Positions 1 through 64,000 of a stretch of DNA of 64,000 bases are shown here, one piece after another. The notes beneath the pieces are model-generated. The model worked only from the letters and a program-made list of their open reading frames with translations, had not been told where the DNA came from and searched no databases. Every line of letters begins with the position of its first letter. Position 1 is the stretch's first letter. The stretch comes from the human T2T-CHM13v2.0 reference genome, Homo sapiens. The DNA is taken from the NCBI GenBank assembly GCA_009914755.4, contig CP086569.2, positions 27,744,001 to 27,808,000 of the forward strand, read 5' to 3'. Both the position numbers and the translations under genes were made by a program.

Positions 1-157
1 ATCGCATGGAAGGATATCAAATCAAATGGAATCGAACGAAAATTATGAATCCAATGGAATCGAAAGTATTCCAAAGAAGAGATTCGAAAGGCATTTAATG
101 GAATGGAAAGGTATGCAGTGAAGTGGAGTGGAGTGGAGTGGATTGTTTTAGAGTGAA

Positions 158-3100
158 ATGGGGTGGATTGGAACACTATGTGGTGGAGTGGAGTGTAGTG
201 GATCGGAGTGGAGTGCCGTGGAGTGGACTAGAGTAGGGTGGAGTGGAGTGCATTGGAGTGGAATGGAGTGGAGTGGGGTGGAATGGAAAGGAATGGTATC
301 AAATCGCATGGTAATGAATCAAATGGAATCAAATGGAATGAAATAATGGAATCGAAGGCAAACGAATGGAATCGAATTGCACTGATTCTACTGACTTCGA
401 AGAAAATGAAATGAAATGCGGTGAAGTGGAGTGGAGTGGAATGTATTAGGGTGGAATGGAATTGAATGGTGTGGAGTGGAGTGGAGTGCCCAGGAGTGGA
501 ATGGGAAGAAATGGAATTGAACGGAGTGGAGTGGAGTGGAATGGAGGGTAATGGAGTGGAATGGAGTGGAGTGGAGTAGAGTGGAATGGGTTGGAGTGGA
601 ATGCAGAGGACAGGAGTGGAGTGTGGTGGACTGGAGTTGAGTGGAGTTGAGTGGAGTGCATTGGATTGAAATAGAGCGGAGCAGAGTGGAATGGAATTGA
701 ATCACATGGTATTGAATCAAATCGAATGGAATTAAATCGAATGAAAAAACGGAATCAAAAGCAAACGAATGGAGTCAAACCACATTGGTTAGACTGACAT
801 CGAATAATATCAAAAGAAATGCGGTGAAGTGGAGGGGAGTGTACTGAAATGGGGTGGAATGAAATTGAATGGAGTGGAGTGGAGTGGAGTCTACTGGAGT
901 GGAATGGAATGGAATGGAAAGGAATGGAATAGAATGGAGTGAAGTGCAGTGCAGTGAAATGGAGTGGAAAGGAATGGAATGGAAAGAATTGAATCAAATG
1001 GAATCGAAGTGAATCGAATCTAATGAAATTGAACGCAAAAAATGGAATGAGTAGAATCGAAAAAGATGGATTCAAATGGCAACAAATAAAATTGAATGGA
1101 ATGCGGTGAGGTGGAGGGGATTGGAATGGAGTTGAATGGAATGTGGTGTAATTGAATTGAATGGAGTGGAGTGGAGTGAACTGGAGTGGAATGGAATGGA
1201 ATGGGCAGGCATGGAATTGAAAGGCGTGGAGTGGAGTTGAATTGAGAGGAGTGGAATGGAATAGGGTGGATTTTGGTGGAGAATAATGGAAAAGAGTGGA
1301 GTGGAATGGAACGGAATGGAGTGGAGTGGAATGGAATGGAATTGAGTGAAGTGGAGTGTAGTGGAATGGAGAGTAATGGAGTGGAGTGGACTGGAGTGGA
1401 GTAGATTGCAATGCATTGGACTGTAGGGGATAGAAGTGGCTTGGACTCCATAGGAGTGGAGTGGAATGGAATGGAATGGAGTGGAATGGACTGGAACGGA
1501 ATGGAATGGAATGGATTCAAATGGCAGGGAATCAAATCGAATTGAATCATATTGAATCAAGTCGAATCGAGTGGAGGAAAGAAATCGAATGAAATCGAAT
1601 GGAATGAATTGAATGGAGTCGAATGTCAACCATGGAATCAAAAGTAATGTGGTAAAGTGGAGTGGAGTGTTATGGAGTGGAATGGAATGGGGTGACATGG
1701 AATTGAATACAGTGGAGAGGAGTGGAGTGGATTGGGCTAGAGTTGAACGGAAAGGGAAGGAATGGAACTAAATGGAGTGGAGTGGAATGGAATGGAATGG
1801 AATGGAATGGAATGGAATGGAACGGAATGGCGTGGAATGGAATCGAATCACATGGAACTGAATGAAAACGAATTGAATGAATTTGAATGGAGAAAATGGA
1901 ATCAAATGGAATCAAATCGAACGGCTTCGAATGTCATTGAATGGAATCGAAAGGAATGCAGTGAGGTGGGGTTGAGTGGAATGGACTGGAATGGAATGGG
2001 ATGAATGGAATTGAATGGAGTGGAGTGGAATGGAATGGAATGGAAAGGACTGGAATTGAACAAAATGGAGTGTAGTAGAATGGAGTGGATTGGAGTGGAG
2101 TGCAGAGGATTGCAGTGGAATGAAGAGGAGTGTAGTTGAATGGAATGGAATGTATGGAATGTACTGGAATAGAATGGATAAGAAAGGAATGGAATGGAAT
2201 CGCATGGAATTGAATAGAATCAAATCGAATTGAATAGAATCAAATGGAAAAAATGGAGTCAAATGGAATCGAATGGCATAGAATCGAACGGTTTTGAATG
2301 GCAGTGAATGGAAACGAATGGAATGCGATGAAGTGGAGCAGAGTGGAGTGGAAAGGAGTGCAATGGAATAGGGTGGAACTGAATTTAATGGAACAGAGTG
2401 GATTGGAGTGGACTGGAGTGGAATGGAGTGGGAAGGAATGGGATTGAAAGGAGTGGCGTGCAGTGGAGTTGAGTGGCATGGAGTGGAGTGGAGTGGAATG
2501 GAGTGGAATGGAATGGAGTGGAATGGAGTGGATTGGAATGGAATGGAGTGCAGGGGAATGGAATGGAATGGTATAGAGTGGACAGGAATGCAGTGGAGAG
2601 GATTGGAATGGAATGGAATGGAATGGAATGGAACTGAATGGACTGGAATGGAATGGAATAGAATGGAATCACAGGGAATCAAATTGGATTGAATCGAATC
2701 GAATGGAAAAAATGAAATCAAATGAAATTGAATGGAATCGAAATGAATGTAAACAATGGAATCCAATGGAATCAAATGGAATCGAATCATATGGTTTTGA
2801 ATGGCGTAAAATGAAATCGCAAGGAAGGCAGTGAATTGGAGTCGAGTTGAATAGAGAGGAATGAATTGGAATGGAGTGGAGTGGAATGGAGTGGATTCCA
2901 GTGGAGTGGAGTGGATTGGATTGGAATGGAATGGAATAGACTGGATTGGAGTGGTGTAGAGTGCAGTGGATTGGAATGGAGAGGAATGGAGTGGAGTGAA
3001 GTCGAGTTGAGTGGAATGGAATGGAGTGGAGTAGAGTGGAATGCAAAAGAATGAAGTGGATTGGTGTGGAATGGAATGGCGTGGAATGGAGTGGAATAGA

Positions 3101-3268
3101 ATGGAATGGAATCGCATGGAAGGATATCAAATCCAATGGAATCGAACGAAAATTATGAATCCAATGGAATCGAAAGGATTCCAAAGGAACGGATTCGAAA
3201 GGCATTTAATGGAATGGAAAGGTATGCAGTGAAGGTTAGTGGAGTGGAGTGGATTGTTTTAGAGTGAA
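158..3268 (+). repeat. HOR unit 1 (alpha1, variant a), 3111 bp
   Basis: Anchor at 158; the next anchor is at 3269; about 99% identical to unit 2 judging from near-identical pseudo-ORFs. Confidence 0.8.
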
Positions 3269-6200
3269 ATGGGGTGGATTGGAACACTATGTGGTGGAGT
3301 GGAGTGTAGTGGATCGGAGTGGAGTGCCGTGGAGTGGACTAGAGTGGGGTGGAGTGGAGTGCATTGGAGTGGAATGGAGTGGAGTGGGGTGGAATGGAAT
3401 GGAATGGCATCAAATGGCATGGTAATGAATCAAATGGAATCAAATGGAATGAAATAATGGAATCGAAGGCAAACGAATGGAATCGAATTGCACTGATTCT
3501 ACTGACTTCGAAGAAAATGAAATGAAATGCGGTGAAGTGGAGTGGAGTGGAATGTATTAGGGTGGAATGGAATTGAATGGTGTGGAGTGGAGTGGAGTGC
3601 CCAGGAGTGGAATGGGAAGAAATGGAATTGAACGTAGTGGAGTGGAGTGGAATGGAGGGTAATGGAGTGGAATGGAGTGGAGTGGAGTAGAGTGGAATGG
3701 GTTGGAGTGGAATGCAGAGGACAGGAGTGGAGTGTGGTGGACTGGAGTGGAGTGGAGTTGAGTGGAGTGCATTGGATTGAAATAGAGCGGAGCAGAGTGG
3801 AATGGAATTGAATCACATGGTACTGAATCAAATCGAATGGAATTAAATCGAATGAAAAAACGGAATCAAAAGCAAACGAATGGAGTCAAACCACATTGGT
3901 TAGACTGACATCGAATAATATCAAAAGAAATGCGGTGAAGTGGAGGGGAGTGTACTGAAATGGGGTGGAATGAAATTGAATGGAGTGGAGTGGAGTGGAG
4001 TCTACTGGAGTGGAATGGAATGGAATGGAAAGGAATGGGATAGAATGGAGTGAAGTGCAGTGCAGTGAAATGGAGTAGAAAGGAATGGAATGGGAAGAAT
4101 TGAATCAAATGGAATCGAAGTGAATCGAATCTAATGAAATTGAACGCAAAAAATGGAATGAGTAGAATCGAAAAAGATGGATTCAAATGGCAACAAATAA
4201 AATTGAGTGGAATGCGGTGAGGTGGAGGGGATTGGAATGGATTTGAATGGAATGTGGTGTAATTGAATTGAATGGAGTGGAGTGGAGTGGACTGGAGTGG
4301 AATGGAATGGAATGGGCAGGCATGGAATTGAAAGGCGTGGAGTGGAGTGGAATTGAGAGGAGTGGAATGGAGTAGGGTGGATTGTGGTGGAGAATAATGG
4401 AAAAGAGTGGAGTGGAATGGAACGGAATGGAGTGGAGTGGAATAGAATGGAATTGAGTGAAGTGGAGTGTAGTGGAATGGAGAGTAATGGAGTGGAGTGG
4501 ACTGGAGTGGAGTAGATTGCAGTGCATTGGACTGTAGGGGATAGAAGTGGCTTGGACTCCATAGGAGTGGAGTGGAATGGAATGGAATGGAGTGGAATGG
4601 ACTGGAACGGAATGGAATGGAATGGATTCAAATGGCAGGGAATCAAATCGAATTGAATCATATTGAATCAAGTTGAATCGAGTGGAGGAAAGAAATCGAA
4701 TGAAATCGAATGGAATGAATTGAATGGAGTCGAATGTCAACCATGGAATCAAAAGTAATGTGGTAAAGTGGAGTGGAGTGTTATGGAGTGGAATGGAATG
4801 GGGTGACATGGAATTGAATACAGTGGAGAGGAGTGGAGTGGATTGGGCTAGAGTTGAACGGAAAGGGAAGGAATGGAACTAAATGGAGTGGAGTGGAATG
4901 GAGTGGAATGGAATGGAATGGAATGGAATGGAATGGAATGGAATGGAACGGAATGGCGTGCAATGGAATCGAATTACATGGAACTGAATGAAACCGAATT
5001 GAATGAAATTGAATGGAGAAAATGGAATCAAATGGAATCCAATCGAACGGATTCGAATGTCATTGAATGGAATCGAAAGGAATGCAGTGAGGTGGGGTTG
5101 AGTGGAATGGAGTGGAATGGAATGGGATGAATGGAATTGAATGGAGTGGAGTGGAATGGAATGGAATGGAAAGGACTGGAATTGAACAAAATGGAGTGTA
5201 GTAGAATGGAGTGGATTGGAGTGGAGTGCAGGGGAGTGCAGTGGAATGAAGAGGAGTGTAGTTGAATGGAATGGAATGTATGGAATGTACTGGAATAGAA
5301 TGGATAAGAAAGGAATGGAATGGAATCGCATGGAATTGAATAGAATCAAATCGAATTGAATAGAGTCAAATGGAAAAAATGGAGTCAAATGGAATCGAAT
5401 GGCATAGAATCGAACGGTTTTGAATGGCAGTGAATGGAAACGAATGGAATGCGATGAAGTGGAGCAGAGTGGAGTGGAAAGGAGTGCAATGGAATAGGGT
5501 GGAACTGAATTTAATGGAACAGAGTGGATTGGAGTGGACTGGAGTGGAATGGAATGGGAAGGAATGGGATTGAAAGGAGTGGCGTGCAGTGGACGGGAGT
5601 GGCATGGAGTGGAGTGGAGTGGAATGGAGTGGAATGGAATGGAGTGGAATGGAGTTGATTGGAATGGAATGGAGTGCAGAGGAATGGAATGGAATGGTAT
5701 AGAGTGGACAGGAATGGAGTGGAGCGGATTGGAATGGAATGGAATGGAATGGAATGGAACTGAGTGGACTGGAGTGGAATGCAATAGAATAGAATCACAG
5801 GGAATCAAATTGGATTGAATCGAATCGAAAGGAAAAAAATGAAATCAAATGAAATTGAATGGAATCGAAATGAATGTAAACAATGGAATCCAATGGAATC
5901 AAATGGAATAGAATCAAATGATTTTGAATGGCGTAAAATGAAATCGCGAAGAAGGCAGTGAATTGGAGTGGAGTGGTATAGAGAGGAATGAATTGGAATG
6001 GAGTGGATTGGAATAGAGTGGATTCCAGTGGAGTGGAGTGGATTGGATTTTAATGGAATGGAATAGACTGGATTGGAGTGGTGTAGATTGCAGTGGATTG
6101 GAGTGGAGAGGAATGGAGTGGAGTGAAGTCGAGTTGAGTGGAATGGAATGGAGTGGAGCAGAGTGGAATGCAAAAGAATGAAGTGGATTGGTGTGGAATG

Positions 6201-6396
6201 GAATGGCGTGGAATGGAGTGGAATAGAATGGAATGGAATCGCATGGAAGGATATCAAATCCAATGGAATCGAACGAAAATTATGAATCCAATGGAATCAA
6301 AAGGATTCCAAAGGAACGGATTCGAAAGGCATTTAATGGAATGGAAAGGTATGCAGTGAAGTGGAGTGGAGTGGAGTGGATTGTTTTAGAGTGAAA
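3269..6396 (+). repeat. HOR unit 2 (alpha1, variant a), 3128 bp
   Basis: Anchors at 3269 and 6397; contains a longer pure (GGAAT) tract (~8 units at ~4905-4946) than unit 1. Confidence 0.8.
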
Positions 6397-9300
6397 TGGG
6401 GTGGATTGGAACACTATGTGGTGGAGTGGAGTGTAGTGGATCGGAGTGGAGTGCCGTGGAGTGGACTAGAGTGGGGTGGAGTGGAGTGCATTGGAGTGGA
6501 ATGGAGTGGAGTGGGGTGGAATGGAATGGAATGGCATCAAATCGCATGGTAATGAGTCAAATGGAATGAAATAATGGAATCGAAGGCAAACGAATGGAAT
6601 CGAATTGCACTGATTCTACTGACTTCGAGGAAAATGAAATGAAACGCGGTGAAGTGGAGTGGAGTGGAATGTATTAGGGTGGAATGGAATTGAATGGTGT
6701 GGAGTGGAGTGGAGTGCCCAGGAGTGGAATGGGAAGAAATGGAATTGAACGGAGTGGAGTGGAGTGGAATGGAGGGTAATGGCGTGGAATGGAGTGGAGT
6801 GGAGTAGAGTGGAATGGGTTGGAATGGAATGCAGAGGACAGGAGTGCAGTGTGGTGGACTGGAGTGGAGTGGAGTTGAGTGGAGTGGATTGGATTGAAAT
6901 AGAGCGGAGCAGAGTGGAATGGAATTGAATCACATGGTATTGAATCAAATCGAATGGAATTAAATCGAATGAAAAAACGGAATCAAAAGCAAACGAACGG
7001 AGTCAAACCACATTGGTTAGACTGACATCGAATAATATCAAAAGAAATGCGGTGAAGTGGAGTGGAGTGTACTGAAATGGGGTGGAATGAAATTGAATGG
7101 AGTGGAGTGGAGTGGAGTCTACTGGAGTGGAATGGAATGGAATGGAAAGGAATGGAATAGAATGGAGTGAAGTGCAGTGCAGTGAAATGGAGTGGAAAGG
7201 AATGGAATGGAAAGAATTGAATCAAATGGAACCGAAGTGAATCGAATCTAATGAAATTGAACGCAAAATGTGGAATGAGTAGAATGGAAAAAGATGGATT
7301 CAAATGGCAACAAATAAAATTGAATGGAATGCGGTGAGGTGGAGGGGATTGGAATGGATTTGAATGGAATGTGGTGTAATTGAATTGAATGGAGTGGAGT
7401 GGAGTGAACTGGAGTGGAATGGAATGGAATGGGCAGACATGGAATTGAAAGGCGTGGAGTGGAGTGGAATTGAGAGGAGTGGAATGGAGTAGGGTGGATT
7501 GTGGTGGAGAATAATGGAAAAGAGTGGAGTGGAATGGAACGGATTGGAGTGGAGTGGAATGGAATGGAATTGAGTGAAGTGGAGTGTAGTGTAATGGAGA
7601 GTAATGGAGTGGAGTGGACTGGAGTAGAGTAGATTGCAATGCATTGGATTGTAGGGGATGGAAGTGGCTTGGAGTCCATAGGAGTGGAGTGGAATGGAAT
7701 GGAATGGAGTGGAATGGACTGGAACGGAATGGAGTGGAATGGATTTAAATGGCAGGGTATCAAATCGAATTGAATCATATTGAATCAAGTCGAATCGAGT
7801 GGAGGAAAGAAATCGAATGAAATCGAATGGAATGAATTGAATGGAGTCGAATGTCAACCATGGAATCAAAAGTAATGTGGTAAAGTGGAGTGGAGTGGAG
7901 TGTTATGGAGTGGAATCGAATGGGGTGACATGGAATTGACTACAGTGGAGAGGAGTGGAGTGGATTGGGCTAGAGTGGAACGGAAAGGGAAGGAATGGAA
8001 CTAAATGGAGTGGAGTGGAATGGAGTGGAATGGAATGGAATGGAATGGAATGGAACGGAATGGAGTAAAATGGAATCGAATCACATGGAACTGAATGAAA
8101 CCGAATTGAATGAAATTCAATGGAGAAAATGGAATCAAATGGAATCAAATCGAACGGATTCGAATGTCATTGAATGGAATCGAAAGGAATGCAGTGAGGT
8201 GGGGTTGAGTGGAATGGAGTGGAATGGAATGGGATGAATGGAATTGAATGGAGTGGAGTGGAATGGAATGGAATGGAAAGGACTGGAATTAAACAAAATG
8301 GAGTGTAGTAGAATGGAGTGGATTGGAGTGGAGTGCAGGGGAGTGCAGTGGAATGAAGAGGAGTGTAGTTGAATGGAATGGAATGTATGGAATGTACTGC
8401 AATAGAATGGATAAGAAAGGAATGGAATGGAATCGCATGGAATTGAATAGAATCAAATCGAATTGAATAGAATCAAATGGAAAAAATGGAGTCAAATGGA
8501 ATCGAATGGCATAGAATCGAACGGTTTTGAATGGCAGTGAATGGAAACGAATGGAATGCGATGAAGTGGAGCGCAGTGGAGTGGAAACGAGTGCAATGGA
8601 ATAGGGTGGAACTGCATTTAATGGAAAAGAGTGGATTGGAGTGGACTGGAGTGGAATGGAATGGGAAGGAATGGGATTGAAAGGAGTGGCTAGCAGTGGA
8701 GTGGAGTGGCATGGAGTGGAGTGGAGTGGAATGGAGTGGAATGGAATGGAGTGGAATGGAGTGGATTGGAATGGAATGGAGTGCAGAGGAATGGAATGGA
8801 ATGGTATAGAGTGGACAGGAATGGAGTGGAGCGGATTGGAATGGAATGGAATGGAATGGAATGGAACTGAATGGACTGGAATGGAATGGAATAGAATAGA
8901 ATCACAGGGAATCAAATTGGATTGAATCGAATCGAAAGGAAAAAAATGAAATCAAATGAAATTGAATGGAATCGAAATGAATGTAAACAATGGAATCCAA
9001 TGGAATCAAATGGAATCGAATCAAATGGTTTTGAATGGCGTAAAATGAAATCGCGAAGAAGGCAGTGAATTGGAGTGGAGTGGAATAGAGAGGAATGAAT
9101 TGGAATGGAGTGGATTGGAATAGAGTGGATTCCAGTGGAGTGGAGTGGATTGGATTTTAATGGAACGGAATAGACTGGATTGGAGTGGTGTAGATTGCAG
9201 TGGATTGGAGTGGAGAGGAATGGAGTGGAGTGAAGTCGAGTTGAGTGGAATGGAAAGGAGTGGAGCAGAGTGGAATGCAAAAGAATGAAGTGGATTGGTG

Positions 9301-9502
9301 TGGAATGGAATGGCGTGGAATGGAGTGGAATAGAATGGAATGGAATCGCATGGAAGGATATCAAATCCAATGGAATCGAAGGAAAATTATGAATCCAATG
9401 GAATCGAAAGGATTCCAAAGGAACGGATTCGAAAGGCCTTTAATGGAATGGAAAGGTATGCAGTGAAGTGGAGTGGACTGGAGTGGATTGTTTTAGAGTG
9501 AA
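6397..9502 (+). repeat. HOR unit 3 (alpha1, variant b), 3106 bp
   Basis: Anchors at 6397 and 9503; pseudo-ORFs 6983..7639, 7248..7778 and 7300..7869 are identical to those of unit 4. Confidence 0.8.
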
Positions 9503-12500
9503 ATGGGGTGGATTGGAACACTATGTGGTGGAGTGGAGTGTAGTGGATCGGAGTGGAGTGCCGTGGAGTGGACTAGAGTAGGGTGGAGTGGAGTGCATTG
9601 GAGTGGAATGGAGTGGAGTGGGGTGGAATGGAAAGGAATGATATCAAATCGCATGGTAATGAATCAAATGGAATGAAATAATGGAATCGAAGGCAAACGA
9701 ATGGAATCGAATTGCACTGATTCTACTGACTTCGAAGAAAATGAAATGAAACGCGGTGAAGTGGAGTGGAGTGGAATGTATTAGGGTGGAATGGAATTGA
9801 ATGGTGTGGAGTGGAGTGGAGTGCCCAGGAGTGGAATGGGAAGAAATGGAATTGAACGGAGTGGAGTGGAGTGGAATGGAGGGTAATGGCGTGGAATGGA
9901 GTGGAGTGGAGTAGAGTGGAATGGGTTGGAATGGAATGCAGAGGACAGGAGTGCAGTGTGGTGGACTGGAGTGGAGTGGAGTTGAGTGGAGTGGATTGGA
10001 TTGAAATAGAGCGGAGCAGAGTGGAATGGAATTGAATCACATGGTATTGAATCAAATCGAATGGAATTAAATCGAATGAAAAAACGGAATCAAAAGCAAA
10101 CGAACGGAGTCAAACCACATTGGTTAGACTGACATCGAATAATATCAAAAGAAATGCGGTGAAGTGGAGTGGAGTGTACTGAAATGGGGTGGAATGAAAT
10201 TGAATGGAGTGGAGTGGAGTGGAGTCTACTGGAGTGGAATGGAATGGAATGGAAAGGAATGGAATAGAATGGAGTGAAGTGCAGTGCAGTGAAATGGAGT
10301 GGAAAGGAATGGAATGGAAAGAATTGAATCAAATGGAACCGAAGTGAATCGAATCTAATGAAATTGAACGCAAAATGTGGAATGAGTAGAATGGAAAAAG
10401 ATGGATTCAAATGGCAACAAATAAAATTGAATGGAATGCGGTGAGGTGGAGGGGATTGGAATGGATTTGAATGGAATGTGGTGTAATTGAATTGAATGGA
10501 GTGGAGTGGAGTGAACTGGAGTGGAATGGAATGGAATGGGCAGACATGGAATTGAAAGGCGTGGAGTGGAGTGGAATTGAGAGGAGTGGAATGGAGTAGG
10601 GTGGATTGTGGTGGAGAATAATGGAAAAGAGTGGAGTGGAATGGAACGGATTGGAGTGGAGTGGAATGGAATGGAATTGAGTGAAGTGGAGTGTAGTGTA
10701 ATGGAGAGTAATGGAGTGGAGTGGACTGGAGTAGAGTAGATTGCAATGCATTGGATTGTAGGGGATGGAAGTGGCTTGGAGTCCATAGGAGTGGAGTGGA
10801 ATGGAATGGAATGGAGTGGAATGGACTGGAACGGAATGGAGTGGAATGGATTTAAATGGCAGGGTATCAAATCGAATTGAATCATATTGAATCAAGTCGA
10901 ATCGAGTGGAGGAAAGAAATCGAATGAAATCGAATGGAATGAATTGAATGGAGTCGAATGTCAACCATGGAATCAAAAGTAATGTGGTAAAGTGGAGTGG
11001 AGTGGAGTGTTATGGAGTGGAATCGAATGGGGTGACATGGAATTGACTACAGTGGAGAGGAGTGGAGTGGATTGGGCTAGAGTGGAACGGAAAGGGAAGG
11101 AATGGAACTAAATGGAGTGGAGTGGAATGGAGTGGAATGGAATGGAATGGAATGGAATGGAACGGAATGGAGTAAAATGAAATCGAATCACATGGAACTG
11201 AATGAAACCGAATTGAATGAAATTCAATGGAGAAAATGGAATCAAATGGAATCAAATCGAACGGATTCGAATGTCATTGAATGGAATCGAAAGGAATGCA
11301 GTGAGGTGGGGTTGAGTGGAATGGAGTGGAATGGAATGGGATGAATGGAATTGAATGGAGTGGAGTGGAATGGAATGGAATGGAAAGGACTGGAATTAAA
11401 CAAAATGGAGTGTAGTAGAATGGAGTGGATTGGAGTGGAGTGCAGGGGAGTGCAGTGGAATGAAGAGGAGTGTAGTTGAATGGAATGGAATGTATGGAAT
11501 GTACTGGAATAGAATGGATAAGAAAGGAATGGAATGGAATCGCATGGAATTGAATAGAATCAAATCGAATTGAATAGAATCAAATGGAAAAAATGGAGTC
11601 AAATGGAATCGAATGGCATAGAATCGAACGGTTTTGAATGGCAGTGAATGGAAACGAATGGAATGCGATGAAGTGGAGCGCAGTGGAGTGGAAACGAGTG
11701 CAATGGAATAGGGTGGAACTGCATTTAATGGAAAAGAGTGGATTGGAGTGGACTGGAGTGGAATGGAATGGGAAGGAATGGGATTGAAAGGAGTGGCTAG
11801 CAGTGGAGTGGAGTGGCATGGAGTGGAGTGGAGTGGAATGGAGTGGAATGGAATGGAGTGGAATGGAGTGGATTGGAATGGAATGGAGTGCAGAGGAATG
11901 GAATGGAATGGTATAGAGTGGACAGGAATGGAGTGGAGCGGATTGGAATGGAATGGAATGGAATGGAATGGAACTGAATGGACTGGAATGGAATGGAATA
12001 GAATAGAATCACAGGGAATCAAATTGGATTGAATCGAATCGAAAGGAAAAAAATGAAATCAAATGAAATTGAATGGAATCGAAATGAATGTAAACAATGG
12101 AATCCAATGGAATCAAATGGAATCGAATCAAATGGTTTTGAATGGCGTAAAATGAAATCGCGAAGAAGGCAGTGAATTGGAGTGGAGTGGAATAGAGAGG
12201 AATGAATTGGAATGGAGTGGATTGGAATAGAGTGGATTCCAGTGGAGTGGAGTGGATTGGATTTTAATGGAACGGAATAGACTGGATTGGAGTGGTGTAG
12301 ATTGCAGTGGATTGGAGTGGAGAGGAATGGAGTGGAGTGAAGTCGAGTTGAGTGGAATGGAAAGGAGTGGAGCAGAGTGGAATGCAAAAGAATGAAGTGG
12401 ATTGGTGTGGAATGGAATGGCGTGGAATGGAGTGGAATAGAATGGAATGGAATCGCATGGAAGGATATCAAATCCAATGGAATCGAAGGAAAATTATGAA

Positions 12501-12609
12501 TCCAATGGAATCGAAAGGATTCCAAAGGAACGGATTCGAAAGGCCTTTAATGGAATGGAAAGGTATGCAGTGAAGTGGAGTGGACTGGAGTGGATTGTTT
12601 TAGAGTGAA
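9503..12609 (+). repeat. HOR unit 4 (alpha1, variant b), 3107 bp
   Basis: Anchors at 9503 and 12610; essentially identical to units 3 and 5. Confidence 0.8.
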
Positions 12610-15600
12610 ATGGGGTGGATTGGAACACTATGTGGTGGAGTGGAGTGTAGTGGATCGGAGTGGAGTGCCGTGGAGTGGACTAGAGTAGGGTGGAGTGGAG
12701 TGCATTGGAGTGGAATGGAGTGGAGTGGGGTGGAATGGAAAGGAATGATATCAAATCGCATGGTAATGAATCAAATGGAATGAAATAATGGAATCGAAGG
12801 CAAACGAATGGAATCGAATTGCACTGATTCTACTGACTTCGAAGAAAATGAAATGAAACGCGGTGAAGTGGAGTGGAGTGGAATGTATTAGGGTGGAATG
12901 GAATTGAATGGTGTGGAGTGGAGTGGAGTGCCCAGGAGTGGAATGGGAAGAAATGGAATTGAACGGAGTGGAGTGGAGTGGAATGGAGGGTAATGGCGTG
13001 GAATGGAGTGGAGTGGAGTAGAGTGGAATGGGTTGGAATGGAATGCAGAGGACAGGAGTGGAGTGTGGTGGACTGGAGTGGAGTGGAGTTGAGTGGAGTG
13101 GATTGGATTGAAATAGAGCGGAGCAGAGTGGAATGGAATTGAATCACATGGTATTGAATCAAATCGAATGGAATTAAATCGAATGAAAAAACGGAATCAA
13201 AAGCAAACGAATGGAGTCAAACCACATTGGTTAGACTGACATCGAATAATATCAAAAGAAATGTGGTGAAGTGGAGTGGAGTGTACTGAAATGGGGTGGA
13301 ATGAAATTGAATGGAGTGGAGTGGAGTCTACTGGAGTGGAATGGAATGGAATGGAAAGGAATGGAATAGAATGGAGTGAAGTGCAGTGCAGTGAAATGGA
13401 GTGGAAAGGAATGGAATGGAAAGAATTGAATCAAATGGAACCGAAGTGAATCGAATCTAATGAAATTGAACGCAAATTGTGGAATGAGTAGAATCGAAAA
13501 AGATGTATTCAAATGGCAACAAATAAAATTGAATGGAATGCGGTGAGGTGGAGGGGATTGGAATGGATTTGAATGGAATGTGGTGTAATTGAATTGAATG
13601 GAGTGGAGTGGAGTGAACTGGAGTGGAATGGAATGGAATGGGCAGACATGGAATTGAAAGGCGTGGAGTGGAGTGGAATTGAGAGGAGTGGAATGGAGTA
13701 GGGTGGATTGTGGTGGAGAATAATGGAAAAGAGTGGAGTGGAATGGAACGGATTGGAGTGGAGTGGAATGGAATGGAATTGAGTGAAGTGGAGTGTAGTG
13801 GAATGGAGAGTAATGGAGTGGAGTGGACTGGAGTGGAGTAGATTGCAGTGCATTGGACTGTAGGGGATGGAAGTGGATTGGAGTCCATAGGAGTGGAGTG
13901 GAATGGAATGGAATGGAGTGGAATGGACTGGAACGGAATGGATTTAAATGGCAGGGAATCAAATCGAATTGAATCATATTGAATCAAGTCGAATCGAGTG
14001 GAGGAAAGAAATCGAATGAAATCGAATGGAATGAATTGAATGGAGTCGAATGTCAACCATGGAATCAAAAGTAATGTGGTAAAGTGGAGTGGAGTGGAGT
14101 GTTATGGAGTGGAATGGAATGGGGTGACATGGAATTGAATACAGTGGAGAGGAGTGGAGTGGATTGGGCTAGAGTTGAACGGAAAGGGAAGGAATGGAAC
14201 TAAATGGAGTGGAGTGGAATGGAGTGGAATGGAATGGAATGGAATGGAATGGAACGGAATGGAGCAAAATGGAATCGAATCACATGGAACTGAATGAAAC
14301 CGAATTGAATGAAATTCAATGGAGAAAATGGAATCAAATGGAATCAAATCGAACGGATTCGAATGTCATTGAATGGAATCGAAAGGAATGCAGTGAGGTG
14401 GGGTTGAGTGGAATGGAGTGGAATGGAATGGGATGAATGGAATTGAATGGAGTGGAGTGGAATGGAATGGAATGGAAAGGACTGGAATTGAACAAAATGG
14501 AGTGTAGTAGAATGGAGTGGATTGGAGTGGAGTGCAGGGGAGTGCAGTGGAATGAAGAGGAGTGTAGTTGAATGGAATGGAATGTATGGAATGTACTGGA
14601 ATAGAATGGATAAGAAAGGAATGGAATGGAATCGCATGGAATTGAATAGAATCAAATCGAATTGAATAGAATCCAATGGAAAAAATGGAGTCAAATGGAA
14701 TCGAATGGCATAGAATCGAACGGTTTTGAATGGCAGTGAATGGAAACGAATGGAATGCGATGAAGTGGAGCGCAGTGGAGTGGAAAGGAGTGCAATGGAA
14801 TAGGGTGGAACTGCATTTAATGGAACAGAGTGGATTGGAGTGGACTGGAGTGGAATGGAATGGGAAGGAATGGGATTGAAAGGAGTGGTGTGCAGTGGAG
14901 TGGAGTGGCATGGAGTGGAGTGGAGTGGAATGGAGTGGAATGGAATGGAGTGGAATGGAGTGGATTGGAATGGAATGGAGTGCAGAGGAATGGAATGGAA
15001 TGGTATAGAGTGGACAGGAATGGAGTGGAGTGGATTGGAATGGAATGGAATGGAATGGAATGGAACTGAATGGACTGGAATGGAATGCAATAGAATGGAA
15101 TCACAGGGAATCAAATTGGATTGAATCGAATCGAAAGGAAAAAAATGAAATCAAATGAAATTGAATGGAATCGAAATGAATGTAAACAATGGAATCCAAT
15201 GGAATCAAATGGAATCGAATCAAATGGTTTTGAATGGCGTAAAATGAAATCGCAAGGAAGACAGTGAATTGGAGTGGAGTCGAATAGAGAGGAATGAATT
15301 GGAATGGAGTGGATTGGAATGGAGTGGATTCCAGTGGAGTGGAGTGGATTGGATTTTAATGGAATGGAATAGACTGGATTGCAGTGGTGTAGATTGCAGT
15401 GGATTGGAGTGGAGAGGAATGGAGTGGAGTGAAGTCGAGTTGAGTGGAATGGAATGGAGTGGAGCAGAGTGGAATGCAAAAGAATGAAGTGGATTGGTGT
15501 GGAATGGAATGGCGTGGAATGGAGTAGAATAGAATGGAATGGAATCGCATGGAAGGATATCAAATCAAATGGAATCGAACGAAAATTATGAATCCAATGG

Positions 15601-15701
15601 AATCGAAAGGATTCCAAAGGAACGGATTCGAAAGGCATTTAATGGAATGGAAAGGTATGCAGTGAAGTGGAGTGGAGTGGAGGGGATTGTTTTAGAGTGA
15701 A
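12610..15701 (+). repeat. HOR unit 5 (alpha1, variant b grading into c), 3092 bp
   Basis: Anchors at 12610 and 15702; the 5' part is identical to units 3 and 4, while the 3' part carries variants shared with units 6 and 7. Confidence 0.75.
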
Positions 15702-18700
15702 ATGGGGTGGATTGGAACACTATGTTGTGGAGTGGAGTGTAGTGGATCGGAGTGGAGTGCCGTGGAGTGGACTAGAGTGGGGTGGAGTGGAGTGCATTGG
15801 AGTGGAATGGAGTGGAGTGGGGTGGAATGGAATGGAATGGCATCAAATCGCATAGTAATGAGTCAAACGGAATGAAATAATGGAATCGAAGGCAAACGAA
15901 TGGAATCGAATTGCACTGATTCTTCTGACTTCGAACAAAATGAAATGAAATGCGGTGAAGTGGAGTGGAGTGGAATGTATTAGGGTGGAATGGAATTGAA
16001 TGGTGTGGAGTGGATTGGAGTGCCCAGGAGTGGAATGGGAAGAAATGGAATTGAACGGAGTGGAGTGGAGTGGAATGGAGGGTAATAGAGTGGAATGGAG
16101 TGGAGTGGAGTAGAGTGGAATGGGTTGGAATGGAATGCAGAGGACAGGAGTGGAGTGTGGTGGACTGGAGGGGAGTGGAGTTGAGTGGAGTGGATTGGAT
16201 TGAAATAGAGCGGAGCAGAGTGGAATGGAATTGAATCATATGGTATTGAATCAAATCGAATGGAATTAAATCGAATGAAAAAACGGAATCAAAAGCAAAC
16301 GAATGGAGTCAAACCACATTGGTTAGACTGACATCGAATAATATCAAAAGAAATGCGGTGAAGTGGAGGGGAGTGTACTGAAATGGGGTGGAATGAAATT
16401 GAATGGAGTGGAGTGGAGTGGAGTCTACTGGAGTGGAATGGAATGGAATGGAAAGGAATGGAATAGAATGGAGTGAAGTGCAGTGAAGTGAAATGGAGTG
16501 GAAAGGAATGGAATGGAAAGAATTGAATCAAATGGAATCGAAGTGAATCGAATCTAATGAAATTGAACGCAATATGTGGAATGAGTAGAATCGAAAAAGA
16601 TGGATTCAAATGGCAACAAATAAAATTGAATGGAATGCGGTGAGGTGGAGGGGATTGGAATGGAGTTGAATGGAATGTGGTGTAATTGAATTGAATGGAG
16701 TGGAGTGGAGTGAACTGGAGTGGAATGGAATGGAATGGGCAGGCATGGAATTGAAAGGCGTGGAGTGGAGTGGAATTGAGAGGAGTGGAATGGAGTAGGG
16801 TGGATTGTGGTGGAGAATAATGGAAAAGAGTGGAGTGGAATGGAACGGATTGGAGTGGAGTGGAATGGAATGGAATTGAGTGAAGTGGAGTGTAGTGGAA
16901 TGGAGAGTAATGGAGTGGAGTGGACTGGAGTGGAGTAGATTGCAGTGCATTGGACTGTAGGGGATAGAAGTGGCTTGGAGTCCATAGGAGTGGAGTGGAA
17001 TGGAATGGAATGGAGTGGAATGGATTGGAACGGAATGGAATGGAATGGATTTAAATGGCAGGGAATCAAATCGAATTGAATCATATTGAATCAAGTCTAA
17101 TCGAGTGGAGGAAAGAAATCGAATGAAATCGAATGGAATGAATTGAATGGAGTCGAATGTCAACCATGGAATCAAAAGTAATGTGGTAAAGTGGAGTGGA
17201 GTGGCGTGTTATGGAGAGGAATGGAATGGGGTGACATGGAATTGAATACATTGGAGAGGAGTGGAGTGGATTGGGGTAGAGTTGAACGGAAAGGGAAGGA
17301 ATGGAACTAAATGGAGTGGAGTGGAATGGAGTGGAATGGAATGGAATGGAATGGAATGGAACGGAATGGAGTGCAATGGAATAGAATCACATGGAACTGA
17401 ATGAAACCGAATTGAATGAAATTCAATTGAGAAAATGGAACAAATGGAATCAAATCGAACGGATTCGAATGTCATTGAATGGAATCGAAAGGAATGCAGT
17501 GAGGTGGGGTTGAGTGGAATGGAGTGGAATGGAATGGGATGAATGGAATTGAATGGAGTGGAGTGGAATGGAATGGAATGGAAAGGACTGGAATTGAACA
17601 AAATGGAGTGTAGTAGAATGGAGTGGATTGGAGTGGAGTGCAGGGGAGTGCAGTGGAATGAAGAGGAGTGTAGTTGAATGGAATGGAATGTGTGGAATGT
17701 ACTGGAATAGAATGGATAAGAAAGGAATGGAATGGAATCGCATGGAATTGAATAGAATCAAATCGAATTGAATAGAATCCAATGGAAAAAATGGAGTCAA
17801 ATGGAATCGAATGGCATAGAATCGAACGGTTTTGAATGGCAGTGAATGGAAACGAATGGAATGCGATGAAGTGGAGCGCAGTGGAGTGGAAAGGAGTGCA
17901 ATGGAATAGGGTGGAACTGCATTTAATGGAACAGAGTGGATTGGAGTGGACTGGAGTGGAATGGAATGGGAAGGAATGGGATTGAAAGGAGTGGTGTGCA
18001 GTGGAGTGGAGTGGCATGGAGTGGAGTGGAGTGGAATGGAGTGGAATGGAATGGAGTGGAATGGAGTGGATTGGAATGGAATGGAGTGCAGAGGAATGGA
18101 ATGGAATGGTATAGAGTGGACAGGAATGGAGTGGAGTGGATTGGAATGGAATGGAATGGAATGGAACTGAATGGACTGGAATGGAATGCAATAGAATGGA
18201 ATCACAGGGAATCAAATTGGATTGAATCGAATCGAAAGGAAAAAAATGAAATCAAATGAAATTGAATGGAATCGAAATGAATGTAAACAATGGAATCCAA
18301 TGGAATCAAATGGAATCGAATCAAATGGTTTTGAATGGCGTAAAATGAAATCGCAAGGAAGACAGTGAATTGGAGTGGAGTGGAATAGAGAGGAATGAAT
18401 TGGAATGGAGTGGATTGGAATGGAGTGGATTCCAGTGGAGTGGAGTGGATTGGATTTTAATGGAATGGAATAGACTGGATTGCAGTGGTGTAGATTGCAG
18501 TGGATTGGAGTGGAGAGGAATGGAGTGGAGTGAAGTCGAGTTGAGTGGAATGGAATGGAGTGGAGCAGAGTGGAATGCAAAAGAATGAAGTGGATTGGTG
18601 TGGAATGGAATGGCGTGGAATGGAGTAGAATAGAATGGAATGGAATCGCATGGAAGGATATCAAATCAAATGGAATCGAACGAAAATTATGAATCCAATG

Positions 18701-18802
18701 GAATCGAAAGGATTCCAAAGGAACGGATTCGAAAGGCATTTAATGGAATGGAAAGGTATGCAGTGAAGTGGAGTGGAGTGGAGGGGATTGTTTTAGAGTG
18801 AA
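15702..18802 (+). repeat. HOR unit 6 (alpha1, variant c), 3101 bp
   Basis: Anchors at 15702 and 18803; pseudo-ORFs 15772..16254, 16289..16609, 16554..17084 and 17209..17601 are identical to their unit-7 counterparts. Confidence 0.8.
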
Positions 18803-21800
18803 ATGGGGTGGATTGGAACACTATGTTGTGGAGTGGAGTGTAGTGGATCGGAGTGGAGTGCCGTGGAGTGGACTAGAGTGGGGTGGAGTGGAGTGCATTG
18901 GAGTGGAATGGAGTGGAGTGGGGTGGAATGGAATGGAATGGCATCAAATCGCATAGTAATGAGTCAAACGGAATGAAATAATGGAATCGAAGGCAAACGA
19001 ATGGAATCGAATTGCACTGATTCTTCTGACTTCGAACAAAATGAAATGAAATGCGGTGAAGTGGAGTGGAGTGGAATGTATTAGGGTGGAATGGAATTGA
19101 ATGGTGTGGAGTGGATTGGAGTGCCCAGGAGTGGAATGGGAAGAAATGGAATTGAACGGAGTGGAGTGGAGTGGAATGGAGGGTAATAGAGTGGAATGGA
19201 GTGGAGTGGAGTAGAGTGGAATGGGTTGGAATGGAATGCAGAGGACAGGAGTGGAGTGTGGTGGACTGGAGGGGAGTGGAGTTGAGTGGAGTGGATTGGA
19301 TTGAAATAGAGCGGAGCAGAGTGGAATGGAATTGAATCATATGGTATTGAATCAAATCGAATGGAATTAAATCGAATGAAAAAACGGAATCAAAAGCAAA
19401 CGAATGGAGTCAAACCACATTGGTTAGACTGACATCGAATAATATCAAAAGAAATGCGGTGAAGTGGAGGGGAGTGTACTGAAATGGGGTGGAATGAAAT
19501 TGAATGGAGTGGAGTGGAGTGGAGTCTACTGGAGTGGAATGGAATGGAATGGAAAGGAATGGAATAGAATGGAGTGAAGTGCAGTGAAGTGAAATGGAGT
19601 GGAAAGGAATGGAATGGAAAGAATTGAATCAAATGGAATCGAAGTGAATCGAATCTAATGAAATTGAACGCAATATGTGGAATGAGTAGAATCGAAAAAG
19701 ATGGATTCAAATGGCAACAAATAAAATTGAATGGAATGCGGTGAGGTGGAGGGGATTGGAATGGAGTTGAATGGAATGTGGTGTAATTGAATTGAATGGA
19801 GTGGAGTGGAGTGAACTGGAGTGGAATGGAATGGAATGGGCAGGCATGGAATTGAAAGGCGTGGAGTGGAGTGGAATTGAGAGGAGTGGAATGGAGTAGG
19901 GTGGATTGTGGTGGAGAATAATGGAAAAGAGTGGAGTGGAATGGAACGGATTGGAGTGGAGTGGAATGGAATGGAATTGAGTGAAGTGGAGTGTAGTGGA
20001 ATGGAGAGTAATGGAGTGGAGTGGACTGGAGTGGAGTAGATTGCAGTGCATTGGACTGTAGGGGATAGAAGTGGCTTGGAGTCCATAGGAGTGGAGTGGA
20101 ATGGAATGGAATGGAGTGGAATGGATTGGAACGGAATGGAATGGAATGGATTTAAATGGCAGGGAATCAAATCGAATTGAATCATATTGAATCAAGTCTA
20201 ATCGAGTGGAGGAAAGAAATCGAATGAAATCGAATGGAATGAATTGAATGGAGTCGAATGTCAACCATGGAATCAAAAGTAATGTGGTAAAGTGGAGTGG
20301 AGTGGCGTGTTATGGAGAGGAATGGAATGGGGTGACATGGAATTGAATACATTGGAGAGGAGTGGAGTGGATTGGGGTAGAGTTGAACGGAAAGGGAAGG
20401 AATGGAACTAAATGGAGTGGAGTGGAATGGAGTGGAATGGAATGGAATGGAATGGAATGGAACGGAATGGAGTGCAATGGAATAGAATCACATGGAACTG
20501 AATGAAACCGAATTGAATGAAATTCAATTGAGAAAATGGAACAAATGGAATCAAATCGAACGGATTCGAATGTCATTGAATGGAATCGAAAGGAATGCAG
20601 TGAGGTGGGGTTGAGTGGAATGGAGTGGAATGGAATGGGATGAATGGAATTGAATGGAGTGGAGTGGAATGGAATGGAATGGAAAGGACTGGAATTGAAC
20701 AAAATGGAGTGTAGTAGAATGGAGTGGATTGGAGTGGAGTGCAGGGGAGTGCAGTGGAATGAAGAGGAGTGTAGTTGAATGGAATGGAATGTATGGAATG
20801 TACTGGAATAGAATGGATAAGAAAGGAATGGAATGGAATCGCATGGAATTGAATAGAATCAAATCGAATTGAATAGAATCCAATGGAAAAAATGGAGTCA
20901 AATGGAATCGAATGGCATAGAATCGAACGGTTTTGAATGGCAGTGAATGGAAACGAATGGAATGCGATGAAGTGGAGCAGAGTGGAGTGGAAAGGAGTGC
21001 AATGGAATAGGGTGGAACTGAATTTAATGGAACAGAGTGGATTGGAGTGGACTGGAGTGGAATGGAATGGGAAGGAATGGGATTGAAAGGAGTGGCGTGC
21101 AGTGGACTGGAGTGGCATGGAGTGGAGTGGAGTGGAATGGAGTGGAATGGAATGGAGTGGAATGGAGTGGATTGGAATGGAATGGAGTGCAGGGGAATGG
21201 AATGGAATGGTATAGAGTGGACAGGAATGGAGTGGAGTGGATTGGAATGGAATGGAATGGAATGGAATGGAACTGAATGGACAGGAATGGAATGGAATAG
21301 AATGGAATCACAGGGAATCAAATTGGATTGAATCGAATCGAATGTAAAAAATGAAATCAAATTAAATTGAATGGAATCGAAATGAATGTAAAGAATGGAA
21401 TCCAATGGAATCAAATGGAATCGAATCAAATGGTTTTGAATGGCGTAAAATGAAATCGCGAGGAAGGCAGTGAATTGGAGTGGAGTGGAATAGAGAGGAA
21501 TGAATTGGAATGGAGTGGAGTGGAATGGAGTGGATTCCAGTGGAGTGGAGTGGATTGGATTTTAATGGAATGGAATAGACTGGATTGGAGTGGTGTAGAG
21601 TGCAGTGGATTGGATTGGAGAGGAATGGAGTGGAGTGAAGTAGAGTTGAGTGGAATGGAATGGAGTGGAGCAGAGTGGAATGCAAAAGAATGAAGTGGAT
21701 TGGTGTGGAATGGAATGGCGTGGAATGGAGTGGAATAGAATGGAATGGAATCGCATGGAAGGATATCAAATCCAATGGAATCGAACGAAAATTTTGAATC

Positions 21801-21907
21801 CAATGGAATCGAAAGGATTCCAAAGGAACGGATTCGAAAGGCATTTAATGGAATGGAAAGGTATGCAGTGAAGGTTAGTGGAGTGGAGTGGATTGTTTTA
21901 GAGTGAA
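18803..21907 (+). repeat. HOR unit 7 (alpha1, variant c), 3105 bp
   Basis: Anchors at 18803 and 21908; identical-protein pseudo-ORFs recur from unit 6 at +3101 bp. Confidence 0.8.
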
Positions 21908-24900
21908 ATGGGGTGGATTGGAACACTATGTGGTGGAGTGGAGTGTAGTGGATCGGAGTGGAGTGCCGTGGAGTGGACTAGAGTGGGGTGGAGTGGAGTG
22001 CATTGGAGTGGAATGGAGTGGAGTGGGGAGGAATGGAATGGAATGGCATCAAATGGCATGGTAGTGAATCAAATGGAATCAAATGGAATGAAATAATGGA
22101 ATCGAAGGCAAACGAATGGAATCGAATTGCACTGATTCTACTGACTTCGAAGAAAATGAAATGAAATGCGGTGAAGTGGAGTGGAGTGGAATGTATTAGG
22201 GTGGAATGGAATTGAATGGTGTGGAGTGGAGTGGAGTGCCCAGGAGTGGAATGGGAAGAAATGGAATTGAACGTAGTGGAGTGGAGTGGAATGGAGGGTA
22301 ATGGAGTGGAATGGAGTGGAGTGGAGTAGAGTGGAATGGGTTGGAGTGGAATGCAGAGGACAGGAGTGGAGTGTTGTGGACTGGAGTGGAGTGGTGTTGA
22401 GTGGAGTGGATTGGATTGAAATAGAGCGGAGCAGAGTGGAATGGAATTGAATCACATGGTATTGAATCAAATCGAATGGAATTAAATCGAATGAAAAAAC
22501 GGAATCAAAAGCAAACGAATGGAGTCAAACCACATTGGTTAGACTGACATCGAATAATATCAAAAGAAATGCGGTGAAGTGGAATGGAGTGTAATGAAAT
22601 GGGGTGGAATGAAATTGAATGGAGTGGAGTGGAGTGGAGTCTACTGGAGTGGAATGGAATGGAATGGAAAGGAATGGAATAGAATGGAGTGAAGTGCAGT
22701 GCAGTGAAATGGAGTGGAAAGGAATGGAATAGAAAGAATTGAATCAAATGCAATCGAAGTGAATCGTATCTAATGAAATTGAACGCAAAAAATGGAATGA
22801 GTAGAATCGAAAAGATGGATTCAAATGGCAACAAATAAAATTGAATGGAATGCGGTGAGGTGGAGGGGATTGGAATGGAGTTGAATGGAATGTGGTGTAA
22901 TTGAATTGAATGGAGTGGAGTGGAGTGAACTGGAATGGAATGGAATGGAATGGGCAGGCATGGAATTGAAAGGCGTGGAGTGGAGTGGAATTGAGAGGAG
23001 TGGAATGGAGTAGGGTGGATTGTGGTGGAGAATAATGGAAAAGAGTGGAGTGGAATGGAACGGAATGGAGTGGAGTGGAATGGAATGGAATTGAGTGAAG
23101 TGGAATGCAGTGGAATGGAGAGTAATGGAGTGGAGTGGACTGGAGTGGAGTAGATTGCAGTGCATTGGACTGTAGGGGATAGAAGTGGCTTGGAGTCCAT
23201 AGGAGTGGAGTGGAATGGAATGGAATGGAGTGGAATGGACTGGAACGGAATGGAATGGAATGGATTTAAATGGCAGGGAATCAAATCGAATTGAATCATG
23301 TTGAATCAAGTCGAATCGAGTGGAGGAAAGAAATCGCATGAAATCGAATGGAATGAATTGAATGGAGTCGAATGTCAACCATGGAGTCGAAAGTAATGTG
23401 GTAAAGTGGAGTGGAGTGGAGTGCTATGGAGTGGAATGGAATGGGGTGACATGGAACTGAATACAGTGGAGAGGAGTAGAGTGGATTGGGCTAGAGTTGA
23501 ACGGAAAGGGAAGGAATGTAACTAAATGGAGTGGAGTGGAATGGAGTGGAATGGAATGGAATGGAATGGAATGGAATGGAACGGAATGGAGTGCAGTGGA
23601 ATCGAATCACATGGAACTGAATGAAACCGAATTGAATGAAATTGAATGGAGAAAATGGAATCAAATGGAATCAAATCGAACGGATTCGAATGTCATTGAA
23701 TGGAATCGAAAGGAATGCAGTGAGGTGGGGTTGAGTGGAATGGAATGGGATGAATGGAATTGAATGGAGTGGAGTGGAATGGAATGGAATGGAACGGAAA
23801 GGAATGGAATTGAACAAAGTGGAGTGGAGTGGATTGGAGTGGAGTGCAGGGAGTGCAGTGGAATGAAGAGGAGTGTAGTTGAATGGAATGGAATGTATGG
23901 AACGTACTGGAATGGGATGAATAAGAATGGAATGGAATGGAATCGCATGGAATTGAATAGAATCAAATCGAATTGAATAGAATCAAATGGAAAAAATGGA
24001 GTCAAATGGAATCCAATGGCATGGAATCGAACGGTTTTGAATGGCAGTGAATGGAAACGAAAGGAATGCGATGAAGTGGAGCGCAGTGGAGTGGAAAGGA
24101 GTGCGATGGAATAGGGCGGAACTGAATTTAATGGAACATAGTGGATTGGAGTGGACTGGAGTGGAATGGAATGGGAAGGAATGGGATTGAAAGGAGTGGC
24201 GTGCAGTGGAGTGGAGTGGCATGGAATGGAGTGGAGTGGAATGGAGTGGAATGGAATGGAGTGGAATGGAGTTGATTGGAATGGAATGGAGTGGAGAGGA
24301 ATGGAATGGAATGGTATAGAGTGGACAGGAATGGAGTGGAGTGGAATGGAATGGAATGGAATGGAATGGAATGGAACTGAATGGAATGGAATTGAATGGA
24401 ATAGAATGGAATCGCAGGGAATCAAATTGGTTTGAATCGAATCCAATGGAAAAAATGAAATCAAATGAAATTGAATGGAATCGAAATGAATGTAAAAAAT
24501 GGAATCCAGTGGAATCCAATGGAATCGAAACAAATGGTTTTGAATGGCTTAAAATGAAATCGCATGGAAGGCAGTGAATTGGAGTGGAGTGGAATAGAGA
24601 GGAATGAATTGGAATGGAGTGTAGTGGAATGTACTGGATTCCAGTGGAGTGGAGTCTATTGGATTGGAATGGAATGGAACAGATTGGATTGGAGTTGTGC
24701 AGAGTTGAGTGGACTGGATTGGAGAGGAATGGAGTGGAGTGAAGTCGAGTTGAGTGGAATGGAATGGAGTGGAGCAGAGTGGAATGCAACAGAATGAAGT
24801 GGATTGGTATGGAATGGAATGGCGTGGAATGGAGTGGAATAGAATGTAATGGAATCGCATGGAAGGATATCAAATCAAATGGAATCGAACGGAAAATTAT

Positions 24901-25012
24901 GAATCCAATGGAATCGAAAGGATTCCAAAGGAATAGATTCGAAAGGCATTGAATGGAATGGAAAGGAATGCAGTGAAGTGGAGTGGAGTGGAGTGGATTG
25001 TTTTAGAGTGAA
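21908..25012 (+). repeat. HOR unit 8, chimeric: alpha1-type 5' part and alpha2-type 3' part (switch at ~23.3-23.8 kb), 3105 bp
   Basis: Pseudo-ORF 22138..22470 matches alpha1 variant a. From about 23383 onward the unit carries alpha2-diagnostic variants: 'ccatggagtcgaaag', 'aacgtactggaatgg...ataagaatgg', a 10-bp loss in 'gagtggaatggaatgggatga', and the 'MEGSELEW...' tail. It ends at an alpha2-type anchor ('ctctatggggtgg') at 25013. Confidence 0.7.
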
Positions 25013-28000
25013 ATGGGGTGGATTGGAACTCTATGGGGTGGAGTGGAGCGAAGTGGATTGGAGTGGAATGCAGTGCAATGGACTGGAGTGGAGTGGAATA
25101 GATTGGAGTGGAGTGGAGTGGATCGGAGTGTAGTGCCGTGGAGTGGACTAGAGTGGGGTGGATTGGAGTGCATTGGAGTGAAATGGAGTGGAGTGCGGTG
25201 GAATGGAATGGAATGGCATCAAATCGCATGGTAATGAATCAAATGGAATCAAATGGAATGGAAATAATGGAATCGAAGGCAAACGAATGGAATCGAATTG
25301 CACTGATTCTACTGAGTTGAAACAAAATGAAATGAAACGCGGTGAAGTGGAGTGGATTGGAATGTATTAGGGTGGAATGGAATTGAATGGTGTGGAGTGG
25401 AGTGGAGTGCCCAGGAGTGTAATGGGAAGAAATGGAATTGAACGGAGTGGAGTGGATTGGAATGGAGGGTAATGGAGTGGAATGGAGTGGAGTGGAGTAG
25501 AGTGGAATGGGTTGGAGTGGAATGCAGAGGACAGGAGTGGAGTGCAGTGGACTGGAGTGGAGTGGAGTTGAGTGGAGTGGATTGGATTGAAATAGAGCGG
25601 AGCAGAGTGGAATGGAATTGAATCACATGGTATTTAATCAAATCGAATGGAATAAAATCGAATGAAAAAATGGAATCAAAAGCAAACGAATGGAGTCAAA
25701 CCACATTGGTTAGACTGACATCGAATAATATCAAAAGAAATGTGGTGAAGTGGAGTGGAGTGTAATGAAATGGGGTGGAATGAAATTGAATGGAGTGGAG
25801 TGGAGTCTACTGGAGTGGAATGGAATGGAATGGAAAGGAATGGAATAGAATGGAGTGAAGTGCAGTGCAGTGAAATGGAGTGGAAAGGAATGGAATGGAA
25901 AGAATTGAATCAAATGGAATCGAAGTGAATCGAATCTAATGAAATTGAACGCAAAAAATGGAATGAGTAGAATCGAAAAAGATGGATTCAAATGGCAACA
26001 AATAAAATTGAATGGAATGCGGTGAGGTGGAGGGGATTGGAATGGAGTTGAATGGAATGGGGTGTAATTGAATTGAATGGAGTGGAGTGGAGTGAACTGG
26101 AGTGGAATGGAATGGAATGGGCAGGCATGGAATAGAAAGGCGTGGAGTGGAGTGGAATTGAGAGGAGTGGAATGGAGTAGGGTGGATTGTGGTGGAGAAT
26201 ATTGGAAAAGAGTGGAGTGGAATGGAATGGAATGGAGTGGAGTGGAATGGAATGGAATTGAGTGAAGTGGAGTGTAGTGGAATGGAGAGTAATGGAGTGG
26301 AGTGGACTGGAGTGGAGTAGATTGCAGTGCATTGGACTCTAGGGGATAGAAGTGGCTTGGAGTCCAAAGGAGTGGAGTGGAAGGGAATGGAATGGAGTGG
26401 AATGGACTGGAACGGAATGGAATGGAATGGATTTAAATGGAGGGGAATCAAATCGAATTGAATCATATTGAATCAAGTCGAATTGAGTGGAGGAAAGAAA
26501 TCGAATGAAATCGAATGGAATGAGTTGAATGGAGTCGAATGTCAACCATGGAATCGAAAGTAATGTGGTAAAGTGGAGTGGAGTGTTATGGAGTGGAATG
26601 GAATGGGGTGACATGGAATTGAAAACAGTGGAGAGGAGTGGAGTGGTTTAGGCTAGAGTCGAATGGACAGGGAAGGAATGGAACTGAATGGAGTGGAGTC
26701 GATATGGAGTGGAATGGAATGGAATGGAATGGAATGGAACGGAATGGAGTGGAATGGAATCGAATCACATGGAACTGAATGAAATCGAATTGAATGAAAT
26801 TGACTGGAGAAAATGGAATCAAATGGAATCAAATCGAATGGATTCGAGTGACATTGAATGGAATCGAAAGGAATGCAGTGAGGTGGGGTTGAGTGGAATG
26901 GAATGGGATGAATGGAATTGAATGGAGTGGAGTGGAATGGAATGGAATGGAACGGAAAGGAATGGAATTGAACAAACCGGAGTGGAGTGGATTGGAGTGG
27001 AGTGCAGGGGAGTACAGTGGAATGAAGAGGAGTGTAGTTGAATGGAATGGAATGTATGGAACGTACTGGAATGGAATGGATAAGAATGGAATGGAATGGA
27101 ATCGCACGGAATTGAATAGAATCAAATCGAATTGAATAGAATCAAATGGAAAAAATGGAGTCAAATGGAATCCAATGGCATGGAATCGAACGGTTTTGAA
27201 TGGCAGTGAATGGAAACGAAAGGAATGCGATGAAGTGGAGCGCAGTGGAGTGGAAAGGAGTGCAATGGAATAGGGCGGAACTGAATTTAATGGAACAGAG
27301 TGGATTGGAGTGGACTGGAGTGGAATGGAATGGGAAGGAATGGGATTGAAAGGAGTGGCAAGCAGTGGAGTGGAGTGGCATGGAATGGAGTGGAGTGGAA
27401 TGGAGTGGAATGGAATGGAGTGGAATGGAGTGGATTGGAATGGAATGGAGTGGAGAGGAATGGAATGGAATGGTATAGAGTGGACAGGATTGGAGTGGAG
27501 TGGATTGGAATGGAATGGAATGGAATGGAATGGAATGGAACTGAATGGACTGGAATTGAATGGAATAGAATGGAATCGCAGGGAATCAAATTGGTTTGAA
27601 TCGAATCCAATGGAAAAAATGAAATCAAATGAAATTCAATGGAATCGAAATGAATGTAAACAATGGAATCCAATGGAATCCAATGGAATCGAATCAAATG
27701 GTTTTGAATGGCTTAAAATGAAATCGCATGGAAGGCAGTGAATTGGAGTGGATTGGAATAGAGAGGAATGAATTGGAATGGAGTGTAGTGGAATGTAGTG
27801 GATTCCAGTGGAGTGGAGTGGATTGGATTGGAATGGAATGGAACAGATTGGATTGGAGTTGTGCAGAGTGGAGTGGACTGGAGTGGAGAGGAATGGAGTG
27901 GAGTGATGTCGAGTTGAGTGGAATGGAATGGAGTGGAGCAGAGTGGAATTCAAATGAATGAAGTGGATTGGTATGGAATGGAATGGCGTGGAATGGAGTG

Positions 28001-28176
28001 GAATAGAATGGAATGGAATCGCATGGAAGGATATCAAATCAAATGGAATCCAACGGAAAATTATGAATCCAGTGGAATCGAAATGATTCCAAAGGAATAG
28101 ATTCGAAAGGAATTGAATGCAATGGAAAGGAATGCAGTGAAGTGGAGTGGAGTGGAATGGATTGTTTTAGAGTGAA
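25013..28176 (+). repeat. Transition-zone unit (alpha2 anchor, conserved 'type I' interior), 3164 bp
   Basis: The anchor variant 'MGWIGTLWGG' carries a ~65-bp (13-pentamer) in-register expansion relative to alpha1. The interior motifs are homologous to domain 1 in the same order. Confidence 0.75.
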
Positions 28177-30720
28177 ATGGGGTGGATTGGAACTCTATGG
28201 GGTGGAGTGGAGCGAAGTGGATTGGAGTGGAATGGAGTGCAATGGACTGGAGTGGAGTGGAATAGATTGGAGTGGAGTGGAGTGGATCGGAGTGTAGTGC
28301 CGTGGAGTGGACTAGAGTGGGGTGGAGTGGAGTGCATTGGAGTGGAATGGAGTGGAGTGCGGTGGAAGGGAATGGAATGGCATCAAATCGCATGGTAATG
28401 AATCAAATGCAATCAAATGGAATGTAAATAATGGAATCGAAGGCAAACGAATGGAATCGAATTGCACTGATTCTACTGACTTGGAACAAAATGAAATGAA
28501 ACGCGGTGAAGTGGAGTGGAGTGGAATGTATTAGGGTGGAATGGAATTGAATGGTGTGGAGTGGAGTGGAGTGTCCAGGAGTGGAATGGGAAGAAATGGA
28601 ATTGAACGGAGTGGAGTGGAGTGGAATGGAGGGTAATGGAGTGGAATGGAGTGGAGTGGAGTAGAGTGGAATGGGTTAGAGTGGAATGCAGAGGACAGGA
28701 GTGGAGTGCAGTGGACTGGAGTGGAGTGGAGTGGAGTGGATTGGATTGAAACAGAGCGGAGCAGAGTGGAATGGAATTGAATCACATGGTATTGAATCAA
28801 ATCGAATGGAATTAAATCGAATGAAAAAATGGAATGAAAAGCAAACGAATGGAGTCAAACCACATTGGTTAGACTGACATCGAATAATATCAAAAGAAAT
28901 GCGGTGAAGTGGAGTGGAGTGTAATGAAATGGGGTGGAATGAAATTGAATGGAGTGGAGTGGAGTGGAGTCTACTGGAGTGGAATGGAATGGAATGGAAA
29001 GGAATGGAATAGAATGGAGTGAAGTGCAGTGCAGTGAAATGGAGTGGAAAGGAATGGAATGGAAAGAATTGAATCAAATGGAATCAAAGTGAATCGAATC
29101 TAATGAAATTGAAAGCAAAAAATGGAATGAGTAGAATCGAAAAAGATGGATTCAAATGGCAACAAATAAAATTGAATGGAATGCGGTGAGGTGGAGGGGA
29201 TTGGAAAGGAGTTGAATGGAATGGGGTGTAATTGAATTGAATGGAGTGGAGTGGAGTGAACTGGAGTGGAATGGAATGGAATGGGCAGGCATGGAATTGA
29301 AAGGCGTGGAGTGGAGTGGAATTGAGAGGATTGGAAAGGAGTAGGGTGGATTGTGGTGGAGAATATTGGAAAAGAGTGGAGTGGAATGGAATGGAATGGA
29401 GTGGAGTGGAATGGAATGGAATTGAGTGAAGTGGAGTGTAGTGGAATGGAGAGTAATGAAGTGGAGTGGACTGGAGTTGAGTAGATTGCAGTGCATTGGA
29501 CTGCAGGGGATAGAAGTGGCTTGGAGTCCAAAGGAGTGGAGTGGAATGGAGTGGAATGGAATGGAATGGAATGGAATGGAATGGAATGGAATGGAATGGA
29601 ACGGAATGGAGTGGAATGGAATCGAATCACATGGAATTGAATGAAATCGAATTGAATGAAATTGAATGGAGAAAATGGAATCAAATGGAATCAAATCGAA
29701 TGGATTCGAATGACATTGAATGGAATCGAAAGGAATGAAGTGAGGTGGGGTTGAGTGGAATGGAGTGGAATGGAATGTCATGAATCGAGTTGAATGGAGT
29801 GGAGTGGAATGGAATGGAATGGAAAGGAATGGAATTGAACAAAATGGAGTGTAGTAGAATGGAGTGGATTGGAGTGGAGTGCAGGGGAGTGCAGTGGAAT
29901 GAAGAGGAGTGTAGTTGAATCTAATGGAATGTATGGAACGTACTGGAATGGAATGGATAAGAATGGAATGGAATGGAATCGCATGGAATTGAATAGAATC
30001 AAATTGAATTGAATAGAATCAAGAGGAAAAATTGGAGTCAAATGGAATCCAATGGCATAGAATCGGACGGTTTTGAATGGCAGTGAATGGAAACGAATGG
30101 AATGCGATGAAGTGGAGCGGAGTGGAGTGGAAAGGAGTGCAATGGAATAGGGTGGAAATGAATTTAATGGAACAGAGTGGATTGGAGTGGACTGGAGTGG
30201 AATGGAATGGGAAGCAATGGGATTGAAAGGAGTGGCGTGCAGTGGAGTGGAGTGGCATGGAGTGTAGTGGAGTGGAATGGAGTGGAATGGCATGGAGTGG
30301 AATGGAGTGGATTGGAATGGAGTGTATTACAGTGGAGTGGAGTGGATAGGATTGGAATGGAATGGAATGGATTGCAGTGGAGTGGTGCCGAGTGGAGTGG
30401 ACTGGATTGGAGAGGAATGGAGTGGAGTGAAGTCGATTTGAGTGGAATGGAATGAAGTGGAGTGGAGTGGAATGCAGTGAAATGCAGTAGAATGAAGTGG
30501 ATTGGAATGGAATGGAATGGCGTGGAATGGAGTTGAATGGAATGGAATGGAGTGGAATGGAATGGAATAGCATGGAATGAAATCGAATCCAATCGAATCC
30601 AATGGAAAACTATGAATCAAATGGAATCGAATGGATTCCAAATGAGTGGATTCGAATGGCATTGCATGGAGTGGAAAGGAATGCGGTGAAGTGGAGTGGA
30701 GTGGAATGTATTGGATTGGA
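28177..30720 (+). repeat. Transition-zone unit (alpha2 anchor), truncated to ~2544 bp by two ~300-bp internal deletions
   Basis: The anchor is at 28177 and the next, diverged beta-type anchor ('gaatggggtgtattggaattctatgg') is at ~30721. The spacing between the 'MESNHMELNE' and 'MDWSG' landmarks is shortened, and the 'MEGSELEW/MEWNGVEQ' block is absent before 'MENYESNGIEWIP' (30602). Confidence 0.65.
29553..29602 (+). repeat. Pure (GGAAT)n tract, ~10 consecutive perfect pentamers, ending in a GGAAC variant
   Basis: Direct reading: 'ggaatggaatggaatggaatggaatggaatggaatggaatggaatggaacgg'. The homologous tract has ~7, ~8 and ~5 pentamers at ~1784-1820, ~4905-4946 and ~8027-8053, so it is a slippage-variable microsatellite embedded in the HOR. 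Confidence 0.8.
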
Positions 30721-33700
30721 ATGGGGTGTATTGGAATTCTATGGAGTGGAGTGGAGTGGATTGGAGTGGAATGGAGTGGAATGAACTGGAGTAGAGTGGA
30801 ATGGATTGGAGTGGAGTGTAGTGGACTGGAGTGGAGTGCTGTGGAGTGCAGTAGAGTGTGGTGGGGTGGAGTGGATTGGAGTAGAATAGAGTGGAGTGGA
30901 GTGTAATGGAATGGAATGGAATCAAATCACATGGTAACAAATCAAATCGAATGGAAAAAATGGAATTGAATGCAAGCGAATGGAATCGAATTGCACTGAT
31001 TCTACTGAGTTCGAATAAAATCAAATGAAATGCGGTGAAGTGGAGTGGAGTGGAATGAAATGGGTTGGAAAGGAATTCAATGGTGTGGAGTGCAGTGGAG
31101 TGTCCTGGAGTGGAATGGAATGGAATGGAATGGGAAGGAGAGGAATTTTACAGAGTGGAGTGGAATGGAGCGGAATGGAGTGTAATGGAGTGGAGTGGAG
31201 TGGAGTGGAATGGGTTGGAGTGGAGTGCAGTGGACAGGAGTGGAGTGCAGTGGACTGGAGTGGAGTGGAGTGGTAAAGAGTGGAGCGGAGTGGAATGGAA
31301 TGGAATGGAATGGAATCACATGGTATTGAATCAAATCCAACTGAATTAAATCGAAAGGAAAAAATGGAATCGAATGCAAACAAATGGAATCGAATCACAT
31401 CGTTTCGACTGACATTGAATAAAATCAAAAGAAATGCGTTGAAGTGGAGTGGAGTGGAATGAAATGGGGTGGAATGGAATTGAATGGAGTTGATTGCAGT
31501 GGAGTCGACTGGAGTGGAACGGAATGGAATGGGAAGGAATGGAATTAAATGGAGTGGAGCGCAGTACAGTGAAATGGAGTGGAATGGTATGGAATGGAAT
31601 GGAATGGAATTGCATAGAATAGAATCGAATTGAATCTAATGTAACTGAACGGAAAAAATGGAAATGAATAGAATCAAAAACAATGGATTCGACTGGCATC
31701 TAATAGAATGAAATGGAATGCGGTGAGGTGGAGTGGATTGTAATGGAGTTGAATGGAATGGGGTGTAATTGAATTGAATGGAGTGGAGTGGAGTGAACTG
31801 GAGTGGAATGGAATGGAATGGGCAGGCATGGAATTGAAAGGCGTGGAGTGGTGTGGAATTGAGAGGAGTGGAATGGAGTAGGGTGGATTGTAGTGGAGAA
31901 TATTGGAAAAGAGTGGAGTGGAATGGAATGGAATGGAGTGGAGTGGAATGGAATGGAATTGAGTGAAGTGGAGTGTAGTGGAATGGAGAGTAATGGAGTG
32001 GAGTGGACTGGAGTGGAGTAGATAGCAGTGCATTGGACTGTACGGGATAGAAGTGGCTTGGAGTGCCATGGAGTGGAGTGGAATGGAATGGAATGGAGTG
32101 GAATGGACTGGAACGGAATGGAATGGAATGGAATGGAATGGATTTAAATGGCAGGGAATCAAAACGAATTGAATCATATTGAATCAAGTCGAATCGAGTG
32201 GAGGAAAGAAATCGAATGAAATCGAATGGAATGAGTTGAATGGAGTCGAAAGTCAACCATGGAATCGAAAGTAATGTGGTAAAGTGGAGTGGAGTGGAGT
32301 GTTATGGAGTGGAATGGAATGGGGTGACATGGAATTGAATACAGTGGAGAGGAGTGGAGTGGATTGGGCTAGAGTGGAATGGAAAGGGAAGGAATGGAAC
32401 TGAATGGAGTGGAGTGGAATGGAGTGGAATGAAATGGAATGGAATGGAATGGAATGGAACGGAATGGAGTGGAATGGAATCGAATCACATGGAACTGAAT
32501 GAAATCGAATTGAATGAAATTGACTGGAGAAAATGGAATCAAATGGAATCAAATCGAATGGATTCGAATGACATTGAATGGAATCGAAAGGAATGCAGTG
32601 AGGTGGGGTTGAGTGGAATGGAATGGGATGAATGGAATTGAATGGAGTGGAGTGGAATGGAATGGAATGGAACGGAAAGGAATGAAATTGAACAAACTGG
32701 AGTGGAGTGGATTGTAGTGGAGTGCAGGGGAGTGCAGTGGAATGAAGAGGAGTGTAGTTGAATGGAATGGAATGTATGGAACGTACTGGAATGGAATGGA
32801 TAAGAATGGAATGGAATGGAATCGCATGGAATTGAATAGAATCAAATCGAATTGAATAGAATCAAATGGAAAAAATGGAGTCAAATGGAATCCAATGGCA
32901 TAGAATCGAACGGTTTTGAATGGCAGTGAATGGAAACGAAAGGAATGCGATGAAGTGGAGCGCAGTGGAGTGGAAAGGAGTGCAATGGAATAGGGCGGAA
33001 CTGAATTTAATGGAACAGAGTGGATTGGAGTGGACTGGAGTGGAATGGAATGGGAAGGAATGGGATGGAAAGGAGTGGTGTGCAGTGGAGTGGAGTGGCA
33101 TGGAGTGGAGTGGAGTGGAATGGAGTGGAATGGAATGGAGTGGAATGGAGTGGATTGGAATGGAATGGAGTGCAGAGGAATGGAATGGAATGGTATAGAG
33201 TGGACAGGAATGGAGTGGCGTGGATTGGAATAGAATGGAATGGAATGGAATGGAATGGAACGGAACTGAATGCACTGGAATTGAATGTAATAGAATTGAA
33301 TCGCAGGGAATCAAACTGGTTTGAATCGAATCGAATGGAAAAAATGAAATCAAATGAAATTGAATGGAATCGAAATGAATGTAAACAATGGAATCCAACG
33401 GAGTCACATGGAATCGAATCAAATGCTTTTGAAAGGCTTAAAATGAAATCGCATGGAAGGCAGTGAATTGGAGTGGAGTGGAATAGAGAGGAATGAATTG
33501 GAATGGAGTGCAGTGGAATGTAGTGGATTCCAGTGGATTGGAGTGGATTGGATTGGAATGGAATGGAACAGATTGGATTGGAGTTGTGCAGAGTGGAGTG
33601 GACTGGAGTGGAGAGGAATGGAGTGGAGTGAAGTCGAGTTGAGTGGAATGGAATGGAGTGGAGCAGATTGGAATGCAAAAGAATGAAGTGGATTGGTATG

Positions 33701-33901
33701 GAATGGAATGGCGTGGAATGGAGTGGAATAGAATGGAATGGAATCGCATGGAAGGATATCAAATCAAATGGAATCGAACGGAAAATTATGAATCCAATGG
33801 AATCGAAAGGATTTTAAAGGAATGGATTCGAAAGGCATTGAATGGAATGGAAAGGAATACAGTGAAGTGGAGTGGAGTGAAGTGGATTGTTTTAGAGTGA
33901 A
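30721..33901 (+). repeat. Transition-zone unit (beta anchor, type I interior), ~3181 bp
   Basis: The beta anchor lies at ~30721. 'MKCGEVEWSGMKWVGKEFNG' at 31025 is the diverged homolog of the alpha 'MKCGEVEWSGMY' block. Interior landmarks at 32354, 32862, 33020, 33453 and 33643 are homologous to domain 1. Confidence 0.7.
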
Positions 33902-36822
33902 ATGGGGTGGATTGGAACTCTATGGGGTGGAGTGGAGCAAAGTGGATTGGAGTGGAATGGAGTGCAATGGACTGGAGTGGAGTGGAATGGATTGGAGTGG
34001 AGTGTAGTGGATCGGAGTGTAGTGCCGTGGAGTGGACTAGAGTGGGGTGGAGTGGAGTGCATTGGAGTGGAATGGAGTGGAGTGCGGTGGAATGGAATGG
34101 AATGGCATCAAATCGCATGGTAATGAATGAAATGGAATCAAATGGAATGGAAATAATGGAATCTAAGGCAAACGAATGGAATCGAATTGCACTGATTCTA
34201 CTGACTTGGAAGAAAATGAAATGAAACGCGGTGAAGTGGAGTGGAGTGGAATGTATTAGGATGGAATGGAATTGAATGGTGTGGAGTGGAGTGGAGTGCC
34301 CAGGAGTGGAATGGGAAGAAATGGAATTGAACGGAGTGGAGTGGAGTGGAATGGAGGTGAATGGAGGGTAATGGAGTGGAATGGAGTGGAGTGGAGTAGA
34401 GTGGAATGGGTTGGAGTGGAATGCAGAGGACAGGAGTGGAGTGCAGTGGACTGTAGTGGAGAGAAGTTGAGTGGAGTGGATTGGATTGAAATAGAGTGGA
34501 GCAGAGTGAAATGGAATTGAATCACATGGTATTGAATCAAATCGAATGGAATTAAATCGAATGAAAAAACGGAATCAAAAGCAAACGAATGGAGTCAAAC
34601 CACATTGGTTAGACTGACATCGAATAATATCAAAAGAAATGTGGTGAAGTGGAGTGGAGTGTAATGAAATGGGGTGGAATGAAATTGAATGGAGTGGAGT
34701 GGAGTGGAGTCTACTGGAGTGGAATGGAATGGAATGGAAAGGAATGGAATAGAATGGAGTGAAGTGCAGTGCAGTGAAATGGAGTGGAAAGGAATGGAAT
34801 GGAAAGAATTGAATCAAATGGAATCGAAGTGAATCTAATCTAATGAAATTGAACGCAAAAAATGGAATGAGTAGAATCGAAAATGATGGATTCAAATGGC
34901 AACAAATAAAATTGAATGGAATGCGGTGAGGTGGAGGGGATTGGAATGGAGTTGAATGGAATGTGGTGTAATTGAATTGAATGGAGTGGAGTGGAGTGAA
35001 CTGGAGTGGAATGGAATGGAATGGGCAGGCATGGAATTGAAAGGCGTGGAGTGGAGTGGAATTGAGAGGAGTGGAATGGAGTAGGGTGGATTGTGATGGA
35101 GAATATTGGAAAAGAGTGGAGTGGAATGGAATGGAATGGAGTGGAGTGGAATGGAATGGAATTGAGTGAAGTGGAGTGTATTGGAATGGAGAGTAATGGA
35201 GTGGAGTGGACTGGAGTGGAGTAGATTGCAGTGCATTGGACTGTAGGGGATAGAAGTGGCTTGGAGTCCAAAGGAGTGGAGTGGAATGGAATGGAATGGA
35301 ATGGAATGGAATGGAATGGAATGGACAGGAACGGAATGGAATGGAATGGATTTAAATGGCAGGGAATCAAATCGAATTGAATCATATTGAATCAAGTCGA
35401 ATCGAGTGGAGGAAAGAAATCGAATGAAATCCAATGGAATGAATTGAATGGAGTCGAATGTCAACCATGGAATCGAAAGTAATGTGGTAAAGTGGAGTGG
35501 AGAGGAGTGTTATGGAGTGGAATGGAATGGGGTGACATGGAATTGAATACAGTGCAGAGGAGTGGAGTGGATTGGTCTAGAGTGGAATGGAAAGGGAAGG
35601 AATGGAACTGAATGCCGTGGAGTGGAATGGAGTGGAATGGAATGGAATGGAATGGAATGGAATGGAATGGAACGGAATGGAGTGGAATGGAATGTAATGG
35701 AACGGAATGGAGTGGAATGGAATCGAATCACATGGAATTGAATGAAACCGAATTGAATGATATTGAATGGAGAAAATGGAATCAAATGGAATCAAATCGA
35801 ATGGATTCGAATGACATTGAATGGAATCGAAAGGAATACAGTGAGGTGGGGTTGAGTGGAATGGCGTGGAATGGAATGGGATGAATCGAGTTGAGTGGAG
35901 TGGAGTGGAATGGAATGGAATGGAAAGGAATGGAATTGAACAAAATGGAGTGTAGTAGAATGGAGTGGATTGGAGTGGAGTGCAGGGGAGTGCAGTGGAA
36001 TGAAGAGGAGTGTAGTTGAATGGAATGGAATGTATGGAACGTACTGGAATGGAATGGATAAGAATGGAATGGAATGGAATCTCATGGAATTGAATAGAAT
36101 CAAATCGAATTGAATAGAATCAAGGGGAAAAAATGGAGTCAAATGGAATCCAATGGCATAGAATCGGACGGTTTTGAATGGCAGTGATTGGAAACGAATG
36201 GAATGCGATGAAGTGGAGCGGAGTGGAGTGGAAAGGAGTGCAATGGAATAGGGTGGAACTGAATTTAATGGAACAGAGTGGATTGGAGTGGACTGGAGTG
36301 GAATGGAATGGGAAGCAATGGGATTGAAAGGAGTGGCGTGCAGTGGAGTGGAGTGGCATGGAGTGTAGTGGAGTGGAATGGAGTGGAATGGCATGGAGTG
36401 GAATGGAGTGGATTGGAATGGAGTGTATTACAGTGGAGTGGAGTGGATAGGATTGGAATGGAATGGAATGGATTGCAGTGGAGTGGTGCCGAGTGGAGTG
36501 GACTGGATTGGAGAGGAATGGAGTGGAGTGAAGTCGATTTGAGTGGAATGGAATGAAGTGGAGTGGAGTGGAATGCAGTGGAATGCAGTAGAATGAAGTT
36601 TATTGGAATGGAATGGAATGGCGTGGAATGGAGTGGAATGGAATGGAATGGAGTGGAATGGAATGGAATAGCATGGAATGAAATCGAATCCAATCGAATC
36701 CAATGGAAAACTATGAATCAAATGGAATCGAATGGATTCCAAATGAGTGGATTCGAATGGCATTGCATGGAGTGGAAAGGAATGCGGTGAAGTGGAGTGG
36801 AGTGGAATGTATTGGATTGGAA
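33902..36822 (+). repeat. Transition-zone unit (alpha2 anchor), ~2921 bp, sharing the ~300-bp 3' deletion of unit 28177
   Basis: Anchors at 33902 (alpha) and ~36822 (beta). 'MDWSGLEWNGMGSNG' (36278) runs straight into 'MENYESNGIEWIPNEW' (36703), as in unit 28177. Confidence 0.65.
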
Positions 36823-39800
36823 TGGGGTGTATTGGAATTCTATGGAGTGGAGTGGAGTGGATTGGAGTGGAATGGAGTGGAATGAACTGGAGTAGAGTGG
36901 AATGGATTGGAGTGGAGTGTAGTGGACTGGAGTGGAGTGCTGTGGAGTCGAGTAGATTGTGGTGGGGTGGAGTGGATTGGAGTCGAATAGAGTGGAGTGG
37001 AGTGTAATGGAATGGAATGGAATCAAATCACATGGTAACAAATCAAATCGAATGGAAAAAATGTAATTGTATGCAAACGAATGGAATCGAATTGCACTGA
37101 TTCTACTGAGTTCGAATAAAATCAAATGAAATGCGGTGAAGTGGAGTGGAGTGGAATGAAATGGGTTGGGAAGGAATTCAATGGTGTGGAGTGCAGTGGA
37201 GTGTGCTGGAGTGGAATGGAATGGAATGGAATGGGAAGGAGAGGAATTTTACAGAGTGGAGTGGAATGGAGCGGAATGGAGTGTAATGGAGTGGAGTGGA
37301 GTGGAGTGGAATGGGTTGGAGTGGAGTGCAGTGGACAGGAGTGGAGTGCAGTGGACTGGGGTGTAGTGGAGTGGAAAAGAGTGGAGCGGAGTGGAATGGA
37401 ATGGAATGGAATGGAATGGAATCGCATGGTATTGAATCAAATCCAACTGAATTAAATCGAAAGGAAAAAATGGAATCGAATGCAAACAAATGGAATCGAA
37501 TCACATCGTTTCGACTGACATTGAATAAAATCAAAAGAAATGCGTTGAAGTGGAGTGGAGTGGAATGAAATGGGCTGGAATGGAATTGAATGGAGTTGAT
37601 TGCAGTGGAGTCGACTGGAGTGGAACGGAATGGAATGGGAAGGAATGGAATTAAATGGAGTGGAGTGCAGTACAGTGAAATGGAGTGGAATGGTATGGAA
37701 TGGGATGGAATGGAATTGCATAGAATAGAATCGAATTGAATCTAATGTAACTGAACGGAAAAAATGGAAATGAATAGAATCAAAAACAACGGATTCGACT
37801 GGCATCTAATAGAATGAAATGGAATGCGGTGAGGTGGAGTGGATTGTAATGGAGTTGAATGGAATGGGGTGTAATTGAATTGAGTGGAGTGGAGTGGAGT
37901 GAACTGGAGTGGAATGGAATGGAATGGGCAGGCATGGAATTGAAAGGCGTGGAGTGGTGTGGAATTGAGAGGAGTGGAATGGAGTAGGGTGGATTGTAGT
38001 GGAGAATATTGGAAAAGAGTGGAGTGGAATGGAATGGAATGGAGTGGACCGGAATGGAATGGAATTGAGTGAAGTGGAGTGTAGTGGAATGGAGAGTAAT
38101 GGAGTGGAGTGGACTGGAGTGGAGTACATAGCAGTGCATTGGACTGTAGGGGATAGAAGTGGCTTGGAATCCAAAGGAGTGGAGTGGAAGGGAATGGAAT
38201 GGAGTGGAATGGACTGGAACGGAATGGAATGGAATGGATTTAAATGGCGGGGAATCAAATCGAATTGAATCATATTGAATCAAGTCGAATCGAGTGGAGG
38301 AAAGAAATCGAATGAAATCGAATGGAATGAGTTGAATGGAGTCGAATGTCAACCATGGAATCGAAAGTAATGTGGTAAAGTGGAGTGGAGTGGAGTGTTA
38401 TGGAGTGGAATGGAATGGGGTGACATGGAATTGAATACAGTGGAGAGGAGTGGAGTGGTTTGGGCTAGAGTGGAATGGAAAGGGAAGGAATGGAACTGAA
38501 TGGAGTGGAGTGGATATGGAGTGGAATGGAATGGAATGGAATGGAACGGAATGGAGTGGAATGGAATCGAATCACATGGAACTGAATGAAATCGAATTGA
38601 ATGAAATTGACTGGAGAAAATGGAATCAAATGGAATCAAATCGAATGGATTCGAGTGACATTGAATGGAATCGAAAGGAATGCAGTGAGGTGGGGTTGAG
38701 TGGAATGGAATGGGATGAATGGAATTGAATGGAGTGGAGTGGAATGGAATGGAATGGAACGGAAAGGAATGGAATTGAACAAAGTGGAGTGGAGTGTATT
38801 GGAGTGGAGTGCAGGGGAGTACAGTGGAATGAAGAGGAGTGTAGTTGAATGGAATGGAATGTATGGAACGTACGGGAATAGAATGGATAAGAATGGAATG
38901 GAATGGAATCGCATGGAATTGAATAGAATCAAATCGAATTGAATAGAATCAAAAGGAAAAAATGGAGTCAAATGGAATCCAATGGCATAGAATCGAACGG
39001 TTTTGAATGGCAGTGAATGGAAACGAAAGGAATGCGATGAAGTGGAGCGCAGTGGAGTGGAAAGGAGTGCAATGGAATAGGGTGGAACTGAATTTAGTGG
39101 AACAGAGTGGATTGGAGTGGACTGGAGTGGAATGGAATGGGAAGGAATGGGATTGAAAGGAGTGGCGTGCAGTGGAGTGGAGTGGCATGGAGTGGAGTGG
39201 AGTGGCATGGAGTGGAATAGAATGGAGTGGAATGGAGTGGATTGGAATGGAATGGAGTGGAGTGGAATGGAATGGAATAGTATAGAGTGGACAGGAATGG
39301 AGTGGAGTGGATTGGAATGGAATGGAATGGAATGGAATGGAATGGAACTGAATGGACTGGAATTGAATGTAATAGAATTGAATCGCAGGGAATCAAATTG
39401 GTTTGAATCGAATCGAATGGAAAAAATGAAATCAAATGAAATTGAATGGAATCGAAATGAATGTAAACAATGGAATCCAATGGAATCAAATGGAATGGAA
39501 TCAAATGGTTTTGAATGGCTTAAAATGAAATCGCATGGAAGGCAGTGAATTGGAGTGGAGTGGAATAGAGAGGAATGAATTGGAATGGAGTACAGTGGAA
39601 TGTAGTGGATTCCAGTGGAGTGGAGTGGATTGGATTAGAATGGAATGGAACAGATTGGATTGGAGTTGTGCAGAGTGGAGTGGACTGGAGTGGAGAGGAA
39701 TGGAGTGGAGTGAAGTCGAGTTGAGTGGAATGGAATGGAGTGGAGCAGAGTGGAATGAAAAAGAATGAAGTGGATTGGTATGGAATGGAATGGCGTGGAA

Positions 39801-39985
39801 TGGAGTGGAATAGAATGGAATGGAATCGCATGGAAGGATATCAAATCAAATGGAATCGAACGGAAAATTATGAATCCAATGGAATCGAAAGGATTCTAAA
39901 GGAATGGATTTGAAAGGCATTGAATGGAATGGAAAGGAATGCAGTGAAATGGAGTGGAGTGGAGTGGATTGTTATAGAGTGAAAT
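36823..39985 (+). repeat. Transition-zone unit (beta anchor, type I interior), ~3163 bp
   Basis: The beta anchor lies at ~36822 and the next alpha anchor (variant 'gaaatatggtggattggaactctatgg') at ~39986. Landmarks at 37126, 38450, 38949, 39117, 39535 and 39725. Confidence 0.7.
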
Positions 39986-42900
39986 ATGGTGGATTGGAAC
40001 TCTATGGGGTGAAGTGGAGCGAAGTTGATTAGAGTGGAATGGAGTGCAATGGACTGGAGTGGAGTGGAATGGATTGGAGTAGAGTGGAGTGGATCGGAGT
40101 GTAGTGCCGTGGAGTGGACTAGAGTGGGGTGGATTGGAGTGCATTGGAGTGGAATGGAGTGGAGTGCGGTGGAATGGAATGGAATGGCATCAAATCGCAT
40201 GGTAATGAATCAAATGGAATCAAATGGAATGGAAATAATGGAATCAAAGGCAAACGAATGGAATCGAATTGCACTGATTCTACTGACTTCGAAGAAAATG
40301 AAATGAAACGCGGTGAAGTGGAGTGGATTGGAATGTATTAGGGTGGAATGGAATTGAATGGTGTGGAGTGGAGTGGAGTGCCCAGGAGTGGAATGGGAAG
40401 AAATGGAATTGAACGGAGTGGAGTGGAGTTGAATGGAGGGTAATGGAGTGGAATGGAGTGGAGTGGAGTAGAGTGGAATGGGTTGGAGTGGAATGCAGAG
40501 GACAGGAGTGGAGTGCGGTGGACTGGAGTGGAGTGGAGTTGAGTGGAGTGGATTGGATTGAAACAGAGTGGAGCAGAGTGGAATGGAATTGAATCACATG
40601 GTATTGAATCAAATCGAATGGAATTAAATCGAATGAAAAAATGGAATCAAAAGCAAACGAATGGAGTCAAACCACATTGGTTAGACTGACATCGAATAAT
40701 GTCAAAAGAAATGTGGTGAAGTGGAGTGGAGTGTAATGAAATGGGGTGGAATGAAATTGAATGGAGTGGAGTGGAGTCTACTGGAGTGGAATGGAATGGA
40801 ATGGAAAGGAATGGAATAGAATGGAGTGAAGTGCAGTGCAGTGAAATGGAGTGGAAAGGAATGGAATGGAAAGAATTGAATCAAATGGAATCGAAGTGAA
40901 TCGAATCTAATGAAATTGAAGGCAAAAAATGGAATGAGTAGAATCGAAAAAGATGGATTCAAATGGCAAAAAATAAAATTGAATGGAATGCGGTGAGGTG
41001 GAGTGGATTGGAATGGAGTTGAATGGAATGAGGTGTAATTGAATTGAATGGAGTGGAGTGGAGTGAACTGGAGTGGAATGGAATGGAATGGCATGGGCAG
41101 GAATGGAATTGAAAGGGTTGAAGTGGAATTGAGTGGTGTGGATCGGAGTAGACTTCATTGTAGTGGATTGGAGTGGAAAGAAGTGGAGTGGAATGGAATG
41201 GAATGCAATGGAGAGGAGTGGAATGGAGTGGAATGGAGAATAATGGAGTGGAGTGGACTGGAGCGGAGTGGAGTGTAGTGCATTGGACTGTCGGGGATTG
41301 AAGTGGCTTGGAGTGCAATGGAGTAGAGTGGAATGGAATGGAATGGAGTGGAATGCACTGGAATGAATTGGAATGAAATGGATTGGAATCGCATGGAATC
41401 GAATAGAATCGAATCATATAGAATTGAGTGAAATCGAATGGAAAAAAGAAATCGAAAGAAATTAAAAGGAATGAATCGAATGGAGTTGAATGTCATCCAG
41501 TGGAATTGAAAGGAATGCGGTAAAGTGGAGTGGAGTGGATTTAAATGGAGTGGAATGGAATGGGGAGACATGGAATTGAATAGAGTGGAGTGGAGTGGAT
41601 TGGACTGGAGTGGAATGGAATGGAATGGGAAGGAATGGAACTGAACGGAGTGGAGTGGAGTGGAGTGGAATGGAGTAGAATGTAATGGAGTGGAATGGAA
41701 TCTAATCCCTTGGAATTGAATCAAATCGAATCGAATGAAATCAGATGGAAAAATGGAATCAAATGGAATCAAGTCAAATAAATTCGAAAGGCATTGAAAG
41801 GAATCGAATTGAATGCGGTGAGGTGGAGTTGAGTTGAATGAAGTGGAATGGAATGATGTGTAATGGAATTGAATGGAGTGGAGAGGAGTGGAATGGAATG
41901 GAATGGAAAGAATGGAAATGAACAAAGTGGAGTGGAGTGGAATGGAGTGGATTGGAGTGCAGTGAAGCGGAGTGAAGTGCAATGAAGAGGAATGGCGTGG
42001 AGAGGAATGGAATGGAATGTTATGGAATGTACTGGAATGGAATGGATAAGAATGGAATGGAATGGAATCACATGGAATACAATAGAATTGAATGGAATTC
42101 AATAGAATCAAATGGGAAAAATGGAGTCGAAATGAATCGAATGGAATTGAATCGAATGGTTTTAAATGGTGGTGAATGGAAACACAAGGAAGGCGATGAA
42201 GTGGAGTGGAGTGGAATGGAAAGGAGTGCCATGGAATGGGGTAAAATTGAATGTAATGCAATGGAGTGGATTGGAGTGGACTGGAGTGGAATGGGAAGGA
42301 ATGGGAAGGAATGGAATTGAAAGGAGTCGAGTAGAGTGGAATGGAGTGGAGTGCAGTGGAATGGAGTGGCAAGAAACGGAGTGGAATAGAGTGGATTGAA
42401 ATGGAGTTGAATGCAGAGGAATGCAATGGAATGGAATAGAGTGGACAGGAATGGAGTGGAGTGGGTTGGAATGGAATGGACTGGAGAGGAATGGAAGATA
42501 ATGGACTGGACTGGACGGGAATGTAATGGAATCGCAGGGAATGGAATCGAATCGAATTGAATACAATCAAATGGAAAAATGGAATCAAACGGAATCGAAT
42601 GGAATTGAATTGAATGTAAAAAATGGAATCAAATGGAATGGAATCGAATGGTTTTGAATGGCATCAAATGAAATCGAATGGAAAGTAGTGAATTGGAGTG
42701 GAGTGGAATGGAGAGGAATGGATTGGAATGGAGTTCAATGGAGTGGAGTGGAATGGAGTGGAATAGAGTGGAGTGGAGTGGATAGGATTGGAATGGAATG
42801 GAATGGATTGCAGTGGAGTGGTGCAGAGTGGAGTGGACTGGAGTGGAGAGGAATGGAGTGGAGTGAAGTCGAGTTGAGTGGAATGGAATGAAGTGGAGTG

Positions 42901-45900
42901 GAGTGGAATGCAGTGGAATGCAGTAGAATGAAGTGGATTGGAATGGAATGGAATGGCGTGGAATGGAGTGGAATGGAATGGAATGGAGTGGAATGGAATG
43001 GAATGGAATAGCATGGAATGAAATCGAATCAAATCGAATGCAATGGAAAATTATGAATCAAATGGAATCGAATGGATTCCAAAAGAGTGGATTCTAATGG
43101 AATTGCATGGAGTGGAAAGGAATGCGGTGAAGTGGAGTGGAGTGGAATGTATTGGATTGGAATGGGGTGGATTGGAATTCTATGGAGTGGAGTGGAGTGA
43201 AGTGGATTGGAGTGGAATGGAGTGGAATGAACTGGAGTAGAGTGGAATGGATTGGAGTGGAGTGTAGTGGAATAGAGTGGAGTGCATTGTAGTGGAGTAG
43301 AGTGGGTTGGGGTGGAGTGGATTGGAGTAGAATAGAGTGGAGTGGAGTGTAATGGAATGGAATGGAATCAAATCACATGGTAACGAATCAAATCGAATGG
43401 AAAAAATGGAATTGAATGCTAACGAATGGAATGGAATTGCACTGATTCTACTGAGTTCGAATAAAATCAAATGAAATGCGGTGAAGTGGAATGGAGTGGA
43501 ATGAAATGGGTTGGAAAGGAATTCAATGGTGTGGAGAGGAGTGGAGTGTCCTGGAGTGGAATGGAATGGAATGGAATGGGAAGGAGAGGAATTTTACGGA
43601 GTGGAGTGGAATGGAGCGGACTAGAGTGTAATGGAGTGGAGTGGAGTGGAATGGGTTGGAGTGGAGTGCAGTGGACAGGAGTGGAGTGCCGTGGACTGGA
43701 GTGGAGTGGAGTGGATTGCAGTGGAAAAGAGTGGAGCGGAGTGGAATGGAATGGAATGTAATGGAATCGCATGGTATTGAATCAAATCCAACTGAATTAA
43801 ATCGAATGGAAAAAATGGAATCGAATTCCAACAAATGGAATCGAATCGCGTCGTTTCGACTGACATTGAATAAAATCAAAAGAAATGCGTTGAAGTGGAG
43901 TGGAGTGGAATGAAATGGGGTGGAATGGAATTGAATGGAGTTGATTGGAGTGGAGTCGACTGGAGTGGAACGGAATGCAATGGGAAGGAATGGAATTAAA
44001 TGGAGTGGAGTGCAGTACAGTGAAATGGAGTGGAATGGTATGGAATGGAAAGGAAGGCATTTGCATGGAATTGAATCGAATCGAATCGAATGTAATTGAA
44101 CGGAAAAAAATGGAACTGAATAGAATCGAAAACAATGGATTCGACTGACATCTAATAGAATGAAATGGAATGCGGTGAGGTGGAGTGGATTGTAATGGAG
44201 TTGAATGGAATGGGGTGTAATTGAATTGAATGGAGTGGAGTGGAGTGAACTGGAGTGGAATGGAATGGAATGGGCAGGCATGGAATTGAAAGGCGTGGAG
44301 TGGAGTGGAATTGAGAGGAGTGGAATGGAGTAGGGTGGATTGTAGTGGAGAGTATTGGAAAAGAGTGGAGTGGAATGGAACGGAATGGAGTGGAGTGGAA
44401 TGGAATGGAATTGAGTAAAGAGGAGTGGAATGGAGAGTAATGGAGTGGAGTGGACTGGAGTGGAGTAGATTGCAGTGCATTTTACTGTAGGGGATAGAAG
44501 TGGTTTGGAGTGCAATGGAGTGGAGTGGAATGGAATGGAATGGAGTGGAATGGACTGGAACGGAATGGAATGGAATGGATTTAAAAGGCAGGGAATCAAA
44601 TCGAATTGAATCATATGGAATCAAGTCGAATCGACTGGAGGAAAGAAATCCAATGAAATCGAATGGAATGAATTGAATGGAGTCGAATGTCAACCATGGA
44701 ATCGAAAGGAATGTGGTAAAGTGGAGTGGAGTGGAGTGTTATGGAGTGGAATGGAATGGGGTGACATGGAATTGAATACAGTGGAGAGGAGTGGAGTGGA
44801 TTGGGTTAGAGTGGAATGGAAAGGGAAGGAATGGAACTGAATGGAGTGGAGTGGAATGGAGTGGAATGGAATGGAATGGAATGGAATGGAATGGAATGGA
44901 ATGGAGTGGAATGGAATCGAATCACATGGAACTGAATCAAATCGAATTGAATGAAATTGAATGGAGAAAATGGAGTCAAATGGAATCAAATCGAATGGAT
45001 TCGAATGACATTGAATGGAATGGAAAGGAATGCAGTGAGGTGGAGTTGAGTGGAATGGAGTGGAATGGAATGGGATGAATGGAATTGAATGGAGTGGAGT
45101 GGAATGGAATGGAAAGGAAAGGAAAGGAATTGAATTGAACAAAATGGAGTGGAGTAGAATGGAGTGGATTGGTGTGGAGTGCAGGGGAGTGCAGTGGAAT
45201 GAAGAGGAGTGTAGTTGAATGGAATGGAATGGTATGGAACGTACTGGAATGGAATGGATAAGAGTGGAATGGAATGGAATCGCATGGAATTGAATAGAAT
45301 CAAATCGAATTGAATAGAAACAAATGGAAAAAATGGAGTCAAATGGAATCGAATGGCATAGAATCGAACGGTTTTGAATGGCAGTGAATGCAAACGAATG
45401 GAATGCGATGAAGTGGAGCGGACTGGATTGGAAAGGAGTGCAATGGAATAGGGCGGAACTGAATTTAATGGAGCAGAGTGGATTGGAGTGGACTGGAGTG
45501 TAAAGGAATGGAAGGAATGGGATTGAAAGGAGTGGCGTGCAGTGGATTGGAGTGGCATGGAGTGGAGTGGAGTGGAATGGAGTGGAATGGAATGGAGTGG
45601 AATGGAGTGGATTGGAATGGAATGGAGTGCAGAGGAATGGAATGGAATGGTATAGAGTGGACAGGAAAGGAGTGGAGTGGATTGGAATGGAATGGAATGG
45701 AAAGGAATGGAACTGAATGGACTGGAATGGAATGGAATAGAATGGAATTGCAGGGAATCAAATTGGATTGAATCGAATCGAATGGAAAAAGTGAAATCAA
45801 ATGAAATTGAATGGAATCGAATTGAATGTAAAAAATGGAATCCAATGGAATCAAATGGAATTCAATCAAATGGTTAGGAATGGTGAAAAATGAAATCGCA

Positions 45901-46348
45901 TGGAAGGCAGTGAATTGGAGTGGAGTGGAATAGAGAGGAATGAATTGGAATGTAGTGAAGTGGAATGGAGTGGATTCCAGTGGAGTGGAGTGGATTGGAT
46001 TGGAATGGAATGGAATAGATTAGATTGGAGTGGTGCAGAGTGGACTGGACTGGAATGGAGAGGAATGGAGTGGAGTGAAGTCGAGTTGAGTGGAATGGAA
46101 TGGAGTGGAGCAGAGTGGAATGCAAAAGAATGAAGTGGATTGGTATGGAATGGAATGGCGTGGAATGGAGTGGAATAGAATGGAATGGAATCGCATGGAA
46201 GGATATCAAATCAAATGGAATCGAACGGAAAATTATGAATCCAATGGAATCGAAAGGATTCTAAAGGAATGGATTCGAAAGGCATTGAATGGAATGGAAA
46301 GGAATGCAGTGAAGTGGAGTGGAGTGGAGTGGATTGTTTTAGAGTGAA
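39986..46348 (+). repeat. Dimeric HOR copy 1 (~6363 bp): alpha subunit with diverged 'type II' interior (39986-43162) plus beta subunit with type I interior (43163-46348)
   Basis: Type II-specific pseudo-ORFs 'MKRNGVERNGMECYGMYW...' (41982), 'MVVNGNTRKAMKWSGVEWKG...' (42166) and 'MASNEIEWKVVNW...' (42658) sit between the alpha anchor and the beta anchor (~43163). 'MKCGEVEW...' at 43471 marks the beta subunit. Confidence 0.8.
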
Positions 46349-49300
46349 ATGGGTTGGATTGGAACTCTATGGGGTGGAGTGGAGCGAAGTGGATTGGATT
46401 GGAATGGAGTACAATGGACTGGAGTGGAGTCGAATGGATTGGAGTGGAGTGTAGTGGATCGGAGTGGAGTGCCGTGGAGTGGACTAGAGTGGGGTAGAGT
46501 GGAGTGCATTGGAGTGGAATGGGGTGGAGTGGGGTGGAATGGAATGGAATGGCATCAAATCGCATGGTAATGAATCAAATGGAATCAAATGGAACGGAAA
46601 TAATGGAATCGAAGACAAACGAATGGAATCGAATTGCACTGATTCTACTGACTTGGAAGAAAATGAAATGAAATGCGGTGAAGTGGAGTGGAGTGGAATG
46701 TATTAGGGTGGAATGGAATTGAATGGTGTGGAGTGGGGTGGAGTGCCCAGGAGTGGAATGGGAAGAAATGGGATTGAACGGAGTGGAGTGGAGTGGAATG
46801 GAGGGTAATGGAGTGGAATGGAGTGGAGTGGAGTAGAGTGGAATGGGTTGGAGTGGAATGCAGAGGACAGGAGTGGAGTGCGGTGGACTGGAGTGGAGTG
46901 GAGTTGAGTGGAGTGGATTGGATTGAAATAGAGCGGAGCAGAGTGGAATGGAATTGAATCACATGGTATTGAATCAAATCGAATGGAATTAAATCGAATG
47001 AAAAAATGGAATCAAAAGCAAACGAATGGAGTCAAACCACATTGGTTAGACTGACATCGAATAATATCAAAAGCAATGTGGTGAAGTGGAGTAGAGTGTA
47101 ATGAAATGGGGTGGAATGAAATTGAATGGAGTGGAGTGGAGTCTACTGGAGTGGAATGGAATGGAAAGGAAAGGAATGGAATAGAATGGAGTGAAGTGCA
47201 GTGCATTGAAATGGAGTGGAAAGGAATGGAATGGAATGGAATCAAATGGAATCGAAGTGAATCGAATCTAATGAAATTGAATGGAAAAAATGGAATGAGT
47301 AGAATCGAAAAAGATGGATTCAAATGGCAACAAATAGAATTGAATGGAATGCGGTGAGGTGGAGGGGATTGGAATGGAGTTGAATGGAATGGGGTGTAAT
47401 TGAATTGAATGGAGTGGATTGGATTGGAGTGGACTGGAGTGGAATGGAATGGCATGGGCAGGAATGGAATTGAAAGGGTTGAAGTGGAATTGAGTGGTGT
47501 GGATCGGAGTAGACTGCATTGTAGTGGATTGGAGTGGAAAGAAGTGGAGTGGAATGGAATGGAATGCAATGGAGTGGAGTGGAATGGAGTGGAATGGAGA
47601 GTAATGGAGTGGAGTGGACTGGAGCGGAGTGGAGTGTAGTGCATTGGACTGTAGGGGATTGAAGTGGCTTGGAGTACAATGGAGTGGAGTGGAATGGAAT
47701 GGAATGGAGTGGAATGCACTGGAATGAATTGGAATGAAATGGATTGGAATCGCATGGAATCGAATAGAATCGAATCATATAGAATTGAGTGAAATCGAAT
47801 GGAAAAAAGAAATCGAAAGAAATTAAAAGGAATGAATCGAATGGAGTTGAATGTCATCCAGTGGAATTGAAAGGAATGCGGTAAAGTGGAGTGGAGTGGA
47901 TTTAAATGGAGTGGAATGGAATGGGGAGACATGGAATTGAATAGAGTGGAGTGGAGTGGATTGGACTGGAGTGGAATGGAATGGAATGGGAAGGAATGGA
48001 ACTGAACGGAGTGGAGTGGAGTGGAGTGGAATGGAGTAGAATGTAATGGAGTGGAATGGAATCGAATCCCTTGGAATTGAATGAAATCGAATCGAATGAA
48101 ATCAGATGGAAAAAATGGAATCAAATGGAATCAAATCAAATGAATTCGAAAGGCATTGAAAGGAATCGAATTGAATGCGGTGAGGTGGAGTTGAGTTGAA
48201 TGAAGTGGAATGGAATGATGTGTAATGGAATTGAATGGAGTGGAGAGGAGTGGAATGGAATGGAATGGAAAGAATGGAAATGAACAAAGTGGAGTGGAGT
48301 GGAATGGAGTGGATTGGAGTGCAGTGAAGCGGAGTGAAGTGCAATGAAGAGGAATGGCGTGGAGAGGAATGGAATGGAATGTTATGGAATGTACTGGAAT
48401 GGAATGGATAAGAATGGAATGGAATGGAATCACATGGAATACAATAGAACTGAATGGAATTCAATGGAATCAAATGGGAAAAATGGAGTCGAAAGGAATC
48501 GAATGGAATTGAATCGAATGGTTTTAAATGGTGGTGAATGGAAACACAAGGAAGGCGATGAAGTGGAGTGGAGTGGAATGGAAAGGAGTGCCATGGAATG
48601 GGGTAAAATTGAATTTAATGCAATGGAGTGGATTGGAGTGGACTGGAGTGGAATGGGAAGGAATGGGAAGGAATGGAATTGAAAGGAGTCGAGTAGAGTG
48701 GAATGGAGTGGAGTGGAATGGAGTGGCAAGAAAAGGAGTGGAATGGAGTGGATTGAAATGGAGTTGAATGCAGAGGAATGGAATGGAATGGAATAGAGTA
48801 GACAGGAATGGAGTGGAGTGGGTTGGAATGGAATTGACTGGAGAGGAATGGAAGATAATGCACTGGACTGGACTGGAATGTAATGGAATCGCAGGGAATG
48901 GAATCGAATCGAACTGAATAGAATCAAATGGAAAAATGGAATCAAATGGAATCGAATGGAATTGGATTGAATGTAAAAAATGGAATCAAATTGAATGGAA
49001 TCGAATGGTTTTGAATGGCATCAAATGAAATCGAATGGAAAGTAGTGAATTGGAGTGGAGTGGAATGGAGAGGAATGCATTGGAATGGAGTTCCATGGAG
49101 TGGAGTGGAATGGAGTGGATTAGAGTGGAGTGGAGTGGATAGGATTGGAATGGAATGGAATGGATTTGTAGTGGAGTGGTGCAGATTGGAGTGGACTGGA
49201 ATGGAGAGGAATGGAGTGGAGTGAAGTCGAGTTGAGTGGAATGGAATGAAGTGGAGTGGAGTGGAATGCAGTGGAATGCAGTAGAATGAAGTGGATTGGA

Positions 49301-52300
49301 ATGGAATGGAATGGCGTGGAATGGAGTGGAATGGAATGGAATGGAGTGGAATGGAATGGAATGGAATAGCATGGAATGAAATCGAATCAAATCGAATGCA
49401 AGGGAAAATTATGAATCAAATGTAATCGAATGGATTCCAAATGAGTGGATTCGAATGGCATTGCATGGAGTGGAAAGGAACGCGGTGAAGTGGAGTGGAG
49501 TGGAATGTATTGGATTGGAATGGGGTGGATTGGAATTCTATGGAGTGGAGAGGAGTGAAGTGGATTGGAGTGGAATGGAGTGGAATGAACTGGAGTAGAG
49601 TGGAATGGATTGGAGTGGAGTGTAGTGGAATGGAGTGGAGTGGTGTGGAGTGGAGTAGAGTGGGTTGGGGTGGAGTGGATTGGAGTAGAATAGAGTGGAG
49701 TGGAGTGTAATGGAATGGAATGGAATCAAATCACATGGTAACGAATCAAATCGAATGGAAAAAAATGGAATTGAATGCAAACGAATGGAATGGAATTGCA
49801 CTGATTCTACTGAGTTCGAATAAAATCAAATGAAATGCGGTGAAGTGGAATGGAGTGGAATGAAATGGGTTGGAAACTAATTCAATGGTGTGGAGAGGAG
49901 TGGAGTGTCCTGGAGTGGAATGGAATGGAATGGAATGGGAAGGAGAGGAATTTTACGGAGTGGAGTGGAATGGAGCGGACTAGAGTGTAATGGAGTGGAG
50001 TGGAGTGGAATGGGTTGGAGCGGAGTGCAGTGGACAGGAGTGGAGTGCGTGGACTGGAGTGGAGTGGAGTGGATTGCAGTGGAAAAGAGTGGAGCGGAGT
50101 GGAATGGAATGGAATGTAATGGAATCGCATGGTATTGAATCAAATCCAACTGAATTAAATCGAATGGAAAAAATGGAATCGAATTCCAACAAATGGAATC
50201 GAATCGCGTCGTTTCGACTGACATTGAATAAAATGAAAAGAAATGCGTTGAAGTGGAGTGGAGTGGAATGAAATGGGGTGGAATGGAATTGAATGGAGTT
50301 GATTGGAGTGGAGTCGACTGGAGTGGAACGGAATGGAATGGGAAGGAATGGAATTAAATGGAGTGGAGCGCAGTACAGTGAAATGGAGTGGAATGGTATG
50401 GAATGGAATGGAAGGGAATTGCATGGAATTGAATCGAATCGAATCTAATGTAATTGAACGGAAAAAAATGGAACTGAATAGAATCGAAAACAATGGATTC
50501 GACTGGCATCTAATAGAATGAAATGGAATGTGGTGAGGTGGAGTGGATTGTAATGGAGTTGAATGGAATGGGGTGTAATTGAATTGAATGGAGTGGAGTG
50601 GAGTGAACTGGAGTGGAATGGAATGGAATGGGCAGGCATGGAATTGAAAGGCGTGGAGTGGAGTGGAATTGAGAGGAGTGGAATGGAGTAGGGTGGATTG
50701 TAGTGGAGAGTATCGGAAAAGAGTGGAGTGGAATGGAACGGAATGGAGTGGAGTGGAATGGAATGGAATTGAGTAAAGAGGAGTGGAATGGAGAGTAATG
50801 GAGTGGAGTGGACTGGAGTGGAGTAGATTGCAGTGCATTTTACTGTAGGGGATAGAAGTGGCTTGGAGAGCAATGGAGTGGAGTGGAATGGAATGGAGTG
50901 GAATGGACTGGAACGGAATGGAATGGAATGGATTAAAAAGGCAGAGAATCAAATCGAATTGAATCATATGGAATCAAGTCGAATCGACTGGAGGAAAGAA
51001 ATCCAATGAAATCGAATGGAATGAATTGAATGGAGTCGAATGTCAACCATGGAATCGAAAGGAATGTGGTAAAGTGGAGTGGAGTGGAGTGTTATGGAGT
51101 GGAATGGAATGGGGTGACATGGAATTGAATACAGTGGAGAGGAGTGGAGTGGATTGGGTTAGAGTGGAATGGAAAGGGAAGGAATGGAACTGAATGGAGT
51201 GGAGTGGAATGGAGTGGAATGGAATGGAATGGAATGGAATGGAATGGAATGGAATGGAGTGGAATGGAATCGAATCACATGGAACTGAATCAAATCGAAT
51301 TGAATGAAATTGAATGGAGAAAATGGAGTCAAATGGAATCAAATCGAATGGATTCGAATGACATTGAATGGAATCGAAAGGAATGCAGTGAGGTGGAGTT
51401 GAGTGGAATGGAGTGGAATGGAATGGGATGAATGGAATTGAATGGAGTGGAGTGGAATGGAATGGAAAGGAAAGGAAAGGAATTGAATTGAACAAAATGG
51501 AGTGGATTAGAATGGAGTGGATTGGTGTGGAGTGCAGGGGAGTGCAGTGGAATGAAGAGGAGTGTAGTTGAATGGAATGGAATGGTATGGAACGTACTGG
51601 AATGGAATGGATAAGAGTGGAATGGAATGGAATCGCATGGAATTGAATAGAATCAAATCGAATTGAATAGAAACAAATGGAAAAAATGGAGTCAAATGGA
51701 ATCGAATGGCATAGAATCGAACGGTTTTGAATGGCAGTGAATGCAAACGAATGGAATGCGATGAAGTGGAGCGGACTGGATAGGAAAGGATTACAATGGA
51801 ATAGGGCGGAACTGAATTTAATGGAGCAGAGTGGATTGGAGTGGACTGGAGTGTAAAAGAATGGGAAGGAATGGGATTGAAAGGAGTGGCGTGCAGTGGA
51901 TTGGAGTGGCATGGAGTGGAGTGGAGTGGAATGGAGTGGAATGGAATGGAGTGGAATGGAGTGGATTAGAATGGAATGGAGTGCAGAGGAATGGAATGGA
52001 ATGGTATAGAGTGGACAGGAAAGGAGTGGAGTGGATTGGAATGGAATGGAATGGAAAGGAACGGAACTGAATGGACTGGAATGGAATGGAATAGAATGGA
52101 ATTGCAGGGAATCAAATTGGATTGAATCGAATCGAATGGAAAAAGTGAAATCAAATCAAATTGAATGGAATCGAATTGAATGTAAAAAATGGAATCCAAT
52201 GGAATCAAATGGAATTCAATCAAATGGTTTGGAATGGTGAAAAATGAAATCGCATGGAAGGCAGTGAATTGGAGTGGAGTGGAATAGAGAGGAATGAATT

Positions 52301-52702
52301 GTAATGGAGTGAAGTGGAATGTAGTGGATTCCAGTGGAGTGGAGTGGATTGGATTGGATTGGAATGGAATAGATTGGATTGGAGTGGTGCAGAGTGGACT
52401 GGACTGGAGTGGAGAGGAATGGAGTGGAGTGAAGTCGAGTTGAGTGGAATGGAATGGAGTGGAGCAGAGTGGAATGCAAAACAATGAAGTGGATTGGTAT
52501 TGAATGGAATGGCATGGAATGGAGTGGAATAGAATGGAATGGAATCGCATGGAAGGATATCAAATCAAATGGAATCGAACGGAAAATTATGAGTCCAATG
52601 GAATAGAAAGGATTCTAAAGGAATGGATTCGGAAGGCATTGAATGGAATGGAAAGGAATGCAGTGAAGTGGAGTGGAGTGGAGTGGATTGTTTTAGAGTG
52701 AA
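46349..52702 (+). repeat. Dimeric HOR copy 2 (~6354 bp): alpha-II 46349-49519, beta-I 49520-52702
   Basis: Alpha anchor 46349 and beta anchor ~49520. The 'MKRNG' ORF (48344) and 'MEWIGLEWNGKGRNG...' (51144) recur 6362 and 6353 bp after their counterparts in copy 1. Confidence 0.8.
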
Positions 52703-55700
52703 ATGGGTTGGATTGGAACTCTATGGGGTGGAGTGGAGCGAAGTGGATTGGATTGGAATGGAGTGCAATGGACTGGAGTGGAGTGGAATGGATTGGAGTG
52801 GAGTGTAGTGGATCGGAGTGGAGTGCCGTGTAGTGGACTAGAGTGGGGTGGAGTGGAGTGCTTTGGAGTGGAATGGGGTGGAGTGGGGTGGAATGGAATG
52901 GAATGGCATCAAATCGCATGGTAATGAATCAAATGGAATCAAATGGAACGGAAATAATGGAATCGAAGGCAAACGAATGGAATCGATTGCACTGATTCTA
53001 CTGACTTCGAAGAAAATGAAATGAAATGCGGTGAAGTGGAGTGGAGTGGAATGTATTAGGGTGGAATGGAATTGAATGGTGTGGAGTGGGGTGGAGTGCC
53101 CAGGAGTGGAATGGGAAGAAATGGGATTGAACGGAGTGGAGTGGAGTGGAATGGAGGGTAATGGAGTGGAATGGAGTGGAGTGGAGTAGAGTGGAATGGG
53201 TTGGAGTGGAATGCAGAGGACAGGAGTGGAGTGCGGTGGACTGGAGTGGAGTGGAGTTGAGTGGAGTGGATTGGATTGAAATAGAGCGGAGCAGAGTGGA
53301 GTGGAATTGAATCACATGGTATTCAATCAAATCGAATGGAATTAAATCGAATGAAAAAATGGAATCAAAAGCAAACGAATGGAGTCAAACCACATTGGTT
53401 AGACTGACATCAAATAATATCAAAAGAAATGTGGTGAAGTGGAGTGGAGTGTAATGAAATGGGGTGGAATGAAATTGAATGGAGTGGAGTGGAGTCTACT
53501 GGAGTGGAATGGAATGGAAAGGAAAGGAATGGAATAGAATGGAGTGAAGTGCAGTGCATTGAAATGGAGTGGAAAGGAATGGAATGGAATGGAATGGAAT
53601 GGAATCAAATGGATTCGAAGTGAATCGAATCTAATGAAATTGAACGGAAAAAATGGAATGAGTAGAATCGAAAAAGATGGATTCAAATGGCAACAAATAG
53701 AATTGAATGGAATGCGGTGAGGTGGAGGGGATTGGAATGGAGTTGAATGGAATGGGTTGTAATTGAATTGAGTGGAGTGGATTGGATTGGAGTGGACTGG
53801 AGTGGAATGGAATGGCATGGGCAGGAATGGAATTGAAAGGGTTGAAGTGGAATTGAGTGGTGTGGATCGGAGTAGACTGCATTGTAGTGGATTGGAGTGG
53901 AAAGAAGTGGAGTGGAATGGAATGGAATGCAATGGAGTGGAGTGGAATGGAGTGGAATGGAGAGTAATGGAGTGGAGTGGACTGGAGCGGAGTGGAGTAT
54001 AGTGCATTGGACTGTAGGGGATTGAAGTGGCTTGGAGTGCAATGGAGTGGAGTGGAATGGAATGGAATGGAGTGGAATGCACTGGAATGAATTGGAATGA
54101 AATGGATTGGAATCGCATGGAATCGAATAGAATCGAATCATATAGAATTGAGTGAAATCGAATGGAAAAAAGAAATCGAAAGAAATTAAAAGGAATGAAT
54201 CGAATGGAGTTGAATGTCATCCAGTGGAATTGAAAGGAATGCGGTAAAGTGGAGTGGAGTGGATTTAAATGGAGTGGAATGGAATGGGGAGACATGGAAT
54301 TGAATAGAGTGGAGTGGAGTGGATTGGACTGGAGTGGAATGGAATGGAATGGGAAGGAATGGAACTGAACGGAGTGGAGTGGAGTGGAGTGGAATGGAGT
54401 AGAATGTAATGGAGTGGAATGGAATCGAATCCCTTGGAATTGAATGAAATCGAATCGAATGAAATCAGATGGAAAAAATGGAATCAAATGGAATCAAATC
54501 AAATGAATTCGAAAGGCATTGAAAGGAATCGAATTGAATGCGGTGAGGTGGAGTTGAGTTGAATGAAGTGGAATGGAATGATGTGTAATGGAATTGAATG
54601 GAGTGGAGAGGAGTGGAATGGAATGGAATGGAAAGAATGGAAATGAACAAAGTGGAGTGGAGTGGAATGGAGTGGATTGGAGTGCAGTGAAGCGGAGTGA
54701 AGTGCAATGAAGAGGAATGGCGTGGAGAGGAATGGAATGGAATGTTATGGAATGTACTGGAATGGAATGGATAAGAATGGAATGGAATGGAATCACATGG
54801 AATACAATAGAACTGAATGGAATTCAATGGAATCAAATGGGAAAAATGGAGTCGAAAGGAATCGAATGGAATTGAATCGAATGGTTTTAAATGGTGGTGA
54901 ATGGAAACACAAGGAAGGCGATGAAGTGGAGTGGAGTGGAATGGAAAGGAGTGCAATGGAATGGGGTAAAATTGAATGTAATGCAATGGAGTGGATTGGA
55001 GTGGACTGGAGTGGAATGGGAAGGAATGGGAAGGAATGGAATTGAAAGGAGTTGAGTAGAGTGGAATGGAGTGGAGTGCAGTGGAATGGAGTGGCAAGAA
55101 AAGGAGTGGAATGGAGTGGATTGAAATGGAGTTGAATGCAGAGGAATGGAATGGAATGGAATAGAGTAGACAGGAATGGAGTGGAGTGGGTTGGAATGGA
55201 ATGCACTGGAGAGGAATGGAAGATAATGGACTGGACTGGACTGGAATGTAATGGAATCGCAGGGAATGGAATCGAATCGAACTGAATAGAATCAAATGGA
55301 AAAATGGAATCAAATGGAATCGAATGGAATTGGATTGAATGTAAAAAATGGAATCAAATGGAATGGAATCGAATGGTTTTGAATGGCATCAAATGAAATC
55401 GAATGGAAAGTAGTGAATTGGAGTGGAGTGGAATGGAGAGGAATGCATTGGAATGGAGTTCAATGGAGTGGAGTGGAATGGAGTGGATTAGAGTGGAGTG
55501 GATAGGATTGGAATGGAATGGAATGGATTTGCAGTGGAGTGGTGCAGAGTGGAGTGGACTGGAGTGGAGAGGAATGGAGTGGAGTGAAGTCGAGTTGAGT
55601 GGAATGGAATGAAGTGGAGTGGAGTGGAATGCAGTGGAATGCAGTAGAATGAAGTGGATTGGAATGGAATGGAATGGCGTGGAATGGAGTGGAATGGAAT

Positions 55701-58700
55701 GGAATGGAGTGGAATGGAATGGAATGGAATAGCATGGAATGAAATCGAATCAAATCGAATGCAAGGGAAAATTATGAATCAAATGTAATCGAATGGATTC
55801 CAAATGAGTGGATTCGAATGGCATTGCATGGAGTGGAAAGGAATGCGGTGAAGTGGAGTGGAGTGGAATGTATTGGATTGGAATGGGGTGGATTGGAATT
55901 CTATGGAGTGGAGTGGAGTGAAGTGGATTGGAGTGGAATGGAGTGGAATGAACTGGAGTAGAGTGGAATGGATTGGAGTGGAGTGTAGTGGAATGGAGTG
56001 GAGTGGTGTGGAGTGGAGTAGAGTGGGTTGGGGTGGAGTGGATTGGAGTAGAATAGAGTGGAGTGGAGTGTAATGTAATGGAATGGAATCAAATCACATG
56101 GTAACGAATCAAATCGAATGGAAAAAATGGAATTGAATGCAAACGAATGGAATGGAATCGCACTGATTCTACTGAGTTCGAATAAAATCAAATGAAATGC
56201 GGTGAAGTGGAATGGAGTGGAATGAAATGGGTTGGAAAGGAATTCAATGGTGTGTAGAGGAGTGGAGTGTCCTGGAGTGGAATGGAATGGAATGGAATGG
56301 GAAGGAGAGGAATTTTACGGAGTGGAGTGGAATGGAGCGGACTAGAGTGTAATGGAGTGGAGTGGAGTGGAATGGGTTGGAGTGGAGTGCAGTGGACAGG
56401 AGTGGAGTGCCGTGGACTGGAGTGGAGTGGATTGGATTGCAGTGGAAAAGAGTGGAGCGGAGTGGAATGGAATGGAATGTAATGGAATCGCATGGTATTG
56501 AATCAAATCCAACTGAATTAAATCGAATGGAAAAAATGGAATCGAATTCCAACAAATGGAATCGAATCGCGTCGTTTCGACTGACATTGAATAAAATCAA
56601 AAGAAATGCGTTGAAGTGGAGTGGAGTGGAATGAAATGGGGTGGAATGGAATTGAATGGAGTTGATTGGAGTGGAGTCGACTGGAGTGGAACGGAATGGA
56701 ATGGGAAGGAATGGAATTAAATGGAGTGGAGTGCAGTACAGTGAAATGGAGTGGAATGGTATGGAATGGAAAGGAAGGGAATTGCATGGAATTGAATCGA
56801 ATCGAATCTAATGTAATTGAACGGAAAAAAATGGAACTGAATAGAATCAAAAACAATGGATTCGACTGGCATCTAATAGAATGAAATGGAATGCGGTGAG
56901 GTGGAGGGGATTGGAATGGAGTTGAATGGAATGGGGTGTAATTGAATTGAATGGAGTGGAGTGGAGTGAACTGGAGTGGAATGGAATGGAATGGGCAGGC
57001 ATGGAATTGAAAGGCGTGGAGTGGAGTGGAATTGAGAGGAGTGGAATGGAGTAGGGTGGATTGTAGTGGAGAGTATTGGAAAAGAGTGGAGTGGAATGGA
57101 ACGGAATGGAGTGGAGTGGAATGGAATGGAATTGAGTAAAGAGGAGTGGAATGGAGAGTAATGGAGTGGAGTGGACTGGAGTGGAGTAGATTGCAGTGCA
57201 TTTTACTGTAGGGGATAGAAGTGGCTTGGAGTGCAATGGAGTGGAGTGGAATGGAATGGAATGGAGTGGAATGGACTGGAACGGAATGGAATGGAATGGA
57301 TTTAAAAGGCAGGGAATCAAATCGAATTGAATCATATGGAATCAAGTCGAATCGACTGGAGGAAAGAAATCCAATGAAATCGAATGGAATGAATTGAATG
57401 GAGTCGAATGTCAACCATGGAATCGAAAGGAATGTGGTAAAGTGGAGTGGAGTGGAGTGTTATGGAGTGGAATGGAATGGGGTGACATGGAATTGAATAC
57501 AGTGGAGAGGAGTGGAGTGGATTGGGTTAGAGTGGAATGGAAAGGGAAGGAATGGAACTGAATGGAGTGGAGTGGAATGGAGTGGAATGGAATGGAATGG
57601 AATGGAATGGAATGGAATGGAATGGAGTGGAATGGAATCGAATCACATGGAACTGAATCAAATCGAATTGAATGAAATTGAATGGAGAAAATGGAGTCAA
57701 ATGGAATCAAATCGAATGGATTCGAATGACATTGAATGGAATGGAAAGGAATGCAGTGAGGTGGAGTTGAGTGGAATGGAGTGGAATGGAATGGGATGAA
57801 TGGAATTGAATGGAGTGGAGTAGAATGGAATGGAAAGGAAACGAAAGGAATTGAATTGAACAAAATGGAGTGGAGTAGAATGGAGTGGATTGGTGTGGAG
57901 TGCAGGGGAGTGCAGTGGAATGAAGAGGAGTGTAGTTGAATGGAATGGAATGGTATGGAACGTACTGGAATGGAATGGATAAGAGTGGAATGGAATGGAA
58001 TCGCATGGAATTGAATAGAATCAAATCGAATTGAATAGAAACAAATGGAAAAAATGGAGTCAAATGGAATCGAATGGCATAGAATCGAACGATTTTGAAT
58101 GGCAGTGAATGCAAACGAATGGAATGCGATGAAGTGGAGCGGACTGGATTGGAAAGGAGTGCAATGGAATAGGGCGGAACTGAATTTAATGGAGCAGAGT
58201 GGATTGGAGTGGACTGGAGTGTAAAGGAATGGGAAGGAATGTGATTGAAAGGAGTGGCGTGCAGTGGATTGGAGTGGCATGGAGTGGAGTGGAGTGGAAT
58301 GGAGTGGAATGGAATGGAGTTGAATGGAGTGGATTAGAATGGAATGGAGTGCAGAGGAATGGAATGGAATGGTATAGAGTGGACAGGAAAGGAGTGGAGT
58401 GGATTGGAATGGAATGGAATGGAAAGGAATGGAACTGAATGGACTGGAATGGAATGGAATAGAATGGAATTGCAGGGAATCAAATTGGATTGAATCGAAT
58501 CGAATGGAAAAAGTGAAATCAAATGAAATTGAATGGAATCGTATTGAATGTAAAAAATGGAATCCAATGGAATCAAATGGAATTCAATCAAATGGTTAGG
58601 AATGGTGAAAAATGAAATCGCATGGAAGGCAGTGAATTGGAGTGGAGTGGAATAGAGAGGAATGAATTGGAATGGAGTGAAGTGGAATGGAGTGGATTCC

Positions 58701-59070
58701 AGTGGAGTGGAGTGGATTGGATTGGAATGGAATGGAATAGATTAGATTGGAGTGGTGCAGAGTGGACTGGACTGGAGTGGAGAGGAATGGAGTGGAGTGA
58801 AGTCGAGTTGAGTGGAATGGAATGGAGTGGAGCAGAGTGGAATGCAAAAGAATGAAGTGGATTGGTATGGGATGGAATGGCGTGGAATGGAGTGGAATAG
58901 AATGGAATGGAATCGCATGGAAGGATATCAAATCAAATGGAATCGAACGGAAAATTATGAATCCAATGGAATCGAAAGGATTCTAAAGGAATGGATTCGA
59001 AAGGCATTGAATGGAATGGAAAGGAATGCAGTGAAGTGGAGTGGAGTGGAGTGGATTGTTTTAGAGTGAA
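52703..59070 (+). repeat. Dimeric HOR copy 3 (~6368 bp): alpha-II 52703-55883, beta-I 55884-59070
   Basis: Alpha anchor 52703 and beta anchor ~55884. 'MKRNG' at 54707. 'MEWIGLEWNGKGRNG...' at 57512 is identical to the copy at 44791. Confidence 0.8.
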
Positions 59071-62000
59071 ATGGGTTGGATTGGAACTCTATGGGGTGGA
59101 GTGGAGCGAAGTGGATTGGATTGGAATGGAGTACAATGGACTGGAGTGGAGTCGAATGGATTGGAGTGGAGTGTAGTGGATCGGAGTGGAGTGCTGTGGA
59201 GTGGACTAGAGTGGGGTAGAGTGGAGTGCATTGGAGTGGAATGGGGTGGAGTGGGGTGGAATGGAATGGAATGGCATCAAATCGCATGGTAATGAATCAA
59301 ATGGAATCAAATGGAACGGAAATAATGGAATCGAAGACAAACGAATGGAATCGAATTGCACTGATTCTACTGACTTGGAAGAAAATGAAATGAAATGCGG
59401 TGAAGTGGAGTGGAGTGGAATGTATTAGGGTGGAATGGAATTGAATGGTGTGGAGTGGGGTGGAGTGCCCAGGAGTGGAATGGGAAGAAATGGGATTGAA
59501 CGGAGTGGAGTGGAGTGGAATGGAGGGTAATGGAGTGGAATGGAGTGGAGTGGAGTAGAGTGGAATGGGTTGGAGTGGAATGCAGAGGACAGGAGTGGAG
59601 TGCGGTGGACTGGAGTGGAGTGGAGTTGAGTGGAGTGGATTGGATTGAAATAGAGTGGAGCAGAGTGGAATGGAATTGAATCACATGGTATTGAATCAAA
59701 TCGAATGGAATTAAATCGAATGAAAAAATGGAATCAAAAGCAAACGAATGGAGTCAAACCACATTGGTTAGACTGACATCGAATAATATCAAAAGCAATG
59801 TGGTGAAGTGGAGTGGAGTGTAATGAAATGGGGTGGAATGAAATTGAATGGAGTGGAGTGGAGTGGAGTCTACTGGAGTGGAATGGAATGGAAAGGAAAG
59901 GAATGGAATAGAATGGAGTGAAGTACAGTGCATTGAAATGGAGTGGAATGGAATGGAATGGAATGGAATCAAATGGAATCGAAGTGAATCGAATCTAATG
60001 AAATTGAACGGAAAAAATGGAATGAGTAGAATCGAAAAAGATAGATTCAAATGGCAACAAGTAGAATTGAATGGAATGCGGTGAGGTGGAGGGGATTGGA
60101 ATGGAGTTGAATGGAATGGGGTGTAATTGAATTGAATGGAGTGGATTGGATTGGAGTGGACTGGAGTGGAATGGAATGGCATGGGCAGGAATGGAATTGA
60201 AAGGGTTGAAGTGGAATTGAGTGGTGTGGATCGGAGTAGACTGCATTGTAGTGGATTGGAGTGGAAAGAAGTGGAGTGGAAGGGAATGGAATGCAATGGA
60301 GTGGAGTGGAATGGAGTGGAATGGAGAGTAATGGAGTGGAGTGGACTGGAGCGGAGTGGGGTGTAGTGCATTGGACTGTAGGGATTTGAAGTGGCTTGGA
60401 GTGCAATGGAGTGGAGTGGAATGGAATGGAATGGAGTGGAATGCACTGGGATGAATTGGAATGAAATGGATTGGAATCGCATGGAATCAAATAGAATAGA
60501 ATCATATAGAATTGAGTGAAATCGAATGGAAAAAAGAAATCGAAAGAAATTAAAAGGAATGAATCGAATGGAGTTGAATGTCATCCAGTGGAATTGAAAG
60601 GAATGCGGTAAAGTGGAGTGGAGTGGATTTAAATGGAGTGGAATCGAATGGGGAGACATGGAATTGAATAGAGTGGAGTGGAGTGGATTGGACTGGAGTG
60701 GAATGGAATGGAATGGGAAGGAATGGAACTGAACGGAGTGGAGTGGAGTGGAGTGGAATGGAGTAGAATGCAATTGAGTGGAATGGAATCGAATCCCTTG
60801 GAATTGAATCAAATCGAATCGAATGAAATCAGATGGAAAAAATGGAATCAAATCAAATGAATTCGAAAGGCATTGAAAGGAATCGAATTGAATGCGGTGA
60901 GGTGGAGTTGAGTTAAATGAAGTGGAATGGAATGATGTGTAATGGAATTGAATGGAGTGGAGAGGAGTGGAATAAAATGGAATGGAAAGAATGGAAATGA
61001 ACAAATTGGAGTGAAGTGGAATGGAGTGGATTGGAGTGCAGTGAAGCGGAGTGAAGTGCAATGAAGAGGAATGGCGTGGAGAGGAATGGAATGGAATGTT
61101 ATGGAATGTACTGGAATGGAATGGATAAGAATGGAATGGAATGGAATCACATGGAATACAATAGAATTGAATGGAATTCAATAGAATCAAATGGGAAAAA
61201 TGGAGTCGAATGGAATCGAATGGAATTGAATCGAATGGTTTTAAATTGTGGTGAATGGAAACACAAGGAAGGCGATGAAGTGGAGTGGAGTGGAATGGAA
61301 AGGAGTGCCATGGAATGGGGTAAAATTGAATTTAATGCAATGGAGTGGATTGGAGTGGACTGGAGTGGAATGGGAAGGAATGGGAAGGAATGGAATTGAA
61401 AGGAGTCGAGTAGAGTGGAATGGAGTGGAGTGCAGTGGAATGGAGTGGCAAGAAACGGAGTGGAATGGAGTGGATTGAAATGGAGTTGAATGCAGAGGAA
61501 TGGAATGGAATGGAATAGAGTGGACAGGAATGGAGTGGAGTGGGTTGGAATGGAATGGACTGGAGAGGAATGGAAGATAATGGACTGGACTGGACTGGAA
61601 TGTAATGGAATCGCAGGGAATGGAATCCAATCGAATTGAATAGAATCAAATGGAAAAATGGAATCAAATGGAATCGAATGGAATTGGATTGAATGTAAAA
61701 AATGGAATCAAATGTAATGGAATCAAATGGTTTTGAATGGCATCAAATGAAATCGAATGGAATGTAGTGAATTGGAGTGTAGTGGAATGGAGAGGAATGG
61801 ATTGGAATGGAGTTCAATGGAGTGGAGTGGAATGGAGTGGATTAGAGTGGAGTGGAGTGGATAGGATTGGAATGGAATGGAATGGATTGCAGTGGACTGG
61901 TGCAGAGTGGAGTGGACTGGAGTGGAGAGGAATGGAGTGGAGTGGTCGAGTTGAGTGGAATGGAATGATGTGGAGTGGAGTGGAATGCAGTGGAATGCAG

Positions 62001-64000
62001 TAGAATGAAGTGGATTGGAATGGAAAGGAATGGCGTGGAATGGAGGGGAAACGAATGGAATGGCGTGGAATGGAGTGGAATGGAATGGAATGGAGTGGAA
62101 TGGAATGGAGTGGAATAGCATGGAATGAAATCAAATCAAATCGAATGCAATGGAAAATTATGAATCAAATGTAATCGAATGGATCCCAAATGAGTGGATT
62201 CGAATGGCATTGCATGGAGTGGAAAGGAATGCGGTGAAGTGGAGTGGAGTGGAATGTATTGGATTGGAATGGGGTGGATTGGAATTCTATGGAGTGGAGT
62301 GGAGTGAAGTGGATTGGAGTGGAATGGAGTGGAATGAACTGGAGTAGAGTGGAATGGATTGGAGTGGAGTGTAGTGGAATGGAGTGGAGTGCTGTGGAGT
62401 GGAGTAGAGTGTGGTGGGGTGGAGTGGATTGGAGTAGAATAGAGTGGAGTGGAGTGTAATGGAATGGAATGGAATCAAATCACATGGTAACGAATCTAAT
62501 CGAATGGAAAAAATGGAATTGAATGCAAACGAATGGAATGGAATTGCACTGATTCTACTGAGTTCGAATAAAATCAAATGAAATGCGGTGAAGTGGAATG
62601 GAGTGGAATGAAATGGGTTGGAAACTAATTCAATGGTGTGGAGAGGAGTGGAGTGTCCTGGAGTGGAATGGAATGGAATGGAATGGGAAGGAGAGGAATT
62701 TTACGGAGTGCAGTGGAATGGAGCAGAATAGAGTGTAATGGAGTGGAGTGGAGTGGAATGTGTTGGAGTGGAGTGCAGTGGACAGGAGTGGAGTGCCGTG
62801 GACTGGAATGGAGTGGAGTGGATTGCAGTGGAAAAGAGTGGAGCGGAGTGGAATGAAATGGAATGTAATGGAATCGCATGGTATTGAATCAAATCCAACT
62901 GAATTAAATCGAATGGAAAAAATGGAATCGAATGCCAACAAATGGAATCGAATCGCGTCGTTTCGACTGACATTGAATAAAATCAAAAGAAATGCGTTGA
63001 AGTGGAGTGGAGTGGAATGAAAGGGGGTGGAATGGAAATGAATGGAGTTGATTGGAGTGGAGTCGACTGAAGTGGAACGGAATGGAATAGGAAGGAATGG
63101 AATTAAATGGAGTGGAGTGCAGTACAGTGAAATGAGGTGGAATCGTATGGAATGGAGTGGAATGGAATTGCATGGAATTGAATCGAATCGAATCTAATGT
63201 ATTTGAAAGGAAAAAAATGGAACTGAATAGAATCGAAAACAATGGATTCGACTGGCATCTAATAGAATGAAATGGAATGCGGTGAGGTGGAGTGGATTTT
63301 AATGGAGTTGAATGGAATGGGGCGTAATTGAATTGAGTGGAGTGGAGTGGAGTGAACTGGAGTGGAATGGAATGGAATGGGCAGGCATGGAATTGAAAGG
63401 CGTGGAGTGGAGTGGAATTGAGAGGAGTGGAATGGAGTAGGGTGGATTGTAGTGGAGAGTATTGGAAAAGAGTGGAGTGGAATGGAACGGATTGGAGTGG
63501 AGTGGAATTGAATGGAATTGAGTAAACAGGAATGGAATGGAGAGTAATGGAGTGGAGTGGACTGGAGTGGAGTAGATTGCAGTGCATTTTACTGTAGGGG
63601 ATAGAAGTGGCTTGGAGTGCAATGGAGTGGATTGGAATGGAATGGAATGGAGTGGAATGGACTGGAACGGAATGGAATGGATTTAAAAGGCAGGGAATCA
63701 AATCGAATTGAATCATATGGAATCAAGTAGAATCGACTGGAGGAAAGAAATCCAATGAAATCGAATGGAATGAATGGAATGGAGTCGAATGTCAACCATG
63801 GAATCGAAAAGAATGTGGTAAAGTGGAGTGGAGTGGAGTGTTATGGAGTGGAATGGAATGGGGTGACAGGGAATTGAATACAGTGGACAGGAGTGGAGTG
63901 GATTGGGTTAGAGTGGAATGGAATGGAATGGAATGGAATGGAATGGAACGGAATAGAGTGGAATGGAATCGAATCACATGGAACTGAATCAAATCGAATT
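59071..64000 (+). repeat. Dimeric HOR copy 4 (partial): alpha-II 59071-~62267, beta-I from ~62268 to the window end
   Basis: Alpha anchor 59071, 'MKRNG' at 61061, beta anchor ~62268. The copy is truncated by the window edge. Confidence 0.75.

What the first reader, a model, noticed from the sequence alone, without database searches (positions are those of the whole stretch)
1..64000. One satellite array, three successive higher-order-repeat organisations (3.1 kb monomeric HOR, then a mosaic transition zone, then a 6.36 kb dimeric HOR)
The anchor motif spacing is 3.09-3.13 kb from 158 to 21908, then 3164, 5725 and 6084 bp, then settles at 6363, 6354 and 6368 bp (alpha anchors at 39986, 46349, 52703, 59071). 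The beta-type anchor ('ggggtgtattggaattctatgg') first appears at ~30721 and then alternates with the alpha anchor. All units keep the same orientation. This pattern is what unequal crossing-over produces at the edge between two homogenised HOR families. The window therefore captures the boundary where a dimeric HOR evolved from, or collides with, a monomeric ancestor.
Basis: seen in the sequence. Interest (0 to 1): 0.6.

Follow-up and report, generated by a model that had tools for sequence, protein, structure and literature searches.

The report
Satellite repeat halved by unit recombination
The whole window is one head-to-tail array of a primate (most likely human) GGAAT/GGAGT "satellite III" repeat in which a 6.36 kb two-part unit gives way to a 3.1 kb unit that is a recombinant of those two parts; this is an ordinary, if unusually clean, example of how satellite DNA evolves by unequal exchange.

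Summary
Motif searches, k-mer offsets and lag autocorrelation reproduce the anchors (2 bp offset) and the periods: 3107 bp for 1-28178, about 6100 bp for 28179-39985, 6363 bp for 39986-64000. All 64 kb is one strand-pure pentamer satellite with no insertions.

- The array divides into 21 units of about 3.1-3.2 kb.
- In the right-hand dimer, alpha and beta units are 87% alike, while copies of one type are 97-99% alike.
- The left-hand 3.1 kb "monomer" (U1-U9) is a clean chimera. Its first ~1 kb is alpha-type (96.7% to alpha, 83% to beta). The rest is beta-type (about 95% to beta, 86% to alpha).
- All of U1-U10 and U12 switch in the same ~77 bp interval (Fisher p about 1e-61 for U1-U9).
- The monomer is therefore most simply derived from the dimer by one alpha x beta exchange and then amplified. 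It is not the dimer's ancestor.
- The "transition zone" is two copies of a variant dimer. Its alpha-position unit has a second, out-of-register beta-to-alpha switch.

The family looks like human acrocentric HSat3 (an HSat3A4 marker 24-mer is present), but the locus could not be named. The kind of event is well known, so interest is low.

The parts
1..159 (+). 3' end of a truncated 3.1 kb hybrid unit (U0). The array continues beyond the left edge of the window.
   Evidence: The sequence at 1-159 recurs at 3112-3270 and at every later unit end. The first anchor is at 160.
160..25014 (+). Eight 3.09-3.13 kb hybrid units (U1-U8). Each is alpha-type for the first ~0.93 kb and beta-type afterwards. 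All lack a 65 bp stretch just after the anchor.
   Evidence: U1-U7 are 97.4-99.7% identical to each other, and U8 is about 96% to them. Painting is shown. The 65 bp gap is measured against U9.
1094..1171 (+). Alpha-to-beta switch interval (BP1) in U1. The same interval recurs in U2-U10 and U12 at 4205-4282, 7322-7399, 10429-10506, 13531-13608, 16628-16705, 19729-19806, 22843-22920, 26010-26087, 29174-29251 and 34914-34991.
   Evidence: The best single switch lies between alignment columns 1035 and 1117 in every one of these units. In U1-U9, alpha/beta sites are about 123/7 to the left and about 28/219 to the right (Fisher p 1e-59 to 1e-63). U10 has 123/11 and 35/121 (p 1.6e-35) and U12 has 126/8 and 37/161 (p 2.1e-46), because their right-hand parts also hold the alpha-type tail. 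Alpha and beta are nearly identical across these ~70-77 bp.
25015..28178 (+). U9, the least derived hybrid unit (3164 bp). It has the same switch but keeps the 65 bp (25039-25103) that U1-U8 lack. Its beta part groups with the full beta units U11 and U13.
   Evidence: In one search the {U9, U11, U13} group has 0.915 bootstrap support in segment 2.
28179..30722 (+). U10, the alpha-position unit of the first variant dimer. It runs alpha 5', then beta middle, then alpha tail. It also has a 361 bp deletion relative to U12, at 29581/29582.
   Evidence: Painting. The gap is located. U10 is 97.8% identical to U12.
30292..30345 (+). Second switch (BP2) in U10. Beta offset about 2400-2450 joins alpha offset about 2742-2795, which is out of register by about 300-340 bp.
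   Evidence: Local alignments show the unit is beta-like up to 30345 and alpha-like (96%) from 30292 to its end.
30723..33903 (+). U11, a full-length beta-type unit of an older or local variant.
   Evidence: It is beta-type along its whole length. It is 97.8% identical to U13 and about 95.8% to U15/17/19.
33904..36823 (+). U12, the alpha-position unit of the second variant dimer. It has the same three-part mosaic as U10 but without the 361 bp deletion.
36393..36446 (+). Second switch (BP2) in U12, the same junction as in U10.
36824..39985 (+). U13, a full-length beta-type unit of the older or local variant.
39986..62270 (+). Three and a half canonical 6.35-6.37 kb dimers: alpha = U14, U16, U18, U20 and beta = U15, U17, U19.
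   Evidence: Alpha units are 97.1-99.1% identical to each other and beta units 98.6-99.1%. Alpha versus beta is 86.4-87.6%. The lag peak is 6363 bp.
62271..64000 (+). Truncated beta unit (U21). The array continues beyond the right edge of the window.
   Evidence: The beta anchor is at 62271 and painting is all beta-type.

Best explanation
The window is a piece of one primate GGAAT/GGAGT pentamer satellite array of the satellite III / HSat3 kind. It is built in nested layers:
- 5 bp repeats;
- eight composite sub-units of 285-501 bp, each a G-poor 'aatcgaatgga'-like block followed by a GGAGT/GGAAT run;
- a 3.1-3.2 kb unit.

The older organisation is a 6.36 kb dimer of two such units, alpha and beta. 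These diverged by about 13-16% along their whole length.

The proposed sequence of events (the structures are shown; the order of events and the crossover mechanism are inferred):
1. One in-register exchange between an alpha and a neighbouring beta unit created a hybrid unit, alpha 0-1.04 kb plus beta 1.1-3.2 kb. The exchange could have been an unequal crossover, an intrachromatid deletion or a long conversion tract. It fell inside a ~77 bp stretch where alpha and beta are almost identical.
2. That 3.16 kb hybrid (form U9) was amplified in tandem.
3. It then lost 65 bp and was homogenised into the 3.1 kb array (U1-U8).
4. At the border, a second exchange, out of register by about 0.3 kb, joined a hybrid's beta part to an alpha tail. 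This produced a shortened alpha-position unit that is again followed by beta.
5. That variant dimer duplicated (U10+U11, U12+U13), and U10 lost a further 361 bp.
For: - Unit-by-unit identity matrix: U1-7 are 97.4-99.7% alike, alpha units 97-99%, beta units 98.6-99.1%, and alpha versus beta 87%. U1-7 sit in between, at 90% to alpha and 92% to beta.
- Windowed consensus comparison shows A is alpha-like over alignment columns 200-1000 and beta-like from column 1000 on.
- 418 alpha/beta-informative sites show a single sharp a-to-b switch in U1-U10 and U12.
- An alignment-independent check with 200 bp windows gives the same picture.
- The switch falls in the same interval in all 11 units. In U1-U9 the sites are 123/7 versus 28/219, with Fisher p about 1e-61.
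- Segment identities: segment 1, A to alpha 96.7% and to beta 83.1%; segment 2, A to beta 95.0% and to alpha 85.8%.
- Segment trees are discordant. A nests with alpha-type units in segment 1 and inside the beta-type clade in segment 2. U9 groups with the full beta units U11/U13 at 0.915 support.
- Alpha-beta divergence is similar in all segments (83.8, 86.3 and 88.5% identity), so alpha and beta look like anciently diverged whole units.
- The 65 bp stretch is present in alpha, beta, U9, U10 and U12 and absent only in U1-8. This polarises U1-8 as derived.
- The second switch and the deletions are mapped.
- Independent metagenome contigs contain the same family. All five contigs that read past the switch point go from alpha-type to beta-type. 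Three also show a different alpha-to-beta junction, so alpha x beta exchange is recurrent and not an artefact of this assembly.
Against: - Polarity rests on parsimony. With two segments and two types each, the parents could formally have been a5b3 and an unseen b5a3.
- Gene conversion between neighbours can mimic the similarity gradient (U9 > U8 > U1-7) and the nesting of U9 with U11/U13.
- No reciprocal product (beta 5' + alpha 3') was seen.
- No outgroup species or second haplotype was available.
- The two transitions themselves (U9/U10 and U13/U14) have no independent read support here.
- No other data set searched gave a match to the part of the alpha 3' segment beyond offset ~1360.
Confidence: 0.75

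Rival explanations
1. The 3.1 kb monomer is ancestral, and the 6.36 kb dimer arose from it when alternate copies diverged and were then amplified as pairs.
For: The monomer is intermediate in overall identity, at 90% to alpha and 92% to beta, while alpha versus beta is 87%. A common ancestor would also look like this.
Against: - The intermediacy is segmental, not uniform. About 97% of one parent's sequence abuts about 95% of the other's at one sharp point.
- Divergence in place would need beta to change by 16% only in its first kilobase and alpha by 14% only in the remainder, with both boundaries at the same 77 bp.
- The segment trees are discordant.
- The 65 bp deletion marks U1-8 as derived.
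Confidence: 0.06
2. Complementary-parent or collision scenario. Two different monomeric arrays, a5b3 and an unseen b5a3 (or an unrelated donor array), met, and alpha and beta are the recombinants.
For: This is formally allowed by the two-segment, two-type pattern. Acrocentric satellite III subfamilies are known to be exchanged between chromosomes (PMC6862356).
Against: - It needs at least two products and an unobserved parent, against one event.
- Alpha and beta alternate physically, so a single unequal exchange between neighbours gives a5b3 with correct flanks.
- Alpha-beta divergence is even along the unit.
- A second, independent alpha-to-beta junction exists in other contigs.
Confidence: 0.1
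3. Assembly artefact. The change of period reflects a mis-join or collapse of separate satellite arrays in the source assembly.
For: Satellite arrays are the hardest regions to assemble, and no reads were available to check this window.
Against: - All junctions are in register and seamless, and no unique or foreign sequence is present.
- Units next to the border are graded intermediates. U9 keeps the 65 bp stretch, and the beta part of U9 is closest to U11/U13.
- The hybrid junction is present in independent contigs.
Confidence: 0.05

Closest known systems
Human satellite 3 (classical satellite III) of the acrocentric short arms, the GGAAT + GGAGT type; Altemose subfamily HSat3A4 / pTRS-47 group as a lead
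   Same: - It is a pentamer GGAAT-derived array with a large share of GGAGT, as described for acrocentric satellite III (PMC7767330; PMC6862356).
- The published HSat3A4-specific 24-mer occurs exactly 4 times, and the marker 24-mers of the other 13 subfamilies occur 0 times.
- Related contigs carry an Alu-like fragment and TCGGGTTG motifs.
   Different: - The window has no classical CAACCCGA(A/G)T / TCGGGTTG motif at all.
- The unit lengths here (3.1 and 6.36 kb) are not the 1366 bp reported for pTRS-47.
- Species, chromosome and subfamily could not be verified with these tools.
Kilobase-scale nested tandem repeats of HSat2/3, such as DYZ1 (HSat3A6, 3.6 kb) and the chr1 HSat2 1.77 kb unit
   Same: Long units built from diverged pentamer repeats and repeated head to tail with high copy-to-copy identity. 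The term 'nested tandem repeat' was coined for exactly this (bioRxiv 10.1101/2021.07.12.452052; PMC4022460).
   Different: The unit length and sequence differ. Here two unit lengths coexist in one array, and one is demonstrably a recombinant of the other's two halves.
Alpha-satellite higher-order-repeat structural variants and hybrid units made by unequal crossing-over
   Same: The process is the same: exchange between misaligned, diverged neighbours gives a chimeric unit and changes the repeat period, and local amplification and homogenisation follow (own knowledge; HOR variants are mentioned).
   Different: This is not alpha satellite. The sub-units are not discrete equal-length monomers (285-501 bp), so 'HOR' applies only loosely.

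Membership tests
Satellite III / HSat3 (GGAAT-derived pentamer satellite) | The base repeat is a diverged (GGAAT)n / (CATTC)n pentamer array. | tested here: met
   TRF reports one array at 855-63974 with period 5 and consensus TGGAA, at 64% matches. GGAAT-phase 5-mers are the most frequent.
Satellite III / HSat3 (GGAAT-derived pentamer satellite) | Interspersed classical 10-mer CAACCCGA(A/G)T (= A(T/C)TCGGGTTG). This feature comes from my own knowledge, and not all subfamilies need carry it. | tested here: not met
   CAACCCGA and TCGGGTTG have 0 occurrences on either strand. The motif is present in the related contig L008 at 2150-2215.
Satellite III / HSat3 (GGAAT-derived pentamer satellite) | A mixture of GGAAT and GGAGT motifs, as described for acrocentric satellite III subfamilies. 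| tested here: met
   GGAGT is counted 2227 times and GGAAT 2830 times. GGAGTGGAGT occurs 579 times and GGAATGGAAT 601 times. The description comes from PMC6862356 and PMC7767330.
Satellite III / HSat3 (GGAAT-derived pentamer satellite) | Comes from a human or great-ape genome. | tested here: inconclusive
   - No eukaryotic genome collection was available.
- Indirect evidence: 12 metagenome contigs are 93-98% identical.
- One contig carries an Alu-like fragment.
- One contig comes from a bee virome data set, where human contamination is the likely source.
HSat3A4 subfamily (Altemose et al. 2014) | Carries the subfamily-specific 24-mer AATTCCATTCCTTCCCATTCCATT. | tested here: met
   There are 4 exact copies (31523, 37629, 50332, 56695), all in beta-type units, and 21 copies with up to 1 mismatch. 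The marker 24-mers of the other 13 subfamilies have 0 exact copies. The 24-mer is close to the simple repeat, so this is a lead and not proof.
HSat3A4 subfamily (Altemose et al. 2014) | Clusters with the subfamily's reference reads by 5-mer composition, and is located on chromosomes 13, 14, 15, 21, 22 or Y. | not testable with these tools
   Neither the reference read database nor the T2T annotations are held.
Higher-order repeat in the alpha-satellite sense | The unit is made of a discrete number of monomers of similar length. | tested here: not met
   The eight sub-units per unit measure 285-498 bp in alpha and 309-501 bp in beta. Their G-poor blocks are only 70-88% alike.
Nested tandem repeat (NTR; Altemose et al. 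2021) | A multi-kilobase unit built from shorter diverged repeats of inconsistent length, repeated in tandem with high identity. | tested here: met
.
Recombinant (hybrid) repeat unit from unequal exchange | A single in-register switch between two parental unit types, located in a stretch where the two are identical. | tested here: met
   The same ~77 bp interval is used in 11 units.
Recombinant (hybrid) repeat unit from unequal exchange | The reciprocal product (beta 5' + alpha 3') exists somewhere in the population. | not tested
   None is present in the window.

The most novel reading that the evidence does not exclude
The window may catch, in physical order, the step-by-step replacement of a dimeric acrocentric HSat3 repeat by its own recombinant monomer. 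The order would be canonical dimer, then variant dimer, then proto-hybrid U9, then the 65 bp-deleted homogenised array. If the locus is the GGAGT-rich HSat3 block on human 14p/15p, these junctions would be unique markers inside a region implicated in exchange between acrocentric chromosomes and in Robertsonian translocation breakpoints.
Probability: 0.15. Interest if true: 0.4.

Novelty: new member of a known kind. Interest (0 to 1): 0.2.

Why it matters
The finding adds no new biology. It is a clean worked example of how a satellite's repeat period can halve through one exchange between diverged neighbouring units, with the intermediates still lying next to each other.

In practice, three kinds of feature are rare unique landmarks inside an otherwise unmappable array:
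- the shared 77 bp switch;
- the second, out-of-register junction;
- the 65 bp and 361 bp deletions.

These could be used to validate assemblies, to type haplotypes, or to trace exchange between acrocentric short arms if the locus is confirmed there.

Tried and rejected
- TRF (maximum period 500) found only the 5 bp period. The kilobase periods had to be measured with k-mer offsets and lag autocorrelation.
- A loose motif for sub-unit starts matched everywhere and was dropped. G-poor blocks were used instead.
- Rfam gave no match in the window or in four related contigs.
- An Alu-fragment search in the window gave nothing.
- No window-unique insert was found.
- Two scans of bacterial/archaeal genome contigs and one of viral contigs for anchor or alpha-3' markers gave 0 hits.
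- Exact look-ups of two minus-strand open frames found nothing on record.
- A protein homology search with a 477 aa open frame returned only low-complexity look-alikes at 31-59% identity, which was no help in naming the organism.
- A full-text search for four distinctive 19-21-mers found no paper.
- The original satellite III clone papers (PMC1682629, PMC1821104) are not held.
- Coding potential was rejected. The long minus-strand frames are a trivial consequence of stop-free CATTC repeats.
Full report
**1. What the sequence is**

The whole window is a single simple-sequence-derived satellite.
- TRF reports one array (855-63974) of period 5 with consensus TGGAA, at 64% matches.
- Base composition is constant: GC 0.43 and GC skew +0.69 to +0.76 in every 2 kb window.
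- No 14-mer is shared with the reverse complement, so every copy has the same orientation.
- No 200 bp bin is rich in window-unique 16-mers, so there is no inserted foreign element.
- Rfam finds nothing.

**2. The observation**

- Alpha-type anchors lie at 160, 3271, 6398, 9505, 12612, 15704, 18805, 21910, 25015, 28179, 33904, 39986, 46351, 52705 and 59073.
- Beta-type anchors lie at 30723, 36824, 43164, 49522, 55885 and 62271.
- Shuffles give 0 expected matches.
- A 20-mer offset histogram and lag autocorrelation give periods of 3107 bp for 1-28178, 6101 bp for 28179-39985 and 6363 bp for 39986-64000.

**3. Anatomy**

Taking both anchor types as unit starts gives 20 complete units, U1-U20, plus two truncated ones. 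Their lengths are 3092-3198 bp, except U10 (2544 bp) and U12 (2920 bp).

All-against-all global alignment shows these groups:

| Comparison | Identity |
|---|---|
| U1-U7 among themselves | 97.4-99.7% |
| U8, U9 to U1-U7 | about 96% |
| Alpha units (U14, 16, 18, 20) among themselves | 97.1-99.1% |
| Beta units (U15, 17, 19) among themselves | 98.6-99.1% |
| Alpha versus beta | about 87% |
| U10 versus U12 | 97.8% |
| U11 versus U13 | 97.8% |
| U11/U13 to beta | 95-96% |

Inside each unit there are eight G-poor blocks (aatcgaatgga-like) separated by GGAGT/GGAAT runs.
- This gives sub-units of 285-501 bp whose G-poor blocks are 70-88% alike.
- Because the sub-units are unequal, the structure fits the published definition of a nested tandem repeat better than that of a higher-order repeat.
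- Indels between units are almost all multiples of 5 bp.

**4. The key result**

U1-U7 are intermediate between alpha (90%) and beta (92%), but the intermediacy is segmental.
- Consensus comparison in 200-column windows shows the 3.1 kb unit is alpha-like over columns about 200-1000 and beta-like from about 1000 to the end.
- Painting every unit at 418 alpha/beta-informative sites shows one sharp a-to-b switch in U1-U10 and U12. U11 and U13 are beta-type throughout.
- An alignment-independent check gives the same picture. It aligned 200 bp windows semi-globally to one alpha and one beta reference.
- Using only substitution sites, the best switch lies between alignment columns 1035 and 1117 in all eleven units. 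In U1-U9, alpha/beta counts are about 123/7 to the left and about 28/219 to the right, with Fisher p about 1e-61.
- In that ~77 bp interval alpha and beta are nearly identical.
- Segment identities agree:

| Segment | A to alpha | A to beta |
|---|---|---|
| Segment 1 | 96.7% | 83.1% |
| Segment 2 | 85.8% | 95.0% |
| Tail | 87.3% | 93.7% |

- Neighbour-joining trees of the two segments are discordant in the expected way. U1-U8 nest with alpha-type units in segment 1. They nest inside the beta-type clade in segment 2, where U9 groups with the full beta units U11/U13 at 0.915 support.

**5. The transition zone**

- U10 and U12 share the first switch.
- They also have a second one. Beta-type sequence up to beta offset about 2400-2450 is joined to alpha-type sequence from alpha offset about 2742-2795 onward. 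The junctions are at window 30292-30345 and 36393-36446, and the tail is about 96% identical to alpha.
- This junction is out of register by about 0.3 kb, which is why these units are short. It restores an alpha tail, and each unit is duly followed by a beta unit.
- U10 has a further 361 bp deletion relative to U12 (35322-35682).
- U1-U8 share a 65 bp deletion relative to U9 (25039-25103).
- The 65 bp stretch is present in alpha, beta, U9, U10 and U12, so U1-U8 are the derived state.

**6. Interpretation**

The simplest history starts from an old alpha-beta dimer whose halves are about 13-16% diverged, and evenly so in all segments.
1. One in-register alpha x beta exchange created a hybrid unit.
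2. The hybrid (form U9) was amplified.
3. It lost 65 bp and was homogenised into U1-U8.
4. A second, out-of-register hybrid x alpha exchange at the border created the variant dimer.
5. The variant dimer duplicated (U10+U11, U12+U13).

The structures are shown. The order of events and the crossover mechanism, as opposed to a conversion tract, are inferred.

A formal alternative cannot be excluded without outgroups. In it, the parents were a5b3 and an unseen b5a3. It needs more events.

An assembly artefact is unlikely. The junctions are seamless and the neighbouring units are graded intermediates. This cannot be checked without reads.

**7. Related sequences**

- One metagenome scan with a 23-mer anchor found 12 contigs. 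They are 93-98% identical to the left-hand units over their best-matching stretches; one short match (L006) is about 88%.
- All five contigs that read past the switch point go from alpha-type to beta-type.
- In each of three contigs, one of the two units uses a different junction: alpha to offset about 1360, then beta from about 1690. This is the same place as U10's deletion. Alpha x beta exchange is therefore recurrent, and the hybrid is not peculiar to this assembly.
- Contig L008 carries an Alu-like fragment and TCGGGTTG motifs, which points to a primate.
- Contig L002 belongs to a bee virome data set, where human contamination is the likely source.

**8. Comparison with what is known**

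- Satellite III of the human acrocentric short arms is described as a mix of GGAAT and GGAGT motifs.
- GGAGT-dense HSat3 regions in T2T-CHM13 are reported only on 14p and 15p.
- The HSat3A4-specific 24-mer of Altemose et al. occurs exactly four times here, all in beta-type units. The marker 24-mers of the other 13 subfamilies are absent.
- The classical CAACCCGA(A/G)T motif is absent from the window.

These are leads. Species, chromosome and subfamily could not be tested with the tools available.

**9. Verdict**

The phenomenon is a standard one: unequal exchange reshaping a satellite's repeat unit. Interest is low, and the main value is as a set of landmarks and a tidy example.

Noticed in passing
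whole window; e.g. 25039-25103, 26191-26210, 46882-46892: Length differences between units are almost all multiples of 5 bp (10, 15, 20, 65). This points to pentamer-register slippage or exchange. The 361 bp deletion in U10 is the exception.
   Followed up: partly
whole window, + strand: The TEAD-type core GGAATG occurs 2052 times (about one per 31 bp), all on one strand. The heat-shock-element half-site pair GAAnnTTC does not occur at all. The classical satellite III motif CAACCCGA/TCGGGTTG is also absent.
   Followed up: no
window minus strand, e.g. 41155-42588, 59754-61190, 1912-3117: There are stop-free frames of up to 478 aa as listed ORFs, and 525 aa as open stretches. This is a trivial consequence of CATTC repeats, but it is the sort of sequence that yields spurious 'proteins' in contaminated assemblies. 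The database search found only low-complexity look-alikes.
   Followed up: yes
L008 1205-1262 and 2150-2215: A metagenome contig of this satellite family contains an Alu-like fragment (…cccagcctggagtgcagtg…). Further on it has classical TCGGGTTG-type satellite III. It is either an array border elsewhere in the genome or a chimeric short-read assembly.
   Followed up: partly
L001 (reverse complement) 900-2300; L003 1-1300; L007 (reverse complement) 1-1400: Three independent contigs carry a second kind of alpha/beta recombinant unit: alpha-type to offset about 1360, then beta-type from about 1690. Each lies next to a unit of the window's 3.1 kb type. This may be another dimeric organisation elsewhere in the genome.
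   Followed up: partly
L002 (PEHZ01030902.1): A 1.5 kb contig that is 93% identical to the window's units sits in a bee virome metagenome (PEHZ00000000). It is probably human DNA contamination of that data set.
   Followed up: partly
6398-12611 (U3, U4): U3 and U4 are 99.7% identical with no gaps, the most recent duplication in the window. U6/U7 are 99.1% identical. Within the 3.1 kb array the copies therefore form small, very young sub-clusters.
   Followed up: no
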